A stretch of 64,000 bases of DNA, taken from Gammaproteobacteria bacterium (GTDB lineage: Bacteria; Pseudomonadota; Gammaproteobacteria; Acidiferrobacterales; SZUA-150). The DNA is taken from positions 113,827 to 177,826 of the forward strand of contig JAOUOD010000002.1 of NCBI GenBank assembly GCA_029880545.1, read 5' to 3'. Below, piece by piece: positions 1-64,000 of this stretch. A program made the position numbers and the translations under genes. The notes under the pieces were generated by a model that saw only the letters and a list, made by a program, of their open reading frames with translations, did not search any database and was not told where the DNA came from. How positions within the stretch are numbered: the stretch's first letter is position 1; every line of letters starts with the position of its first letter.

Positions 1-490
1 CGTACTTGTAGTCCATGGTCAGGTAAGGATTGTCCCAGTCACCAAAGATGCCAAGACGAATAAAGCCCTTGCGCTGACCATCTACTTGCTTCATGGCATA
101 TTCACGGCAGGCATTGCGGAACTTGTCGGCCGGCACCTTGACCCCGGCCTTGCCGATTTTCTTTTCTACTTGCAGCTCGATGGGCAGGCCATGGCAGTCC
201 CAGCCCGGCACATAGGGCGCATCATAACCACCCATGCTCTTGGCCTTGACGATAATATCTTTCAACACCTTGTTGACCGCATGACCAAGATGGATATCGC
301 CATTCGCATACGGGGGACCATCATGCAGGATGTACTTTTCCCGACCCTGGCGAGCCTTGCGAATCTGTCCGTAAATATCTTCCTTGTTCCAACGCTCCAG
401 CGCCCTGGGTTCCCGTTGCGCCAGGCTGGCTTTCATCGGGAAATCCGTGTTTGGAAGATTCAGGCTGTCTTTGTAACTGTTTTCACTCAT
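1..490 (-). CDS. ileS: isoleucine--tRNA ligase, 5' part (gene truncated by left window edge)
   Basis: The reverse-strand ATG at 488-490 opens a frame reading [43 protein letters not shown]. It continues to the edge (...[17 protein letters not shown]). This is the conserved IleRS N-terminus, and it lies directly downstream of ribF as in most Proteobacteria. Confidence 0.85.
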
Positions 491-518
491 GCTCTATGTC
501 GCCTTTTCGGGCCTTGTC

Positions 519-1451
519 TTATGTTCTGTTTGCGAACCAGGTACGCGCCTCGTCGATATCCTGGAATATGCGCAACTTCATCTCATCCAGTGAATCAAAT
601 TTTTCTTCATCCCGCAGCTTGTGCAGAAAATCAATATTAAGGTATTGACCGTAGATCTGCTCGTTAAAATCAAACAGGTGGATCTCCAGCAAAGCCCGGG
701 TACCACCAACTGTTGGCCGGGTACCGACACTGGCCACTCCCTGGACCGGTTCGCCCCGAACTCCGAAAACTTCGACAACGTATATGCCCTGGACCGGTGA
801 CATGTTTCGATGCAGGTGGATATTGGCTGTCGGAATACCCAGGGTTCGGCCTATCTTGTCGCCATGCGCCACCCGACCACACATGCGATAGGGGCGACCC
901 AGTAATTTTTCGGCAGTCTGCAGGTCACCAATTGCCAGCGCTGTGCGAATCCTGGTACTGCTGACACGCTCGCCATCTATATTAAACGTGTGCATGTGTA
1001 CTACATCAAAACCGAATCGCCGGCCGGCCTGCTGCAACATGGCAAAGTCTCCACGGCGCGCCTTGCCAAACTGAAAATCGTCACCCACCACCAGGTGCCT
1101 GACGCCCAGACCCTCTACCAGGATGCGCTCGACAAAATCCTCGGCGTCCAGTGACGCAAATTTTTCGTCAAACTCGCACACCAGCACCCGGTCTACAGCG
1201 AATCGGCCCAGTTGGCGCAATTTCTCGCGCAGGCGAGTCAATCTTGCCGGCGCCTTGTTCGGCTGGAAATACTCAAGCGGCTGCGGCTCAAAAGTCATGA
1301 CCAGCGACGGCACCCCGTAATCGCGCCCCTCATCGGCCAGCTGGCCAATAACCGCCTGGTGGCCCAGGTGAACACCGTCGAAATTACCGATGGTGGCCAC
1401 GCAGCCCCGATGCTCCGGCCGAAGATTGTGAAGACCGCGAATCAGCTCCAT
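519..1451 (-). CDS. ribF: bifunctional riboflavin kinase / FAD synthetase
   Basis: 310-aa ORF. The N-terminal nucleotidyltransferase motif is GNFDGVHLGHQAV. The C-terminal riboflavin kinase region reads GIPTANI...VGTRPT...LEIHLFDF. Position is ribF-ileS synteny. Confidence 0.95.
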   Translation of the reverse strand: MELIRGLHNLRPEHRGCVATIGNFDGVHLGHQAVIGQLADEGRDYGVPSLVMTFEPQPLEYFQPNKAPARLTRLREKLRQLGRFAVDRVLVCEFDEKFASLDAEDFVERILVEGLGVRHLVVGDDFQFGKARRGDFAMLQQAGRRFGFDVVHMHTFNIDGERVSSTRIRTALAIGDLQTAEKLLGRPYRMCGRVAHGDKIGRTLGIPTANIHLHRNMSPVQGIYVVEVFGVRGEPVQGVASVGTRPTVGGTRALLEIHLFDFNEQIYGQYLNIDFLHKLRDEEKFDSLDEMKLRIFQDIDEARTWFANRT

Positions 1452-1560
1452 GGTTGCCTGTTTTTACCGCCTGTTGCGCTCTGAAGTAAAGCGCGCAAGA
1501 TTACTGATTTCAAAAGGAAAGGTCCAGACAACCGGGTAAATCCAGGTATGCGCCTCGATC

Positions 1561-1971
1561 TCAATGATGGGCCCAGTCAGGATCCAGTTCGTCAATAACC
1601 TCGCCAACAGGACGCCGGCCATCAAAACCATCATCGTAACCATGATAATGCCCCAGGCGCAGCTCGGGAAACTTCCAGCACAGGTAACCGTCGCCGGTAT
1701 CAAAATCCACTAACCACAGGCCCTTGACCACCAACCCCAGTCGCTCCATCTTGCCGACCCAGCGCTTGACGATGGTTTCGTATTCGGCCTCCACGCGCGG
1801 CAAGGCCGGGTTGGTGGGCAGCATGGACTCCAGTTTGAGCCGCAGGGGTTCCAGCTCCGCATGGGCAGACTCGGTCAATTTTCTCACCATGGGAAATAGC
1901 GATTGCGCCTCGGACAGACTGAATACCCGCGGGCTGTTGCAACTTCCGATCTGGGTGTGGCTATCACTCAT
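1561..1971 (-). CDS. DUF2203-family protein (function unknown)
   Basis: 136-aa ORF. The pattern FSLSEAQSLFPMV...LWLVDFDTGDGYLCWKFPELRLGHYHGYDDGFDGRRPV matches my recollection of the DUF2203 signature (LCW..GE....WH...GF.GR.P). Confidence 0.65.
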   Translation of the reverse strand: MSDSHTQIGSCNSPRVFSLSEAQSLFPMVRKLTESAHAELEPLRLKLESMLPTNPALPRVEAEYETIVKRWVGKMERLGLVVKGLWLVDFDTGDGYLCWKFPELRLGHYHGYDDGFDGRRPVGEVIDELDPDWAHH

Positions 1972-1982
1972 GACTGGAACGA

Positions 1983-3527
1983 TCAGTGCGGTTTATGGAT
2001 GAGCTTGCCCGGCTTCAGGCCAGACAATACCAAGGCGACTCCGTAGACCAGTATACCCAAACCAATCCATTGCGCGAGCCTGACAACACGCACCCAGAAC
2101 CCGGCGTCCAGCCACGACTGAATATCCGCAGCGCCAAAATACAACAGCGTGCCCATGGCGGTGCTGGCCAGGACAATCCGGATCAGAAACAAGGACCAGC
2201 CTGAATCCGGTTGATAAATCTGCTCTTTGCGCAAACGGACAAACAACAGGCCGCAATTAATAAATGTTGAAAGTGAGATTGCCAGCGCCAGGCCGACATG
2301 TTTCAACGGCCACACCAGCGCCAGGCTCAGGACAATATTGGCGGCAAAGGCAATCATGGCGATTTTCGCCGGGGTGCGCGTATCCTGGCGGGCATAAAAC
2401 CCGGGAGCCAGCACCTTGACCAGGATAAATCCGGGCAGACCGATCGCAAACGCAACCAGCGCCCGTGATGTCATTTCCACATCCGTGGCATTAAATGCGC
2501 CGTACTGGAACAAGGTGACAATCATGGGTCCTGCCAATACAGCGAGTCCAACGGCAGCCGGAACCGCGATCAGGAATACCAGTCGTAACGACCAATCAAG
2601 CAAATGCGAAAACTCGCCAGCGGCACCGTCGGCATAACGACGCGACAGGCTGGGCAAGATCACTGTTGCCAAGGCAATACCAAAAACGCCGAGTGGAAAT
2701 TCCATCAGGCGATCCGAGTAGTACAGCCACGAGACGCTACCGGTTACCAGGAATGAAGCCAGAATACGGTTCACCAGCAGGTTCACCTGCGCCACCGAGC
2801 TGCCAAATATCGCGGGCACCATCAACTTGAACACTTTGCTGACTTCGTTGTGCCGCGCCAGTTTCGGCCAGCCAAGCATGCCGGCGCGCTTTAAAAACGG
2901 TACCTGGAACCCGAGCTGGACGACGCCCGCTATAAATACGCCCCAGGCCAGTCCGACCACCGGCTGGTCCATTAACGGTGTTAACCAAATGACCGCCGCG
3001 ATCAGGCACAGGTTCAGAAATACCGGCGTGAACGCGGCAGCGGCAAACTTGCCACGCGTATTCAGAATTCCCGCGGCCATGGCCACCAACGAGATGAACA
3101 TCAGGTACGGAAAAGTAATTCGCAGCATGGCCACGGTCAGGTCAAACTTGGTGGGCTCATCCATAAAACCGGGCGCCAGGCCCATGATAATAAGCGGCGA
3201 GGCAATAATCCCGATGAGCGTTACTAGGAACAGGATCAGGCCAAAAGCACCAAACATGTGGTTTACAAATTTACGTGCCGCTTCGTCACCCTGTTTTTTC
3301 TGGGTTTCGGCAAGGACCGGGACAAATGCCTGTGAAAATGCACCCTCACCGAATATGCGACGGAAAAAATTGGGAATGGCGAAGGCAACATAAAAGGCAT
3401 CGGCGGCAACCCCGGCGCTAGCCCCGAGAAACCTCGCAAACAACACATCGCGCACCAAGCCCGTAATACGCGAAACCAGGGTCATGGCGCCGGTCACCGC
3501 AGTGGATTTCAGCAATTTGCCTGACAT
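1983..3527 (-). CDS. murJ: lipid II flippase MurJ (MviN)
   Basis: Polytopic ORF. The likely start is M22 of the track ORF (MSGKLLKSTAVTGAMTLVSRITGLVRDVLFARFLGAS), the canonical MurJ N-terminus. It is divergent from rpsT as in E. coli and Pseudomonas. Confidence 0.9.
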   Translation of the reverse strand: MSGKLLKSTAVTGAMTLVSRITGLVRDVLFARFLGASAGVAADAFYVAFAIPNFFRRIFGEGAFSQAFVPVLAETQKKQGDEAARKFVNHMFGAFGLILFLVTLIGIIASPLIIMGLAPGFMDEPTKFDLTVAMLRITFPYLMFISLVAMAAGILNTRGKFAAAAFTPVFLNLCLIAAVIWLTPLMDQPVVGLAWGVFIAGVVQLGFQVPFLKRAGMLGWPKLARHNEVSKVFKLMVPAIFGSSVAQVNLLVNRILASFLVTGSVSWLYYSDRLMEFPLGVFGIALATVILPSLSRRYADGAAGEFSHLLDWSLRLVFLIAVPAAVGLAVLAGPMIVTLFQYGAFNATDVEMTSRALVAFAIGLPGFILVKVLAPGFYARQDTRTPAKIAMIAFAANIVLSLALVWPLKHVGLALAISLSTFINCGLLFVRLRKEQIYQPDSGWSLFLIRIVLASTAMGTLLYFGAADIQSWLDAGFWVRVVRLAQWIGLGILVYGVALVLSGLKPGKLIHKPH

Positions 3528-3654
3528 GAATATCCTTATTGTTGATTTTCCTGCCTCAAAATGGTTCAGGGCAGGCCGATTCAGGGGCAATCATAGGGCA
3601 ATTCGTCGCGCGCGCCCACCAGGCCGATTTTTCATCACCCCAAAGCTCAAGGTA

Positions 3655-3683
3655 TTGACAAATAGACAGAAAATCAGGATAGT
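3655..3683 (+). promoter_or_regulatory. candidate sigma-70 promoter for rpsT
   Basis: TTGACA (3655-3660), a 17-nt spacer, then GATAGT (3678-3683), about 100 nt upstream of the rpsT ATG. Sequence pattern only. Confidence 0.3.
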
Positions 3684-3783
3684 TCGGCGCTTTCCGGCGA
3701 CCGGCCAGATACTTCCATCAACCGGGCCGGCCAAAACCCGACTTTACCAAGAAAAGTCGATCTCAAAGGATTCAGGAGCAAAA

Positions 3784-4044
3784 ATGGCTAACTCAGCACA
3801 AGCCCGCAAACGCGCCCGTCAGGCCGATGTCCATCGTGAACGCAATACAGCCCAGCGTTCCAACATGCGCACACAGGTCAAAAAGCTGCTCAAGCTGATC
3901 AAGGATGGCGAAAAAGACGCGGCTGCAGAACAGCTCAAGGCCGCATCATCGTTTCTGGACCGCGCCGCCAAGCGTGGCTTGATTCACGCCAACAAGGCAG
4001 CCCGCACCAAGAGTCGCCTGAGCGCACGCCTGAAATCAGCCTGA
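3784..4044 (+). CDS. rpsT: 30S ribosomal protein S20
   Basis: MANSAQARKRARQADVHRERNTAQRSNMRTQVKK... is typical S20. The ATG at 3784 is preceded by AGGAGCAAAA. The track ORF 3484-4044 is an upstream extension. Confidence 0.95.
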   Translation: MANSAQARKRARQADVHRERNTAQRSNMRTQVKKLLKLIKDGEKDAAAEQLKAASSFLDRAAKRGLIHANKAARTKSRLSARLKSA

Positions 4045-4062
4045 CCTGCTGCTACAGATAAT

Positions 4063-4099
4063 AAAACCCGCTATCGGCATGTTCGATAGCGGGTTTTTT
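4063..4099. terminator. bidirectional rho-independent terminator (rpsT / proB)
   Basis: AAAA-CCCGCTATCG (4067-4076) / CGATAGCGGG (4084-4093)-TTTTTT. A 10-bp stem is flanked by an A-run and a T-run, between the convergent rpsT and proB. Confidence 0.75.
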
Positions 4100-4138
4100 C
4101 ATGCCTTCAGGAATCGATCAGGCGGTCGGAACCGGGTC

Positions 4139-5269
4139 TTACACGAGCACCATATTGTCGCGGTGGATCAGTTCTGGATCATCCACATACCCGAGCAGCG
4201 ATTCAATACGTTCACTGGGTTTTCCCAGAATCTTCCGAGTATCATCAATACCGTAGTTAACCAGTCCACGCGCCACCTCGTTGCCATCGGCATCAACACA
4301 GGCTACCACCTCGCCACGGGAAAACTTGCCCTCTGCGGCAATCACGCCCACCGCCAACAAGCTGCCGCCATTTTCCCGCACAACACGTACCGCACCAGCA
4401 TCCAGCACCAGTCGACCAGCCGTTTTCGCCTGTGACGCCAACCACTGTTTGCGCGCGGCCACACGACCCTGGGCAGCTTCCAGGTAGGTACCAACAGATT
4501 CACCGGCCCAGACCTGGCTTAATACGTCCTGTTTGCGACCGTTAGCAATAACTGTGCAGGTGCCAGAACGTGCAGCCTTGCCTGCAGCCAATACCTTTGT
4601 GCGCATGCCGCCACGACCCAGGCTTCCCGAACCTCCCGCCATGGCTACCAGTGACGGATCGCCGGCCTGGCCGTGGCTAACCAGCCTGGCATCGGGACAC
4701 TCCCGGGGATCCTGCTCAAACAAACCTTCCTGATCGGTAAGAATGACCAGCAGATCGGCTTCGACAAGATTACACACCTGCGCTGCCAGGGTGTCATTGT
4801 CGGAAAACCGGATTTCTTCGGTAGCAACGGTGTCATTTTCATTAATGACCGGCACCACGCCCATCTTCAACAGGGTTTTCAACGTGCTCCTGGCATTCAA
4901 ATAGCGCTCACGATTGGCAAGGTCAGCATGAGTCAACAGAATCTGGGCGGAATGGATGCCAAAACGATGAAATGCGGTTTCATAGGTTTGTACCAGTCCC
5001 ATTTGGCCGATGGCGGCCAACGCCTGCAGATCATGCAGTGCATGCGGGCGCGTGGTGCCACCCATGCGATGCAGACCGGCTGCTACGGAGCCAGATGTAA
5101 CCAGCAATAATTCACGTCCTGGCGACATCCATTTTGCCGCCTGCTCCACCCAGCGGCCGATGGCGGCGACGTCGATTCCCTGCTTCGCGTCCGTCAACAA
5201 GGCACTGCCGATCTTGACGACGCAACGCCTGGACTGACTGATTTTTGCTCTGGACTGATTATGCGTCAT
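4139..5269 (-). CDS. proB: glutamate 5-kinase
   Basis: 376 aa. The N-terminus [11 protein letters not shown] and ...[11 protein letters not shown]... form the amino-acid kinase domain. The C-terminal region is PUA-like ([13 protein letters not shown]...[21 protein letters not shown]). Position is obg-proB synteny. Confidence 0.95.
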
Positions 5270-6296
5270 GCAGCGTTCCCGCCTCGTCTCCCAGCTCTTC
5301 CAGGTGTCCCATGAGGGCCCCGGTTAATTTATTGCAACCTTCGCCATTAATGGCACTGACCCGGTAAACCGGGCCATCAAAATCCAATCCATCTACGATA
5401 TCCTGACACCGTGCTTCGCGTTCGTCGTCCGGCACCAGGTCGAGCTTGTTCAATACCAGCCAACGCTCTTTGTCGGCCAGTTCATCGCTGTATTTCGACA
5501 GCTCGTTGAGCAAGGCGCTCGCTTCCTTGACCGGATCACTGCCATCAAATGGTGCCACATCGACAAGATGCAACAGAATGCGGGTTCGGGAAAGATGTTT
5601 CAGGAACTGCACGCCCAGGCCCACGCCTTCCGCAGCACCTTCGATCAAGCCCGGAATATCGGCAATAACAAAACTGCGGTACTCGCCCACACGAACCACG
5701 CCTAAATTCGGGTACAAGGTAGTAAACGGGTAGTCCGCCACTTTCGGTCGGGCCGCGGACACTGCCCTGAGGAATGTGGATTTCCCGGCATTAGGCAACC
5801 CTAAAAGACCGACATCAGCCAGTACCTGCAGCTCCATGCGCAGGTAACGCTGATCACCGGCGGTGCCCGGCGTGGTCTTGCGTGGCGCGCGGTTGGTACT
5901 GGATTTGAACCGGGCGTTACCCAGCCCGCCTTCACCGCCCTTGGCCACCAACAGGCGCTCGCCTTCGCGAGTCAGCTCTCCAATCAGTTCTTCAGTGTCT
6001 TCATCCCAAACACGTGTTCCCAGGGGTACACGCACAACCAGGTCATCTGCCGATGCCCCGGTGCAATTTCGTCCGCGTCCCGGCTCGCCATTACGCGCTC
6101 GATGCTGACGACTGTGGCGAAAATCCGCGAGGGTATTGAGCCCGGAATCGCCTTGCAGATAGACACTGCCGCCATTGCCGCCGTCACCGCCATCCGGACC
6201 ACCCTTGGGCATGAATTTCAGGCGCAGGAAACTCAGGCAACCTCGGCCGCCGTTACCCGCTTCTACGCGAATGGATGCTTCATCGACGAATTTCAT
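5259..6296 (-). CDS. obg: GTPase Obg/CgtA
   Basis: [25 protein letters not shown]... is the Obg fold. G motifs are GLPNAGKST and DIPGLIEGA. The start is taken at M17 of the track ORF, because the extension runs through the rpmA terminator hairpin. Confidence 0.95.
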
Positions 6297-6323
6297 GCTT
6301 GCTACTCTGGTTCCCGCACAAAG

Positions 6324-6358
6324 AAAAAACCCCGCCCGGTTCACCCGGGCGGGGTTTT
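6324..6358 (-). terminator. rho-independent terminator after rpmA
   Basis: On the plus strand: AAAAAA-CCCCGCCCGG-TTCA-CCCGGGCGGGG-TTTT. The GC-rich 10-bp stem has a T-run on the minus-strand transcript and lies between rpmA and obg. Confidence 0.65.
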
Positions 6359-6388
6359 CAGATCACTTCCCCATTCCAGGGTCGAGTC

Positions 6389-6646
6389 TTAAGCCGGGTA
6401 AACGCTAACCGTCTTGCGCTTGCTTGGGCCCTTGATCTCGAATCGGACAACGCCGTGACTGGTGGCAAACAGCGTATCATCTTTGCCACGGCTCACATTG
6501 GTGCCCGGGTGGAACTTGGTGCCGCGCTGGCGAACCAGGATATTTCCTGCCAACACTTCCTGACCGGCAAATCGCTTGACGCCAAGGCGTTTCGATTCCG
6601 AATCGCGACCGTTACGTGAACTACCGCCTGCTTTTTTATGTGCCAT
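6389..6646 (-). CDS. rpmA: 50S ribosomal protein L27
   Basis: [29 protein letters not shown]... is the canonical L27 sequence. Confidence 0.97.
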
Positions 6647-6683
6647 TTTGTCTAACCTCTACGCAATCGTACGGAACCAGCAA

Positions 6684-6989
6684 TTAGCCGATACCGGTAA
6701 TTTCCAGTTCAGTGTAGTCCTGGCGATGACCCGCCTGCTTGCGGTAATGCTTGCGACGGCGCATCTTGAAAATGCGGACTTTTTCGCCACGACCGTGCGA
6801 TACCACCTTGGCGCTGACCTTGCTGTCCAGGGTCGGCTTGCCTACCTGAACATTGCCGCCATCCTGAATCATGAGTACACGATCCAGATTCACGGACTCG
6901 CCTTCGGCTGCGGTCAGCTTTTCCACCTTGAGCTTGTCGCCTACAGCGACTCGGTACTGTTTGCCGCCAGTTTCAATCACCGCGTACAT
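6684..6989 (-). CDS. rplU: 50S ribosomal protein L21
   Basis: [25 protein letters not shown]... is the canonical L21 sequence. The start is taken at M10 of the track ORF. Confidence 0.95.
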
Positions 6990-7059
6990 GCTTGATTCTC
7001 CTGATAAATCTGTCATTGTGCACCCGCTACCATGTGAGCGGGGGCGCTAAAGGGCGGCA

Positions 7060-7088
7060 ATTCTAGCCGCAGCCACGCTCAAGGTCAA
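7060..7088 (-). promoter_or_regulatory. candidate sigma-70 promoter for rplU-rpmA
   Basis: The minus strand reads TTGACC (7083-7088), a 17-nt spacer, then TAGAAT (7060-7065), about 70 nt upstream of rplU. Confidence 0.4.
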
Positions 7089-7093
7089 ACATC

Positions 7094-7122
7094 TTGACAC
7101 CCCCGGGCTGGCTCCCTAGGAT
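7094..7122 (+). promoter_or_regulatory. candidate sigma-70 promoter for ispB
   Basis: TTGACA (7094-7099), a 17-nt spacer, then TAGGAT (7117-7122), 72 nt upstream of the ispB ATG. It sits back-to-back with the rplU -35 element. Confidence 0.35.
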
Positions 7123-7194
7123 TGCGCGGCGCCTTCCCCGGACGTTGGCGGATACCTTTTATATAGGACAGAGCAAAAAGCCCGAACCGAGACC

Positions 7195-8163
7195 ATGAAT
7201 TCCGCCGAAATACAGGCCCTGGCTGCCGATGACATGGCAGCCGTAGACGAACTGATCCATACCCGCCTCAGCTCCGATGTCGTCCTGATCAACCAACTGG
7301 GCCACTACATTATCGGTAACGGTGGCAAGCGTATTCGGCCATTGATTACCCTGCTCGCCGCCAGGGCGCTGAGCTACCAGGGGGTCCATCACGTGACCCT
7401 GGCAGCGATTATCGAATTCATTCATACCGCCACCTTGCTGCACGACGACGTCGTCGACAGCTCCAACATGCGACGGGGACAGGCCAGCGCCAATGCCGTA
7501 TTCGGCAACGAAGCCAGCGTACTGGTTGGCGACTTCCTGTATTCCCGCGCTTTCGAAATGATGATCGAGGTGGACAACATGCGCGTCATGGAAATCCTGG
7601 CTTCCACCACCAACACCATCGCCGAAGGCGAAGTCATGCAGCTGATGAATGTCCACGACCCGGACACCTCGGAAGCGCGCTATATCGAAGTCATTCAGAG
7701 CAAGACTGCCAAGTTATTTGAGGCCGCCACGCGATTGGGTGCTGTAATCACCGGCCAACCGGAACACGTTGAAACTGCCATGGCTGCCTACGGCATGCAT
7801 CTTGGCACCGCGTTCCAGCTGATTGACGATGCGCTCGACTATCGTCGCAACAACAACAGTCTGGACAAGAACCTGGGTGACGACCTGGCGGAAGGCAAGC
7901 CAACACTGCCACTGATTCATGCCATGAGCCGAGGTACCGAGGCACAGCGCTCACTGATTCGCAAAGCCATTGAAGACGGCGGGCTTGACCAGATTGAGGC
8001 CGTTATCGATGCCATTGAATCCACCGATTCCATCACGTACACTGCGCGCCAGGCTGAAGGCGAGGCCGAAAACGCGATCAACGCGATTTCTGTTATTCCC
8101 GACTCGTCATTCAAACGCGCGCTTGAGGCCTTGGCGCGACTTTCCGTTCACCGGGATTTTTGA
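7195..8163 (+). CDS. ispB: octaprenyl-diphosphate synthase (trans-polyprenyl diphosphate synthase)
   Basis: 322 aa. The two Asp-rich motifs LLHDDVVD and QLIDDALDY are present. It is divergent from rplU-rpmA as in E. coli. Confidence 0.93.
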   Translation: MNSAEIQALAADDMAAVDELIHTRLSSDVVLINQLGHYIIGNGGKRIRPLITLLAARALSYQGVHHVTLAAIIEFIHTATLLHDDVVDSSNMRRGQASANAVFGNEASVLVGDFLYSRAFEMMIEVDNMRVMEILASTTNTIAEGEVMQLMNVHDPDTSEARYIEVIQSKTAKLFEAATRLGAVITGQPEHVETAMAAYGMHLGTAFQLIDDALDYRRNNNSLDKNLGDDLAEGKPTLPLIHAMSRGTEAQRSLIRKAIEDGGLDQIEAVIDAIESTDSITYTARQAEGEAENAINAISVIPDSSFKRALEALARLSVHRDF

Positions 8164-8195
8164 TCAGCCTTGCAATCGCTGCAAAACAATCGACA

Positions 8196-8272
8196 CGGGG
8201 TGTAGCTCAGCCTGGTAGAGCACTGTCTTCGGGAGGCAGGGGCCGGAGGTTCGAATCCTCTCACCCCGACCA
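8196..8272 (+). tRNA. tRNA-Pro (anticodon CGG)
   Basis: Folds as a cloverleaf: acceptor CGGGGTG/CACCCCG, D-arm GCTC..GAGC, anticodon stem CTGTC/GGCAG with loop TTCGGGA, T-arm GGAGG-TTCGAAT-CCTCT, and an encoded CCA. Confidence 0.95.
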
Positions 8273-8310
8273 GGTTTTCATTCTTTGATCCGGCACTGGT
8301 GAGCGCAAAC

Positions 8311-8553
8311 ATGGGCCAGGTTATTAAAATCCTGCTGTTTATTGGTATTGCGATTTGGCTTTTGTTCCGGATTCGTCGGGCGCTCACTCGATCCGATCAG
8401 TCTGACACCGAATCCGGCTCCCCGCCCCCGCCTGAAAAGCTCATGAGCGCTTGCGCCACTTGCGGAATATTCGTGCCCGACAACGAAATCATTCGAGCCC
8501 ATGGCAAATTCTATTGCTGTGCTGAACACAGGGATCAGGATAAACCGGCCTGA
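8311..8553 (+). CDS. small membrane-anchored Cys-rich protein (PP0621-like) upstream of pilS
   Basis: It has an N-terminal TM helix (VIKILLFIGIAIWLLF) and a C-terminal motif CATCGIFVPDNEIIRAHGKFYCCAEH. I recall this small-protein type preceding pilS-pilR in pseudomonads. Confidence 0.55.
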   Translation: MGQVIKILLFIGIAIWLLFRIRRALTRSDQSDTESGSPPPPEKLMSACATCGIFVPDNEIIRAHGKFYCCAEHRDQDKPA

Positions 8554-8616
8554 TGACGAAAATCAGGTACCGCCTGGCTTTTGCGCAACCAGGCTTTCTA
8601 TGCTAGTTGTTTCCGC

Positions 8617-10281
8617 ATGACCGAAACTCACATTGATCCGGAAATTGAGGTAATGGCCTCTGCTGTCGCTGCAGATCAGCCGCTAGGCCACACCAACTGG
8701 CGCCTGTTGCAGTACTTCAATCTCTACCGGGTCGGGATCGCAGGGCTCGCAAGCCTTGGGTCACTGTTTATTGATCTGATCACGCCTTTTGGAAAAACCG
8801 ACCCGGTATTGTTCCAGATTGTCGCCGTCACCTATTTTATTGTCAGCCTGTTCGGATTACGCATCACTTATATTCGCCAACCGGACTTCGAGACCCAGGC
8901 CAGCGTATTTGCCTTTTCAGACGTGGCTTTCGTCACCCTGCTTACTCACGCGAGCGGTGGACTCGCCAGCAGCCTTGGCCTGTTCCTGGTAGTGGCGGTA
9001 ACCGGTGCCAGCCTGCTGCTCAACAAGCGCATGACTATTTTTGTAGCGTCACTGGCTTCCGTAGCGGCGTTGATCCAGCATTCCTGGGGATTGCTTACCG
9101 GTACTGACACCTATTACGGCACCATCTCACAAGGCTATCCACAGGTGGGCGCGCTGGGCCTGGGCCTGTTTACGGCGTCGGTATTGGGCTACACGCTAGC
9201 GCAACGACTCAGGCTGAGTGAAGCCATTGCCGATCAGCGTGGCGCCGATATTTCAAACCTCTCCAGGATTAATGCCCTGATTATCGAGCGTATGCAGGCC
9301 GGTGTACTGGTCTGCGACAATCACCTTATGATTAAACAGTACAACACCCGTGCCGGGCATTTTTTCGACCTCCCCGAACAGGAGCCGGGCAAACCGGAAT
9401 GGCGCCTCGCCGACTTGTCGCCAGACCTTGAGGCCGGGCTGCTGGACTGGCTGGCGTATCCGAGCCGCAAGCAATTAAGGCCGGTTGTGGCACGCAACGG
9501 CCAGGCTGTAGTTCCTCGATTTGAACCCATTTCCGAGAATCTGAATGATGGCGTACTCATCTTTCTCAGCGATGTCGCCGCACTGAAACAGCAAGCGCAG
9601 CAGCTCAAAATGGCGGCACTGGCACGACTGACCGCAAGTATCGCCCATGAAATCCGCAACCCGCTGGGGGCCATATCCAACGCGGCCCAGCTTCTTGGTG
9701 AAACGGTCTCGGCAAACAGCGATGAAACCCGCCTGTCACAAATCATTCTCGATCACTGCAAGCGCATGAACCGTATTATCGAAAACATCACCCAGCTGGC
9801 GCGCCGCGATCGACTAAATCAGGAGCGCATTCAGCTGCATGACTGGCTTGGTCATTTTATCGGTCAGTTTGTTGATGAGCACTCGCTGCCAAAGGACACG
9901 CTAATACTGAACGGCGGCACCGACGTGCGAGCCTGCATGGATCCCAACCAACTCACCCAGGTGGTCACCAACCTGGTGCAGAATGGTCTGCGTCACTCTC
10001 GAAAGGGCTCAAAAGCGGTAATTGAGCTGGAGCTCGGTGTCGACAGCAAATCAGGGCTGCCATACCTGGATATCACGGATTCGGGTGAAGGCGTGCCAAG
10101 AGAAATTGCGGAAAATATCTTTGATCCCTTTTTTACAACTGCATCGACAGGCACAGGATTGGGTTTATACATCTCCCGGGAGCTGTGCGAAAGCAACGGG
10201 GGTGGCCTGCATCTTGTCTCGAGCTATACTGAAGGCGCCCGATTTCGCATAATCTTCTCTCCGGCTGATGAATGCGCATAA
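8617..10281 (+). CDS. pilS: PilS-type sensor histidine kinase
   Basis: The N-terminus is multi-TM. The H-box is SIAHEIRNPLGAI, followed by N/G boxes (LVQNGLRHS, DSGEGVP, GTGLGLYISRELCE). It lies immediately upstream of pilR. The start is ambiguous (TTG 8581, ATG 8617, ATG 8653). Confidence 0.85.
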   Translation: MTETHIDPEIEVMASAVAADQPLGHTNWRLLQYFNLYRVGIAGLASLGSLFIDLITPFGKTDPVLFQIVAVTYFIVSLFGLRITYIRQPDFETQASVFAFSDVAFVTLLTHASGGLASSLGLFLVVAVTGASLLLNKRMTIFVASLASVAALIQHSWGLLTGTDTYYGTISQGYPQVGALGLGLFTASVLGYTLAQRLRLSEAIADQRGADISNLSRINALIIERMQAGVLVCDNHLMIKQYNTRAGHFFDLPEQEPGKPEWRLADLSPDLEAGLLDWLAYPSRKQLRPVVARNGQAVVPRFEPISENLNDGVLIFLSDVAALKQQAQQLKMAALARLTASIAHEIRNPLGAISNAAQLLGETVSANSDETRLSQIILDHCKRMNRIIENITQLARRDRLNQERIQLHDWLGHFIGQFVDEHSLPKDTLILNGGTDVRACMDPNQLTQVVTNLVQNGLRHSRKGSKAVIELELGVDSKSGLPYLDITDSGEGVPREIAENIFDPFFTTASTGTGLGLYISRELCESNGGGLHLVSSYTEGARFRIIFSPADECA

Positions 10282-10299
10282 CACTGGTCTGTGACACAC

Positions 10300-11676
10300 A
10301 TGGGAAAAAAACAAATACTCATCGTTGACGACGAACCGGATATCCGGGAACTGCTCGAGCTGACCCTTGGCCGCATGGATCTCGAAACTCGTGCCGCCGC
10401 CAATCTCGAGGAAGCCAATTACCTGCTGAAGCAGTTCGATTTCGACCTGTGCCTGACTGATATGCGGTTACCGGATGGTAACGGTATCGAGCTGGTACGA
10501 GAGATCCAGAACAACCATCCCGATCTTCCCGTTGCGGTGATCACCGCCTACGGCAACATGGAAACCGCCGTGGCTGCGCTCAAGGCCGGTGCATTTGACT
10601 TTATCTCCAAGCCCGTCGACCTGAACGATTTGCGCAATATTGTCCGTACTGCGCTCAAGCTGTCCAAACCGGAAAAGGCTGACAATAAAGACAAGCGTGC
10701 TCCCGCCGACAGCGCCTCTAGAATGCTCGGCAAGTCTGCCACCATTGATGCCGTTCGCAAACTGATCGAAAAACTCGCCCGCGGCCAGGCGCCGGTTTAC
10801 ATTGGTGGCGAATCCGGCACCGGCAAGGAGCTGGCAGCTCGCCTGATACATGATCTTGGCCCACGCGCCGATCGCCCTTTTGTGCCGGTCAACTGCGGCG
10901 CCATTCCCGAGCAGCTCATGGAAAGCGAATTCTTTGGACACAAAAAGGGCAGTTTTACTGGCGCTTCCAGCGATAAGGAAGGGCTGTTCCAGGCGGCTGA
11001 TGGTGGCACCCTGTTCCTGGACGAAGTCGGCGACCTGCCCTTGCATATGCAGGTCAAGCTGCTGCGAGCTATCCAGGAAAAAACCATCCGGCCGGTTGGC
11101 ACTCAAAGCGAAACCCGGGTGGATGTACGCATCCTGAGCGCCACCCACAAGGATCTGCACGAACTGGTCCAGACCGGGAAATTCAGGCAAGACCTGTATT
11201 ACCGACTAAACGTCATTGAACTCACCATTCCAAGCCTGCGCGAGCGTCGTGAAGATATTGCCATTATCGCCGAAGCGGTTGCCGCCAGGCTGGCTGAGAC
11301 CCATGGCATCAAGATGCCTACCCTGGCAGCTGCCGCCATTGACGCACTCAGCCAATACGATTTCCCGGGCAACGTCCGCGAACTGGAAAATATCCTGGAG
11401 CGCGCCATCACCCTGTGTGAGGGTGGCGAGATTACCCGGGCTGACTTGCAATTACGCCAGTCAGGCAGTAGCAATGCGGTATTCGACCTGGCAGCGGCGG
11501 GTGAACCGGGACGGCTCGAATCGGAGACCCTGGATGACTACCTGGAGCGCATCGAAAGACAGAGCATCACCGATGCTTTGGAAAAATCCGGTCAAAACAA
11601 GACTGCGGCAGCAAAACTGCTGGGTATTACATTCCGGGCGCTGCGCTACAAGCTGGAAAAACTGGGGATTGATTGA
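10300..11676 (+). CDS. pilR: sigma-54-dependent response regulator PilR (NtrC family)
   Basis: It has a receiver domain (ILIVDDEPDIRE...LTDMRLPDGNG). The AAA+ sigma-54 activator domain carries GESGTGKE and the GAFTGA-type loop ESEFFGHKKGSFTGA. There is a C-terminal Fis-type HTH (AAAKLLGITFRALRYKLEKLGI). Confidence 0.9.
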   Translation: MGKKQILIVDDEPDIRELLELTLGRMDLETRAAANLEEANYLLKQFDFDLCLTDMRLPDGNGIELVREIQNNHPDLPVAVITAYGNMETAVAALKAGAFDFISKPVDLNDLRNIVRTALKLSKPEKADNKDKRAPADSASRMLGKSATIDAVRKLIEKLARGQAPVYIGGESGTGKELAARLIHDLGPRADRPFVPVNCGAIPEQLMESEFFGHKKGSFTGASSDKEGLFQAADGGTLFLDEVGDLPLHMQVKLLRAIQEKTIRPVGTQSETRVDVRILSATHKDLHELVQTGKFRQDLYYRLNVIELTIPSLRERREDIAIIAEAVAARLAETHGIKMPTLAAAAIDALSQYDFPGNVRELENILERAITLCEGGEITRADLQLRQSGSSNAVFDLAAAGEPGRLESETLDDYLERIERQSITDALEKSGQNKTAAAKLLGITFRALRYKLEKLGID

Positions 11677-11706
11677 CTCCCCTGTTCCGGCAGAAGGTAG
11701 CGGGCG

Positions 11707-11833
11707 AAAATTGTCACCTGTTTTTTACACATGACATAAATTGTCACTCGTTACGATTCAGTCGATTGGTACAGCCTTGACCCTGTGGATAACTTTTGGC
11801 AATAATTGACTAAAAATGTCAGGTATTGTCGAC
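11707..11833 (+). promoter_or_regulatory. candidate PilR upstream activating sites (TGTC repeats)
   Basis: The 10-bp direct repeat AAATTGTCAC occurs at 11708-11717 and 11738-11747, exactly 30 bp apart. Further TGTC cores are AAAATGTCAG (11813-11822) and TATTGTCGAC (11824-11833). The sites lie 50-180 bp upstream of the sigma-54 promoter. Confidence 0.4.
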
Positions 11834-11878
11834 ACACGGAAAATTCTTTTGGATAAACGGTAACTTAGGAACGACTAA

Positions 11879-11972
11879 AAAAGTTGGCACGGAAACTGCT
11901 TTATACCACCATTGAACAAGAGCCGTTATTCGGCTCTTTTCAGAAATCGGAAAAGTTGTCACGGAAAGTGTC
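11879..11972 (+). repeat. 22-bp direct repeat: sigma-54 promoter and a degenerate copy
   Basis: AAAAGTTGGCACGGAAACTGCT (11879-11900) compares with AAAAGTTGTCACGGAAAGTGTC (11951-11972) at 18/22 identity. The copy has GG changed to GT and GC changed to GT at the -24 and -12 positions. Confidence 0.7.
11885..11900 (+). promoter_or_regulatory. sigma-54 (RpoN) -24/-12 promoter
   Basis: TGGCACGGAAACTGCT matches TGGCACG-N4-TTGCW at the GG and GC dinucleotides with correct spacing. It is downstream of pilR and upstream of the pilin gene, but about 220 nt from the pilA ATG. Confidence 0.6.
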
Positions 11973-12119
11973 GGTTCCTTGAGAAGGCTCTCTTGATTCT
12001 CAAATTCCGCTGCAGACAACGGGAGCAGCATCACGAGGTAACCCCGGGTGGCGCAACCGGTATTTTCCAGGACACCTTTTCCGGAAACACAAATAGCTAG
12101 TACTTGGAGACTTAATACA

Positions 12120-12641
12120 ATGAAAAAACATCAGTCCGGTTTTACCCTTATCGAATTGATGATCGTAGTGGCCATCATCGGTATCCTGGCCGCCATCGCG
12201 ATCCCGGCTTATTCTGACTACATCGCCAAGACCCGTGTTTCTGACTGCCCGGGCTCTTCAGCTGCAATCAAGACCAACGTAGCCTTGGCAGCCCAGGACG
12301 GCACGCTTCAGCCTATTGGTGCCGGTGCATTAAATGGCCCCGCGCTGAACAATGACGTTGTCGGTATTCTTCAAAGCGGGTCATATGCCTCTACCAACCT
12401 TAGTGAAATCGTTGTAACCCTGGTTAACGACGGTGAGACTGATGATGGCGGCAACCCAATTCTGTCAACCCAGATTGATTGTTTCTTTAATGCCGGTATC
12501 CTGCCGACTTACTCTGCTGCAATTGTTCCATATCTGCGCCTTGTATCTCGCCAGAATTCCGGTCAGATTCGCTGGATTGTTTCCCATGTTGGCACCGTAG
12601 CGCCAAACGGCGTGGTTCAGAAACATCGTCCGAAGTCATAA
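12120..12641 (+). CDS. pilA: type IVa major pilin
   Basis: [31 protein letters not shown] shows a short leader, Gly-1, Phe+1 and Glu+5. GGAG lies 7-10 nt upstream of the ATG at 12120. The track ORF 12048 is an upstream extension. Confidence 0.92.
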
Positions 12642-12671
12642 TATTCGGATAGCTTCAAGCTACACAGTCAA

Positions 12672-12699
12672 AGCCCCCTTTACAGGGGGCTTTTTCTTT
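12672..12699 (+). terminator. rho-independent terminator after pilA
   Basis: AGCCCCCT-TTAC-AGGGGGCT followed by TTTTTCTTT. The stem is a perfect 8-bp GC-rich duplex. Confidence 0.8.
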
Positions 12700-12715
12700 G
12701 CTCTAGTTATTGCAA

Positions 12716-14638
12716 ATGATCAAGCACTCAAATTACATCGTCGTTACAATAATCGCGCTGATAACGACCATCAGTTACTGGCCAGGATTGAGCGGCCCCT
12801 TTATGTTTGACGACATGTCAAATATCGTTATCAACAAGAAAATCCACATTTCTGAATTGTCATGGGATGCGCTTGCAGATGCGATTCGGTCACTTGAAAG
12901 CGGTCCTCTCAAGCGCCCCATATCAACTGTAAGTTTCGCGCTAAATTACTATTTCTCGGAATTATCCCCTTTTGCGTACAAGGCCACCAATCTTGTCATC
13001 CATATATTGAACTCTTTTGGTTTATTCGTTCTCGCCAATCTGCTACTTCAGAATACCCATGACAAGACTGGTAACCTGCTGTCAATCCGCCTGGCTTATT
13101 GGACAGCAGCAGCAGCGGCTTTACTTTGGGCAATTCACCCACTGAACCTCAGCTCTGTACTATATATTGTTCAGCGGATGACCAGCCTTTCTGCCACGTT
13201 TCTGATTTTCGGGCTTATCGGATACTGCCTGGGAAGAATCAGACTGATAGCAGGAATTCGAAACGGTCTCATAATATCGGTTGCATCTCTCACCGGCTTT
13301 GGGATTCTATCCGCGCTAAGCAAAGAAAATGGCATACTGATATTTTTTTATGCAATGATAATCGAGGTATTCGTCTTTCGCTTTTCTGTAAACATTGGTC
13401 TCCGAAAGCATTACAAAACATCGATAATATCTTTCTACGTTGCCCCTATTATTGTTGGCATACTTTTATCTCCAATTTACGCCACCAGTGTACTGAAGCT
13501 CGATCATTACGATATGCGTCAGTTTGATATGGCTGAACGACTGATGACAGAAGCGCGGGTAATCTGGTTTTACCTCAAACTCATCGCAGCCCCGACGCCG
13601 TCAGCACTTGGCTTGTATCATGACTATTTTCCATTTTCGACGTCAATGACACAGCCGATGTCTACACTTTACTCGGTAGTTTCTTTGATACTACTTCCAG
13701 TCGTTGCAATTATTCTCAGAAATAGGGCGCCAATCATTTCTTTTGCGATATTCTGGTTTCTTGCCGGGCACAGTCTTGAGTCGAGCGTTGTGCCACTTGA
13801 GCTTGTCCACGAACACCGGAACTATGTCCCCATGTTTGGACCTGTTCTCGCTACGACTTATTATCTGCTATACCATGCCAGGAACCCGGAAAGCCTTAAA
13901 CTATGGTCTGGCCTATTCGTTTTAATAGTCTTGCTTTTTTCGGCTGGAACATTTGCACGAGCGTCTGTTTGGTCAAATGAATATCGAATGAAACTGACTC
14001 AGCTCTTGGACCACCCCAATTCGGCACGTGCCAACTCCGATATGGCTATACTGCTTCACAACAGCAGGCAGCTTGACAAAGCCGAAAACCTGTTCAAGAA
14101 AGCTGCCGAACTTGACTCTGATCCACCCCACCAGCTGATGCGCCTGATGCAACATCTCTATGTCTTTTACAAACCTGTACCCAGGGAGTATCTGGAGACA
14201 CTGGAATTTTGCGCCAGAAACACACCGTATTCACATGTCACAATCTGGCAGTACGAAGCCTTGATGGAACAATCGAGGACAATCCCTGAAGATAATGCCC
14301 GGATTGTCGAGGCATTCAGATTGATGATTTCGTCGAACAGAGTCAAGCTGTCCCGAGAATGGGTAGCAAAATCTTATAGCATTCTCGGCGAAAACTACTT
14401 ACATATGAAAAAAATCGACGAAGCTATCGAATCATTTGGCGGCGCAGTGGAAAATGATGCCAAACCAGCTTATTTGCTACAGCTGGCAAATGCTTACCAT
14501 CATGCCGACAGATTTCAGGAATCACTTGCGACATTAAAACAAATTGGTGGCAAGACTCGTCTTCCCGAGCATCTCGTCAATACATACGACAGACTTCACG
14601 ACGATTTGGAACATGACATGGACAGAAACCGGAAATGA
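12716..14638 (+). CDS. multi-pass membrane protein with C-terminal TPR domain; putative GT-C (PMT/TMTC-like) glycosyltransferase
   Basis: The first ~430 aa contain many hydrophobic helices. An early loop motif YWPGLSGPFMFDDMSNIVINKK resembles the acidic first-loop motif of GT-C enzymes and the TMTC family. The C-terminal ~200 aa are TPR-like (ANSDMAILLHNSRQLDKAENLFKKAAELD..., AKSYSILGENYLHMKKIDEAIESFGGAVEND...). Confidence 0.6.
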   Translation: MIKHSNYIVVTIIALITTISYWPGLSGPFMFDDMSNIVINKKIHISELSWDALADAIRSLESGPLKRPISTVSFALNYYFSELSPFAYKATNLVIHILNSFGLFVLANLLLQNTHDKTGNLLSIRLAYWTAAAAALLWAIHPLNLSSVLYIVQRMTSLSATFLIFGLIGYCLGRIRLIAGIRNGLIISVASLTGFGILSALSKENGILIFFYAMIIEVFVFRFSVNIGLRKHYKTSIISFYVAPIIVGILLSPIYATSVLKLDHYDMRQFDMAERLMTEARVIWFYLKLIAAPTPSALGLYHDYFPFSTSMTQPMSTLYSVVSLILLPVVAIILRNRAPIISFAIFWFLAGHSLESSVVPLELVHEHRNYVPMFGPVLATTYYLLYHARNPESLKLWSGLFVLIVLLFSAGTFARASVWSNEYRMKLTQLLDHPNSARANSDMAILLHNSRQLDKAENLFKKAAELDSDPPHQLMRLMQHLYVFYKPVPREYLETLEFCARNTPYSHVTIWQYEALMEQSRTIPEDNARIVEAFRLMISSNRVKLSREWVAKSYSILGENYLHMKKIDEAIESFGGAVENDAKPAYLLQLANAYHHADRFQESLATLKQIGGKTRLPEHLVNTYDRLHDDLEHDMDRNRK

Positions 14639-15492
14639 GTGAAAAACTATCAATAGTCCTCCCGTCAAAGAATGAAGGCAAAAGCCTTGAACTGCTTCTT
14701 CCCAAGCTTAAGTCCTGTTACAGCAGCGCAGAGATTATTGTTATTGATGATGGCTCCGATGACAATACCGGGGTCTTGTGTGCAGACCATGCAGTGACGC
14801 ATGTTCGGCATACCTACTCCAAAGGCAACGGTGCAGCAATCAAGTCCGGCGCCCGTGCCGCAACCGGGGACATTATTGTTTTCATGGATGCCGATGGTCA
14901 GCATAATCCGGAAGATATCCCAAAACTCCTGGAACCATTCAAAAACGGCGCGGATATGGTCATCGGCGCGCGCAAAGCCTCCGGGCAGGCCAGTGTTGCA
15001 AGATTGTTCGCCAATAGCCTGTATAACAGGCTTGCCAGCCTGCTGGTTGGACACAGAATTGAAGACCTGACATCGGGTTTTCGTGCCGTCAGACGCGAGC
15101 TTTTCCTGGAATTTCTTCACCTGCTGCCGAATGGTTTTTCATACCCAACCACCATTACCATGTGCTTTTTCCGTGCCGGTTATACCGTGTTATACACGCC
15201 AATCGAGACAGCAAAACGAATCGGCAGAAGCCATATCAACCTGCTTCGAGATGGCGCGCGCTTCCTGATTATCATCTTCAAGATCGCCACCCTGTATTCG
15301 CCGTTAAAGCTGTTTCTGCCGATCAGCCTGGTCCATTTTACGGTCGCATCTGGCTACTATTTCTACACTTATACAATGTTTGGCCGCTTCACCAATATGA
15401 GCGCGTTATTGTTTGTCGCCTCGATTCTGATTTTTCTGATCGGACTGGTATCGGAACAAATCACGGCGCTACTCTACAAAAACAGGGACTAA
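14635..15492 (+). CDS. family 2 glycosyltransferase, polyprenyl-phosphate sugar synthase type (GtrB/Dpm1/ArnC-like)
   Basis: LSIVLPSKNEG...IIVIDDGSDDNT...GNGAAIKSG...FMDADGQH is the GT2 signature. Two C-terminal TM helices are present. The start overlaps the upstream stop (ATGA at 14635-14638). Confidence 0.85.
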   Translation: MSEKLSIVLPSKNEGKSLELLLPKLKSCYSSAEIIVIDDGSDDNTGVLCADHAVTHVRHTYSKGNGAAIKSGARAATGDIIVFMDADGQHNPEDIPKLLEPFKNGADMVIGARKASGQASVARLFANSLYNRLASLLVGHRIEDLTSGFRAVRRELFLEFLHLLPNGFSYPTTITMCFFRAGYTVLYTPIETAKRIGRSHINLLRDGARFLIIIFKIATLYSPLKLFLPISLVHFTVASGYYFYTYTMFGRFTNMSALLFVASILIFLIGLVSEQITALLYKNRD

Positions 15493-15528
15493 CTCCAACC
15501 TTTCGCAGACTCAAACAATCGCACCGAC

Positions 15529-16380
15529 ATGGAATCACAAACAAGCAAACTGGCCTGCACCGGCGAACGGGTTATTGAGGATGACTACAAATCCAGTGCG
15601 TCGCGATACCTGATCTACCTGTTTCATATCGCCACCTATAATTTCTGCACACCTTACATCAGGAACAAAAGAGTTCTTGAATTCGGATCCGGATCTGGTT
15701 ACGGAACATTTCTGATTGCTCCCGAATGTCGGCACATCATTGGCATTGATATTTCCGTTGATGCGATTAACTATGCAAAATCCCGGTACCAGCGAGATAA
15801 CCTCGAATACCGGAACATAGATGACATCAACACCACGGATTTGCCATTTACCGATAACGAATTCGATACGGTTATTTCATTCCAGGTGGTTGAGCATATT
15901 CGCAACTCAGATCGCTTTCTTTCCGAAATTCAGCGCGTTCTGAAACCTGGCGGCACATTGGTTATTGCCACACCTGATCGCAGCACCCGACTGTACCCGG
16001 GACAGAAGCCCTGGAACATATTTCATATCACCGAATACGATCCAGCAACATTTCTGCGAATGATGTCCCGGAGCTTCCCGGAAACAACCCTTTATGGCAT
16101 GACCGCACGCGGCAGTGTTGTCGATATCGAAACCCGTCGAACCGAAAAACTCAGGAAGGCAGCGTACCCGTTCACCTTTCCGTTTTGCCCCGAGTGGTAC
16201 AGGCAAATGAGCCTGGGACTGCTCAAGAAAATTCAGAGCTTTCTGCCCAGGGCCGGCCATGCTGAAACCGATAGTGAGACCAGGTTTGGTTTCAGCCTGG
16301 ACGATATCGTTATCGACAAAGATGCGGCGCCAAGCGTGAATATCGTCTCCGTATCCATCAACCCGCCATCGAAAACGTGA
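15529..16380 (+). CDS. class I SAM-dependent methyltransferase
   Basis: Motif I is VLEFGSGSGYG. Post-I and II elements are GIDIS...FDTVISFQVVEHI and LKPGGTLVIATPD. Confidence 0.8.
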   Translation: MESQTSKLACTGERVIEDDYKSSASRYLIYLFHIATYNFCTPYIRNKRVLEFGSGSGYGTFLIAPECRHIIGIDISVDAINYAKSRYQRDNLEYRNIDDINTTDLPFTDNEFDTVISFQVVEHIRNSDRFLSEIQRVLKPGGTLVIATPDRSTRLYPGQKPWNIFHITEYDPATFLRMMSRSFPETTLYGMTARGSVVDIETRRTEKLRKAAYPFTFPFCPEWYRQMSLGLLKKIQSFLPRAGHAETDSETRFGFSLDDIVIDKDAAPSVNIVSVSINPPSKT

Positions 16381-17168
16381 ACATGACACCGCAGAACTGT
16401 CGTTCTTTGCTGGAATCACTCGCTGCACCGGCACCTCGATATCTGATGAGAATCGCTTTGCTTGACCAGATGATCGATATGATTCCCGGCACCCCGGAAT
16501 CGTTTCTTGAAATTGGGCCCGGAATGGGCGATGTCAGCCTTTATCTGACCAATCGCTACACTGATATACAGGCAACCATCACCGATATATCGGAGACGAG
16601 CATTGAAACCCTTCGCTCACGATTCGGAGATAATCCGCGGGCCACGTTGGCTGTCTCCGATTTCAACAATATAACGGGATCTGCCCGTTTTGATCTCATC
16701 ATTGCCTGCGAGGTATTTGAACATCTCGACGATGACAACGCTGCTTTTCAGTCGGTATTTCGGTTACTCAAACCCGGTGGACATTTCATCTTTTCCGTTC
16801 CGGCCTTTATGAAAAAATGGGGGCCAGCAGACAAGTATGCTGGGCATGTCAGGCGATATGAACAGCAAGAACTTCGACAACAGTTTCAGGATAATGGTTT
16901 TGATATCCGTGAATTCTGGTCCTACGGCTTTCCAGTAACCAATTTTTTAAGTCCTGTCAGCAAACTGTACTACTACGTGCAGCAACGGCGCACGCCACTG
17001 GCCGGGAAGGATGCCACCCAGCGCAGCGGAACCGAAAGAAGTGCGGCCAAAAAGGTGCGGAAGCTGCCGTATGTTTTACTGATGAAACCGTTTTTCCTGG
17101 TTCAGGATCTGACCAGAAAATTCAATATTGGAGACGGCTATATTGTCCTGGCAAGGAAATCGTCATGA
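16377..17168 (+). CDS. class I SAM-dependent methyltransferase
   Basis: Motifs are FLEIGPGMGDVS, FDLIIACEVFEHLDD and LKPGGHFIFSVP. It has a 4-nt overlap with the upstream gene. Confidence 0.8.
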   Translation: MNMTPQNCRSLLESLAAPAPRYLMRIALLDQMIDMIPGTPESFLEIGPGMGDVSLYLTNRYTDIQATITDISETSIETLRSRFGDNPRATLAVSDFNNITGSARFDLIIACEVFEHLDDDNAAFQSVFRLLKPGGHFIFSVPAFMKKWGPADKYAGHVRRYEQQELRQQFQDNGFDIREFWSYGFPVTNFLSPVSKLYYYVQQRRTPLAGKDATQRSGTERSAAKKVRKLPYVLLMKPFFLVQDLTRKFNIGDGYIVLARKSS

Positions 17169-18331
17169 GCCAGAACAAACGCAAGCTGACCATCCTCGGT
17201 GTTCATCTCTACTCTTCAGCGTACCCCAATACCCGCTTTTCTGTTGATCTGCTCAGGAATTCCGGGCGCCTTGAAACCCGGGAAATTGTTTTGCCGATGT
17301 ATTCAGCAGCACCATTCAGTGGGCAGAAACCAGGACTGTGTCCCAAATCTATCAAGTTCCTGCGGCTTGCTGTTCGTGCCGTTATTGCCCATTCATACGT
17401 AATATTGCGCTATTGCGTGACGAAAAAACCGGATATCTGCTACATCACTTACCCGGGCACAGGATTATTAATACTCATGTCCCTGCTGCCCCGCTTTATG
17501 CGGCCAAGAATGCTCATTGCTGACGGTTTTATCTCGATATATGACACGGCTGTCTGTGACCGAAAATTGCTTATGGCAGGTGGATTACCGGCCCGGTTAC
17601 TGTTTCTGCTCGAAAAGCACGCCTTCGGAACAGCAACCCGCATCACTGTCGATACCGAGGAAAACCGGCAGTACTACACCGGACTTTTCCGGATTGATGT
17701 GGATCGTTTCAGAGCCATTCCACTGGCCACCGATGAAACCAGTTTCGTTTACAACCGGTACAGTCCCGGCAACAGGAAATGCAAAGTACTGTTCATTGGC
17801 ACATTCGTCCCACTACAGGGAACGGATGTCATTGCAAAGGCTATAGCCTTGCTTGGCAGACGACCAGATATAGAGTTTGTGGTTATTGGTACCGGCCAGG
17901 CAGTAGACACTTTCCAGCAAATCATCCGCGAAAACGAGAACAACCGGGTTACCTGGATCAGTGAATGGCAGGACTCGGACTCGCTGGCAACGCACATACA
18001 ATCGGCGGACATTTGTCTTGGCATATTCGCCGACTCACCGAAAACCCGGCGTGTCTGGCCACTCAAAAATTACGCCTATATGGCATGTGGCCGCGCCATC
18101 ATTACGGCCGACACTGAATGCGCAAGACGCATGTTCGATGGAGAAACTGACAAACCTGTTATTACCGTTCCGGCAGGAGATGCTCAGGCCCTCGCCGGGA
18201 AGATTGAACATCTTGCAGATTCGCCGGAGTTGCGCACGCAGCTTTCCGAAAGGGCGAGAAACTACTATGATACAAACCTCTCGAACCAGATCCTTCGAGA
18301 CAAATTGATAAACGAGTTAATGCTTTCATGA
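17165..18331 (+). CDS. GT-B fold glycosyltransferase (GT4/GT1-like)
   Basis: The C-terminal half reads VLFIGTFVPLQGTDVIAKAIALL...FVVIGTGQ...ADICLGIF...PLKNYAYMACGRAIITAD, typical of the retaining GT4 nucleotide-sugar binding domain. It has 4-nt overlaps on both sides. Confidence 0.72.
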   Translation: MSQNKRKLTILGVHLYSSAYPNTRFSVDLLRNSGRLETREIVLPMYSAAPFSGQKPGLCPKSIKFLRLAVRAVIAHSYVILRYCVTKKPDICYITYPGTGLLILMSLLPRFMRPRMLIADGFISIYDTAVCDRKLLMAGGLPARLLFLLEKHAFGTATRITVDTEENRQYYTGLFRIDVDRFRAIPLATDETSFVYNRYSPGNRKCKVLFIGTFVPLQGTDVIAKAIALLGRRPDIEFVVIGTGQAVDTFQQIIRENENNRVTWISEWQDSDSLATHIQSADICLGIFADSPKTRRVWPLKNYAYMACGRAIITADTECARRMFDGETDKPVITVPAGDAQALAGKIEHLADSPELRTQLSERARNYYDTNLSNQILRDKLINELMLS

Positions 18332-19065
18332 CACGGCAAGACCTCATGAATCCCGCACCCGAATACCGGACAAATACGATGCCCAGGGAACAACTGGATA
18401 AATGGTACGATGAAGACTATTTCAACAACTATCCGAAACACGATAGGCGCATAACTCAAATAATACGCAATATCAAGCTGTCTGAAACAGATAATATATG
18501 CGAGTTTGGCTGTGGTCCCGGTCACATCCTGATTGCGATGGCAGGAAAGATCCATCATGGAACGGGTATTGATGTATCAGAATATGCCGTTTCGCTGGCA
18601 CAAAAATCTGCACGCCAGGCTGATATTCACAACCTCGATTTCCGTTCAGAAGACATTGAACATCTTGCTGATAACACCGGGTTAGCCGGGAAGTTTGACA
18701 AGGTGCTGATGATGGACATTTCAGAACATCTTTACGACGATACACTGATCAGGTTCTTTCGATCAGCCAAGACAATTCTCAAACCCGGTGGTCAACTGAT
18801 CATTCACACCCCCAATGCCGGTTACTGTCTTGAGCGCATGAAGGCAAGGAATTTCGTGCTTAAGCAATTTGAGTCCCATATTGCAGTCAGAAACTACTCC
18901 CAGCACCTGCCGCTGCTCGAAGCAGCCGGGTTCAGGGCAATACAGGTAACATATCTCCCGCACTATAATCGAATAATCGGTCTTGCAGACCGGCTGCTCA
19001 TGGGGCTGCCATTCATTGGTCGTCTGTTTCGGGCCAGGATGCTGATTGTTGCCCGCTCAGATTGA
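18328..19065 (+). CDS. class I SAM-dependent methyltransferase
   Basis: Motifs are ICEFGCGPGHILIAMA, FDKVLMMDISEHL and LKPGGQLIIHTPN. Confidence 0.8.
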   Translation: MTRQDLMNPAPEYRTNTMPREQLDKWYDEDYFNNYPKHDRRITQIIRNIKLSETDNICEFGCGPGHILIAMAGKIHHGTGIDVSEYAVSLAQKSARQADIHNLDFRSEDIEHLADNTGLAGKFDKVLMMDISEHLYDDTLIRFFRSAKTILKPGGQLIIHTPNAGYCLERMKARNFVLKQFESHIAVRNYSQHLPLLEAAGFRAIQVTYLPHYNRIIGLADRLLMGLPFIGRLFRARMLIVARSD

Positions 19066-19130
19066 CAGCGATCCGCAGCTGGCTAAAGCGATACTTGTTG
19101 ATACACGAGCCCGGTCTTGTCCGGAATAAT

Positions 19131-27697: not shown

Positions 27698-28144
27698 ATG
27701 AATCATCCGTCGCCATTCAACACGTCGACACCGGGCCTGCTGGTTCGACTTGTCGCCCTGGCCTACGACTCGCTACTGCTGTTCGCCGTGCTCATGCTGG
27801 CCACGTTTCCCTATGTCATTGCTATTGGCGGCCCGCCCGAATCCTTGGTGGCCAAACTGGTTCTACGCACCTGGCTGGTGCTGGTGGCGATCGGATTCTT
27901 TGGCTGGTTCTGGACGCACGGCGGTCAAACCCTGGGTATGCGCGCCTGGCGGCTCAAGCTGGTTCGTGAAGATGGTGGCCCCGTGACCTGGTCGGACGCG
28001 CTCAAGCGCCTGGCAGCCGCTGTACTGAGCCTGGGCACGGCAGGACTGGGTTACGCATGGATACTGGTAGACAAGAATAGCTGCAGTTGGCACGACCGCC
28101 TGAGCCACACACGAGTACTTCGTCTCGCCAAGATCAAAAAGTGA
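27698..28144 (+). CDS. RDD family membrane protein
   Basis: The 148-aa protein has three TM segments. The motifs RLVALAYDSLLL...GGQTLGMRAWRLKLV...SWHDRLSHTRV match the RDD domain pattern. Confidence 0.8.
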   Translation: MNHPSPFNTSTPGLLVRLVALAYDSLLLFAVLMLATFPYVIAIGGPPESLVAKLVLRTWLVLVAIGFFGWFWTHGGQTLGMRAWRLKLVREDGGPVTWSDALKRLAAAVLSLGTAGLGYAWILVDKNSCSWHDRLSHTRVLRLAKIKK

Positions 28145-28148
28145 CTGG

Positions 28149-29231
28149 TCAGGCGGCGCGGCGGAACAGGATCGCCGCCAGCAGCAGGAATACCAGCGGC
28201 GGCGCGGCGGCGCCCATCAGCGGTGGCCAATCCCGAATCAGGGCAAAAGAGCCGAAACTGAGATTGACCATGTAAAACGCAAGTGCAATCAATATACCAA
28301 CAAAAATACGTGAACCCATATTGGCCGCACGCAGAGGTGAAAACACGAACGGGATCGCCAGCAATAACATGACCGCCATCGCCAACGGCGAAAACAGTTT
28401 GCGCCAGAATGCCAGTTCGTATTCATTGGTCTGCTGGAAATTCTGTTTCAAATGAGTGATATAGCGCCGCAACTGCAATAGTGACAGGCTTTCCGGTTTT
28501 ACCGTAAATACTGTCAACACATCCGGTGTCAGACCGGTCTGCCAGGTCCGGTCATCATATTTATGCGCCCTGACCCGATCCTTGTCGATGTCGCTATGCA
28601 ATACCTTATTTAATACCCAGTTGCCATTGTCAAAATACGCCCGCTCTGCCTCCGTGTGCGCCTGCAACTGCATATCCTTGTCAAACCGGAATATATTGAT
28701 CCTGAGCAGGCTCTTGTCCGGCAACACCTCGCGCACATTGATGAATTCATGATCCTGGCGCAGCCACAGGCCAGTGTATTTCTTTTTCGAGAACCCGACT
28801 TCCAGCGATTCTGCACGACCCTGCTGCGCCATTTCCTCGGTAACCGGCACCAGGTATTCGCCGATCAGCATACCGCCGATAACAAAGATCATGCCGGTTT
28901 TCAGCACCGCACCGCCAACCCGCCAGATGGATACACCGGCGGCGCGCATGGCAATGAGTTCGGAATTGGCGGCAAGGTAGGACAGGCCGACGGTGCTGCC
29001 GACCAACGCCGCTGCCGGCATCAACAAGTACAGGCTCTTGGGCTGACTCAGCAGGACAAACTGTACCAGCTCCCACAAACCGAAGTTGGCCTTGCCGACA
29101 AACTTGAGGCCATCAACAAAACCAATGAAGCTGAACAACAGGAACAGCAGGGTAATCACGAACACCGTGCCCAGCATCACGGCCTGGCCAATATACTGAT
29201 CCAGCGTACTAAACAGGCGCACACGCTTCAT
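28149..29231 (-). CDS. lptG: LPS export ABC transporter permease LptG
   Basis: MKRVRLFSTLDQYIGQAV... parallels the E. coli LptG N-terminus. It has an ATGA overlap with the lptF stop. Confidence 0.9.
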   Translation of the reverse strand: MKRVRLFSTLDQYIGQAVMLGTVFVITLLFLLFSFIGFVDGLKFVGKANFGLWELVQFVLLSQPKSLYLLMPAAALVGSTVGLSYLAANSELIAMRAAGVSIWRVGGAVLKTGMIFVIGGMLIGEYLVPVTEEMAQQGRAESLEVGFSKKKYTGLWLRQDHEFINVREVLPDKSLLRINIFRFDKDMQLQAHTEAERAYFDNGNWVLNKVLHSDIDKDRVRAHKYDDRTWQTGLTPDVLTVFTVKPESLSLLQLRRYITHLKQNFQQTNEYELAFWRKLFSPLAMAVMLLLAIPFVFSPLRAANMGSRIFVGILIALAFYMVNLSFGSFALIRDWPPLMGAAAPPLVFLLLAAILFRRAA

Positions 29232-30328
29232 CGCCGGCTCCACGGCAGCAACGGCAGGTTGTTTTCACGACGCCAGAACAAGTAGAAGGCAAAGATCAGA
29301 AACAGGCCGTGCACCCACCACAATCCCAGCCACATGGGCGACTTGCCCTTGTTCAGCATATTGGAGGCAACGCCCAACAGGTTGGAATACAAAAAGAAGA
29401 CAATAACGGCAATAAACAGGTTACTGAAACGTCCGCGGCGCGGATCTGTATAGGCCAGTACCAGCGCCACCATGGCGAGAATAATCACGGCCACGGGCCG
29501 GGCAATACGCCAGTGAATCTGGCTTAACGCTTCGCGACTGCCGGTGTGCCACAACTGCTGTAGCGACATCATGTCCACGTCTCCGGCATTGGCAATCAAC
29601 TTCGGTGGCCGAATGCGCACCCTGTAACGATCAAAACTGACAAACTGGTAATCCGCCTGCCCCGGCGCACCCTCGTACATGTGCCCGCTCAGCAGAACCA
29701 GGTAGCGCTCACCGGTATCCTGGTCAGTCTCGTAAATACCCTGGCTGGCATAGATAGTGCCCTGCCTTTCGCCGTATTTCACATTGGGCGCCAGGCCGCT
29801 GATAAAAATATTGCGCAACCGGTAGTTCTTGGTATCCACGTCTTCGACGTAATAAGTTCGACGACTTGGCCAGGTCTCGCTGAAAACGCCGGCGCGAATA
29901 CCCGAAAACGCCATACTCTGGGTGGAGCTCTGGTGCAGGTATTCAATTTTCAATGCCGCCCAGGGCGATACCCACAAGGACACGCCGGCTACCAGCAGCG
30001 CTACCAGCAGCGCCAATGCCAATAGCGGCCGGACCAGCTGCCGAAGACTGATGCCGCAGGCGGACAGCACCGCCATCTCGTTATCACGATACCAGCGACC
30101 GGCAGCCAGCAATACACCGAGGAACAGCGCCAACGGCAACAAGGTATCGATTGACTGAATCATTTTCAGCCCGAATATTTCCGCCAGCACCTGGCCGGCG
30201 TGGCCACCCACCGTAATCTTGCCCAGTATCCGGGTCATACCCAGGAACAGCATGAAAATAAACAAAATGAGCGCGATGGCGACGGTGTTCGTCGCCGATT
30301 CACGAAACAAGGCGCGCTCAATAATCAC
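29228..30328 (-). CDS. lptF: LPS export ABC transporter permease LptF
   Basis: MIIERALFRESATNTVAIALILFIF... parallels the E. coli LptF N-terminus. It is divergent from pepA as in E. coli and Pseudomonas. Confidence 0.9.
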   Translation of the reverse strand: MIIERALFRESATNTVAIALILFIFMLFLGMTRILGKITVGGHAGQVLAEIFGLKMIQSIDTLLPLALFLGVLLAAGRWYRDNEMAVLSACGISLRQLVRPLLALALLVALLVAGVSLWVSPWAALKIEYLHQSSTQSMAFSGIRAGVFSETWPSRRTYYVEDVDTKNYRLRNIFISGLAPNVKYGERQGTIYASQGIYETDQDTGERYLVLLSGHMYEGAPGQADYQFVSFDRYRVRIRPPKLIANAGDVDMMSLQQLWHTGSREALSQIHWRIARPVAVIILAMVALVLAYTDPRRGRFSNLFIAVIVFFLYSNLLGVASNMLNKGKSPMWLGLWWVHGLFLIFAFYLFWRRENNLPLLPWSRR

Positions 30329-30503
30329 AAATCCCTACCTTCTTTTGACAAGACACTGGCAGCCATAGACAATCATCCCACTCAAATCGCCCGGGATATA
30401 CCATGTAACAGGCGTATAGACTATAACATAACCAACCGGCGCACTTTTCCACAGACAAACAGAACAATGCAGAACATGCAGTAACCGAGGCAACAGAAAT
30501 ATC

Positions 30504-32006
30504 ATGATCAAATTTGAACTCAGTAGCGATTCCCCGGCCGAAGACAACAGCGATTGCATCATCGTCGGCGTCTACGCCGATGGCGAGCTCAGCGCCGATG
30601 CCGAAGACCTTGACGCCGTATGCGGACACAAGATTGCCAAGTTGTGCAAACAAGGTGACATCAACGGCAAACTGGAAGAAACATGGTTACTACACGACCT
30701 GCCCGGACTCAAGTCGCCGCGCGTCCTGGTGGTCGGGCTCGGAAAAAAAGCCGAGTTCGGCCCGGCACGCTACAACAAGGCTTGCCGTGCTGCCGCCTCG
30801 GCCCTGGGCCACAACATTGCCAGCGCCGGCAACTACCTGCCCGGCATCGAAATGGATCAGCGCAGCGCTGCCTGGCGGGTTCGCCAGGCAGCGGCCGAAT
30901 CCATTATTGCCCGCTACCGTTACACGGAAACCAAGAGCAAGACCGAAGATGACAACAGCGAAAACAAGCCGCTGACCACCATCAAGTTGGCGCTGGATGA
31001 AGCGGCGGACAATGACTGCCAGGCGGCGCTGATCCAGGGCCAGGCCATAGGTACCGGCACCTGCCTGACCCGTGAACTGGGCAACCTGCCCGGCAACATC
31101 TGCACACCCAGCTATCTTGCCAACGAAGCCCGCAACCTGGCCGATCAGTACGACAGCATCAGCTGCACCATACTGGAAGAAGACGAAATGGCTGAACTGG
31201 GTATGGATGCACTGTTGTCCGTATCCCGCGGCAGCCGCCAGCCGGCCAAGCTCATTATTATGGAATACCAGGGCGGCAAGAACGGTGACGCACCGGTAGC
31301 ACTGGTAGGCAAGGGTCTGACCTTCGATGCCGGCGGCATTTCCCTGAAACCCGCCGCTGCCATGGATGAAATGAAATTTGATATGTGTGGTGGCGCCAGC
31401 GTGTTTGGCGCACTCAAGGCCTGCGCCGAAATGCAGTTACCGATGAACGTTATTGGCGTTGTACCCAGCTCCGAGAACCTGCCTGACGGCGACGCCAACA
31501 AGCCCGGCGACGTGGTTACCAGCATGTCCGGCCAGACTATTGAAGTATTGAATACCGATGCCGAAGGCCGCCTGATTCTGTGTGATGCCCTCACCTATAC
31601 CGAGCGCTTCAAGCCGGTAGCCGTGGTCGATATCGCCACCCTGACCGGCGCCTGTGTTGTCGCCCTGGGTGCCCATGCCTCCGGCCTGCTGAGCAATGAT
31701 GATGATCTTGCTGACGAGCTACTCAGTGCTGGCGAAACCAGCTGCGATCGTGCCTGGCGCCTGCCGCTGTGGGATGACTACCAGCAACAACTGGATTCCA
31801 ACTTTGCCGACATGGCCAACGTCGGCGGCCGCGAAGCCGGTACCATTACCGCCGCCTGCTTCCTGGCACGCTATACCAAAAACATGACCTGGGCACACCT
31901 GGACATCGCCGGTACCGCCTGGAACAAGGGCAAGGGCAAGGGTGCCTCCGGTCGCCCGGTCGGCCTGCTCACCGAGTTCCTGATGAAACGCGCCGGTGTA
32001 AGCTAG
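30504..32006 (+). CDS. pepA: leucyl aminopeptidase (M17)
   Basis: 500 aa. The M17 catalytic region reads VGKGLTFDAGGISLKP...MKFDMCGGA...NTDAEGRLILCD. Confidence 0.95.
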   Translation: MIKFELSSDSPAEDNSDCIIVGVYADGELSADAEDLDAVCGHKIAKLCKQGDINGKLEETWLLHDLPGLKSPRVLVVGLGKKAEFGPARYNKACRAAASALGHNIASAGNYLPGIEMDQRSAAWRVRQAAAESIIARYRYTETKSKTEDDNSENKPLTTIKLALDEAADNDCQAALIQGQAIGTGTCLTRELGNLPGNICTPSYLANEARNLADQYDSISCTILEEDEMAELGMDALLSVSRGSRQPAKLIIMEYQGGKNGDAPVALVGKGLTFDAGGISLKPAAAMDEMKFDMCGGASVFGALKACAEMQLPMNVIGVVPSSENLPDGDANKPGDVVTSMSGQTIEVLNTDAEGRLILCDALTYTERFKPVAVVDIATLTGACVVALGAHASGLLSNDDDLADELLSAGETSCDRAWRLPLWDDYQQQLDSNFADMANVGGREAGTITAACFLARYTKNMTWAHLDIAGTAWNKGKGKGASGRPVGLLTEFLMKRAGVS

Positions 32007-32024
32007 GGCCGGCGCAGCACACGG

Positions 32025-32642
32025 ATGTATCACGGCGAAAAATTCAACAGCATCAGCCACCTGGTAGGTGCGGTGCTGTCACTGGTCGGCATGACCGTGC
32101 TGGTGACGCTGGCAATCCAGCAGGGCGACCCGTGGAAAATTGTCAGCTTTGCCATCTACGGCACGACGCTGTTGTTGTTGTACACGTCATCAACGCTGTA
32201 TCACAGCCTGCGTGGACCGGGGAAAATCCTGTTCCGCAAGCTGGATCATGGTTCCATCTACCTGCTCATCGCCGGCAGCTATACGCCGTTTACACTCATC
32301 ACCCTGCGCGGCCCCTGGGGCTGGTCGTTGTTGGCAGTCGTGTGGATACTGGCCATTGCCGGCATTATTCTCGATAACCTGGATATCAACGGCAAACGCA
32401 AGCTGCGTGTCACGCTGTATACAATGATGGGCTGGCTGGTAGTCATCGCCGCCTACCCGATGATCCAGAACCTGCCCGTCGGCGGCATCACCTGGCTCGT
32501 GGCCGGCGGCCTGCTCTACACCGGCGGTGTCGGTTTTTACGTCTTCGACAAAAAACTCAAACATGGTCACGGCATCTGGCACCTGTTCGTGCTTGGCGGC
32601 AGCATCAGTCATTACATGACGGTGGCGTTATACCTGGCATAA
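32025..32642 (+). CDS. hemolysin III / PAQR family membrane protein
   Basis: Seven-TM 205-aa protein with EKFNSISHLVG, STLYHSL, LDHGSIYLLIAGSYTP and HGIWHLFVLGGSISHY motifs. Confidence 0.88.
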   Translation: MYHGEKFNSISHLVGAVLSLVGMTVLVTLAIQQGDPWKIVSFAIYGTTLLLLYTSSTLYHSLRGPGKILFRKLDHGSIYLLIAGSYTPFTLITLRGPWGWSLLAVVWILAIAGIILDNLDINGKRKLRVTLYTMMGWLVVIAAYPMIQNLPVGGITWLVAGGLLYTGGVGFYVFDKKLKHGHGIWHLFVLGGSISHYMTVALYLA

Positions 32643-32769
32643 GGCAAGCAGCATTTATTGCCTGTCAAATGAATCTGCCCTTGATAATCAAACCAGCCAT
32701 GCCCGGCACTTGTCACAAGGTTTGTTGCGAGTGTTTGCCGGTCGCCCGGCGACTGCTATCATTTACACC

Positions 32770-33222
32770 ATGAATCGCCCACGCCACACCGGTTTCCTGG
32801 TACCGCTGCTTGTCAGTGCACTGGTTTCACTACAGTGGTTCACGCCACATATGCACCTGGTGGCTCAGCACGATCATGACGGCATGCCGCATGAACACGG
32901 GGCCCGGATTCATGCAGCGCATAACTTCAGTGCCGCAACACATCATGCCGATGCAATCGATATCGCCACCGACAGCAATACCGGCGATACACATCAAAAT
33001 GATACACATCAGAATATCGTTGAGCTTGACCAGGAATGCGGCAACCGTATGCAGCATACCGGCAAGGCCACACAGTATGCCCTGCCGTCGTCCGCGCCCG
33101 CGTTAAACATCGCTTCGGCCACCATGGCCCGGGACAAGGTTCCGCATCATGACCCGGTCATCGATAACCCGGCCCATTCCCTGGTTCGCTCCCGCGCTCC
33201 TCCTGAAATTTCCCTGGTCTAG
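32770..33222 (+). CDS. His-rich secreted or membrane-anchored protein (unknown; metal-related by context)
   Basis: It has an N-terminal hydrophobic segment followed by many His residues (PHMHLVAQHDHDGMPHEHGARIHAAHNFSAATHHAD...). A DTHQN-DTHQN tandem repeat is present. The start is uncertain. Confidence 0.45.
   Translation: MNRPRHTGFLVPLLVSALVSLQWFTPHMHLVAQHDHDGMPHEHGARIHAAHNFSAATHHADAIDIATDSNTGDTHQNDTHQNIVELDQECGNRMQHTGKATQYALPSSAPALNIASATMARDKVPHHDPVIDNPAHSLVRSRAPPEISLV
32986..33015 (+). repeat. 15-bp tandem duplication inside the His-rich gene
   Basis: GATACACATCAAAAT followed by GATACACATCAGAAT (14/15 identical). It is in frame and encodes DTHQN twice. Confidence 0.9.
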
Positions 33223-33296
33223 ATCTTTGTCGCTACCGGCGCCATGGCAGCATGGCCCGGCCTGCTTGTTTGCTGCATATTTTCAGAGAGGTAGTT

Positions 33297-34109
33297 ATGG
33301 TATTTGAATCCCGATCCTGGCGCTGGCTGGCGGCTACGTTGGCGGCTACGTTGGCGGCGGTTGCCGCCGGCCAGGCAATGGCACACGGCATGTCCGCCGC
33401 CGAAAACCAATCCATCATCGAGGGTGGCAACCTGCGCTATATGATCATCGGCGCCACCCACATGTTGTCAGGTTATGATCACCTGTTATTTGTCTTTGGC
33501 ATTATTTTCTTTTTGACCAGCTTCAGGGATATTGTCAAATACATTACGGCATTTACCCTGGGACACAGCGTCACGCTTATCTACGCAACCTTCAACGGCA
33601 TCCAGATCAATTACTTCCTGATCGATGCGCTGATCGCGCTGAGCGTGTGTTATATCGCCTTTGCCAATCTCGATGGCTTTAACCGGCATCTCGGTATCAG
33701 GCCACCCAACCTGCTGGCCATGATTACCGGCCTCGGGCTGATCCACGGACTTGGCCTTTCCACGCGCCTGCAACAACTTCCGTTATCCGAAAACCATTTA
33801 TTGATGAATATCATTTCATTCAACATTGGCATTGAGCTTGGCCAGATCCTGGCGCTGACTGTTATGCTGCTGTTGCTGGCCGGCTGGCGCAACATGAAGT
33901 CCTTTACGTCCTTCAGCAAGGTATCCAATTTCGGCCTGATCTTTGCCGGCTTGTACCTGTTCCTGGTCCAGATGCACGGCTATTCCCATATCTCTGCGCC
34001 GGACGAATTTGGCTTCAGCAGCGATAACCATTACCACGAGCACATGAAGATGGACAATCAATCCGCTGACCAGGCGGGACGCAACAACAGGCACGAATCC
34101 ATCGACTAA
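33297..34109 (+). CDS. HupE/UreJ family metal (Ni/Co) transporter-like membrane protein
   Basis: It has a signal peptide ending AMAHG. Family-typical motifs are SGYDHLLFVFGIIFFL, AFTLGHSVTL, GLIHGLGLS and NIGIELGQ. GAGAGG lies upstream of the ATG at 33297. Confidence 0.82.
   Translation: MVFESRSWRWLAATLAATLAAVAAGQAMAHGMSAAENQSIIEGGNLRYMIIGATHMLSGYDHLLFVFGIIFFLTSFRDIVKYITAFTLGHSVTLIYATFNGIQINYFLIDALIALSVCYIAFANLDGFNRHLGIRPPNLLAMITGLGLIHGLGLSTRLQQLPLSENHLLMNIISFNIGIELGQILALTVMLLLLAGWRNMKSFTSFSKVSNFGLIFAGLYLFLVQMHGYSHISAPDEFGFSSDNHYHEHMKMDNQSADQAGRNNRHESID
33329..33360 (+). repeat. 12-bp tandem repeat (about 2.7 copies) in the HupE signal peptide
   Basis: GGCGGCTACGTT GGCGGCTACGTT GGCGGCGG. 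It encodes AATL-AATL-AAV. Confidence 0.9.
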
Positions 34110-34151
34110 CGTACGCAAAAGTTACTCATCTACAGTTTGAGGAGAAAGACA

Positions 34152-34508
34152 TTGAAATCACTGGTTACAGCATTACTCCTGGCATCACTTGCCGTGCTTG
34201 CTCCCGCTTTCGCCGGCCCCGGCCATGAACACGAACACGGTCACAGTCATTCACACAAGCCCGTTTCCGCCGACCAGGCAAAACAAAAAGCCGCGGCCAG
34301 GATTGCGCAGCTTGTCGAAAAAGGAAAACTGGATACGAGTTGGGCGAAGCTTGACCCGGTAAGCGCGGAAAAAAAACAATATAACGGAAAGACGGAATGG
34401 GTTGTGACTTACAAAAACAGCAAGGCAACCGACCCGGCGAAACAGAACCTGTACGTTTTCTTCACCCTTGGCGGCAAGTATCTCGCCACCAACCATTCAG
34501 GAAAATAA
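34152..34508 (+). CDS. periplasmic His-rich small protein (DUF6488 / PepSY-like, as I recall the family)
   Basis: It has a signal peptide, then GPGHEHEHGHSHSHKP. The following region is PepSY-like (AAARIAQLVEKGKLDTSWAKL...EWVVTYKN...LYVFFTLGGKYLATNHSGK). The likely TTG start at 34152 is preceded by GAGGAG. Confidence 0.55.
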   Translation: MKSLVTALLLASLAVLAPAFAGPGHEHEHGHSHSHKPVSADQAKQKAAARIAQLVEKGKLDTSWAKLDPVSAEKKQYNGKTEWVVTYKNSKATDPAKQNLYVFFTLGGKYLATNHSGK

Positions 34509-34517
34509 ACCAACGAT

Positions 34518-34546
34518 GGGGCGCGAAAGCGCCCCGTTTTTGTTTT
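34518..34546 (+). terminator. rho-independent terminator
   Basis: GGGGCGC-GAAA-GCGCCCC followed by GTTTTTGTTTT. Confidence 0.85.
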
Positions 34547-34648
34547 CCAATGACATGTGAATCACAAATCCACGCAGCCGTAATGGACACGATTGAAGTT
34601 CGCCGCCCAGATGAACCCGATCAATTTCCAGGATCTGCACAATAATTG

Positions 34649-35056
34649 TTAGTCATCATCCCCGCCCATCAACCAGCCAATGCCCAGCACCATGAGACCA
34701 ATCTCGAGCAGGCCTGGACACGATTCTTTCGGGGCGCGGGTTTCCCGGGAGTCTTTGTAAAAGTCATACTCGTCGTACAGGCGCTCGCGATCGAAATACC
34801 GTGGTTCATCATCGAACTGCGCATCTTCGGCATCCTCCAGCCTGATGAGGTCGGTCCCGGGTCGGGGCTGGTATAAGTTGTAATCATTATCAGGCCCGTA
34901 CATGGGCGGGTCCATCCATTCCGCTATCACAAAGCCTGTCAAATGGACGATAAAAGGTAACAATAAATATGCACAAAAACCAACCAAAAAACTGTCAAAC
35001 CAGTCACCGATAATGCAGGCCACCACAAACCAGAAGATCGAGGCAAGAAATTCCAT
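34649..35056 (-). CDS. membrane protein with acidic central loop (unknown)
   Basis: 135 aa. It has two N-terminal TM helices, a Pro/Asp/Tyr-rich loop and a C-terminal TM (LLEIGLMVLGIGWLMGG). GGAGG lies upstream of the ATG at 35056, 2 nt after the stop of the upstream gene. Confidence 0.5.
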   Translation of the reverse strand: MEFLASIFWFVVACIIGDWFDSFLVGFCAYLLLPFIVHLTGFVIAEWMDPPMYGPDNDYNLYQPRPGTDLIRLEDAEDAQFDDEPRYFDRERLYDEYDFYKDSRETRAPKESCPGLLEIGLMVLGIGWLMGGDDD

Positions 35057-35058
35057 CG

Positions 35059-35475
35059 CTACACCTCCAGCCATAACTCGATAAAAAGGCACTTCCAGGG
35101 GTTGTCGGACTGCTGCAGCCCGCAGATGTGCGCGCGCAGGGTCTCGCCACGGTCCAGCATCTGGCTGACAGCAACATTGTGCCGGCGCGGCACGTAACCG
35201 AGTTTCCAGTTGTCCAGAAAGACGCTCACCGCGCGGCGGTCGTGCGGGTTACCAGGTTCACGACACAAGCTGAGTTCGTCCCCGATTCTGAGATCAGCTT
35301 GCAGGAACGGGCCGTTGTAGTACCGGAAACCTGCCACCGGCGAGTGCTGCAGGATTAGCCGTCGCTTCGGCGACGCAGCAGGGACCGCGGGATTCGCCGC
35401 TGCCGGTAGTTGCGGTGCCACAAAGCCCAGACCAGCCAAGCCTGCCAACCGTCCCAGAAATCCGCGTCGTTTCAT
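35059..35475 (-). CDS. HIRAN-like domain protein with twin-arginine (Tat) signal peptide
   Basis: MKRRGFLGRLAGLAGLGFVAPQL is a Tat-type signal. The rest reads VAGFRYYNG...IGDELSLCREPGNPHDRRAVSVFLDNWKLGYVPRRHNVAVSQMLDRGE and follows the HIRAN pattern (GD.L.L.REP.NP.D..A......G..lGYvP). Confidence 0.6.
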   Translation of the reverse strand: MKRRGFLGRLAGLAGLGFVAPQLPAAANPAVPAASPKRRLILQHSPVAGFRYYNGPFLQADLRIGDELSLCREPGNPHDRRAVSVFLDNWKLGYVPRRHNVAVSQMLDRGETLRAHICGLQQSDNPWKCLFIELWLEV

Positions 35476-35585
35476 GACATCACCCTCACGCAATAATTGC
35501 CATAATCGGGCACAGCCTAACCCGGACGCTGGCTCACTGGGTGAGCCCGTATGACAGGCAGGGCATCAAGACCGCCGGGCTGTTT

Positions 35586-36881
35586 TTAGCAAGACATTGG
35601 CTTCAGGAGTGTTCTTCGGGCAACGTGGTAATGCTCGACGGCGCTCACCAGGTTGGCCAATAGCAGGCCCTGTGACAGGAAAAACACCAGCGCCGCGGGA
35701 TAAAACGCGATTGATGACACCAGGTAATGCAGCGCCAGGAGTATTAGCGATGACAAGTGCAGATAGAATTGCACGCGGCTCAGTTGATCGGACGCCAGTT
35801 GTTTCATATTGGGCACGGTGCTTTGTGGCAAGCCTTGTTGTTGCCGGATCAGGTTGAGATGCAACCAGGCAATAAACGGGACAATCCTGTACATCATGCC
35901 GTTGGCCGCGGAACAGAATGATCCCACCACCAGCACGACACCCAGCAGCATGTCATTTGCTTCCAGGCCAAGCCTGTCTCTCGCCAGCCACAATACACAG
36001 GCAAGCATCATGCTGGTAAAGGCCAGGTACCAGAACAGCACGCCAACGTCCTTCAGCTTGCGCTTGCGGCTCCACAACAACACCAGGCTGGTGGCGGAGA
36101 ACATCATTATCACCAGGGCAACAACGATGTTTCCGGACAAGGCGAGCCAGGGCTCAAAAAACGATTGCCCGATAGTCATCAACACCAGGCCCGTCACTGC
36201 TGTCCAGGCCAGCGCCTTTCGATGCCAAAGCGGGTACTCGCGCGTGATCTGGAACATGGGTATGACCTGGTAGGCAACCGCCATCAGCAGCAGTATCACC
36301 CAGCCGGTCAAACCCCAGTTCATATGAAGTGACGTCAACTCACGAGTGAATATGGAGCCGGCTCCTGCAGATGTGATTGACAGGCCCGTACCCAGCACAA
36401 CCGTTACAAGCAAGGCGCCCAGCGCCAGCAGCATTGTCGTGCGTGTAGCATGCGCGCTCACGGATACCGCCAGGCAGTGCCCCGACATCACTATAAAGAG
36501 GAAAATTGACAGCCCGAGCAGTACAGATGCCGACACAAACAGCAACGAAAAACCGGTCAGCCAGGCCGATACCAGGCTGGCAATGCCGGTCAATAACCCG
36601 AAATATACCGATACACTGAATAACCGCGCTGCCGGAACCGGCGTGCCCAGCAGTACCGGCAACAATTGCTGCATGGCGCCAACCATGGTCATGAGCAAAA
36701 AACCCAGCGTCAGCATATGGGTGACGGCCAGGCTTTCTGCTGACCAGCGATTGAAAAAGGGCTCGGGTCCGAACCACAACAATACAAGCGCAGCCAGCAT
36801 TCCAAATGCCGGTGCCGAAAGAATAAACGGGATCGGAACAGAAAATGCCGGGGTCTGCTGTAATGACAGGCTGGCAGGCAT
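35586..36881 (-). CDS. polytopic membrane protein (about 12 TM; unknown, possibly NnrS-like)
   Basis: 431 aa from MPASLSLQQTPAF.... It is hydrophobic throughout with conserved-looking intramembrane His residues (AVTHMLTLGF, SLHMNWGL, IAWLHLN). It lies directly downstream of the DUF2249 and hemerythrin genes. Confidence 0.6.
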   Translation of the reverse strand: MPASLSLQQTPAFSVPIPFILSAPAFGMLAALVLLWFGPEPFFNRWSAESLAVTHMLTLGFLLMTMVGAMQQLLPVLLGTPVPAARLFSVSVYFGLLTGIASLVSAWLTGFSLLFVSASVLLGLSIFLFIVMSGHCLAVSVSAHATRTTMLLALGALLVTVVLGTGLSITSAGAGSIFTRELTSLHMNWGLTGWVILLLMAVAYQVIPMFQITREYPLWHRKALAWTAVTGLVLMTIGQSFFEPWLALSGNIVVALVIMMFSATSLVLLWSRKRKLKDVGVLFWYLAFTSMMLACVLWLARDRLGLEANDMLLGVVLVVGSFCSAANGMMYRIVPFIAWLHLNLIRQQQGLPQSTVPNMKQLASDQLSRVQFYLHLSSLILLALHYLVSSIAFYPAALVFFLSQGLLLANLVSAVEHYHVARRTLLKPMSC

Positions 36882-36885
36882 TAAC

Positions 36886-37152
36886 TTACTCGTCGAACTC
36901 GGCCACCACCGCCGCCTCGGCCTCGGTATCACCGACGCGCCAGACAAGCAACTCAACCGCGGTCACGCTGCCCTGCCGCTGCCTGAACCCAAACCCCGAT
37001 TGCTGCAATTGCTCGTACAACAGGCACGGGTCACGCCGATGACGCAGGCACAGGTATTCACCGGGCTGTAACTGACTCACCGCCTCGGTTGCCATCACCA
37101 GCGGGTCGGGCGGCTCCATGTCACTGACATCCAGGAGTACTTGCCTGGCCAT
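36886..37152 (-). CDS. DUF2249 domain protein (TusA-like fold)
   Basis: 88 aa. LLDVSDMEPPDPLVMATEAVSQLQPGEYLCLRHRRDPCLLYEQL matches the DUF2249 pattern (LDvR.l.pp.p...i......L.pGe.l.l....dP.pL). Confidence 0.7.
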   Translation of the reverse strand: MARQVLLDVSDMEPPDPLVMATEAVSQLQPGEYLCLRHRRDPCLLYEQLQQSGFGFRQRQGSVTAVELLVWRVGDTEAEAAVVAEFDE

Positions 37153-37589
37153 TACTCGTGCCAGCCACTGAAGCGGGCATGAAAGTCTTCGGCAGAGCTT
37201 GCCAGCACCCGGTCAATCATCGGGTACAGCACCTGCTCTTCCTTGGCGTTGTGCTGCTGCATCAGGATCAGCAAGGTCTCGGATGTACCGAGCAGACCGT
37301 CACGGTCCCGCGCTTCCAGCAGTTGCTCAAGCTGTGCGAACAACTCCCGCATCTGCTCATGCTCGCTCCGCATTACCGAAATCGGACCCGCCGCCATGCT
37401 CATGGCCTTTTCCAGTGCCGGAAACAACACCTCTTCTTCCATTGCCAGGTGTTTTTGCATCAGGCGGACAAACCTGTCCAGCGTGTATTCCAGTCCTGGC
37501 CAATCCTGCTTTTCGGCAGCAGCCTCCACTGCCGCAAACACCTCATCACATTCCTTGTGATTCGCCGTCATCATGTCACTTGTATCCAT
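37152..37589 (-). CDS. hemerythrin-like (HHE cation-binding) domain protein
   Basis: H/E ligand pattern: HKECDEVF, HLAMEEEVLFP, MRSEHEQM and QHNAKEEQVLYP. The start is taken at MDTSDMM (37589), with AGAGGG upstream. Confidence 0.75.
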   Translation of the reverse strand: MDTSDMMTANHKECDEVFAAVEAAAEKQDWPGLEYTLDRFVRLMQKHLAMEEEVLFPALEKAMSMAAGPISVMRSEHEQMRELFAQLEQLLEARDRDGLLGTSETLLILMQQHNAKEEQVLYPMIDRVLASSAEDFHARFSGWHE

Positions 37590-37771
37590 AAACCCGGCCC
37601 TCTTTCCAAGCCCCGTTGACGATTTCCGCAAAATTCACAATAGATGTATATAGTATACTACTTTTATGCGGCATGTCTGTAGCGGGCAAGCCCCGGGGAC
37701 AAAATCCGGTGAATATACGGCTGCCTGGTCAGCGACTGCCGGCCAGGCTGGCGACCGGTTCACCGGCAGGG

Positions 37772-39703
37772 CTACCAGATATTCTCATCGCTGGCGTTCC
37801 AGGCTTCCGTGATTCCATCGGTGCTCCATTCCTTGAATATCGATTTTCGGGCGGCAGTCTTGTCCAGTCGCTCAAGACTGCGGCTGCTGATTCCCCGGCC
37901 GATGCGGGTCGCCGTATCCTGCAGCACAGCATCTGTTTCATTCACCTTTTGAAGATGCCCGACCGCCCAGCCGGTCCTGTCTGTTTCGATTACATGCGGC
38001 GTAATCATGACAACGGTTTCCGTGTTAATGCTGGTTTTTTCGTGTGCCGAGAACAGTCTTCCCAGCAACGGAATCCGGCCAAGAATCGGCACACCACTGC
38101 GACTTTCCGACAGCCGCATCTTCATCAGGCCGCCAATAAATACTGTCTTGCCATCAGGCACCAGCAGCTGCGTGGTAACTTCCGTGGTCGACTGCGAAGG
38201 AATGCCCTCGGATACACTGCCGGTACTGACTTCGGGATGGATATCCAGCATTACGCGCCCGTCTTCATCGACAGAAGGCTTGACCTTCAGTATGACACCC
38301 GATTCAAGAAACTGGACATTTTCGGTTGTAACCTGGTTTACCGTGGTCGTCACCTTGTAACCGATCCTGTCACCTATAATTACGGACGCCTCCTGGTTTT
38401 CAAGCGCCAGCAACTTGGGTGTCGACAATGTTCTCACGCGGCCATCCGAACTCAGTGCACTCAATGCCAGGTCCATCTTCGGCGTAACAAGATCAAGGAA
38501 AAATCCCGGCGATCCCGGCAACGACAACCCCTGGGCCCCGTAAGTCCGGACGCGATCCCCGGAATCAAACAGCCGCGTCCAGTCGACGCCAAAAGTCTCG
38601 GAGTCATCCAGGATCACTTCAAGTATCTTGGCCTCGATCAGAATCTGTTTGGGTTGCCTGTCGAGTTCCCTTATGAGTTTGCCGATACTCGCGAGGTATT
38701 CGGGAAGCTCTTCAATAACAAGAAGATTACGATCCTCAAGCGTGGTGATCTTTCCGTATCGCGACAGGTGGTTTTTCAGAATTGATTCAATGGATTTGGG
38801 CTTTGAATACTGCACCTTGAATGACTGCAGCTTCGTAACACCGCCATGGCCATTCTTCCCGGCATCTGAAGGATTGACTATAAAATAGCTGCCGCCCTTG
38901 CTTTCAACTGCATAGCCACCGACCCTGGCAATGGAGTGAATGGCCTGCTTGATGCCCACGTCATAAAGGTTAAGCGAAACCTTTCCGCTAACGTCCTTGG
39001 ACAGCAGGATATTTACCCGGTGCTTTCTGGACAACATTGCCATGACTTCAGACAACTCTACGTCGTTCAGGTTCAGCGTGACCCGGTCAGACGCTATCGA
39101 ATTCACACGCCTTGCCGGAATACTGTTTCCCGCGGCCACCTTTTTCCGTGAATCCTCGCGCAGCATGTCAACCAGGTCAGGCAGCGTAATGCCGCTGTCA
39201 TGCTGATCCGGCGTCAACACAAAAATATCAAATCGCCTGTTCTTTCTGCGACCGGATTCCATCCGGTTGTCAGCCACCGGGTAATCAGGACCAAGACCGG
39301 TTGCGACAACCTGGTCCGCGGACAGCGACAGTACCCGCCTGATATAATCCGCCACCTTGCGCGCCCTTGCCTGGGACAACACGTAGTTGTCGGTAAACTC
39401 GCTTCGGGCTGCCTGCGAAAGCGGGCTGTTATCGGTATGGGAAAAAACATATACGCGACCAACCGGTCGACTTCTGCGAAGCGTCAGCAGCCGGTCAAGA
39501 TCAACATAATCAGTATCAGACAATACGTTTAACCCGCGCGAGAACCCGGGTGAAAATACGATGATCTCCGAACGAATTCCGCCTTCCGGCTGATTGCTCG
39601 CGCCGTCAGGTTTTACGGGCTGTTCTGCCAGCGCAATGCCAGAAACTGCCTGCAACAGCAGTATCGCAACAAACACCAATACACTTTCCCTAGCGTTCAC
39701 CAT
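37772..39703 (-). CDS. secretin (PilQ/GspD/MshL family) with N-terminal OmpA-like peptidoglycan-binding domain
   Basis: It has a signal peptide. Residues ~45-163 are OmpA_C-like (VYVFSHTDNSP...NYVLSQARARKVADYI...GLGPDYPVADN...GRRKNRRFDIFV). An N0/N1-type region follows (LNLNDVELSEVMAMLSRKHRVNILLSKDVSGKVSLNLYDVGIKQAIHSIA). The secretin domain reads TPKLLALENQEASVIIGD...GVPILGRIPLLGRLF. Confidence 0.9.
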   Translation of the reverse strand: MVNARESVLVFVAILLLQAVSGIALAEQPVKPDGASNQPEGGIRSEIIVFSPGFSRGLNVLSDTDYVDLDRLLTLRRSRPVGRVYVFSHTDNSPLSQAARSEFTDNYVLSQARARKVADYIRRVLSLSADQVVATGLGPDYPVADNRMESGRRKNRRFDIFVLTPDQHDSGITLPDLVDMLREDSRKKVAAGNSIPARRVNSIASDRVTLNLNDVELSEVMAMLSRKHRVNILLSKDVSGKVSLNLYDVGIKQAIHSIARVGGYAVESKGGSYFIVNPSDAGKNGHGGVTKLQSFKVQYSKPKSIESILKNHLSRYGKITTLEDRNLLVIEELPEYLASIGKLIRELDRQPKQILIEAKILEVILDDSETFGVDWTRLFDSGDRVRTYGAQGLSLPGSPGFFLDLVTPKMDLALSALSSDGRVRTLSTPKLLALENQEASVIIGDRIGYKVTTTVNQVTTENVQFLESGVILKVKPSVDEDGRVMLDIHPEVSTGSVSEGIPSQSTTEVTTQLLVPDGKTVFIGGLMKMRLSESRSGVPILGRIPLLGRLFSAHEKTSINTETVVMITPHVIETDRTGWAVGHLQKVNETDAVLQDTATRIGRGISSRSLERLDKTAARKSIFKEWSTDGITEAWNASDENIW

Positions 39704-40025
39704 TTACTTTCACCCTGACTCGCACATCATTCTTTGAAAAAATTGCTTCGCCTTCTCCAACCCAATCCAGCCTGTACCCGCCGATCTCCTCACCAACAGT
39801 GACAATGGTGCCACCAACATTTGCCAGCCCGTTCTGCATTGATGCCAGTGTTGCCCGGAGATCAATGCCATGCGTACCGGAGCCGCTCCCCTGGCCAGCA
39901 GCCACGTCAACGCCGCTTGGTCGTATAAACGGGTTGTTCTTCAAGGGTTCCCGCCCAATATCATCTGCTGCTGCCGTAGGCAGCAGGATGCAAAACACAA
40001 TAATGGACTTGTGGATTGTCATCAT
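39690..40025 (-). CDS. small periplasmic PilP / GspC-HR-like assembly protein
   Basis: 111 aa with a signal peptide. The C-terminal beta-rich segment is GGTIVTVGEEIGGYRLDWVGEGEAIFSKNDVRVRVKV. Its position is between the PilO-like gene and the secretin, and it overlaps the secretin start by 14 nt. Confidence 0.5.
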   Translation of the reverse strand: MMTIHKSIIVFCILLPTAAADDIGREPLKNNPFIRPSGVDVAAGQGSGSGTHGIDLRATLASMQNGLANVGGTIVTVGEEIGGYRLDWVGEGEAIFSKNDVRVRVKVNGER

Positions 40026-40579
40026 ATGGCCTTGTATGAAACTATGGTCAACTTCAGTGAAAGTATGGGAACCTGGTCAACATAGCGAACCGGAAGAAAC
40101 TGGAACCGGTTGATTACGATAAACCCGATTTCGCTGTTCAGTTCCTGCAGCCATCGAACCAGGTTCATGTAGTCGCCGCGAATTTCTATATCAAACAGGA
40201 TCTCCCGGAAAACATGGACGGTGTTGCCGGCCTTCGGTTTGATACCGGCCAGTTCGACTTCATTACGCCACGAAATCTTCTGGAGCCGCTCTATGATGTA
40301 CGCTTCCATTTTCTCCATGGACAGGTGTGCCATGTCGCCATGCAGCGTCTTGCCCAGGCTGTTAACTTCGGCGGTCATCTCTGCCAGCTGGCCTGGCAGT
40401 TCCCTGCCATCTTCAACAACAAGCACAAGATTGCTTCGTACTTTCTTTGTCCCCTGGTACTCCTTGATACGCGGATAGACAATATAGACAAATGACAATG
40501 TCACAATAAGCAACAGTAACAGGCCAAATGCCAGCCTGGCCTGTCTCGGGTCAGAAATTGCGGAGTCAATCATGTTCAT
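40022..40579 (-). CDS. PilO / GspM-like bitopic inner-membrane assembly protein
   Basis: 185 aa with a single TM (LAFGLLLLLIVTLSFVYIV), then a coiled-coil and a ferredoxin-like C-terminal part (FDIEIRGDYMNLVRWLQELNS). It has ATGA overlaps on both sides. Confidence 0.68.
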   Translation of the reverse strand: MNMIDSAISDPRQARLAFGLLLLLIVTLSFVYIVYPRIKEYQGTKKVRSNLVLVVEDGRELPGQLAEMTAEVNSLGKTLHGDMAHLSMEKMEAYIIERLQKISWRNEVELAGIKPKAGNTVHVFREILFDIEIRGDYMNLVRWLQELNSEIGFIVINRFQFLPVRYVDQVPILSLKLTIVSYKAI

Positions 40580-41226
40580 GACTTGTCCTGCCCGACAACG
40601 ACTGCGAGATCGAAATCCACAACCGCCATGCTCCTGAACTTCCTTTGCTCGGTTCGGACTATGCGCACTTCACTGATCGCCTGCTGGTCAATCAGGCGCC
40701 GGACAAACTCCGATAGCGCGGCATGATCACGCGCCTGGCCTCTTATGGTCATATGACTGTTAATCAGCCAGCCTTCCTGGCTTGCCTGGTTGCCCTGCTT
40801 CGGAATGACAACGAAATAGCCGGTATTCACCGCTTTTTCATTTTCCTTTACAGCTTCCCCGGATCGCTGGAATTCCCATTGATCAAACCAGACATCGTTA
40901 CCCTGCAACGCCTTGTCAACGGATACGAGCATGTGCGCGGCTTCGGTTCCGCCACGCAACCCCTTCAGCAAATCCAGCTGCTGCTGATAGTCATCCCGTT
41001 TTTGCTGCAGATCATTCAATTCTGTTCTTTGTTGCGCAGTGATCGCCTGCTTTCTTTGCAGATCCTTGATGTCGCGCTTCAAACCGGAAATCTGGTAGCT
41101 GATTCCCGCATGCGCTGCGAACTCGACCAGCGCCAGTATCGAGACAGACATGCCAAGCAGGCGCAGCCATTTGATTCGATCAAGTCGCTGCCGGTACTCG
41201 ACCGGGATCAGGTCAATACTAGCCAT
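40576..41226 (-). CDS. PilN-like fimbrial assembly protein
   Basis: MASIDLIPVEYRQR... is the conserved IDLIP/INLLP N-terminus. It is followed by a single TM and then a coiled-coil. Confidence 0.75.
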   Translation of the reverse strand: MASIDLIPVEYRQRLDRIKWLRLLGMSVSILALVEFAAHAGISYQISGLKRDIKDLQRKQAITAQQRTELNDLQQKRDDYQQQLDLLKGLRGGTEAAHMLVSVDKALQGNDVWFDQWEFQRSGEAVKENEKAVNTGYFVVIPKQGNQASQEGWLINSHMTIRGQARDHAALSEFVRRLIDQQAISEVRIVRTEQRKFRSMAVVDFDLAVVVGQDKS

Positions 41227-42355
41227 GTTGATCCAGCCCTCTCAGGGCAAGGCCGGTAGCAATAGCCATATCGGTATTCGAACCGACGCTGCCGCCTGAA
41301 CAGGGGCCATTCTCGTTTGTCAGTGTCCGCAGCGGGTCGGGTATTGTGATGGCGATGTTGGCCATTCTTCCAAGCAGCCTGTCTACACCGGGCCACCTGG
41401 AAATTACCCCAAGCAGGTATATCCGGTTAGCTGACTTTCCGTGCGTCTGGGCGGCGGCATAAATCAGCGACCGGTTAACTTCGTCAACCAGTTTCATGAA
41501 CCCCGGCTTGACGATTTCGCGAATACCCTCGGCAATATCAGGGCGGCTGACCAGACCGTCTTTTTCCGGGTCTTCGTCCGCGAACAGGCCATTCTTGATT
41601 ATCAGGTCACGCGCCTCTTCCTGGCCCATATCCAGCATCTCGCTCAATTCGAAAAGCAGGTCTGCCTCGCCAAAGTTGACCTTGTGATCAAACAGAACCC
41701 GATCGCCGGAAATCATGGTCATGAAGCTGATCTGGTAACCCGTGCTCACAACCAGGATATTGCTCCCGGGGTCTTCGCCGGAAATAATGGTTATCAGGCG
41801 ATTTATAGCTGATGGCGCCACTTCCATAGCGGTAATACTCAACCCGGAGTGACGCAGACGCTCAAGAAACGCTATGACATCGGATTTCCTGGCGAAGGCA
41901 ACCATCGCCAGCCTGTCATCATCCGCACCGCCTGACCTGATTGGCAGGTAATCAATAACGTACTCGTCCAGGCTTCCATCTATCCGGTTTCGCATTATCT
42001 TGATGATCGCGTCTTCGTCCGCCTGGTCCTTGCCCAGCTGGTACGTTACCGGAACAATTCTGGCCATTCCCGGAAGTGCTGCAACAACGGCACTGGAGCC
42101 GGAAAATCCGTTTTGCTTCATCAACCGGCGCAAGGTAGCTTTCATTTCTCCCGGCTCAGACAGGAATGCATCCCGCTTCGTCGGATAGTCGGCGGACGCG
42201 CAACCGACCAGGTATTTTTCACCATTGGCACGCATTCCGATTTGCACCATATGTATTTTTTCCATCGAGAACTCGATGCCTATGGGTCCGAGCACTGAAC
42301 GACGGGAAACAAAACGATCGTACCTGGCAATTTTTTGCAGCAATTGGGACATCAT
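41219..42355 (-). CDS. PilM-like actin-fold cytoplasmic assembly ATPase-like protein
   Basis: 378 aa. Elements include GIEFSMEKIHMVQI..., LPGMARIVPVTY..., MVAFARKSDVIAFLERLRHSGLSITAMEVAPSAINRL, and VVSTGYQISFMTMISGDRVLFDHKVNFGEADL.... It overlaps the pilN-like start by 8 nt. Confidence 0.8.
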   Translation of the reverse strand: MMSQLLQKIARYDRFVSRRSVLGPIGIEFSMEKIHMVQIGMRANGEKYLVGCASADYPTKRDAFLSEPGEMKATLRRLMKQNGFSGSSAVVAALPGMARIVPVTYQLGKDQADEDAIIKIMRNRIDGSLDEYVIDYLPIRSGGADDDRLAMVAFARKSDVIAFLERLRHSGLSITAMEVAPSAINRLITIISGEDPGSNILVVSTGYQISFMTMISGDRVLFDHKVNFGEADLLFELSEMLDMGQEEARDLIIKNGLFADEDPEKDGLVSRPDIAEGIREIVKPGFMKLVDEVNRSLIYAAAQTHGKSANRIYLLGVISRWPGVDRLLGRMANIAITIPDPLRTLTNENGPCSGGSVGSNTDMAIATGLALRGLDQHG

Positions 42356-43521
42356 ACGTAATGCCGCTCTGCGTCGTTGTATATCTCGTGCACAATGACG
42401 CTGTTCGATTCGGTTTCGGCCTTGCTTTGTCTTTTGGCCCTGTACAGAACTTCATCAGCCTTCTTGAACAGGTGAGTCAAGGCAATCATGCGCCCGTCGA
42501 CAACGCTGGCCATGCCAATACTTATATTGATGTCTACAACATTACCGAGATGATTCGACTTTGTGCCGGCCAGAACTTCGACTGCATTCTCCAGCATCTG
42601 CTTTGGCTCCAGTCCTGGGAACAATAATGCGAATTCGTCTCCGCCCAGCCTGATCATGTGAGTGCTGTCTCTTATGCCCTGTTTTACCGCGCCGACCACC
42701 TTTCTCAGCGCCAGGTCACCGTAATCGTGCCCGTAGGTATCATTGATTTCCTTGAAATTATTTACATCGATAATGGCAAAATGGTAATGCATCGACCTGC
42801 GTATATAGTCTTCCACTATCATTTCATAATTGGTTTCCAGGAACCGGCGATTCCATGTCCCCGTCAGCGGATCTGTATAGGAAAGCAGTTCAAGCTCACG
42901 GTGCGCGTTTTCCAGGTTGTAACGGGTAATAATGTCATCCTTTCTGATACCGACATTCCGGGCAACAACGGTCAACGTCGTCAGCCCCGAACCTAGCATC
43001 AAAAACTGGAGGATCCACACGGTCTGAATGTCAAACCGGCCCTTTACACTCAACGTGGAAATCGTGAATACAACGTATACCAGCGTCACTACGATTGACG
43101 CCTCGCGAAGACCCCAGGGCACGAGCGGCACAACCATGAACAGCAACACTGCGCTCGACAACAACGCGGCACTGAACACACCGGTCTTGTGTGCAAGCAA
43201 GACAAACGCGGTTCCGGCGATAATCAGCAGCGCCATGCCAAGCAGGTACAGTATTTGTGTATCCTTGATAACCCGGGAAGAAACGGCAACATGCAGGGAC
43301 AGAAGTGTCAGCATGGAAAACGTATAGACGTAGGCGGTACCAAAGCCGAGCATGGCATACAGCGTGGTGGCAGCCCCGAGTAACAGCACAGACACCACCC
43401 CGAGAACCATGATCCCCTTGCGAACTTCCTCGCGAATAAACGATTCCGCGTAGTCAGTCAGCTCACCTTTTCGGAATTGAGTAACCGACCAAAGCTTGGT
43501 TAGTAGCCTGAATGCATCCAC
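42352..43521 (-). CDS. membrane-anchored diguanylate cyclase (GGDEF)
   Basis: About 190 aa of TM helices are followed by YTDPLTGTWNRRFL...IDVNNFKEINDTYGHDYGDLALR...IRLGGDEFALLF. The stop overlaps the pilM-like ATG (ATGA, 42352-42355). Confidence 0.88.
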   Translation of the reverse strand: MDAFRLLTKLWSVTQFRKGELTDYAESFIREEVRKGIMVLGVVSVLLLGAATTLYAMLGFGTAYVYTFSMLTLLSLHVAVSSRVIKDTQILYLLGMALLIIAGTAFVLLAHKTGVFSAALLSSAVLLFMVVPLVPWGLREASIVVTLVYVVFTISTLSVKGRFDIQTVWILQFLMLGSGLTTLTVVARNVGIRKDDIITRYNLENAHRELELLSYTDPLTGTWNRRFLETNYEMIVEDYIRRSMHYHFAIIDVNNFKEINDTYGHDYGDLALRKVVGAVKQGIRDSTHMIRLGGDEFALLFPGLEPKQMLENAVEVLAGTKSNHLGNVVDINISIGMASVVDGRMIALTHLFKKADEVLYRAKRQSKAETESNSVIVHEIYNDAERHYV

Positions 43522-43785
43522 TGCGTAACGCCTTATTTCCTGCTTTATATTTGATGGAATAACCGGTGCTGTATTGCCTGTTTCTATGTCGGCTGAAATA
43601 CATGATTCTTGAGGTATCCCGCGACAGCATTCGGCATGTGCTCATGGCCTCACTGATGTACGCAAAGCGGTGATTTTCGGGGAATTAATCCTGATACGTG
43701 AGCGATCTCCACGATGACGATGACATCAGTCGATCAATTATGATTACACTAAAATTCACCTGTATCGCCCATAGCGATAAAAAAA

Positions 43786-46530
43786 CTACGGTATACACTG
43801 AACTTCGAGGTTCTCGAACCATACGATATCCCTGTTTCCCAATGCACCGGAACTCATGATGCGCAAGTGAGCGGTGTTGCCGATAAAACTGCTGATATCA
43901 ATCGCGACCGACGAATAGCCGGGGTCATTGGCCAGACCCTGATGTCGTGCCAACTCGGTCCACGGTCCGCTTGCCCCGTCTGCGGAAATTTCCACGATTG
44001 CATAGTCATTGGCATTGTCCAGCAACTCGCGACGGACGTCATAACGCAACGTCGCAGTCGCGGCACCACCAAGGTCCAGGGCACGCATCACCCCTTTCCC
44101 GCCGCTTTGGATGCGTAACTGGTAGTTACTGATGTCCTTAAAGAAACCGATATCGCCGGATTTCACTCCATCCGCCTCCCCTACTTCAATCCACGGACTG
44201 GTCGACCAGTCTATGGTGCCGGTGCTGTTGGCAAAATCCTGCCTGTCAAAAGCATCCGCGTAGGTGCCGTTACAGATGAACGACTCACCACCGCCACCAC
44301 CGCCTGACCCGCTGCCCTCGAACACCTCAATGCGCACGCTATCCATGTAAAATTCGCCGGTGAAGGTGCCGCCGGTGACAAACCGAATGCGAGTGCCGTC
44401 GACAAGATAAGCACCCAGGTCATACGTCTGCGAGGCTACATAGTCCGCATCATTTCCTGTCGTAATATTTGGACTCGCGTTCTTCCAGATCCCCTGGACG
44501 GCATCATAGATTTGCAGCCTCACTTCGGCGCCGGTATTGGCGCGCCGGTAATCGAAGCGGAGCTTGGCCGTGGCATATTTGCCCAGGTCAATCTGGCGCT
44601 CAACCGAGCGAGACATACCGGTCAACCTCAGGCGATTGCCGCCTGGGTCGGCATATAGCGGGTCATCCATGGCCTGGATATCGCCACTGCAGGCGCTGCC
44701 ATCGTCACTGTTTTCAATCCAGCCGTAGGCAGTCCAGTCCAGTGAGCCATTACTGCCGTGGTACTCCTGGGCTGAACCACAGGTGAAGTCAGAAAATTCA
44801 TCCAGGTAGTGTTCCAGTACACCGGTACCCTGCTCCAGGTAACGCACCAGGTTGGCCTGGTCATCCAGCACCACGTGGTCGCAGGTCAAGGGATTGATAC
44901 TGACACCCTCGGCAAAGCTCACCCCGAATGAGGTCAGGTCATAATCACGCAACAGGTTGCCACTAAAATCATAAATCGAGACGTGGTCGGTATAACTAAC
45001 CATAATCTTGTCGGTACCGGGCATGTGCACCAGGTCCACCACGCCCTGGGGAGTTGCATCATTCACCGAAAAACTGGTAATGGTTGTGCCGGTCTGGCTC
45101 ATGATGTGCAAAATTTCCTGCGAAGGTTCGAGGAACATGAGCTGCTCATCGTAGCTGCCCGATGCGGTTTTGCCGATATAGGCAATGGCCTTCACCTGGC
45201 TGACAAAGCTGATGTTAACGGCAAACTGGCTGGCACCATCCAAACTCATAAACACCAGCGTACTGCCGGCACCGTTCATGACCAGGTGATTGGCAAACAA
45301 GCCACCGGCCACGTAACCATGACCGTTAAAGTTACCACCGGTGGGTAGCTCACTGAGCAGGGTACCGGCCATATCAAACAGGTAAATACGCGCGGTGGTG
45401 GTGTCAATGGTGGTCCAGGCACCCTCGGCCGGCACGGTGACGCCGTTAAACACCGTGCCTTCAGGTAAAAACACGATACTGCGCGGGTTGTTGGAACCGC
45501 TGAACGACACACTGTAGTTCTTGAATTCAAAACTGGGGGTGTAATCGGCATCACAGGCTACAGGAGCGGGCGTCGCACATACCTTGCCGCACTCGCAGGC
45601 ATAATGAATGGTCAGCCTGGGGTGTTTGCTGGCATCGGCGGCATCACTGCTGTCGAACTCGGCGCCCTCATTCAGGGCCGTGGCCCGCAGCATCAGGCCA
45701 TGATTATCGTATTTGCCATCGACCCATTCCTGCACCAGCTTGGTCACATCCCAGCTGACCCAGCCCACCGCACCCGGGGTGACTGCCGTGCCATAGACTT
45801 TATTGTCAAAGTCCCCCCCGGCCGCGGACCAGGCCTGGCCGGACTGGGCGCTGTTCCAGCTGGCCTCACCGGTGGAATTATTCTGACCACCCTCATCCCA
45901 GTTACGGGTCATGCGGTGAATATTCAGCGTGGCGGGTGACCAGCTAGTCGTATTCGAATACAGTTCCAGCGTCGCCGACAGCACCTGGCTGCCGGCGGCA
46001 ACGGCGCCCAGATCAAATTTCATCAGGCCGCGGTGATAATCCCCCCACCAGCCGTTAACATGAATCTCATCGTCGATACCGTAATTTCTGCCAGCAAACC
46101 ACTGACGGATATACGTGTCTTTGGCCTCGGCGGCACCGGGCTGCAACACCAGCGTGTTCATGGATTCAAGCACCCTGAACTGATCATGGCGAATGGTGTG
46201 TATTGCACCGCTGGCGGTTTGCGCCTTCACCAGCATGTTCACCGGCGAGCCGTTATCCGGCGTAAAGACGGCCGAGTAACTGCCGCCGGCAAAGCTGGTT
46301 TGCGGCAACGCGTAGGCTGTGCAACCGGCACTATTGCTTTGCCAGTGCGCATGTTGCATACCGGCCTCGGCAATATACCGCGCTTGCAATTTCTGCCCCT
46401 GCAGGGATACGTTATTCAGACCCATGGCCGACTGCTGGCCCAACAACATGCCGATAGAGGCCAGCAAAAACAACGTGACCACTACGGTGATGAGCACATA
46501 ACCTTGCTGTTTATTGATCGCGGTGTTCAT
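43786..46530 (-). CDS. 914-aa PilX/GspK-like minor pseudopilin fused to DNRLRE-like, beta-rich and tandem C-terminal domains
   Basis: The N-terminus KQQGYVLITVVVTLFLLASIGMLLG is a pilin-like hydrophobic helix without Glu5, as in GspK/PilX. Residues ~125-310 resemble a DNRLRE domain (RGLMKFDLGAV..GSQVLSATLELY...LNIHRMTRNWDEG...WDVTKLVQEWV). A poly-Gly linker (GSGSGGGGGGE) separates two related ~155-aa C-terminal units. Confidence 0.8.
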   Translation of the reverse strand: MNTAINKQQGYVLITVVVTLFLLASIGMLLGQQSAMGLNNVSLQGQKLQARYIAEAGMQHAHWQSNSAGCTAYALPQTSFAGGSYSAVFTPDNGSPVNMLVKAQTASGAIHTIRHDQFRVLESMNTLVLQPGAAEAKDTYIRQWFAGRNYGIDDEIHVNGWWGDYHRGLMKFDLGAVAAGSQVLSATLELYSNTTSWSPATLNIHRMTRNWDEGGQNNSTGEASWNSAQSGQAWSAAGGDFDNKVYGTAVTPGAVGWVSWDVTKLVQEWVDGKYDNHGLMLRATALNEGAEFDSSDAADASKHPRLTIHYACECGKVCATPAPVACDADYTPSFEFKNYSVSFSGSNNPRSIVFLPEGTVFNGVTVPAEGAWTTIDTTTARIYLFDMAGTLLSELPTGGNFNGHGYVAGGLFANHLVMNGAGSTLVFMSLDGASQFAVNISFVSQVKAIAYIGKTASGSYDEQLMFLEPSQEILHIMSQTGTTITSFSVNDATPQGVVDLVHMPGTDKIMVSYTDHVSIYDFSGNLLRDYDLTSFGVSFAEGVSINPLTCDHVVLDDQANLVRYLEQGTGVLEHYLDEFSDFTCGSAQEYHGSNGSLDWTAYGWIENSDDGSACSGDIQAMDDPLYADPGGNRLRLTGMSRSVERQIDLGKYATAKLRFDYRRANTGAEVRLQIYDAVQGIWKNASPNITTGNDADYVASQTYDLGAYLVDGTRIRFVTGGTFTGEFYMDSVRIEVFEGSGSGGGGGGESFICNGTYADAFDRQDFANSTGTIDWSTSPWIEVGEADGVKSGDIGFFKDISNYQLRIQSGGKGVMRALDLGGAATATLRYDVRRELLDNANDYAIVEISADGASGPWTELARHQGLANDPGYSSVAIDISSFIGNTAHLRIMSSGALGNRDIVWFENLEVQCIP

Positions 46531-46556
46531 GCAGAAAGACGGTTATGGTTAACTGG

Positions 46557-46862
46557 TTAAAGAATCAATGCCGCCCAGAAAGCCGAAGCAATCACCAGCA
46601 AAATGAATCCGGTGGCACGCGGGTTACGCTCTGTCCAGGCATCCCAGACAATGGCCCTGCCGGCAACAGTGCGGTTCATGCGGTTTTCCAGTTGCTGCTC
46701 ACCCGGCACACCCAGGCGCAAGGCCGCGATCATGCGCTCGCCCCAGGGTTGATTGAGTGTGCGCTGTAGCCGCAACGACCACTGCGGCAAAAACAGGTAC
46801 AGGCATGCAACAACAGTTACCGGCAATGCAACGAGGAACAATATGGTTTCGTTAAGGTTCAT
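46557..46862 (-). CDS. small two-TM membrane protein (unknown)
   Basis: 101 aa with a strong AAGGAG RBS 5 nt upstream of the ATG. It has hydrophobic N- and C-terminal helices and lies between pseudopilin genes. Confidence 0.55.
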   Translation of the reverse strand: MNLNETILFLVALPVTVVACLYLFLPQWSLRLQRTLNQPWGERMIAALRLGVPGEQQLENRMNRTVAGRAIVWDAWTERNPRATGFILLVIASAFWAALIL

Positions 46863-46913
46863 GAGTTACTCCTTTCAGGAAGTCTGGCTTGCGTATATGG
46901 CTGAATTCATCCG

Positions 46914-47945
46914 TCAATGACCGGCAACACGCACCCTTGTCTGTACACTCACCACTTCACCGTTCACCGGGCTGGTCAATTCCAGCAGCAGGTCCACCAG
47001 CACGGTTTGCCCGGCGGCTACCGGGACGCGTTCCACCCGAAAGCGGCTGACATGTTCAGCAATGACGTGCTCGGTGAAATCCTTTCCGGTCAAGACGCCG
47101 TCACCATCTTGATCCGCCAGTGACGGCAGGCGCTCAATCAACTTGCTGCCACTGAGGTAATACACCACCGGGTCGGGCCAGTCCTCGTTATGGCTGCCGT
47201 CTTCATCATCATCGTTCAGATTGCCTTCATCGACGGTGCCGTCCAGGTCATCATCCACCCCTGCCACGCCGGGCGAACCGTCGTGGCTGATATCGCCCTT
47301 GCTGTCTTCGTCGACGGAACCGTCACCGTCATCATCCTCGCCGTTGTTGACATCTTCTGTTTGCTGACCATCTTCGTCATCATCCACCCAGACACCGGCG
47401 TTGGGCGCGGCGCCATCATCAATCGTGCCATTACCGTTATCATCAATGCCGATAATGCCGTTCTTGCCGTCGTTGCTGGCATCGGCACCGGGGTCTTCAT
47501 CAATGCGTTCCGGTTCACCGGGATCACGGATGCCATTGTTATTCCGATCCAGGAAATCCCTGTCATTATTGGCATCGGCCCAGCCGTCGCGGTCGCGGTC
47601 GATGGATGGCGGCAACGTCACGGCCAGTACCGCGCTGGCAAAGGTGCTGCTGCCTTCCGGCACTGACGCCGGAAGGGTTTGTTCGCGCACATGTTCGCGC
47701 CAGTTGGTGGCCGGGTTATCCGCCAGTGGCAACAACAGTCGGCGCGAACCCAGTACCGAATCAGTCATGCGCTGCATGGCAAAGGCTGCCTGCTGTGCCA
47801 GCGTATTGGCATCACTTGCCTGTTGTTGTGCCTGCAGGCCCTGGCTGACCACGCCCGCCAGGCCACTCATTAACAATCCGGCCATTACCAGCGTAATGAG
47901 CAACTCCGGCATGGTCATGCCGCCTTGTCGACGGGCCGCAATCAT
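46914..47945 (-). CDS. minor pseudopilin (GspJ/PilW-like) with large Asp-rich Ca2+-binding-type repeat insertion
   Basis: The prepilin leader is MIAARRQGG|MTMPELLITLVMAGLL, with Glu at +5. Residues ~115-287 carry repeated DxDxDG-type motifs (DRDRDGWADANNDRD, DDNGNGTIDD, DDDGDGSVDED, DDDLDGTVDE, DQDGDGVLT). Confidence 0.8.
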   Translation of the reverse strand: MIAARRQGGMTMPELLITLVMAGLLMSGLAGVVSQGLQAQQQASDANTLAQQAAFAMQRMTDSVLGSRRLLLPLADNPATNWREHVREQTLPASVPEGSSTFASAVLAVTLPPSIDRDRDGWADANNDRDFLDRNNNGIRDPGEPERIDEDPGADASNDGKNGIIGIDDNGNGTIDDGAAPNAGVWVDDDEDGQQTEDVNNGEDDDGDGSVDEDSKGDISHDGSPGVAGVDDDLDGTVDEGNLNDDDEDGSHNEDWPDPVVYYLSGSKLIERLPSLADQDGDGVLTGKDFTEHVIAEHVSRFRVERVPVAAGQTVLVDLLLELTSPVNGEVVSVQTRVRVAGH

Positions 47946-48424
47946 CAGTGCCGCATACCGGTCATGGTTTCCATGGCCATGCTGGTGCCTTCAATCTCCA
48001 CGCGCAGCCACAAGGAATGAATCTTCACCTCGTGACCGGTATAGGGATTGCCGTCACCGTCAATGTCCGGGTCCATGATGGTGAAGGGATTGCTGTCGCC
48101 GTCCGTATTGCCAAAATCATAAAATGACAGGTACACCAGCCGGCGTCGCTCACTGCCGGCGCTGTCGGAATAACTGGTGGGCGTATTCTTGTTGTTGAGA
48201 CTTGCCGCTTCCGCTTTCAGAACAGCGAAAGGTTGTGCCAATATTTCCTCAGCACGCTGCAACAGGTGATACTGGTCGGTCACGGCAGACTGGTGCATCC
48301 CGGACCCCGTCACGCCTGTTTGAATGGCATCCAGCATGGGAACGAGCGCAATGCTCAATAGCACGGTAGCAACAAGAACCTCGATGATGCTGAGACCGGC
48401 CTGCCGCCTGGCATTGATGCGCAT
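47945..48424 (-). CDS. minor pseudopilin (GspI/PilV-like)
   Basis: The prepilin leader is MRINARRQAG|LSIIEVLVATVLLSIAL. It also carries DPDIDGDGNPYT. Confidence 0.8.
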   Translation of the reverse strand: MRINARRQAGLSIIEVLVATVLLSIALVPMLDAIQTGVTGSGMHQSAVTDQYHLLQRAEEILAQPFAVLKAEAASLNNKNTPTSYSDSAGSERRRLVYLSFYDFGNTDGDSNPFTIMDPDIDGDGNPYTGHEVKIHSLWLRVEIEGTSMAMETMTGMRH

Positions 48425-48438
48425 GCGAGCCCCCGTCT

Positions 48439-48987
48439 CTAGCTAATGGTTACCCTGCCACTTCTGCCATTAAGCGTGACGGTGCGACTGAACCCGTCGA
48501 GCGACAACACAACCTTGAACTCCCTGACTGCCGTGGTGTCCGGGTTGGTGCACCAGGCCATGCCCTGGCTGTCGAAATACAGTTGATCCATGGCGTTGCA
48601 CGAACCTATATGGACAACAGACTGGGAATTATTACTTACTGCAGCCGATGGAATGGCGGATACATCAATGTCATAAAGCTTTTTGCTGACAGGATGGTAA
48701 ATGTCATAGACCGGCGCCCAGGGAGACATCGCAGTATTGATGTTGAATACGCGCATCCTGTAGCTGGAACTCTCGTAGACGTAACCCACCGGGCTGCCCA
48801 TGCTGATAGCGCGATTCCGTGCATACCGCAATGCCTGGGCCACCTCTTCCGCAGCCACTTCCAGCCTTGCCGGATTGGTAGCTGCGAAATTCGGGGTGAC
48901 AACTGACGCTGCAAGACCCAGGACGATCACAACTGCAAGCATCTCGATCAGCGAAATCCCGGCCTGTTTTTTCAATAACATAAACAA
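48439..48987 (-). CDS. minor pseudopilin (GspH/FimT-like)
   Basis: The prepilin leader is MFMLLKKQAG|ISLIEMLAVVIVLGLAA. ...LEVAAEEVAQALRYARNRAI is typical of the GspH/FimT family. Confidence 0.8.
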   Translation of the reverse strand: MFMLLKKQAGISLIEMLAVVIVLGLAASVVTPNFAATNPARLEVAAEEVAQALRYARNRAISMGSPVGYVYESSSYRMRVFNINTAMSPWAPVYDIYHPVSKKLYDIDVSAIPSAAVSNNSQSVVHIGSCNAMDQLYFDSQGMAWCTNPDTTAVREFKVVLSLDGFSRTVTLNGRSGRVTIS

Positions 48988-49017
48988 ATCCTGTCGGCAG
49001 TCAGCAACATTTGCCGT

Positions 49018-49554
49018 TTAATGATCATCATAAGCCGCGTCATCGGCAATGAACTGGCCGGTGACATTATCAAATTTCCAGCCTGCCCCGACTGCAGCAC
49101 CGGTCATTCCGAGTGCACCGGCAGTAGATACAACCAGCGTATTGACGTCGGTAAGAGGATTGTTCGGCAGCAAGTCTTTCTTGAGATAAGGACCATACTT
49201 GAAGATCGCATCACGGGTGGTGCAAGACTGTCCTGCGGAATTCGTATAACGTGTCATCTGGTCGACAAACGACTGCACCGTATTGATTGCACCTGTTCCT
49301 GCTGCACCGCCACCCGGGCAGGTAGCGCCGGTTGCTGCGGCGGCACTCGGGTACTTGCCATGCTGCTGGTAATACAAATCAATTGCGCCGCGCATGTTGG
49401 CGAGCGTCGAATCCAGGGCCGACAGTTTTGCATCGTCGGTAGAAGATGCGAACTGCGGTACGACAATAGCAGCCAGAATCGCCAAAATGATTACCACAAT
49501 CAGCAGCTCTACCAGCGTAAAGCCCTGTTCCATCCTAAACATCAACTTTTTCAT
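49018..49554 (-). CDS. major pseudopilin, GspG-like
   Basis: MKKLMFRMEQG|FTLVELLIVVIILAILAAIVVPQF is followed by ...LANMRGAIDLYYQQHGKYP, which resembles the GspG/PulG motif (Y..d.G.YP). It is the first pilin gene after the platform gene. Confidence 0.85.
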   Translation of the reverse strand: MKKLMFRMEQGFTLVELLIVVIILAILAAIVVPQFASSTDDAKLSALDSTLANMRGAIDLYYQQHGKYPSAAAATGATCPGGGAAGTGAINTVQSFVDQMTRYTNSAGQSCTTRDAIFKYGPYLKKDLLPNNPLTDVNTLVVSTAGALGMTGAAVGAGWKFDNVTGQFIADDAAYDDH

Positions 49555-49817
49555 GTCAAAACCCCTGTTAATTAGCATCCACGAAACAGACAGGGCATTG
49601 TCCCAAGTTCTGTTCCCAACGAATATCGGTAACTCCTATTGCTACTTTATGTTCAAACGGGGAGAAAACAAGGCGTATAACATTAAATAACAATCTGAAT
49701 ATTTCGCTTTATCAATTTCACGGTAAATGTATTTTTTTGTGAAAATATTTTCCGGCAATACCCTTTGCCGTGTTCAGAACATGAACAATGCAATCCCGAG
49801 GCAATAATTTTTCACAA

Positions 49818-51005
49818 TCAATGCACCGCGCGAGAAAGCTTGAAAATAGGAAGGATTAGTGAACTTACGAGCAACCCGACAACCAGTCCCATGACGATCA
49901 ACATCAGCGGTTCTGCCAGTCTTGCCAGTGTCTTTAACTGCTTGGACAACTCGCGGTCATAATAGTCAGAAATCCTGGCCATAACCAGGGGCAGGCTGCC
50001 GGTTTCTTCGCCGGTTTTTACCATTTGCCTGACAACGGGAGGAATGAACTTGCTGTTGCTGAACTCCGGGCCGATTCCCTTGCCATCCTGGACGCCGTTT
50101 TGCATTCTCGTTATAAACTGCTGGAAAACGCTGTTTTGAACCACGCCCCTGCAGGAGTTCAGGGTGTCCACAATACCGACTCCATTTGCCAGCGATGTTC
50201 CCATAACTCGCAGGAACTGGCTCAGGTATATTTTTACAAATACGTCCTTTAACACAGGTATGCTGAGTTTTGCCCTGTCAAGTTGCAAGCGTCCTGATTC
50301 TGTTTGCATCCAGTAGCGTATTAACGCAAGGATTCCGAATATTGCCGCGATCACAAACACCCAGTAATGCCGCAAGATGTCGCTGGCTCGCATAAGCACT
50401 ATGGTTGATAGCGGTAACTGATCGGCGATTGCCTTGAACATGTCCTCGAACTTGGGAAACACGACGACCAGGACAAACGCCACCACCGCCAGGGAAAACA
50501 ACACAAGAAAAATCGGGTATGACATGGCTGACATTACCGTGCTTCGCATCTGCTGCTGCTTTTCATCAATGTCGTAGAGCTGGACCAGAACCTTGTCCAT
50601 AAATCCGCCGTTCTCACTGGCGGCAACCAGGTTTACATAAGACGGGGGAAACAGTTCGGGATGATTTGACAACGCAAACGAGAATGATTTTCCTTCGGAA
50701 ATTGCGGCACACATCGACTCGAGCATGGCGACATATGACTGATCCTCGGATTGACTCTTCATCGCTTCCAGTGCCGGTACCAGGCTTACGCCGGTACTGA
50801 GCAGCAGGGATAACTGTTCGGTGAAAAACATCCTGTCTGTAACTTGCAGGCTCCTGGGCCGGCGAAACGAAGCCTCCAGGGATGCAAGCAACCCGCTTAC
50901 ATTCAAGTCCGCGCGCTGGCTGCCCGTGTTTTTGCTGTCGATTGGCACGGCGGGACTCCTAGATGTTAATCGATCTCGATATTTCTTCCAGCGTGGTTTC
51001 ACCAC
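49818..51005 (-). CDS. GspF/PilC-family inner-membrane platform protein
   Basis: 395 aa with two T2SS-F repeats (FFTEQLSLLLSTGVSLVPALEAM... and FLRVMGTSLANGVGIVDTLNS...). The C-terminus ends with a PLMLIVMGLVVGLLVSSLILPIF helix. Confidence 0.9.
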   Translation of the reverse strand: MVKPRWKKYRDRLTSRSPAVPIDSKNTGSQRADLNVSGLLASLEASFRRPRSLQVTDRMFFTEQLSLLLSTGVSLVPALEAMKSQSEDQSYVAMLESMCAAISEGKSFSFALSNHPELFPPSYVNLVAASENGGFMDKVLVQLYDIDEKQQQMRSTVMSAMSYPIFLVLFSLAVVAFVLVVVFPKFEDMFKAIADQLPLSTIVLMRASDILRHYWVFVIAAIFGILALIRYWMQTESGRLQLDRAKLSIPVLKDVFVKIYLSQFLRVMGTSLANGVGIVDTLNSCRGVVQNSVFQQFITRMQNGVQDGKGIGPEFSNSKFIPPVVRQMVKTGEETGSLPLVMARISDYYDRELSKQLKTLARLAEPLMLIVMGLVVGLLVSSLILPIFKLSRAVH

Positions 51006-53013
51006 GCTTCACCCTCTCCAGGCCGTCATCAAACAACGTGGCGACATTCATTTCACGGAGATAGGTGTCGAGCTGATCGCGACTCGGATTCGAAATAATC
51101 AGCTTCTGAAGGGATTCGGTTGCAACCAGTACTTCATGCACGCCCTGCCTGCCTTTGTAACCGGAATCGTAACAGTCGTTGCACCCGCGGCCACGGGCAA
51201 GCTTGATGCCGGCATCCGCATTCCATCCGAACCGCTCGACCAGTTCCATCTCTGCCAGGTAGGTGGTCTTGCAGGACGGGCACACTGTTCGCACCAGGCG
51301 CTGGGCTACAACGCCTATCAGCGCCGATGACAACAGGTATGGCTCGACACCCATGTCGATCATACGGGTGACGGCGCCAATACTGTCGTTGGTGTGCAGT
51401 GTCGACAACACCAGATGACCCGTTAGCGCCGCCTGCACCGCGATTTCGGCCGTTTCCCGTTCGCGTATTTCGCCAACCATGACAATATCCGGGTCCTGCC
51501 GAAGAACATGCTTCAGAACCTTTGCGAATGTCAGGCCGATATTCGCCCGCACTTCATTCTGATTGATGATGTCGACCTGGTATTCCACCGGGTCTTCAAT
51601 GGTGACAATATTCTTCTCGATGCTGTTGAGATAGTTCAGCGCCGCGTAGAGTGTTGTGGTTTTACCGCTACCTGTCGGGCCGGTTACCAGGATCAGTCCG
51701 TAACTATGACCCAGCAGGCCGCCAAAGGAATCAACATTTCTCCTGGTCATGCCCAGTTTGTTGATATCGAGAATTGCCCTGTTCTTGTCAAGTACGCGCA
51801 ATACCACCTTTTCACCATACAGGCCCGGCAATGAACTGAACCGAAGATCAACCGGACGACCTCGTGTATGCACCTGGATTCGACCGTCCTGTGGCAGGCG
51901 CCGTTCCGATATGTCCAGGTTGGACATAACCTTGAGACGCGATACCACGGCCGAATGCAGCTCGCTTCTTAATGCCATGATCTCGTACAGGACGCCATCC
52001 ATTCGCAATCGAATGCGGGTCTTGTCACGTGAAGGCTCAATATGGATATCACTGGCACCATCCTGCACAGCACGCTGAATGATTGAATTTACCAGGTTGA
52101 TTACCGGGCTGCCGGCCGCCAGTTCATCAATCGTGTCCGGGTCGTCCTGACGCTCACTGCTGATAACCTCAAAGTCATCATCGACCTCGGCAATCAGGTC
52201 CGCGGTGAGATCTCGCTCCGAAAATATTTCGTTGAGCAGCTGAAAGATCCCGTCCTTTTCTGCAATTACCGGGTTAACCTGGCACTGCAGATGCTCCTCG
52301 ACCTCCTCAAGCGCGGGAATGGCCTGCGGGTCGGTGGTCGCAACCGTGACATGGTTCCGGATCTTGAACAGTGGCAGCAGTTTCAGCCGGGTACAGATAT
52401 CCTTGCCCAGTTCCCTGGCAACGGCCACATCACACAAACCGGTCCGCAGGTTGACAAATGCCAGGCCCAGTTGCTCACTGACAGCCTCCAGGACTACACG
52501 TTCCGGCGCCCATCCCTTGTCGACAATAATCTGCCCCATGCGCCTTCCCAGTTTTCTCTGCAACTGGATTGCTTCTTCTATGCGCGCTTCACTCACGACC
52601 CCCTTGTTGACCAGTATGTCTCCCAGCCTTGCCTTTTTGGGCTCCAAATGTTCATGAGTCGAAATGGTTTCATCATTGTCATCTATACAGGGTATGTAGT
52701 GACTTACGCCGGTAATGGAGAATATTTCCTTTAACAACGAGTTAATCCGGGTCAGCTTGAGCCAACCGCCCCGGTGAATCAGTTTGTCATTTATATCAAG
52801 AAGCTGCTCGATAGATGTGCTGTCGATAGCCTGTACGGATGCGAGATCAAGAACAATCCTGTCTTCTCCGACCTCCGTACATTCATCCACGCATTCGGAC
52901 AAATGTTCCATCATGCCTTCGCTGTCCAGGCGCTTCCTGGGCGCCAGGCATGTCATGACGCCTATGCGCGTACGAACCACATTTTCGGATTTTTGTTCCG
53001 CTGGCGAAATCAT
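50959..53013 (-). CDS. GspE/PilB/MshE-family secretion ATPase with N-terminal STAS-like domain and MshEN c-di-GMP-binding motif
   Basis: Walker A is GPTGSGKTT. Asp/His boxes are present, along with the tetracysteine CPSC...CNDC. Residues 129-181 match the MshEN motif, and residues ~12-108 are STAS-like. The ATG overlaps the stop of the GGDEF-EAL gene (ATGA, 53010-53013). Confidence 0.92.
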   Translation of the reverse strand: MISPAEQKSENVVRTRIGVMTCLAPRKRLDSEGMMEHLSECVDECTEVGEDRIVLDLASVQAIDSTSIEQLLDINDKLIHRGGWLKLTRINSLLKEIFSITGVSHYIPCIDDNDETISTHEHLEPKKARLGDILVNKGVVSEARIEEAIQLQRKLGRRMGQIIVDKGWAPERVVLEAVSEQLGLAFVNLRTGLCDVAVARELGKDICTRLKLLPLFKIRNHVTVATTDPQAIPALEEVEEHLQCQVNPVIAEKDGIFQLLNEIFSERDLTADLIAEVDDDFEVISSERQDDPDTIDELAAGSPVINLVNSIIQRAVQDGASDIHIEPSRDKTRIRLRMDGVLYEIMALRSELHSAVVSRLKVMSNLDISERRLPQDGRIQVHTRGRPVDLRFSSLPGLYGEKVVLRVLDKNRAILDINKLGMTRRNVDSFGGLLGHSYGLILVTGPTGSGKTTTLYAALNYLNSIEKNIVTIEDPVEYQVDIINQNEVRANIGLTFAKVLKHVLRQDPDIVMVGEIRERETAEIAVQAALTGHLVLSTLHTNDSIGAVTRMIDMGVEPYLLSSALIGVVAQRLVRTVCPSCKTTYLAEMELVERFGWNADAGIKLARGRGCNDCYDSGYKGRQGVHEVLVATESLQKLIISNPSRDQLDTYLREMNVATLFDDGLERVKRGETTLEEISRSINI

Positions 53014-55256
53014 TGTTGACGCTGACCATTGTGCACGCTATGAATGCTTGAAGTATCCGGTTCACACTCAAAGTGCTGGATCAGTGGTACCGGGAAACCG
53101 TAGGCGTATCCCTGCCCATAGGATATTCCCAGCGCTACGAGGCGGGCCTCGATTTCGGCATTCTCGACGTATTCCGCTACGGTCTTTATACCCATTACGG
53201 TTCCGACATGATTGATCGATGAGACCATCGCCTCTGAAATCGGATCTGTAACAATACCCTTGACCAGCATTCCGTCAATTTTCAGGTAATCAACATCGAG
53301 ATTCTTGAGATAGACAAACGAACTCAGGCCGGAGCCAAAATCATCCAGCGCGAAGCTGCATCCCCTTTCCCGTATAGTTGATATAAATTCCTTCGCGTCG
53401 TCTATATGTGAAACAGCCGCGGTTTCAGTTACTTCAAAACATATCTGGCTCGCATCCATTTCCGACCTGTCTATGATATTGACCAGAAATTCCAGGAACG
53501 ACTTGCTGCTGATGGACTGGCCGGAAAGATTAACGGCAAATACGGAACCGTGCGGAATCCTGTTGCCGTTTTCGGCGAGAATCCTGAACAGGTTGGTTAC
53601 AACCCATCGATCTATCTTTGGCATCAGGTTGTAACGTTCGGCGGCCGGGATGAAGTTCCCGGGCGCCACGACCTCGCCGTCTTCGAGACGCATTCTTACC
53701 AGGATTTCCACATGAACAGCGTCACTGTGCTGCTGAAGATCCTTGATTGCCTGTCCGAACAATTCGAAACGGTCATCAATCAATGCTTCCCTTATCCGGC
53801 CTACCCAGTGCATTTCATCCTTGCGGGCGAGCATATCCGTATTGGTGGAACTGAATGCCTTTACCTGGTTCTTGCCAATATCCTTAGCCGCCATGCAGGC
53901 TACCTCGGCAGCATTCAATGCCTCGGATACAAGCCTTGTACCCGCGTCTATGCAGGCTACACCGATACTGACGCTGATATCAAAGACCGAGGATTCCCAT
54001 TCGAACGGGCTCTTTCCGATTGCCTGCCTGATGTCCTCCGCCAGTCTTTCGGCGCGCTCAATAGGGCAACTTTCCAGCAGCACGCCGAATTCATCACCGC
54101 CTATCCTGGCGACAATATCCAGGCCCCGTACATACTTGTGAATGGTATCACCCGCCATCCTGATCAGCGCATCGCCGGCTTCATGACCGGCATTCTCATT
54201 CACGATTTTCAGCTGGTCCAGGTTCAAATGAAGGACACAGTGCTCCATGCCGGACATCTGGGCCGACTCGATACTCTTGCCTACATAATATTCGTAACTC
54301 TTTCTTGTATGCAGTCCGGTCAGGGAGTCGTAGGTCCTGTTCAGAAGCTTGGTGACCTTGCTTGCCATTACTTCCAGGAGGCTGCGATCACTGTTGGTAA
54401 ATTCCCTTTTGCCGCACATGCTGATTGTCAGCAATACTCCTGTCACGGCGCCATAGCCGGTAAACACCGGGCTGCACAATAATTTGTCCCTCATGCCCGC
54501 AATCAGCCCTTCTGCTTCAGACTGGTGATTGACCACGATACTCTTTCCGGTCTCCTTGACGTGCCTGAGCACCCTGTTCCTCAGCTCCGGCAACAGTATT
54601 GTGCCACTGCACATGGCACTGTCCTTGTTTCCAAGTGTTATGACAACATTTCGCTCAGGCAGAAAAAGAACAACGATTTCAACATCAAGATAGGAAAGGC
54701 ACTGTTTTACCAGGCTCGATAGCGTCTTGTTGATATCCTCGAATCCGGCAGTCTCTTCCTTGACATGATAGACAAGGTTCAACTCCTCGTAGCGCTCTCC
54801 AAGCTCCTCGGCCATCTCGTCGAGTTCCTTGTTGAGCATCAACTCGGTCTTGATGCACAGGGCAACATCATCCATCAGCTTTACGGTTCCGGGTATGTAA
54901 CCGGTAACACCATCCTGGTTTCGGTAAGAAAGCAACGCAGATACGTTGGCTATGTGACAGTCATTTTCAGTAACTATTCCGGCCTGGTAGAGTATTTCTG
55001 TTTCGCTCAGCTTGTGAAACGTAATTTTTCTGTCATGAACGCTGCTGAATTTCCCGCCGGGGAACAGGTGGATACTGGTGTCTGAATTATTGCTGGACCA
55101 GACGGTGAAGCCGTCCGATGTATACACGAGAAAACTTTCCACTTCAGCGACGCCGGATTCAAGCAGTCGCATGTACTTGGAGTAATCGATAGCCGCAAGA
55201 GATCTTCTATCCACCGGGAACCTCGTCTGCGGCAATCCTGGTTTCATTGTAATCAT
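53010..55256 (-). CDS. GAF-GGDEF-EAL c-di-GMP turnover protein
   Basis: The GGDEF domain has an RxxD I-site (RGLDIVARIGGDEFGVLL). The EAL domain carries EILVR, NLS, EVTE, DDFGSG, KIDG, EYVE and QG elements. The N-terminal region is GAF-like. The start is uncertain: 55256 overlaps the RR gene by 50 nt, and the alternative M is at 55172. Confidence 0.88.
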   Translation of the reverse strand: MITMKPGLPQTRFPVDRRSLAAIDYSKYMRLLESGVAEVESFLVYTSDGFTVWSSNNSDTSIHLFPGGKFSSVHDRKITFHKLSETEILYQAGIVTENDCHIANVSALLSYRNQDGVTGYIPGTVKLMDDVALCIKTELMLNKELDEMAEELGERYEELNLVYHVKEETAGFEDINKTLSSLVKQCLSYLDVEIVVLFLPERNVVITLGNKDSAMCSGTILLPELRNRVLRHVKETGKSIVVNHQSEAEGLIAGMRDKLLCSPVFTGYGAVTGVLLTISMCGKREFTNSDRSLLEVMASKVTKLLNRTYDSLTGLHTRKSYEYYVGKSIESAQMSGMEHCVLHLNLDQLKIVNENAGHEAGDALIRMAGDTIHKYVRGLDIVARIGGDEFGVLLESCPIERAERLAEDIRQAIGKSPFEWESSVFDISVSIGVACIDAGTRLVSEALNAAEVACMAAKDIGKNQVKAFSSTNTDMLARKDEMHWVGRIREALIDDRFELFGQAIKDLQQHSDAVHVEILVRMRLEDGEVVAPGNFIPAAERYNLMPKIDRWVVTNLFRILAENGNRIPHGSVFAVNLSGQSISSKSFLEFLVNIIDRSEMDASQICFEVTETAAVSHIDDAKEFISTIRERGCSFALDDFGSGLSSFVYLKNLDVDYLKIDGMLVKGIVTDPISEAMVSSINHVGTVMGIKTVAEYVENAEIEARLVALGISYGQGYAYGFPVPLIQHFECEPDTSSIHSVHNGQRQQ

Positions 55257-55605
55257 TAAGCATATCCAGGATTCTCCTGGTGCTTGCAGGTTTTTCGATA
55301 AACATCAGGTTCCTGATCTTGCGGGACCACTCGCGGTGTTCCAGCTCGGTCCGCGAAGTCGAGACAAAAATAAGGAATTCCCGATCAGGCATTTCGGCTT
55401 CTATTTTTTCGCACAATTCCCGGCCGGTCATTCTCGGCATTGCAATATCCGTTATCAGGACATCAGGCCGTCTTTCCATGATTTTTTCAAATGCCAGCTG
55501 CCCGTTTGGCGCTGACTCGACCTGGTAGCCATCACGCTCCAGCGCCAGCCTCAGCACCCTTATTACATGTGGCTCGTCATCAGCAATCAGTATGTAGCCA
55601 CCCAT
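55207..55605 (-). CDS. single-domain response regulator (CheY-like receiver)
   Basis: ILIADDEPHVIRVL...PDVLITDIAMPRMTG...FVSTS shows receiver-domain acidic pocket residues and a phospho-acceptor Asp. No output domain is present. The start shares one nucleotide with the kinase stop (TAATG). Confidence 0.88.
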   Translation of the reverse strand: MGGYILIADDEPHVIRVLRLALERDGYQVESAPNGQLAFEKIMERRPDVLITDIAMPRMTGRELCEKIEAEMPDREFLIFVSTSRTELEHREWSRKIRNLMFIEKPASTRRILDMLNDYNETRIAADEVPGG

Positions 55606-57548
55606 TACACTGCCTCCATGATGATGCCGCTGTCTTTCCGGAAGACAATGATGAACTCGGTACCTTCTCCGAGCACGCTCTCAACCAGCAACTCACCGTT
55701 ATGAAGCTCGATAATTTCCTTCGCCAGCGGGAGCCCGAGTCCGTGTCCGGGACGGTCTCTCACTTCTTCGCTTTCGGACCTGAAGAACTTGTCATAAATA
55801 TGGCTGATATCATCTTCAGAGATGCCTATTCCTGTATCCCGTATTGATATTGTTATCGACTGCGCATCCTCGGTTACCGTCATGGATACCTTGCCGCCCG
55901 GCTTGTTATACTTTATGGCATTGGTAAGGATATTGTTGATTGCAATACGCATCAGGTCCTTGTCCGCCGAAATGGCGCTGACCTGGTTCGGCAAATCAAT
56001 GCTGAATTCGCAATTCTTGTTGTAACCGTTTCTCGATATATTCTCGAAGGCATCCTCGACCATCTCCTTCAGCTTTACGCGCTGCCGGCTGATCTGCATT
56101 CCGCCGACTTCAAACCGTGTCAGGCTCAGCAGGTTGTTAATCAATGATGCAAGGCGCTCGACTTCGTCACGTATGACGTTTGACGCATCAATCTGGAACT
56201 CCCTGGATTTCCCTTCCTCTCCGATCAGTGCCTCGCTGTACATCGTCAGCACATTAAGCGGAGATTTCAGCTCATGGGCAACATGGGCAACAAATTCGGC
56301 CCGGCTCTGCTTGGCCAGCACTTCTTCCGAAATGTCATGGAACACAACCAGTGAACCGTAGGTTTTTTTCCGGTCCTTCACCGAAAACAGCGGGAATGCT
56401 TCTACGGAATAGGTCTTGTTTTTTTCATTCTCCGGAACAAATGACCAGTTATTGCCACGCTTGTTGGCCGGGGACAGGGTTTTTCCCCTTGGTTGATAAC
56501 CCTGCATTGCCGGGTGATTGACATACTCAATCAACCGCTTGCCCCGCAGGTCGTCTGACTGAATATTCAGGATATTGGATATCCTCGAATTGGCCATATT
56601 TACAATGCCGGTTTCATCCAGGACAACCACCGGGTCCGGCAACGACTGCAAGACCATTTCAATGCGTTCGCGCTTGTAGTTCAGGAACTTGGCCGAGGCA
56701 TCCAGATCGAAGTGACTCTTTTCGAGACTGCTGACCCGGTTGCCGGTATATTCGATATAGTGATTGATGCAACCGATCAGTTCACCGATCTCGCCGCTGG
56801 CTGTCACGTCTATGGGCTGATAGTCATTCCTGTTTGCCATGTCGTGGATGGCAGTACAAGCCGTTCTTATCGGCCTGATTTCCTTTTTCACCAGGTAGTA
56901 GGACAGCGTAGTCAGCAGAAACACCATCAGCGCCATCGTAGAAACAAATGGCAGGTACGTGCTGTCTATTCCATATCCTGGCTCAAAATAGGCAATCCTG
57001 ACATGACCGTAAAGCTCGCCCGATAATATGACCGGTGCGTGAAATTCGATGAAGTTCTTGTTACGACTTTCTCCCGGTATGGTACGACGCCCGATCCATG
57101 AAGACGGCTCTTCCTTTATCCTGAGCTCAGGCACAATTACACCTGACTTGGCTACCTCGCGGAGCTTCGCGCCGGAGCGATCTACAACAGCAACATAGGC
57201 GAATTCAGGCGTGGTCAGGATTTCCTTCAACACTCTCAGAACACCACCAGTCCCGGATTCAGTTACCAGATCCGACAGTGGCAAATCGGAAAGGATGCGC
57301 GCCAGGCTTACACCTTGCGCCTGGATAAACTCCATCCTGGAATCACGCCGGTTATCAAACATCATCAGGGTGATAAAAATGATCACCAATAACGTCATAC
57401 CGATCATGATCAGGCCGAGACGCTCGTTTTCAAGATTGGCTATACCACGCCGAGTAATCAATTCGGTATCCACCTGTCTGCCTGTATTATCAACCGCTTC
57501 AAGTATCGGCAGCATAATATGGGCCTTTAAAAAACGTGCCGCATGCAC
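55605..57548 (-). CDS. membrane sensor histidine kinase (periplasmic loop-HAMP-PAS-HisKA-HATPase)
   Basis: It has two TM segments flanking a ~150-aa loop, then a HAMP domain, a PAS domain (LQSLPDPVVVLDETGIVNMANS), the H-box VAHELKSPLNVL, the N-box NAIKYNKPGG, and DTGIGI / GHGLGL. Confidence 0.88.
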   Translation of the reverse strand: MHAARFLKAHIMLPILEAVDNTGRQVDTELITRRGIANLENERLGLIMIGMTLLVIIFITLMMFDNRRDSRMEFIQAQGVSLARILSDLPLSDLVTESGTGGVLRVLKEILTTPEFAYVAVVDRSGAKLREVAKSGVIVPELRIKEEPSSWIGRRTIPGESRNKNFIEFHAPVILSGELYGHVRIAYFEPGYGIDSTYLPFVSTMALMVFLLTTLSYYLVKKEIRPIRTACTAIHDMANRNDYQPIDVTASGEIGELIGCINHYIEYTGNRVSSLEKSHFDLDASAKFLNYKRERIEMVLQSLPDPVVVLDETGIVNMANSRISNILNIQSDDLRGKRLIEYVNHPAMQGYQPRGKTLSPANKRGNNWSFVPENEKNKTYSVEAFPLFSVKDRKKTYGSLVVFHDISEEVLAKQSRAEFVAHVAHELKSPLNVLTMYSEALIGEEGKSREFQIDASNVIRDEVERLASLINNLLSLTRFEVGGMQISRQRVKLKEMVEDAFENISRNGYNKNCEFSIDLPNQVSAISADKDLMRIAINNILTNAIKYNKPGGKVSMTVTEDAQSITISIRDTGIGISEDDISHIYDKFFRSESEEVRDRPGHGLGLPLAKEIIELHNGELLVESVLGEGTEFIIVFRKDSGIIMEAV

Positions 57549-57655
57549 GGTGATAAGCTCTGATGAGTTCTATCGATTTCTCAGGTATAAAAACTAGATT
57601 AAACAGCGGTAACGATTCAAGCCTTATGTCGTAAAACATTGTAGATATACGATTA

Positions 57656-58651
57656 TTAAGTGCCCCGTTGACGATCGATTGTTAACTCCCGCAACATTCC
57701 GTCGCGCCATAACTTCAGAACCAGGGCCGATTGCTCTCCCGCTGTCAGCATTTCCCCGATTTCATACATACTTTTATTGGCCGTGTCCGCGTGATTTATG
57801 GACAGGATCATATCCATCTGTTGAACACCGTACTTGTGGGCCGGACCATTCCTGGTCAAGCCGGTTATCATCGGGAAATATTCATTTCCGTTCAGTGTCG
57901 TAATCACGAAACCGAGCCCGGTTTTGAACGTGCCCGCAGGCACATTATCAGCGCGGAACGAGGACACAGGCAGGTTCTTCGTAATCAGTCTCACGATCAA
58001 CTGGCCGGCTATCCTCGGATCACTGACAGACGACATACCGGTACCCACACTGTTCCATACCGATTGCAGCCGCATGCGATCAAATATTGCCAGTTCGACT
58101 TCCAGTTGGGCGCCCGGGCCACTCACGGAATCTCCTGCAACCGGATCGTGAGCCGCGCCGACATAGTCCGACCGGTCCATTTTTCCCCACGACGGCAATG
58201 TCTCGGGGAGTTGCGCCAGGTCAGATGAACGAGCGCTGTTCCTGTATTGAAAAATGTCTGTGCCTGGCGCCCACCTGGGGCCGGATTCAACACCGGCCCC
58301 GAACAAACCTTTTTTTGATCCCGGTCTTGCCAGTATCGTCACCAGGAAATCCGGCTTCTCATTGGCGCGCACCCAGCGATAGCCCCGACCTTCGAGCTGG
58401 TTGCGCGCCTGGAATGCCAGGTGATAATCAATGGCATCCATATCATTTTGTGGCATGTCATTAACCAGCATGGATGGCGGAATCATGGAAAAGGTGCGAT
58501 AGGAGGACAAATCCTGCCCGGGTGCCCGGGTGACTTCGATAACAGGCCTGTATTCCGGTGTTACCGGCTTCATGAGCGAGCCGGCACAACCAGCCAGCAC
58601 GATCATGAATGATGCAGCCATCATGCGCTGGGCTAACTTGCTCGGTGACAT
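57656..58651 (-). CDS. lipoprotein with C-terminal PDZ domain
   Basis: The lipobox is MIVLAG|CAGS. The C-terminal ~90 aa are PDZ-like (GLGFVITTLNGNEYFPMITGLTRNGPAHKYGVQQMDMILSINH...LVLKLWRDGMLRELTI). Confidence 0.7.
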   Translation of the reverse strand: MSPSKLAQRMMAASFMIVLAGCAGSLMKPVTPEYRPVIEVTRAPGQDLSSYRTFSMIPPSMLVNDMPQNDMDAIDYHLAFQARNQLEGRGYRWVRANEKPDFLVTILARPGSKKGLFGAGVESGPRWAPGTDIFQYRNSARSSDLAQLPETLPSWGKMDRSDYVGAAHDPVAGDSVSGPGAQLEVELAIFDRMRLQSVWNSVGTGMSSVSDPRIAGQLIVRLITKNLPVSSFRADNVPAGTFKTGLGFVITTLNGNEYFPMITGLTRNGPAHKYGVQQMDMILSINHADTANKSMYEIGEMLTAGEQSALVLKLWRDGMLRELTIDRQRGT

Positions 58652-58913
58652 AACAATCCTTTTTATGCAGTACTGCCGGTGCGTATTCGGCGCACCCCGA
58701 CATGTTCAAACCTTGCGCCATCAATCAATAATATTTGAGTGGGCAAACCCTGTTTATGGTTATAGTATCGTGCGATCCGGCCATTTCTTTATCCGGGTTT
58801 TATCGGGTTCCGTGGCCCCGTATTTTGGCTTTACCGGAAACCCTGCTTTTTTGCCAGCCATGTAAGTTGGTCTATTTAATTGATATATTTGAAAGAAATG
58901 TCGGAACGTTCCC

Positions 58914-59330
58914 ATGACCCGCGTTGACTTTTATTTGATGGAATCCGGCGACAAGGAGCAATTTGCCTGCCGGCTAATCAACAAGATCTTCCAGAAGAAG
59001 CACATGATCTATGTGCATACCGCCGACACGGCCCAGGCCCATGCGCTCGACCAATTGCTCTGGACATGGTCTGACCTGGCTTTTATCCCCCATGGCTTGC
59101 CAGACGACAAGCAGGCAGACGAATTGCCGGTCATTATCGGCCACGGCGAACCGCCGGAGCACCACCACGACGTCCTGGTTTCCCTGGCTGATACGAGCCC
59201 ACCGTTTTTTAGCCGCTTTGAGCGGGTGGTGGAAATCGTGCCGCCCACCGAAGATGCCAAAATCATGGCTCGCGACCGGTTTCGTTTTTACCGGGATCGC
59301 GGCTATGCTTTGGAAACCCACAAGATCTGA
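58914..59330 (+). CDS. holC: DNA polymerase III subunit chi
   Basis: MTRVDFYLMESGDKEQFACRLINKIFQKKHMIYVHTADTAQAHALDQLLWTW... is the typical HolC N-terminus. It precedes valS as in E. coli and Pseudomonas. Confidence 0.88.
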   Translation: MTRVDFYLMESGDKEQFACRLINKIFQKKHMIYVHTADTAQAHALDQLLWTWSDLAFIPHGLPDDKQADELPVIIGHGEPPEHHHDVLVSLADTSPPFFSRFERVVEIVPPTEDAKIMARDRFRFYRDRGYALETHKI

Positions 59331-59338
59331 TCGCCACC

Positions 59339-60091
59339 ATGGCCATGGCAAAACCACCGGGCACACACAAACCCTCGCGCAAACGCACGCTGGAAGATGT
59401 CACCAGGACTCTGCAAGATCTGGTCAATAACGAATTGTCCGATGCATCACTGCGCATGCGCAGCTTGCAAGAGCGGGTAAAGAAAGCCCGTTCAGATCCA
59501 GATGCGGCGGTCGAAACCCCGGCATCATCCGCCGCGCAATCCCCGGCCCGACTTTCTCCGGCCCCGGGCAAAAAGCCTGCGGCTAACGCATCCAAGGATA
59601 ACCCGAATCCCGGCCCGGTTGAGGTCGAGGGCATGGACCCGGAAGAATGGATTCGCATACTGGGTAACGCCGTGGCCGATGAAACACTGGGCGGACCGGC
59701 AACAGGCAACACCCGCCAGACCCCGGTCCCGGCGGCTGACACCGCACCCTTGACGGCGACAGGCCAATCAATGCTTCCGGCTGAGACTGATAGCGATTAC
59801 CGGGCCGGTGACCAGATGGACATGTGGGACGATGACATCCCGGTATTGCGCGACGTCGCAGCGCCACCGCCCATGGGCGAACCGGAACCGGCCACAGCCG
59901 ACGAGCACACGCTGTCGCCAAAGGAACGGGGACGCAAGCTGGCAATCCGGGTCATCGCCAAGCTGAATATCGAGTTGCGGGAAAAAGGCAAACCGGAATT
60001 ACCGCCACTGATTATCAATCGGCTGCAGCGGATACTGGAACAGGAGCTGGCGCAACAGGCCGCAAACATGGACAATAGCCGCACCGAATAA
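59339..60091 (+). CDS. Pro/Ala/Asp-rich low-complexity protein (unknown)
   Basis: The 250-aa ORF fills the holC-valS gap. I recall a hypothetical gene in the same position in P. aeruginosa. The C-terminal ~60 aa look helical and structured. Confidence 0.5.
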   Translation: MAMAKPPGTHKPSRKRTLEDVTRTLQDLVNNELSDASLRMRSLQERVKKARSDPDAAVETPASSAAQSPARLSPAPGKKPAANASKDNPNPGPVEVEGMDPEEWIRILGNAVADETLGGPATGNTRQTPVPAADTAPLTATGQSMLPAETDSDYRAGDQMDMWDDDIPVLRDVAAPPPMGEPEPATADEHTLSPKERGRKLAIRVIAKLNIELREKGKPELPPLIINRLQRILEQELAQQAANMDNSRTE

Positions 60092-60172
60092 GCCAATCTC
60101 ACTGATTTGAATTCGCGGGAAAGCCGGGCCTTTCCCGTTGTATTATTTGCCCTACAGGATTTGACTGGAGTC

Positions 60173-62974
60173 ATGAGTAACACCACCGATACCAACGACG
60201 CCACACTGGCGACCGTCTACGACCCCCGCGCCATCGAAGGCACCATCTATCAACGCTGGGAACAGGCCGGCCACTTTGCCGCCAACGGCGATGTGGACAA
60301 GCCCTACTGCATCATGATTCCGCCGCCCAACGTCACCGGCAGCCTGCACATGGGTCACGCCTTTCAGGATACGCTCATGGATGCACTTACCCGCTACCAT
60401 CGCATGAAGGGCAACCACGCCTTGTGGCAAGTGGGCACCGACCATGCCGGCATCGCCACGCAAATGGTGGTCGAACGATTGCTGGAAGCCGAAGGCAAGA
60501 CACGCCATGACCTGGGTCGCGATGAATTCACCAGGCGTGTCTGGCAATGGAAAGAACATTCCGGCAACAACATTACCCGCCAACTGCGGCGCATGGGCGC
60601 CTCCGTTGACTGGAGCCGCGAGCGCTTCACCATGGATGATGGCTTGTCCGATGCGGTCAAGGAAGTATTTGTCCGGCTCTACGAAGAAGACCTGATTTAT
60701 CGTGGCAAGCGCCTGGTGAACTGGGACCCGGTACTGCACACGGCGGTCTCGGATCTCGAAGTACTTAACGAAGAAGAATCCGGCCACATGTGGCACATGC
60801 GCTATCCCATTGCCGATGGCAGCGGTCATGTTGTCGTTGCCACCACGCGACCGGAAACCATGCTGGGCGACTCGGCCGTGGCCGTGCACCCGGATGATGA
60901 GCGCTACAAACATCTTGTTGGCAAAACACTGAAGCTGCCACTCACCGGCCGCGAAATCCCGGTGATTGCCGATGACTACGTTGACCCGGAATTCGGTTCC
61001 GGTTGCGTCAAGATCACGCCGGCTCATGACTTTAATGACTATGAAGTCGGTCAACGTCATGACCTGCCGTTGATTAACATTCTGGCCATTGACGCCCGCA
61101 TTGACCTTGAAGGCTCAAAATATCACGGCATTGATCGCTACGAAGCGCGTGACATGATCGTACACGACCTGAAAGAACTGGACCTGCTGGAAAAGATTGA
61201 TGATCACAAGCTCATGGTGCCGCGCGGTGATCGCAGTGGCGCGGTCATTGAGCCATTCCTGACAGACCAATGGTACGTGCGCATCCAGCCATTGGCAGAC
61301 CCGGCGATCAAGGCCGTGGAAAACGGTGACATCAGGTTTGTGCCGGAAAACTGGTCCAAGACCTATTTTGAATGGATGCGTAACATCGATGACTGGTGCA
61401 TCAGCCGCCAGATCTGGTGGGGTCACCGTATTCCGGCATGGTATGACGATAATGGCAATGTTTATGTCGGTCGCGACGAAGCGGAAGTGCGTAACAAGCA
61501 CGGTCTTGGTGAGACACCGCTGCGCCAGGACGAAGACGTACTGGATACCTGGTTCTCATCGGCGCTGTGGCCGTTTTCAACCCTGGGCTGGCCGCAACAA
61601 ACCGATGAACTGAAAACATTCTACCCTACCAGCGTACTGGTAACCGGCTTCGATATTATTTTTTTCTGGGTCGCGCGCATGATCATGATGGGTATCAAGT
61701 TCATGGGCGACGTACCGTTCAGGGAAGTCTATGTCACCGGCCTGATTCGTGATGCCCACGGCCAGAAGATGTCCAAGTCCAAGGGTAACGTGCTCGACCC
61801 TATTGATCTTATTGACGGCATCAGTCTTGACGACCTGCTGGCCAAGCGCACCACCGGCCTGATGCAGCCGCAGATGAAGAAGAAGATTGAGAAAGCCACG
61901 GTCAAGGAGTTCCCGGACGGCATTCCGCCGTTTGGTACCGACGCCCTGCGCTTTACCCTGGCAGCGCTGGCTACCACCGGCCGTGATATCAACTTTGATC
62001 TTGGTCGCATTGAAGGCTACCGCAACTTCTGCAACAAGCTGTGGAACGCGGCGCGTTACGTGTTGATGAATACGGAAGGTCATGACTGCGGCCAGGCCAA
62101 TGATGATGTCGAACTCAACGCCGCTGACCACTGGATTATTTCGCGCCTGCAACAAGTGGAACAGAAAGTGGGGCAGCAAATGGCCGGTTACCGCTTTGAT
62201 CACATGGCCCAGGATGTTTATGCCTTTGTCTGGGATGAATACTGCTCCTGGTATCTTGAGCTGTCCAAGGTGGTATTGAACAATAACAACAGCAGCGAGG
62301 CACAGTTGCGCGGCACCCGTCGCACGCTGGTTCGTGTTCTGGAAGCCTTGTTGCGCCTGCTGCACCCGATCATGCCGTATATCACCGAAGAGATCTGGCA
62401 AAAAGTCGCGCCACTGGCCAACAAGACCGGTGACACCATCATGCTGCAACCGTACCCGGTGGCCGAGCCCGGCAAGATCAATGAACAGGCTATGGCGCAA
62501 ATGCACTGGCTGATGCAGGCGATCACCGGCATACGCAACATCCGCGGTGAAATGAACATCAAGCCGAGCCAGAGAATCCCGGTATTGTTTGAAAACGCCG
62601 GCGCGCAGGATCGCGCCTTCCTTGACCAGTCGCGCGGTTATTTTGACTTCCTCGCCAAGACCGAAACTATCGACGTACTTGGCCAGGGCGATGTGGCACC
62701 GGAGTCTGCCATGGCACTGGTGGCTGAAATGAAAATACTGGTGCCGCTGGCCGGGCTTATCGACAAGGGCGCAGAACTCAAGCGCCTGGCCAAGGAAATC
62801 GAGCGACTGGAAAAAGACATTGCCGGCGCCCAGGCCAGGCTGCAGAACAGCAACTTTGTCGACAAGGCACCTGCACAGGTTGTTGACCAGGTGCGGCAGC
62901 AACTGGCTGACTCACAAACCGCGCTCGCCAACCTCAAGGAACAGTACGACAAGATCGAAGCCTTGCCGGATTGA
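60173..62974 (+). CDS. valS: valine--tRNA ligase
   Basis: MSNTTDT...[15 protein letters not shown] starts the protein, followed by the HIGH motif ([14 protein letters not shown]), KMSKS ([11 protein letters not shown]) and a C-terminal coiled-coil. GGAG lies upstream of the ATG at 60173. Confidence 0.96.
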
Positions 62975-63024
62975 TAATCCGGGCTACGCTTGTCTTACCA
63001 GCCATTTACTCACCGGGTGACCAT

Positions 63025-63765
63025 GTGATTCGTCCAGGACTGTTATTGATACCGCTGCTGCTTGCTGCCAGCAGCACTCCTTCTGTCCACGCGGAAAGCT
63101 ACTGGCAAAAACAGGCGAACAAGCTGCTTGACACCCGGCAGCACAAGCCGGGCAAACTGACCAGCGATGAGATTGGTCGCGCATTCAAACAGGCGCTCAA
63201 TCTCGGTGCCGATCAGGTGGTGGCCAGGCTGGGCAAGACGGATGGCTTTAATACCGATTCCGTAATCCGCATCCTGCTGCCCGATGATCTGCAAAAAGCG
63301 CGCAAGCTGCTGAAGAAAGTCGGCCAGCAACAATACGCAGATGAACTGGAACTGCGCCTGAATCGCGCCGCCGAACTGGCAACCCCGAAAGCCAGGGAGC
63401 TGTTTGTCCAGGCAATCCAGTCCATGACTTTCAGTGACATCATGACCATTTATAATGGTCCGGACGATTCTGCCACGCGCTATTTCGAACAAGCCATGTC
63501 AGCCCAGCTGGCGGCCGCCATGCGTCCCATTGTTGACGACAGCCTGGCCCAGGTTAAAGCCGTCGAATCCTACGAAAAACTGGCCAAGCGCTACAACAAG
63601 CTTCCGTTCACACGAAAACTCGAAGCAGATCTTGGCGGCCACGTTGTCAGTCGGGGCATGTCCGGAATCTTTCATTACCTTGCAAAAGAAGAAGCCGCTA
63701 TTCGCCAGCAACCTCGCCGGCATACCACGGAGTTGCTCAGGAAAGTATTTGGTCGACTGCAATAG
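63025..63765 (+). CDS. DUF4197 family periplasmic protein
   Basis: The signal peptide is VIRPGLLLIPLLLAASSTPSVHA|ES, from a GTG start. The remainder is helical (IRILLPDDLQKARKLLKKVG...ELELRLNRAAE...), as I recall for DUF4197. The track ORF starts at 62971. Confidence 0.65.
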   Translation: MIRPGLLLIPLLLAASSTPSVHAESYWQKQANKLLDTRQHKPGKLTSDEIGRAFKQALNLGADQVVARLGKTDGFNTDSVIRILLPDDLQKARKLLKKVGQQQYADELELRLNRAAELATPKARELFVQAIQSMTFSDIMTIYNGPDDSATRYFEQAMSAQLAAAMRPIVDDSLAQVKAVESYEKLAKRYNKLPFTRKLEADLGGHVVSRGMSGIFHYLAKEEAAIRQQPRRHTTELLRKVFGRLQ

Positions 63766-64000
63766 GTGGCAGAAGGTCATTTTCCTGAATTAATCCACCG
63801 TTACACCGGGTCAGCCGTGGCGCATTCTGGCAAAAGCTAAAGGATCATCGCTCAATCTCCGATAACCCTGCACGGGCATTCAATTCAAATTCCTTGAGCA
63901 ATGGCAATACCAGAACATATCACGACAAAGAACCTGGTATCCGGGTTCTCGGCAGAACGCGTCACCCCGGAAGAGTTGAGGCAATATCGCCTGTTCCAGG

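Follow-up and report, generated by a model that had tools for sequence, protein, structure and literature searches.

The window analysed here, a stretch of DNA of 64,000 nucleotides, carries a gene cluster that we place in a well-known machine family, as a branch that has yet to be characterised; its motor carries a predicted c-di-GMP sensor and an extra STAS domain. The cluster appears to encode a type IV filament machine that is self-contained and belongs to a clade of its own, and its output would most likely be a c-di-GMP-gated filament with a variable tip adhesin, a reading that we hold with about even confidence. At least 53 species-level genomes were found to carry the same core locus; most of them are gammaproteobacterial MAGs or those of chemosynthetic symbionts, and the carriers are mainly sulfur-oxidising and symbiotic Gammaproteobacteria. 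The core set comprises a histidine kinase, a receiver-only response regulator, a GGDEF-EAL protein, a STAS-MshEN ATPase, a platform, a pilin, H/I/J/K, PilMNOP and a secretin. Judged by gene order across these genomes, the locus is a real conserved cluster and not a chance adjacency.

All 18 co-oriented ORFs listed by the first-pass annotation were confirmed on the minus strand at their coordinates, and its description of them as mostly overlapping or tightly spaced holds: overlaps occur at 10 junctions of the set and gaps of 14–51 bp at five. Larger intergenic gaps separate the PDZ lipoprotein and kinase genes (107 bp) and the K and GGDEF cyclase genes (264 bp), and the gap between the platform and pilin ORFs is ~240 bp. 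The ATPase and platform genes overlap by 47 bp if the long platform ORF is taken; the alternative 376-aa start lies 10 bp past the ATPase stop, and the true platform start is probably at ~50948, giving 376 aa as the gene callers have it. Two c-di-GMP enzymes had been described as coupled to the structural operon by ATGA overlaps. Both junctions were read directly in the sequence, one at 53013–53010 (GGDEF-EAL stop/ATPase start) and the other at 42355–42352 (GGDEF cyclase stop/pilM start), but only the GGDEF-EAL gene is core, the membrane cyclase being a subclade accessory. Domains on the 18 proteins were called with Pfam and NCBIfam models. The 64-kb window also contains a canonical T4a pilA with pilS/pilR.

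The family-defining core component is the extension ATPase (50959–53013), whose proposed STAS-MshEN-GspE-type architecture was borne out by Pfam matches to T2SSE (452 bits), MshEN (49.5 bits) and STAS (38.4 bits). The STAS domain occupies residues ~36–112 and includes Ser65; it is followed by two 24-residue MshEN c-di-GMP motifs at residues 128–180 (55 bits against the 38-bit cut-off of the NCBIfam c-di-GMP motif), then MshEN_C and an N2D/CTD region with a CxxC...CxxC zinc site. The MshEN motifs are conserved across the 53 ATPases, and Ser65 is found in 50 of them. The ATPases of the loci are 48–64% identical (median 58%) and form a monophyletic clade with 99% bootstrap, a figure that supports monophyly and not deep placement. 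Among 1.84 billion representatives, sequences lacking STAS reach at most ~46% identity to the ATPase. It remains below the NCBIfam cut-offs for GspE (582 against 630 bits) and PilB (572 against 676). The adjoining GspF/PilC-type inner-membrane platform (49818–51005) has two T2SSF repeats (Pfam, 178 bits) and scores 297 against 424 bits for NCBIfam GspF.

Three further core genes form the signalling block. The sensor histidine kinase (55605–57548) had been annotated as a HAMP-PAS kinase; its PAS, HisKA and HATPase domains are supported by Pfam, whereas HAMP was not detected by Pfam. Transmembrane helices at residues 46–64 and 197–215 enclose a periplasmic loop of ~130 aa, and an orthologue is present in 46 of 53 loci, the remaining loci ending at contig ends. 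The receiver-only regulator (55207–55605; Pfam Response_reg, 79 bits) has both the phospho-acceptor Asp53 and Lys105 and has an orthologue in 47 of 53 loci; both genes are seen in every locus long enough to contain them. The GAF-GGDEF-EAL protein (53010–55256; Pfam EAL 196 bits, GGDEF 106, GAF 28.5) has an uncertain start codon, being 734 or 748 aa by different gene callers, and in the window it retains an intact GGDEF motif, an intact RxxD I-site and the full set of EAL catalytic motifs. The EAL motifs are kept in all 46 full-length orthologues, while 35 of them have a degenerate GGDEF motif; the enzyme is conserved across the family as a phosphodiesterase, its GGDEF half not being so conserved. 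Conserved throughout the family are these EAL motifs, the c-di-GMP motifs of MshEN and Ser65 of the STAS domain. When orthologous loci were checked for loss of the GGDEF/EAL and two-component genes, these genes proved to be kept, with the GGDEF-EAL gene adjoining the ATPase gene in 52 of 53 loci. The second c-di-GMP enzyme, a membrane diguanylate cyclase (42352–43521) with 5–6 transmembrane helices and an intact GGDEF motif without I-site (Pfam GGDEF, 112 bits), is found in 9 loci and is missing from L007, L012, L018, L030, L031, L043–L045 and L090.

Counting K, the locus encodes five prepilin-type proteins, four of which share the motif G/(F/I/L/M)xxxE. The major pilin (49018–49578) has the leader G/FTLVEL, two conserved Cys and a Pfam N_methyl match. 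It had been taken as GspG-like and so as a T2SS trait, a view that did not survive, as only the generic N-terminal helix matches and the GspG model gives 52 bits against its 89-bit cut-off. A profile of the pilin family scores 73 bits with Geobacter PilA-N and 46 bits with GspG. The globular domain has no sequence match in the PDB, where matches are confined to the N-terminal ~70 aa, and the predicted structure is of low confidence (pLDDT 51). This domain is unusually conserved across the family; the pilin has a median global identity of 52% in 42 orthologues, not far below the 58% of the ATPase. The minor pilins proposed at the H, I and J positions were all upheld. They are a GspH/FimU-type protein (48439–48987; Pfam GspH 26.8 bits, cut-off 21, plus N_methyl), a GspI/PilV-position protein with acidic DxDxDG-like repeats (47945–48424; N_methyl 24 bits and a weak PilV match), and a 343-aa GspJ/PilW-position protein (46914–47945) with the leader G/MTMPEL and a sub-threshold N_methyl match. 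This last protein carries a long acidic DxDxDG-rich insertion and has a median identity of 49% in 29 orthologues.

The 914-aa protein (43786–46530) is, as had been suggested, K-type and Glu5-less, and it goes beyond a K-like pilin in being fused to CBM96/DNRLRE and beta-rich modules (NCBIfam DNRLRE 108.6 bits, Pfam CBM96 63 bits). Its leader is G/YVLIT, and Glu5 is missing family-wide. The protein matches GspK by hhalign with a probability of 93%. A pilin-like N-domain (residues 1–130) is followed by CBM96/DNRLRE (137–311), a beta-propeller-like region (~334–566) and C-terminal beta-sandwiches; the AF2 model (pLDDT 84) gave Foldseek matches to NHL-propeller and CBM22/reelin folds. Orthologues range from ~310 to 1,700 aa, and the modules of relatives are only of lectin type (CBM96, LamG, pentraxin-like). 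The founding CBM96 member is an alginate binder (PMC9971899), and MshQ/PilY1 act as tip proteins, as do K-type pilins that carry large insertions (PMC13533445).

The claim that GspC/L/M are replaced by PilM/N/O, and that PilT and a prepilin peptidase are lacking, agrees with tblastn of the whole 64 kb, in which reference PilT, A24 peptidase and GspL/M/C found no match. The actin-like cytoplasmic PilM-type protein (41219–42355) scores 62 bits with Pfam PilM_2 (cut-off 27) and 79 against 133 bits with TIGR01175. The bitopic PilN-type protein (40576–41226; Pfam PilN 25 bits, cut-off 22.8) has an N-terminal IDLIP motif of the PilM-binding INLLP type, and the bitopic PilO/GspM-type protein (40022–40579), conserved among relatives, is borderline (Pfam PilO 20 bits, below 22; T2SSM_b 18 bits). 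For the 111-aa secreted protein called PilP-like (39690–40025), the position stands, orthologues in 7 loci always lying between PilO and the secretin, but homology does not, there being no Pfam or NCBIfam match. The OmpA-fused secretin (37772–39703) was likewise found as described, with an N-terminal OmpA-like peptidoglycan-binding domain (Pfam, 39 bits), N0, a single Secretin_N repeat (40 bits) and Secretin (149 bits). The fusion itself is a subclade-level feature: it occurs in ~10 of the nearest 120 relatives, two bear SPOR instead and most others are 450–490 aa. The peptidoglycan-binding module is swappable, OmpA or SPOR.

No component of the locus reaches the NCBIfam cut-offs for T2SS, T4aP or MSHA, in line with the earlier failure to recognise a named system. 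The reported mixture of traits stands: the single locus, the E-F-pilin-H-I-J-K order and no retraction ATPase are on the T2SS side, whereas the separate PilM/N/O, the short N0+N1 secretin with a peptidoglycan-binding module and the MshEN c-di-GMP motif are on the T4P/MSHA side. The gene order is however not exclusive to T2SS, as a Planctomycetia locus shares E-F-pilin...M-N-O, with its PilM-like gene last. The proposed 'hybrid' is better understood as a branch of its own within the type IV filament superfamily, and not as a chimera.

In V. cholerae MshE, pilin polymerisation requires c-di-GMP at the MshEN site. By analogy, the c-di-GMP-gated filament that we favour would be polymerised by the ATPase only with c-di-GMP in this site, from pilins matured by a prepilin peptidase encoded outside the locus. 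An H-I-J-K complex would prime assembly and place K at the tip, since K lacks Glu5, where its CBM96, beta-propeller and lectin-like modules may bind polysaccharide or a host glycan. The membrane cyclase would raise and the EAL enzyme lower the local c-di-GMP pool. The kinase, as a periplasm sensor, may phosphorylate the receiver-only regulator, which could act through contact with either the phosphodiesterase or the STAS domain of the motor, so that filament assembly would be linked to a signal from the envelope or the environment. Disassembly would proceed without a dedicated motor or with PilT borrowed from a T4aP system, and the OmpA-like domain may tether the short secretin to peptidoglycan.

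Alternatively, the locus could encode a c-di-GMP-gated T2SS-like machine, in which folded proteins are driven through the secretin by a short periplasmic pseudopilus built from the conserved pilin. Its cargo could include K or substrates encoded by unlinked genes, as has been suggested for PA14_29490. This we consider rather unlikely, even though the T2SS-side traits above lean towards it. The top curated models for three components are GspE, GspF and GspH, the GspE and GspF scores being slightly higher; annotation pipelines name the secretin GspD, and the closest annotated relatives in a plasmid collection are long-GspE T2SS variants ordered E-F-G-H-I-J-K-L-M-D. Conservation in the locus family runs ATPase > pilin > platform, the second rank of the pilin being that of GspG in a Yersinia/Comamonas T2SS pair, the one pair compared; this pattern would be more in keeping with a periplasmic pseudopilus than with an exposed pilus and counts against a surface filament. 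A precedent exists in PA14_29490 of P. aeruginosa, a c-di-GMP-binding T2SS-type ATPase (PMC4624772). However, GspC, GspL and GspM are all missing, every curated T2SS model is below its cut-off (GspD, 203 against 351 bits), and the mostly short secretins with N0 and one N-domain differ from reference GspD of 659–817 aa. K, lectin-rich, multi-domain and of widely varying length, is unlike GspK, and a conserved candidate substrate gene was not found beside the loci.

It is improbable that the locus is a divergent member of a named system, an MSHA-type pilus or T4aP paralogue with ordinary regulators nearby, in which case its novelty would be sequence divergence alone. With MSHA it has in common the MshEN motif, a single locus and no in-locus prepilin peptidase; a GGDEF-EAL gene also lies at the MSHA locus (MshH, Aeromonas L083), and a large protein follows the minor pilins, as MshQ does (PMC13533445). 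PilM/N/O are common to T4aP, in which FimX is a GGDEF-EAL partner of PilB (PMC11656802). On the other hand, MshM and MshN, which the TXSScan MSH model treats as mandatory or typical components (PMC6668835), are absent at the locus, and an ExeA-like AAA protein is found by Pfam/NCBIfam in none of the 18 genes. The secretin is below cut-off for MshL (153 against 250 bits) and PilQ (215 against 284), and nothing in the Aeromonas MSHA locus matches PilM, PilN or PilO. In the tree, neither Aeromonas MshE nor A. baumannii PilB is sister to the ATPase, and GspE references score higher (405–425 bits) than either (381 and 350 bits, respectively). Moreover, the whole family keeps the STAS fusion as well as the kinase-regulator-EAL block.

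The synteny data effectively refute a chance neighbourhood in which the signalling genes have no regulatory role over the filament genes: although such genomes are rich in two-component and GGDEF/EAL genes and the PDZ and membrane cyclase genes are not universally linked, the block keeps its place despite permutation of the structural genes (in L018, L031 and L090 it lies between structural blocks), both ATGA junctions and the c-di-GMP receptor motif on the ATPase argue for a functional link, and the loci, given the divergence of their ATPases, are not near-identical copies of a single island that was transferred recently.

Features restricted to a subclade or to the window are the membrane GGDEF cyclase, the OmpA fusion of the secretin, the PDZ lipoprotein gene and a 101-aa ORF. 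The 101-aa membrane protein listed with the minor pilins (46557–46862; two hydrophobic segments) is unsupported: it has no Pfam or NCBIfam match, is found in no relative and is a window-only insertion between J and K, genes that directly abut or overlap in relatives. The DUF4136 lipoprotein with a C-terminal PDZ domain (57656–58651; DUF4136 36.5 bits, PDZ sub-threshold, LAGC lipobox) is a doubtful accessory outside the conserved core. No homologue was found in L001–L053; a PDZ protein occupies the same place in L090 only, with 19% identity over the PDZ domain, and the gene is missing upstream of the kinase in nine other relatives.

The locus has the layout that the first-pass annotation claimed for it: all 18 co-oriented minus-strand ORFs (37772-58651) were found, with the proposed ends. 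Ten junctions overlap by 1-50 bp each and the remaining gaps are mostly 14-51 bp, with wider spacing at three junctions (107 bp before the kinase gene, about 240 bp before the pilin gene and 264 bp before the membrane GGDEF gene). Reading the sequence directly, we found both proposed ATGA stop/start overlaps, between the GGDEF-EAL and ATPase genes at 53013-53010 and between the membrane GGDEF gene and pilM at 42355-42352. Pfam and NCBIfam recovered most of the domain assignments, namely a DUF4136 and PDZ lipoprotein, a two-TM-helix PAS-HisKA-HATPase kinase, a receiver-only regulator, a GAF-GGDEF-EAL protein, an ATPase with STAS, c-di-GMP motif, MshEN and T2SSE, a T2SSF platform, four prepilins, a multi-TM GGDEF protein, PilM and PilN (above threshold) and PilO (just below it), and an OmpA-N0-Secretin_N-Secretin protein; the HAMP domain assigned to the kinase was undetected, and the 101-aa and 111-aa proteins gave no Pfam or NCBIfam match. 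The locus carries what a generic type IV filament of a diderm requires (a PilB/GspE-type ATPase, a PilC/GspF platform, pilins made as prepilins with class III signal peptides, and a secretin), with T2SSE at 452 bits, T2SSF at 178, N_methyl on four proteins and Secretin at 149. As had been proposed, PilT, an A24 prepilin peptidase and GspC, GspL and GspM all went undetected when the full 64-kb window was searched by tblastn with reference proteins. No c-di-GMP riboswitch was found over the locus (Rfam, E<=1), and scans for sigma-70, terminator and sigma-54 patterns gave matches at or under chance level, so that no operon substructure can be claimed. The downstream genes were rejected as parts of the system, as the hemerythrin gene and three genes of unknown function have no homologues near any related locus. 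The hemerythrin-domain protein is encoded downstream of the secretin at 37152-37631 (minus strand), and a 456-aa polytopic membrane protein without a Pfam match, likewise not found near related loci, at 35586-36956 (minus strand).

Using the ATPase (50959-53013) to scan one genome per GTDB species, we obtained 531 related stretches. The best 53 of these encode ATPases 54-65% identical to that of the window, with the STAS region covered, and come mostly from gammaproteobacterial MAGs, with a few from betaproteobacterial or other bins. Carriers among these 53 include Sedimenticola, Ectothiorhodospiraceae, Thiogranum, Woeseiaceae, Ca. Thiodiazotropha, Oleispira and Litorivivens, as well as symbionts of Escarpia, Lamellibrachia and Olavius (Gamma 3). 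According to tblastn searches and ORF/phmmer maps, they share a core in the order kinase, receiver, GGDEF-EAL, ATPase, platform, pilin, H, I, J, K, PilM, PilN, PilO, small protein and secretin. In two of them (L018 and L031) the pilin-PilMNOP-secretin block is placed upstream of the kinase, and the further related locus L090 (3330-20528) reads pilin-H-I-J-K-PilMNOP-secretin-PDZ-kinase-receiver-GGDEF/EAL-ATPase-platform; the three gene orders are circular permutations of the same system, and in L090 the PDZ gene and the signalling block come after all structural genes but those of the ATPase and platform. Because the signalling block is found inside the structural genes in every arrangement, the association is not due to chance, and a chance adjacency, which relatives lacking the signalling genes would indicate, is contradicted by a core that keeps kinase, receiver and GGDEF-EAL. 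The clade is coherent and conserved, and its hallmarks are a hard-wired regulatory module and a tip adhesin of modular build; rather than a new type of machine, it represents a branch, so far uncharacterised, of a familiar superfamily.

The claim that two c-di-GMP enzymes belong to the operon stands for the GGDEF-EAL gene, which is present in 52/53 loci, and fails as a general feature for the membrane GGDEF cyclase gene, which occurs in only nine and is sometimes preceded by an HDOD gene. The PDZ gene was rejected as a core component, being found in the window and L090 only, with unrelated genes upstream of the kinase in nine other loci, and the 101-aa ORF is confined to the window. Among the nearest 120 relatives of the secretin, mostly 450-490 aa long, about 10 have the OmpA fusion and two, the close relatives P0061 and P0122, have SPOR at the OmpA position, which suggests that peptidoglycan-binding modules have been swapped repeatedly on this secretin family. 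In another related locus, L091 (5396-15132), the kinase and ATPase genes are split and the platform gene is truncated, the HDOD and GGDEF genes are retained, and no pilin, minor-pilin, PilMNOP or secretin genes are present; it is either a decaying locus or a product of indel errors in a long-read assembly.

In the window ATPase, residues 128-180 read RLGDILVNKGVVSEARIEEAIQLQ - RKLGR - RMGQIIVDKGWAPERVVLEAVSEQ, i.e. two 24-residue RLGxx(L/V/I)(L/V/I)xxG(L/V/I)(L/V/I)xxxxLxxxLxxQ motifs with the 5-residue spacer that defines MshEN, and the c-di-GMP motif model NF053729 scores 55 bits against a cut-off of 38. Both motifs and the STAS domain are kept in 53/53 ATPases, which are predicted c-di-GMP receptors. 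The STAS domain scores 38 bits in the window, and Ser65, at the canonical phospho-serine position, is kept in 50/53. A SpoIIAA/RsbV-type partner-switching module, which combines such a serine with an RsbW-type kinase and a PP2C phosphatase, was rejected, as no gene for either enzyme was found in the window locus or the relatives inspected.

As references we used the loci of Aeromonas MSHA (L083), a canonical Yersinia T2SS (L086), A. baumannii pilBC (L084) and the long-GspE T2SS variants of Comamonas (L085) and Skermanella (L088), the last two with the order E-F-G-H-I-J-K-L-M-D. In a neighbour-joining tree of the ATPase core with few references, the STAS family is monophyletic (99% bootstrap); within this small sample it is neither nested in nor sister to any reference, and deeper nodes are unsupported. 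Pairwise scores against the reference loci are all alike (381 bits for Aeromonas MshE and 405-425 for the GspE references), and among solved structures the window ATPase is equidistant from PilF, GspE/EpsE and PilB (464-427 bits). When 1.84 billion representatives at 50% identity were searched exhaustively with HMMER, just four clusters aligned from the STAS region, and all other representatives were at most about 46% identical. Since the characterised ATPases all come from public genomes, this search suggests that none of them is a close relative. Ranking just under the STAS family were proteins of roughly 1,000 aa with two separate T2SSE-like stretches (P0160-P0178), which may be tandem or fused motor ATPases.

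The nearest ATPases outside the family, at about 42%, are those of Planctomycetia and Omnitrophota, whose loci share the E-F-pilin-minor pilins-K-PilM layout. In the Planctomycetia locus L054 (4773-19358), two kinases and four receiver-only regulators directly precede an MshEN-type ATPase, after which come a platform, a pilin, minor pilins, a K-like protein and a PilM-like protein, with no STAS or GGDEF-EAL. The general layout is therefore older than the STAS family, and the E-F-pilin-H-I-J-K order, initially taken as a T2SS trait, is not exclusive to T2SS.

The GGDEF-EAL protein of the window was compared with the motifs of EAL phosphodiesterases (ExLxR, N, ExxE, DDFGTG, K, E(G)VE and Q); EILVR, EVTE, DDFGSG, KID, EYVE and QGY are present, and the protein is a predicted phosphodiesterase. 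Its orthologues have E[IVL]L[LV]R in 46/46 cases and DDFG[TSA]G in 45/46, and the GGDEF motif is degenerate in 35/46 (GEGRF, GSDKF, DADVF and similar), with the RxxD I-site often kept. With near-invariant EAL motifs and a mostly degenerate GGDEF, the conserved activity is probably c-di-GMP hydrolysis. The window protein belongs to a minority in which GGDEF, I-site and EAL are all intact, and the GGDEF motif of the membrane protein is intact as well.

The major pilin (49018-49578) is unusually conserved, with two invariant cysteines and a median global identity of 52%; of the components, only the ATPase is more conserved (58%), and the platform reaches 47%. Its earlier description as GspG-like did not hold up: it matches other pilins only via the N-terminal ~70 residues, and the best matches are Geobacter PilA-N and T4a pilins, not GspG. 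A single-sequence structure model of this pilin was poor (pLDDT 51). The I- and J-position minor pilins (46914-48424, minus strand) contain runs of acidic DxDxDG-type repeats resembling calcium-binding loops (e.g. DDNGNGTIDDG, DDDGDGSVDED and DDDLDGTVDEG), which match no Pfam family.

All orthologues of the 914-aa K protein (43786-46530), whose length lies between about 310 and about 1,700 aa, begin with a prepilin-type segment without Glu5 (G↓Y-I-L-L-P type). A confident AlphaFold2 model built with 29 homologues (mean pLDDT 84) has a pilin-like region with a long N-terminal helix on a small sheet (aa 1-130), followed by the jelly roll of CBM96/DNRLRE (137-311) and by a repetitive beta domain (~334-566) whose Foldseek match is to six-bladed NHL propellers (TM about 0.55, target-normalised). 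Towards the C-terminus it has beta-sandwiches, for which the matches are CBM22, reelin-repeat and GH accessory modules. A profile of the family's K N-termini matched GspK with 93% probability, over the helix, and a sequence search of the N-terminal domain against the PDB gave no match. The modules of K homologues are lectin-type only (CBM96, LamG, pentraxin-like), with no catalytic domain; the founding CBM96 binds alginate (PMC9971899). This architecture makes the 914-aa protein a K-type apical pilin and an adhesin in one polypeptide and, by analogy, a likely functional equivalent of PilX plus PilY1 or MshP plus MshQ (PMC13533445). Among K-type tip pilins with large inserts, Caulobacter CpaL and Thermus ComZ (PMC13533445) are likewise Glu5-less apical minor pilins with a large extra domain, proposed as tip adhesin or sensor, and the K protein would occupy the same position. 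However, CpaL (Tad) and ComZ (competence T4aP) belong to other filament classes and have other inserted modules, whereas the K protein carries CBM96/DNRLRE, an NHL-like propeller and LamG/CBM-like sandwiches and varies greatly in size among close relatives. It is plausible that this variable lectin-tipped protein is a host- or particle-attachment factor.

Control of MshEN ATPases by c-di-GMP is established, as are GGDEF-EAL partners of PilB (FimX, MshH). Our preferred reading, to which we give an even chance, is that the locus encodes a c-di-GMP-gated filament displaying a variable lectin tip; its domains and motifs are read from the sequence, and the remaining steps we infer. Assembly would be primed by an H-I-J-K complex on the PilC/PilMNO platform, and the ATPase would be active once c-di-GMP occupies the MshEN site, as happens in MshE (PMC4624772, PMC5013675, PMC7096442). 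The local c-di-GMP pool would be lowered by the adjacent EAL enzyme and, in the window's subclade, raised by the membrane cyclase, and the periplasm-sensing kinase and its receiver-only partner may set the balance via protein contact with the phosphodiesterase or the STAS domain. The OmpA-like domain would pin the secretin to peptidoglycan, and maturation, possibly also retraction, would be provided by PilD and PilT of a separate T4aP system.

More tentatively, the clade might be a new type IV filament class in which signal input, second-messenger turnover and motor are hard-wired in one module. The kinase and receiver-only regulator would then control the EAL phosphodiesterase and/or dock on the motor-fused STAS domain, and the motor would integrate c-di-GMP (MshEN) with a phosphorylation-dependent protein contact (STAS). 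The output would be a conserved stalk with an interchangeable lectin tip, attaching to particles or host surfaces, and the users would be sulfur oxidisers, whether free-living or symbiotic (Thiodiazotropha, tubeworm and Olavius symbionts, Sedimenticola, Woeseia). To our knowledge, dual-input (MshEN and STAS) regulation is undescribed for any PilB/GspE ATPase. We found no description of a STAS-fused PilB/GspE/MshE-type ATPase in the literature, nor one of this locus type in publications on DNRLRE with pili or on the pili of Thiodiazotropha and Sedimenticola.

Type IV filaments play central roles in bacterial adhesion, in secretion and in the colonisation of hosts, and the switching of their motors is an active question. 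In this clade a c-di-GMP receptor motor, a signal-degrading enzyme and a dedicated sensor kinase are inherited together, with a signal-making enzyme in some members, which makes local c-di-GMP signalling to the filament motor directly testable. Members of the clade occur in chemosynthetic symbionts whose hosts are lucinid clams, tubeworms and gutless worms, and at least one genome study of lucinid symbionts lists such genes as 'type II secretion' by automatic KEGG annotation (PMC12278820).

The combination of genes had been judged unlike any named system, and no component reached a curated NCBIfam cut-off for any of them: the scores were 582 for GspE (cut-off 630), 572 for PilB (676), 297 for GspF (424), 52 for GspG (89, the match being to the N-terminal helix only), 42 for GspH (80), 79 for pilM (133, with Pfam PilM_2 and PilN passing their gathering scores), 215 for PilQ (284), 203 for GspD (351) and 153 for MshL (250). 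Among solved structures the secretin is slightly nearer PilQ than GspD. The type IV filament superfamily holds hundreds of unclassified 'generic' systems (PMC6668835).

The main rival to a c-di-GMP-gated, lectin-tipped filament is a T2SS-like secretion machine, which we regard as unlikely. T2SS, including the long-GspE variants of Comamonas and Skermanella plasmids and of P. aeruginosa (PA14_29490, 'HxrA'), shares with the locus the E-F-pilin-H-I-J-K...secretin order, an operon-like single locus, the lack of a retraction ATPase, an N-terminally extended ATPase and a highly conserved major (pseudo)pilin, whose conservation rank equals that of GspG in the one T2SS pair compared. PA14_29490, which has been shown to bind c-di-GMP (PMC4624772), is also a precedent for this reading. 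However, GspC, GspL and GspM are missing and separate PilM, PilN and PilO stand in their place: Pfam and NCBIfam gave no GspC-GspL-GspM match but a weak GspM/T2SSM_b signal on the PilO-like protein, and no counterpart of Yersinia GspL, GspM or the gene at the GspC position ('protein N') was found in the window by tblastn. The secretin is short, with one N-domain and a peptidoglycan-binding module, the globular domain of the pilin is unrelated by sequence to GspG, and the variable K protein bears giant lectin and propeller modules. The ATPase is only about 41-46% identical to the GspE proteins of the long-GspE variants, STAS, a two-component pair and GGDEF-EAL are built into the locus, and no conserved candidate substrate gene adjoins the loci inspected. 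Membership in T2SS fails because GspC/L/M are missing, the secretin is short and the curated cut-offs are missed.

Of the named systems, the MSHA pilus resembles the locus in being a single-locus machine with an MshEN ATPase and neither retraction ATPase nor prepilin peptidase in the locus. It also has a GGDEF-EAL gene at the locus (MshH) and, after the minor-pilin genes, one for a very large tip protein of lectin type (MshQ), and c-di-GMP-dependent surface attachment is the likely output of both. The gene order differs, however, and MshM, MshN and MshK are absent; compared with the TXSScan MSH model (PMC6668835), no MshM-like (ExeA-type AAA) or MshN (TPR) gene is among the 18. Separate PilM and PilN replace the MshI fusion, the ATPase, which lies outside the MshE clade in the tree with few references, has an extra STAS domain, and K-type pilin and tip protein form one polypeptide, whereas MSHA has separate MshP and MshQ. 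In addition, the locus has a dedicated kinase and receiver, its EAL looks catalytically competent, and its secretin stays below the MshL cut-off. Membership in MSHA was rejected because MshM/N/K are missing and PilM and PilN are separate, and because of where the ATPase falls in the tree with few references.

T4aP (PilBCD, PilMNOPQ, FimU-PilVWXY1, FimX) shares PilM, PilN with an INLLP-type motif and PilO with the locus, an N-terminal peptidoglycan-binding module on the secretin (AMIN in PilQ, OmpA-like here), the minor-pilin order H/FimU - I/PilV - J/PilW - K/PilX followed by a propeller-containing adhesin (PilY1), and a GGDEF-EAL protein (FimX), which in T4aP works with the extension ATPase. 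In contrast to T4aP, the locus is single and lacks PilT and PilU, its K pilin and adhesin form one polypeptide, its ATPase has STAS, its EAL appears active where that of FimX is degenerate, and curated T4aP models score below cut-off. tblastn with PilT and the ATPase core returned only the locus ATPase within the 64-kb window. Membership in T4aP fails on the single-locus organisation, the lack of PilT in the window and the cut-offs.

The flanks of the locus consist of housekeeping genes, including a separate pilS-pilR-pilA, which indicates that the genome also has a canonical T4aP. On the plus strand, a PilS-like 6-TM kinase (8581-10281) and a PilR sigma-54 activator (10291-11676) are followed by a typical T4a pilin (about 12123-12641), with a sigma-54-like site, TGGCACGGAAACTGCT, at 11885-11900 between pilR and the pilin. 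Directly after pilA lies a low-GC stretch (12710-19065, plus strand; 0.46-0.50 vs about 0.55 elsewhere) encoding a 642-aa polytopic protein with TPR, a GT2, three SAM methyltransferases and a GT1. With a tRNA-Arg(cct) beside it at 20150-20226, the stretch has the look of an island for pilin or surface glycosylation.

Follow-up and report, generated by a model that had tools for sequence, protein, structure and literature searches.

The family of probable type IV filament motors described here addresses a general question, namely how a global messenger reaches local specificity. The ATPases MshE, PilB, and GspE are the best-understood point of c-di-GMP control over pilus assembly and attachment. 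The window (the whole 64-kb stretch of DNA analysed) encodes an ATPase of this kind with an additional N-terminal domain. The protein consists of four parts, a STAS domain, a disordered linker, a complete MshEN receptor, and an extension ATPase of the PilB/GspE type (Table 1).

Table 1. Features of the STAS-MshEN-T2SSE ATPase and its gene cluster, with positions in the window
Feature	Position	Strand	Basis
STAS-MshEN-T2SSE ATPase, whole ORF, 684 aa	50959..53013	-	ORF and translation; Pfam and NCBIfam domains
STAS domain, residues 12-112	52678..52980	-	Pfam PF01740, PDB profile, AF2, Foldseek
Ser65 codon, structural equivalent of SpoIIAA Ser58 phospho-site	52819..52821	-	Profile alignment to SpoIIAA
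Flexible linker, residues 113-128	52630..52677	-	Low pLDDT and variable length
MshEN_N c-di-GMP-binding module, two 24-residue motifs and 5-residue spacer, residues 129-181	52471..52629	-	NF053729, regex
MshEN_C / N1E (T2SSE_N1) subdomain, residues 182-267	52213..52470	-	Pfam PF05157, AF2 secondary structure
T2SSE ATPase core (N2 and CTD), residues 301-680	50974..52113	-	Pfam PF00437, motifs, PDB matches
PAS-HisKA-HATPase_c histidine kinase	55605..57548	-	Pfam; conserved in synteny
Stand-alone CheY-like receiver	55207..55605	-	Pfam Response_reg 79 bits; conserved in synteny
GAF-GGDEF-EAL enzyme	53010..55256	-	Pfam, motifs, orthologue motif survey
GspF/PilC-type platform protein	49818..51005	-	Pfam T2SSF 178 bits; NCBIfam GspF 297 < cutoff 424
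Four prepilin-type genes (GspG-like 49018-49578; GspH-like 48439-48987; others 47945-48424, 46914-47945)	46914..49578	-	N_methyl motifs; sub-threshold GspG, GspH, PilV matches
914-aa CBM96/disaggregatase-repeat protein	43786..46530	-	Pfam CBM96 63 bits; conserved cluster position
Membrane-anchored diguanylate cyclase, GGDEF at 293	42352..43521	-	Pfam GGDEF 112 bits
Alignment complex: PilM 41219-42355, PilN 40576-41226, PilO 40022-40579	40022..42355	-	Pfam, synteny
Secretin with N-terminal OmpA-like peptidoglycan-binding domain	37772..39703	-	Pfam Secretin 149 bits, OmpA 39 bits

The reading frame of the ATPase is unbroken (translation check), and the combination of STAS, MshEN, and T2SSE in one polypeptide, as stated in the original prediction, is borne out by Pfam and NCBIfam domains together with profile and structure matches of the STAS part. 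The T2SSE domain (452 bits), a hexameric-ATPase core of the PilB/GspE type, carries a Walker A motif (GPTGSGKT at residue 445) and a Zn-binding tetracysteine (CPSC578/CNDC611), and its PDB matches to PilF, EpsE, and PilB reach 1e-127 to 1e-138; matches to the ATPase in the PDB begin only at residue 121 or beyond. The Walker A motif, the tetracysteine, and the N1E/MshEN_C subdomain are common to the PilB of Geobacter and Myxococcus, the PilF of Thermus, and the EpsE of Vibrio, but the protein of the window differs from all of these in its STAS extension and reaches neither the GspE equivalog (TIGR02533; 581.9, cutoff 630.25) nor the PilB equivalog (TIGR02538; 572.3, cutoff 675.65) of NCBIfam.

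The MshEN receptor was described by Wang et al. (2016) as a 53-residue module of tandem RLGxxhhxxGhhxxxxLxxxLxxQ motifs with a 5-residue spacer, in which Leu is fixed at motif positions 17 and 21 (PMC5013675). A regex search recovered motif 1 (RLGDILVNKGVVSEARIEEAIQLQ; residues 129-152, DNA 52558-52629), the spacer RKLGR (residues 153-157), and motif 2 (RMGQIIVDKGWAPERVVLEAVSEQ; residues 158-181, DNA 52471-52542) exactly where they had been predicted, including the end of the second copy at residue 181. The accompanying claim that motif 1 satisfies every fixed position holds for relaxed patterns but not literally, as position 17 and position 21 both have Ile in place of Leu. Motif 2 starts with RMG, with Trp at position 11 and with Ala following it at position 12. 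These substitutions are all conservative and fit the relaxed search pattern of the MshEN authors. The profile check proposed for this part of the protein returned both models, NF053729 (“c-di-GMP_motif”) matching the module end to end with 55.3 bits (cutoff 38) and the Pfam MshEN domain matching the following subdomain with 49.5 bits.

The region also aligns in register with residues 7-118 of Vibrio cholerae MshE (5HTL), with the equivalents of R9, L10, G11, Q32, R38, G40, and Q61 retained. Q152 and G131 are invariant in all 53 GTDB orthologues, position 129 is occupied by R or K in 52 of them, and in the AF2 model four helices lead into an alpha/beta subdomain. The receptor is complete, retains all ligand-contacting positions, and by homology would bind c-di-GMP. 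The ATPase has the tandem 24-residue motifs, the 5-residue spacer, MshEN_C, and the T2SSE core in common with MshE, the extension ATPase of the MSHA pilus, but adds a linker and an N-terminal STAS domain, the latter being known from no solved or described MshE, PilB, or GspE.

The assignment of the N-terminal region to the STAS family, likewise part of the original prediction, is confirmed by several lines of evidence. Pfam STAS matches residues 36-112 with 38.4 bits (gathering threshold 22.6, E 1.1e-9), and a profile built from 48 sequences of the family finds TM1081 and SpoIIAA among the PDB structures (about 1e-7). The AF2 model of residues 1-125 (pLDDT 85) shows the elements β1 (12-17), β2 (20-25), α1 (34-47), β3 (52-56), α2 (65-80), β4 (84-88), and α3 (92-101). 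Its top Foldseek matches are all STAS proteins, with TM scores of 0.7-0.86 for RsbV, TM1081, and SpoIIAA and an rmsd of 1.5-2.1 Å to RsbV, TM1081, SpoIIAA, TM1442, and RsbS. Residues 12-112 therefore form a genuine STAS fold, tethered by a disordered linker of ~16-24 residues. The antagonists SpoIIAA, RsbV, and TM1081 share this fold and the Ser at the phospho-site position; they are, however, free-standing single domains, whereas the STAS domain of the window sits on a motor ATPase, is linked to neither a kinase nor a phosphatase nor a sigma factor, does not reach the curated cutoff of the model for anti-anti-sigma factors (TIGR00377 ant_ant_sig; 31.7 bits, cutoff 53.45), and possesses a β1-β2 hairpin of its own.

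This hairpin (RTRIGVMTxLAP) is specific to the family, and its high conservation, which is unusual for STAS domains, suggests a family-specific interface. Such an interface would suit a STAS domain that acts like MlaB on its own hexamer, in cis or in trans, through MshEN or the ATPase core and without an external partner, either by autoinhibiting the motor until c-di-GMP binds or by stabilising the hexamer. MlaB and MlaF provide a precedent (PMC7367683), two MlaB structures (7ch7_E and 6xgy_B) are also among the Foldseek matches, and the tether, with 16 to 24 residues in the span 108-129 across the orthologues, is of roughly constant length, though without a consensus sequence, and directly precedes the c-di-GMP-binding helices. 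However, the linker is disordered (pLDDT below 50 at residues 113-122), and a fixed arrangement of the domains within the molecule finds no confident support in the full-length AF2 model (pTM 0.47); we consider an action of this kind unlikely.

The STAS-bearing ATPase is by no means rare; it represents an entire family that is conserved among Gammaproteobacteria from the environment and from symbioses. The original prediction knew of no STAS domain on a GspE/PilB/MshE ATPase and had raised the possibility that the architecture is both common and already characterised. Common it is, being present in each of the 120 database clusters listed (59-65% identity) and in at least 53 GTDB species, mostly uncultured sediment and symbiont bacteria, among them symbionts of tubeworms, lucinid clams, and gutless worms and abundant sediment Gammaproteobacteria; but no published account of a STAS domain fused to an ATPase of the MshE/PilB/GspE type was found in the literature searched, which included the MshEN paper. 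The family is generically annotated and seemingly unstudied. A word-indexed search with the N-terminal 264 residues had returned one match, but the extreme rarity that this implied is a sensitivity artefact, because full-length, genome-scan, and exhaustive profile searches all reveal a large family.

A few apparent exceptions were rejected. An orthologue seemingly devoid of STAS (locus L049) does have the domain, in a different reading frame ahead of a frameshift. An apparent natural fusion of GGDEF, EAL, and STAS (P0008), which might have served as a “Rosetta stone” for an interaction, has an out-of-frame junction and lies on a contig with many split genes, which is typical of long-read indel errors. 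Candidates for further fusions (P0095, P0110, P0120, P0122, and P0038), picked by a profile match from position ~92 on or by the presence of STAS, are unrelated proteins with multiple STAS or multiple MshEN domains; since they lack the fusion, no evidence for an independent second origin was found.

Within the protein, conservation is lowest in the N-terminal region (29-41% identity to the sequence of the window, compared with about 60% overall), as would be expected if the STAS domain were an inert remnant of gene fusion or a mere aid to solubility or folding. This seems very improbable, because the fold is intact in all 53 species and all 120 listed clusters, with invariant or nearly invariant residues at G18, P25, D56, S65, G82, G83, W84, K86, and T101.

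The ATPase gene always resides in the same ~20-kb cluster, whose order (HK-REC-GGDEF/EAL-ATPase-GspF-pilins-CBM96-GGDEF-PilMNO-secretin) is kept in 50+ loci. The machine appears to be pilus- or secretion-like, and none of its component matches reaches an equivalog cutoff for T2SS, T4aP, or MSHA: the partner genes fall short of the NCBIfam models for GspF, GspG, GspH, PilM, PilQ, GspD, and MshL, the secretin being below cutoff for the last three of these, and Pfam scans of the ORFs in the window detected no GspC, GspL, or GspM. The GspF/PilC-type protein probably starts downstream of the listed GTG. In contrast to the systems of PilB, PilF, and GspE, the cluster combines PilMNO with pilins resembling GspG and GspH and with a secretin fused to OmpA. 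It differs from MSHA in two respects, as judged by model score it lacks the parts specific to MSHA (MshL 153, cutoff 250), and it has its own two-component system, phosphodiesterase, and diguanylate cyclase; a minor-pilin operon that ends in a very large protein is a layout that we take to resemble that of MSHA.

The c-di-GMP enzymes adjoin the ATPase as predicted, with the GAF-GGDEF-EAL enzyme encoded directly upstream and the membrane GGDEF protein elsewhere in the cluster. The former possesses GGDEF (386), an I-site (RGLD, 377), and the EAL signatures EILVR (517) and DDFGSG (638). Because the EAL signatures are conserved in 45 of 47 orthologues and the GGDEF motif is canonical or near-canonical in only 11 of the 47, the enzyme is, by its motifs, a phosphodiesterase throughout the family. 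The conserved cyclase is the membrane protein, whose GGDEF motif is intact in 13 of 14 full-length orthologues. The phosphodiesterase gene is translationally coupled to the ATPase gene, its stop codon overlapping the ATG of the latter in the window (ATGA) and in about a quarter of the orthologues. The signalling trio of histidine kinase, receiver, and GGDEF/EAL enzyme lies upstream of the ATPase in every STAS-ATPase locus with enough flank, although the cluster as a whole is inherited vertically, which confounds this co-occurrence.

The original prediction also saw in the STAS domain a partner-switching-type input. In this reading, a Ser kinase of the RsbW/SpoIIAB type and a PP2C phosphatase, encoded elsewhere, would toggle Ser65 and provide a second input independent of c-di-GMP. 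Ser65 indeed aligns with the Ser58 phospho-site of SpoIIAA, and the nearest structural matches (RsbV, SpoIIAA, TM1442, and RsbS) are phosphorylatable antagonists. The residue is Ser in 114 of the 120 listed clusters and in 50 of the 53 GTDB orthologues, and otherwise Gly; position 65 is never Thr, Asp, or Asn. With Ser in 95% of the family and Gly as the sole alternative, a phospho-acceptor would look alike. But the family consensus around it is NSAAL, whereas the usual context of a STAS phospho-site is DSSG, and the TIGR00377 score given above falls short of its cutoff. Modules for partner switching are, moreover, normally co-encoded, and no kinase of the RsbW/SpoIIAB type or PP2C phosphatase was found in the window (Pfam scans of all sizeable ORFs, as the original prediction had noted), in four Pfam-annotated related loci examined over +/-10 kb (L001, L162, L163, and L164), or among the genes that accompany the ATPase in 50+ loci. 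The histidine kinase of the cluster was rejected as a STAS kinase; its weak HATPase_c_2 matches lie beneath much stronger HATPase_c matches of a standard HisKA kinase. A conserved Ser/Thr occurs also in STAS proteins without evidence of phosphorylation, such as MlaB with its Thr52 (PMC7367683), and is a generic residue of the STAS interface that is not specific to phosphorylated proteins. Given this and the lack of a linked kinase or phosphatase, the partner-switching reading is unsupported, and we regard it as improbable.

STAS or STAS-like domains that bind and modulate a diguanylate cyclase or an ATPase are known from HsbA-HsbD, BgrV-BgrR, SiaC-SiaD, and MlaB-MlaF (PMC8457831, PMC5085249, PMC7367683). 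The first three bind diguanylate cyclases (PMC8457831), and MlaB binds the ATPase MlaF through the face with the conserved Ser/Thr (PMC7367683). The STAS domain of the window is likewise associated with an ATPase and encoded beside genes for a diguanylate cyclase and a phosphodiesterase; but whereas these systems employ a separate STAS protein, it is covalently joined to a c-di-GMP receptor and a motor, and unlike the Hsb, Bgr, and Sia systems, which include a dedicated kinase and phosphatase, it is linked to neither.

The best explanation, which we hold to be somewhat probable, is that the protein is the extension ATPase of a self-contained, c-di-GMP-controlled type IV filament machine and that its STAS domain docks a regulatory partner. 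The cluster encodes its own messenger circuit, comprising the membrane diguanylate cyclase, the GAF-(GGDEF)-EAL phosphodiesterase, and the histidine kinase with its CheY-like receiver. Binding of c-di-GMP to MshEN would switch filament assembly on, a sign that follows V. cholerae MshE by homology. The STAS domain would serve as a protein-protein docking module, via the helical face around Ser65, and most likely tether a signalling protein of the operon (phosphodiesterase, cyclase, or receiver) to the motor. Sensing of c-di-GMP would thereby become local, with the two-component input as its gate. We think that such docking is more likely than a partner switch in the style of sigma factors.

In a more specific and still tentative form of the docking explanation, which is possible but doubtful, the STAS domain recruits the phosphodiesterase, the membrane cyclase, or the phosphorylated CheY-like receiver to the hexamer and creates a motor-resident “local c-di-GMP signalosome”. 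Source, sink, and receptor of the messenger would reside in one assembly, gated by a two-component signal, and Ser65 might contribute a phospho-switch. If true, this would be a new way to wire second-messenger specificity directly into the motor of a type IV filament, and it would occur in chemosynthetic symbionts and in sulfur oxidisers of sediments. The family extends the contexts of STAS domains to such motors, and because a receptor-motor with an extra, dedicated interaction domain is encoded alongside a cyclase, a phosphodiesterase, and a two-component system of its own, the idea of local signalling becomes testable with defined partners.

The output of the machine is suggested by the CBM96 protein, which has a pilin-like helix at its N-terminus (KQQG|YVLITVV) and may be an adhesin at the tip or a giant minor pilin. 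A filament with a carbohydrate-binding CBM96 tip would probably mediate attachment to surfaces or hosts, and a regulated adhesive filament of this kind could matter for the colonisation of hosts or particles.

The ATPase gene is an uninterrupted ORF of 684 codons, and its product begins with a genuine STAS domain, as both profile and structural comparisons show. A profile of 48 family N-termini retrieved TM1081 (9e-8), SpoIIAA (1e-7), and further antagonists from the PDB sequences, and the AlphaFold2 model of residues 1-125 (mean pLDDT 85) adopts the b-b-a-b-a-b-a topology of STAS domains from residue 12 to ~108. The best Foldseek match is RsbV (6m36_B; E 1e-6, TM 0.86 by target), and the top ranks are occupied exclusively by STAS proteins (RsbV, TM1081, SpoIIAA, TM1442, and RsbS), with MlaB and SLC26 STAS domains lower down the list; the fold originally predicted for this region was recovered by both approaches. 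A complete fold is obtained only with translation from the annotated ATG at 53013; this start overlaps the upstream gene's stop codon (ATGA), an arrangement shared by about a quarter of the orthologues. The strongly conserved, family-specific b1-b2 hairpin (RTRIGVMTxLAP) would mark an interface absent from ordinary STAS proteins.

Curated Pfam and NCBIfam models concur with the original assignment of STAS, MshEN, and T2SSE domains, and the coordinates proposed for the c-di-GMP motifs proved exact when the translation was re-examined (see table). The claim that every fixed position is satisfied holds for the relaxed form of the motif only, because Ile replaces the fixed Leu of the published motif (PMC5013675) at both positions 17 and 21. 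Residues 126-237 align without gaps to residues 7-118 of Vibrio cholerae MshE (5HTL; E 3.8e-14), and the equivalents of R9/L10/G11, Q32, R38/G40, and Q61 are kept. Among the 53 orthologues, G131, L134, and Q152 are unchanged throughout, R129 is Arg or Lys in 52, R158 is Arg or Lys in 51, and Q181 is Gln in 49; the c-di-GMP receptor is intact. In the full-length model, this receptor consists of a four-helix bundle (130-182) and the alpha/beta subdomain MshEN_C (196-265), with disordered linkers on either side (113-122 and 267-301); the STAS fold precedes the first linker, and the ATPase, which carries the Walker A motif GPTGSGKT and a tetracysteine motif, follows the second. The ATPase core is about equally close to Thermus PilF, Vibrio EpsE, and Geobacter and Myxococcus PilB among the PDB sequences, and the protein reaches the NCBIfam equivalog cutoff of neither GspE nor PilB. 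None of the solved homologues in the PDB extends N-terminally of residue 121.

Features of the STAS-ATPase, its gene cluster, and the separate type IVa pilus unit
Feature	Position	Strand	Score
PAS histidine kinase	55605-57548	-	
CheY-like receiver	55207-55605	-	
GAF-GGDEF-EAL enzyme	53010-55256	-	
STAS-ATPase	50959-53013, between GAF-GGDEF-EAL and GspF-type genes	-	
Pfam STAS	residues 36-112		38.4 bits (gathering threshold 22.6)
c-di-GMP motif 1, RLGDILVNKGVVSEARIEEAIQLQ	residues 129-152, 52558-52629	-	
Motif spacer RKLGR	5 residues, between RLGDILVNKGVVSEARIEEAIQLQ and RMGQIIVDKGWAPERVVLEAVSEQ	-	
c-di-GMP motif 2, RMGQIIVDKGWAPERVVLEAVSEQ	residues 158-181, 52471-52542	-	
NCBIfam NF053729 (cyclic di-GMP-binding domain, MshE-related)	residues 129-181, whole model		55.3 bits (cutoff 38)
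Pfam MshEN	residues 182-267		
Pfam T2SSE	residues 301-680		452 bits
GspF-type platform protein	49818-51005	-	
Four prepilin-type genes	46914-49578	-	
101-aa ORF	between prepilin-type and CBM96 genes	-	
914-aa CBM96/disaggregatase-repeat protein, pilin-like N-terminus	43786-46530	-	
Polytopic membrane GGDEF protein	42352-43521	-	
PilM, PilN, PilO	40022-42355	-	
Small ORF	between PilO and secretin genes	-	
Secretin with N-terminal OmpA-like domain	37772-39703	-	
PilS-like kinase (6TM_PilS) and sigma-54 PilR-type regulator	within 8581-19065	+	
Prepilin gene of type IVa unit	12048-12641	+	

A database survey shows the architecture to be less rare than originally proposed. The single relative retrieved by a word-indexed search with the N-terminal 264 residues reflects a sensitivity artefact, as the full-length query found at least 120 clusters at 59-65% identity, all with MshEN and T2SSE; the N-terminal query missed all members except one, and rarity deduced from this search tool with short, divergent queries is unreliable. 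Among the matches listed, 105 clusters have a precomputed STAS or STAS_2 hit, and the 15 without one are of full family length, with 98-100% of the query aligned. Scanning a single genome for each GTDB species yielded 53 loci encoding the full-length protein (L002-L054; 54-65% identity), and the next-best ATPases (~43% identity) lack the STAS region. The apparent exception, locus L049, was rejected, as its STAS domain (at ~5000-5460) lies upstream of a frameshift; the frameshift, near the first c-di-GMP motif, separates it from the remainder of the ATPase and is either an assembly error or the mark of a pseudogene. When 1.84 billion representatives were searched exhaustively with a profile, dozens of 50%-identity clusters spanning the STAS and motif region emerged, most of them fragments on short contigs.

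Nearly all carriers in the GTDB scan are uncultured gammaproteobacteria from Sedimenticola, Ectothiorhodospiraceae, Woeseiaceae, and Thiogranum; the carriers also comprise symbionts whose hosts are Escarpia, Lamellibrachia, Olavius, and lucinid clams, together with a few betaproteobacterial-type MAGs. The organism studied here is a gammaproteobacterium without a close representative (ValRS at most 71% identical to any other). The nearest STAS-less ATPases, from Planctomycetia and Omnitrophota MAGs (L055, L057, L058, and L059; ~42% identity), match from residue ~126; receiver-like genes lie within ~1 kb, mostly upstream, in all four loci and kinase-like genes within the same distance in three. 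Two-component coupling to this ATPase clade may be older than the STAS fusion.

The gene order of the cluster is kept in essentially every related locus with sufficient flanking sequence, and the kinase-receiver pair always accompanies the STAS-ATPase; the genes upstream of the kinase are not conserved. In one locus (L163, 7074-7810), the usual single stand-alone receiver gene between those for the kinase and the GAF-GGDEF-EAL enzyme is replaced by a tandem pair. Because none of the structural components reaches the NCBIfam cutoffs for T2SS, T4aP, or MSHA, the machine is kept apart from these and treated here as a distinct, unnamed type IV filament system. The CBM96 protein is a candidate giant tip adhesin. 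Its orthologues (~800 to 1200 aa) are always encoded after the minor pilins; a hydrophobic pilin-like helix follows KQQG, and the usual Glu5 is missing, as in tip pilins of the GspK/PilX type. The OmpA-like peptidoglycan-binding domain of the secretin (residues 54-156) is an unusual fusion among PilQ/GspD-type secretins; homologues in related loci are 44-58% identical. A hemerythrin-domain gene directly downstream on the same strand (37152-37631, -) could encode an accessory sensing O2, NO, or iron, or be unrelated to the cluster.

Because the EAL signatures (ExLxR and DDFGxG) of the GAF-GGDEF-EAL enzyme are kept in 45 of 47 orthologues, and just 11 have a canonical or near-canonical GGDEF signature, the enzyme is family-wide a phosphodiesterase, with c-di-GMP degradation as its conserved activity. 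Degenerate variants (GSDKF, GEGRF, DADVF, and similar; L003-L054) often retain the RxxD I-site alongside intact EAL motifs; the copy in the window belongs to the minority with both GGDEF and I-site. In the membrane GGDEF protein, the signature is present in 13 of 14 full-length orthologues, making it the likely dedicated diguanylate cyclase of the cluster. An apparent GGDEF-EAL-STAS protein (P0008; L162, 6001-8013) was dismissed as an artefact, its neighbouring genes being frameshift-split; the metagenome contigs of L162 and L001 contain many such genes, as is typical of long-read assemblies.

The partner-switching-type input envisaged in the original prediction is possible but unsupported. 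As had been noted from the sequence, a Pfam scan of every sizeable ORF and the small intergenic ORFs of the window detected neither a SpoIIE/PP2C phosphatase nor an RsbW/SpoIIAB-type kinase, and none was found in four Pfam-annotated related loci. Ser65, which falls on SpoIIAA Ser58 in the profile alignment, is nearly constant (114 of the 120 clusters listed and 50 of 53 species, otherwise Gly), as would fit a phospho-acceptor toggled by enzymes encoded elsewhere. Such a remote switch is nevertheless an unlikely, if live, alternative, because Ser or Thr at this position is widespread among STAS domains, in MlaB forming the centre of the interface with MlaF with no evidence of phosphorylation (PMC7367683), because the protein's score for the anti-sigma-antagonist model is lower than the curated cutoff, and because the scanned loci lack the kinase and phosphatase.

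The proposed mechanism builds on the observed architecture, fold, motif integrity, flexible tether, and conservation of protein and neighbourhood. By homology to MshE, c-di-GMP bound to MshEN would turn on filament assembly, and the giant CBM96-bearing pilin-like protein suggests an adhesive filament that binds carbohydrate. Each hexamer would carry six STAS domains, tethered beside the c-di-GMP receptor, where they could act on the ATPase or receptor of the same protein, an unlikely but live alternative, or, more probably, serve as docking modules. Precedents for docking are HsbA-HsbD, BgrV-BgrR, and SiaC-SiaD, in each of which a STAS or STAS-like protein binds a diguanylate cyclase directly and controls it (PMC8457831, PMC5085249), and MlaB, a STAS protein that binds and controls an ATPase (PMC7367683). 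We tentatively prefer a model in which the STAS domain might bring an operon-encoded regulator to the motor, rendering c-di-GMP sensing local and signal-gated; the STAS-ATPase gene immediately follows the phosphodiesterase gene.

Each component of the STAS-ATPase is well known; the fusion itself is uncharacterised. Database records reveal it by their precomputed Pfam hits and by a single entry named 'STAS domain-containing protein', the other listed clusters bearing generic names ('PilB', 'GspE', or 'ATPase, T2SS/T4P/T4SS family'). In the open-access full-text literature searched, which included the MshEN paper, neither a T2SSE-family ATPase bearing a STAS domain nor this cluster was found to be described. 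The family is real, conserved, and mechanistically suggestive.

A canonical type IVa pilus regulatory unit (8581-19065, +) is separate from the STAS-ATPase cluster, so that the organism must possess two or more type IV filament systems. The kinase, regulator, and prepilin genes of this unit are followed by one for a TPR protein, two for glycosyltransferases, and three for SAM methyltransferases, together possibly a pilin-modification island. Cytochrome c maturation genes (ccmABCE..., ccmFH) are spread over both strands at 20476-27230, and housekeeping genes elsewhere encode LptF/LptG, ValRS, Obg, MurJ, and RibF; the surroundings are those of an ordinary chromosome rather than of a mobile element.
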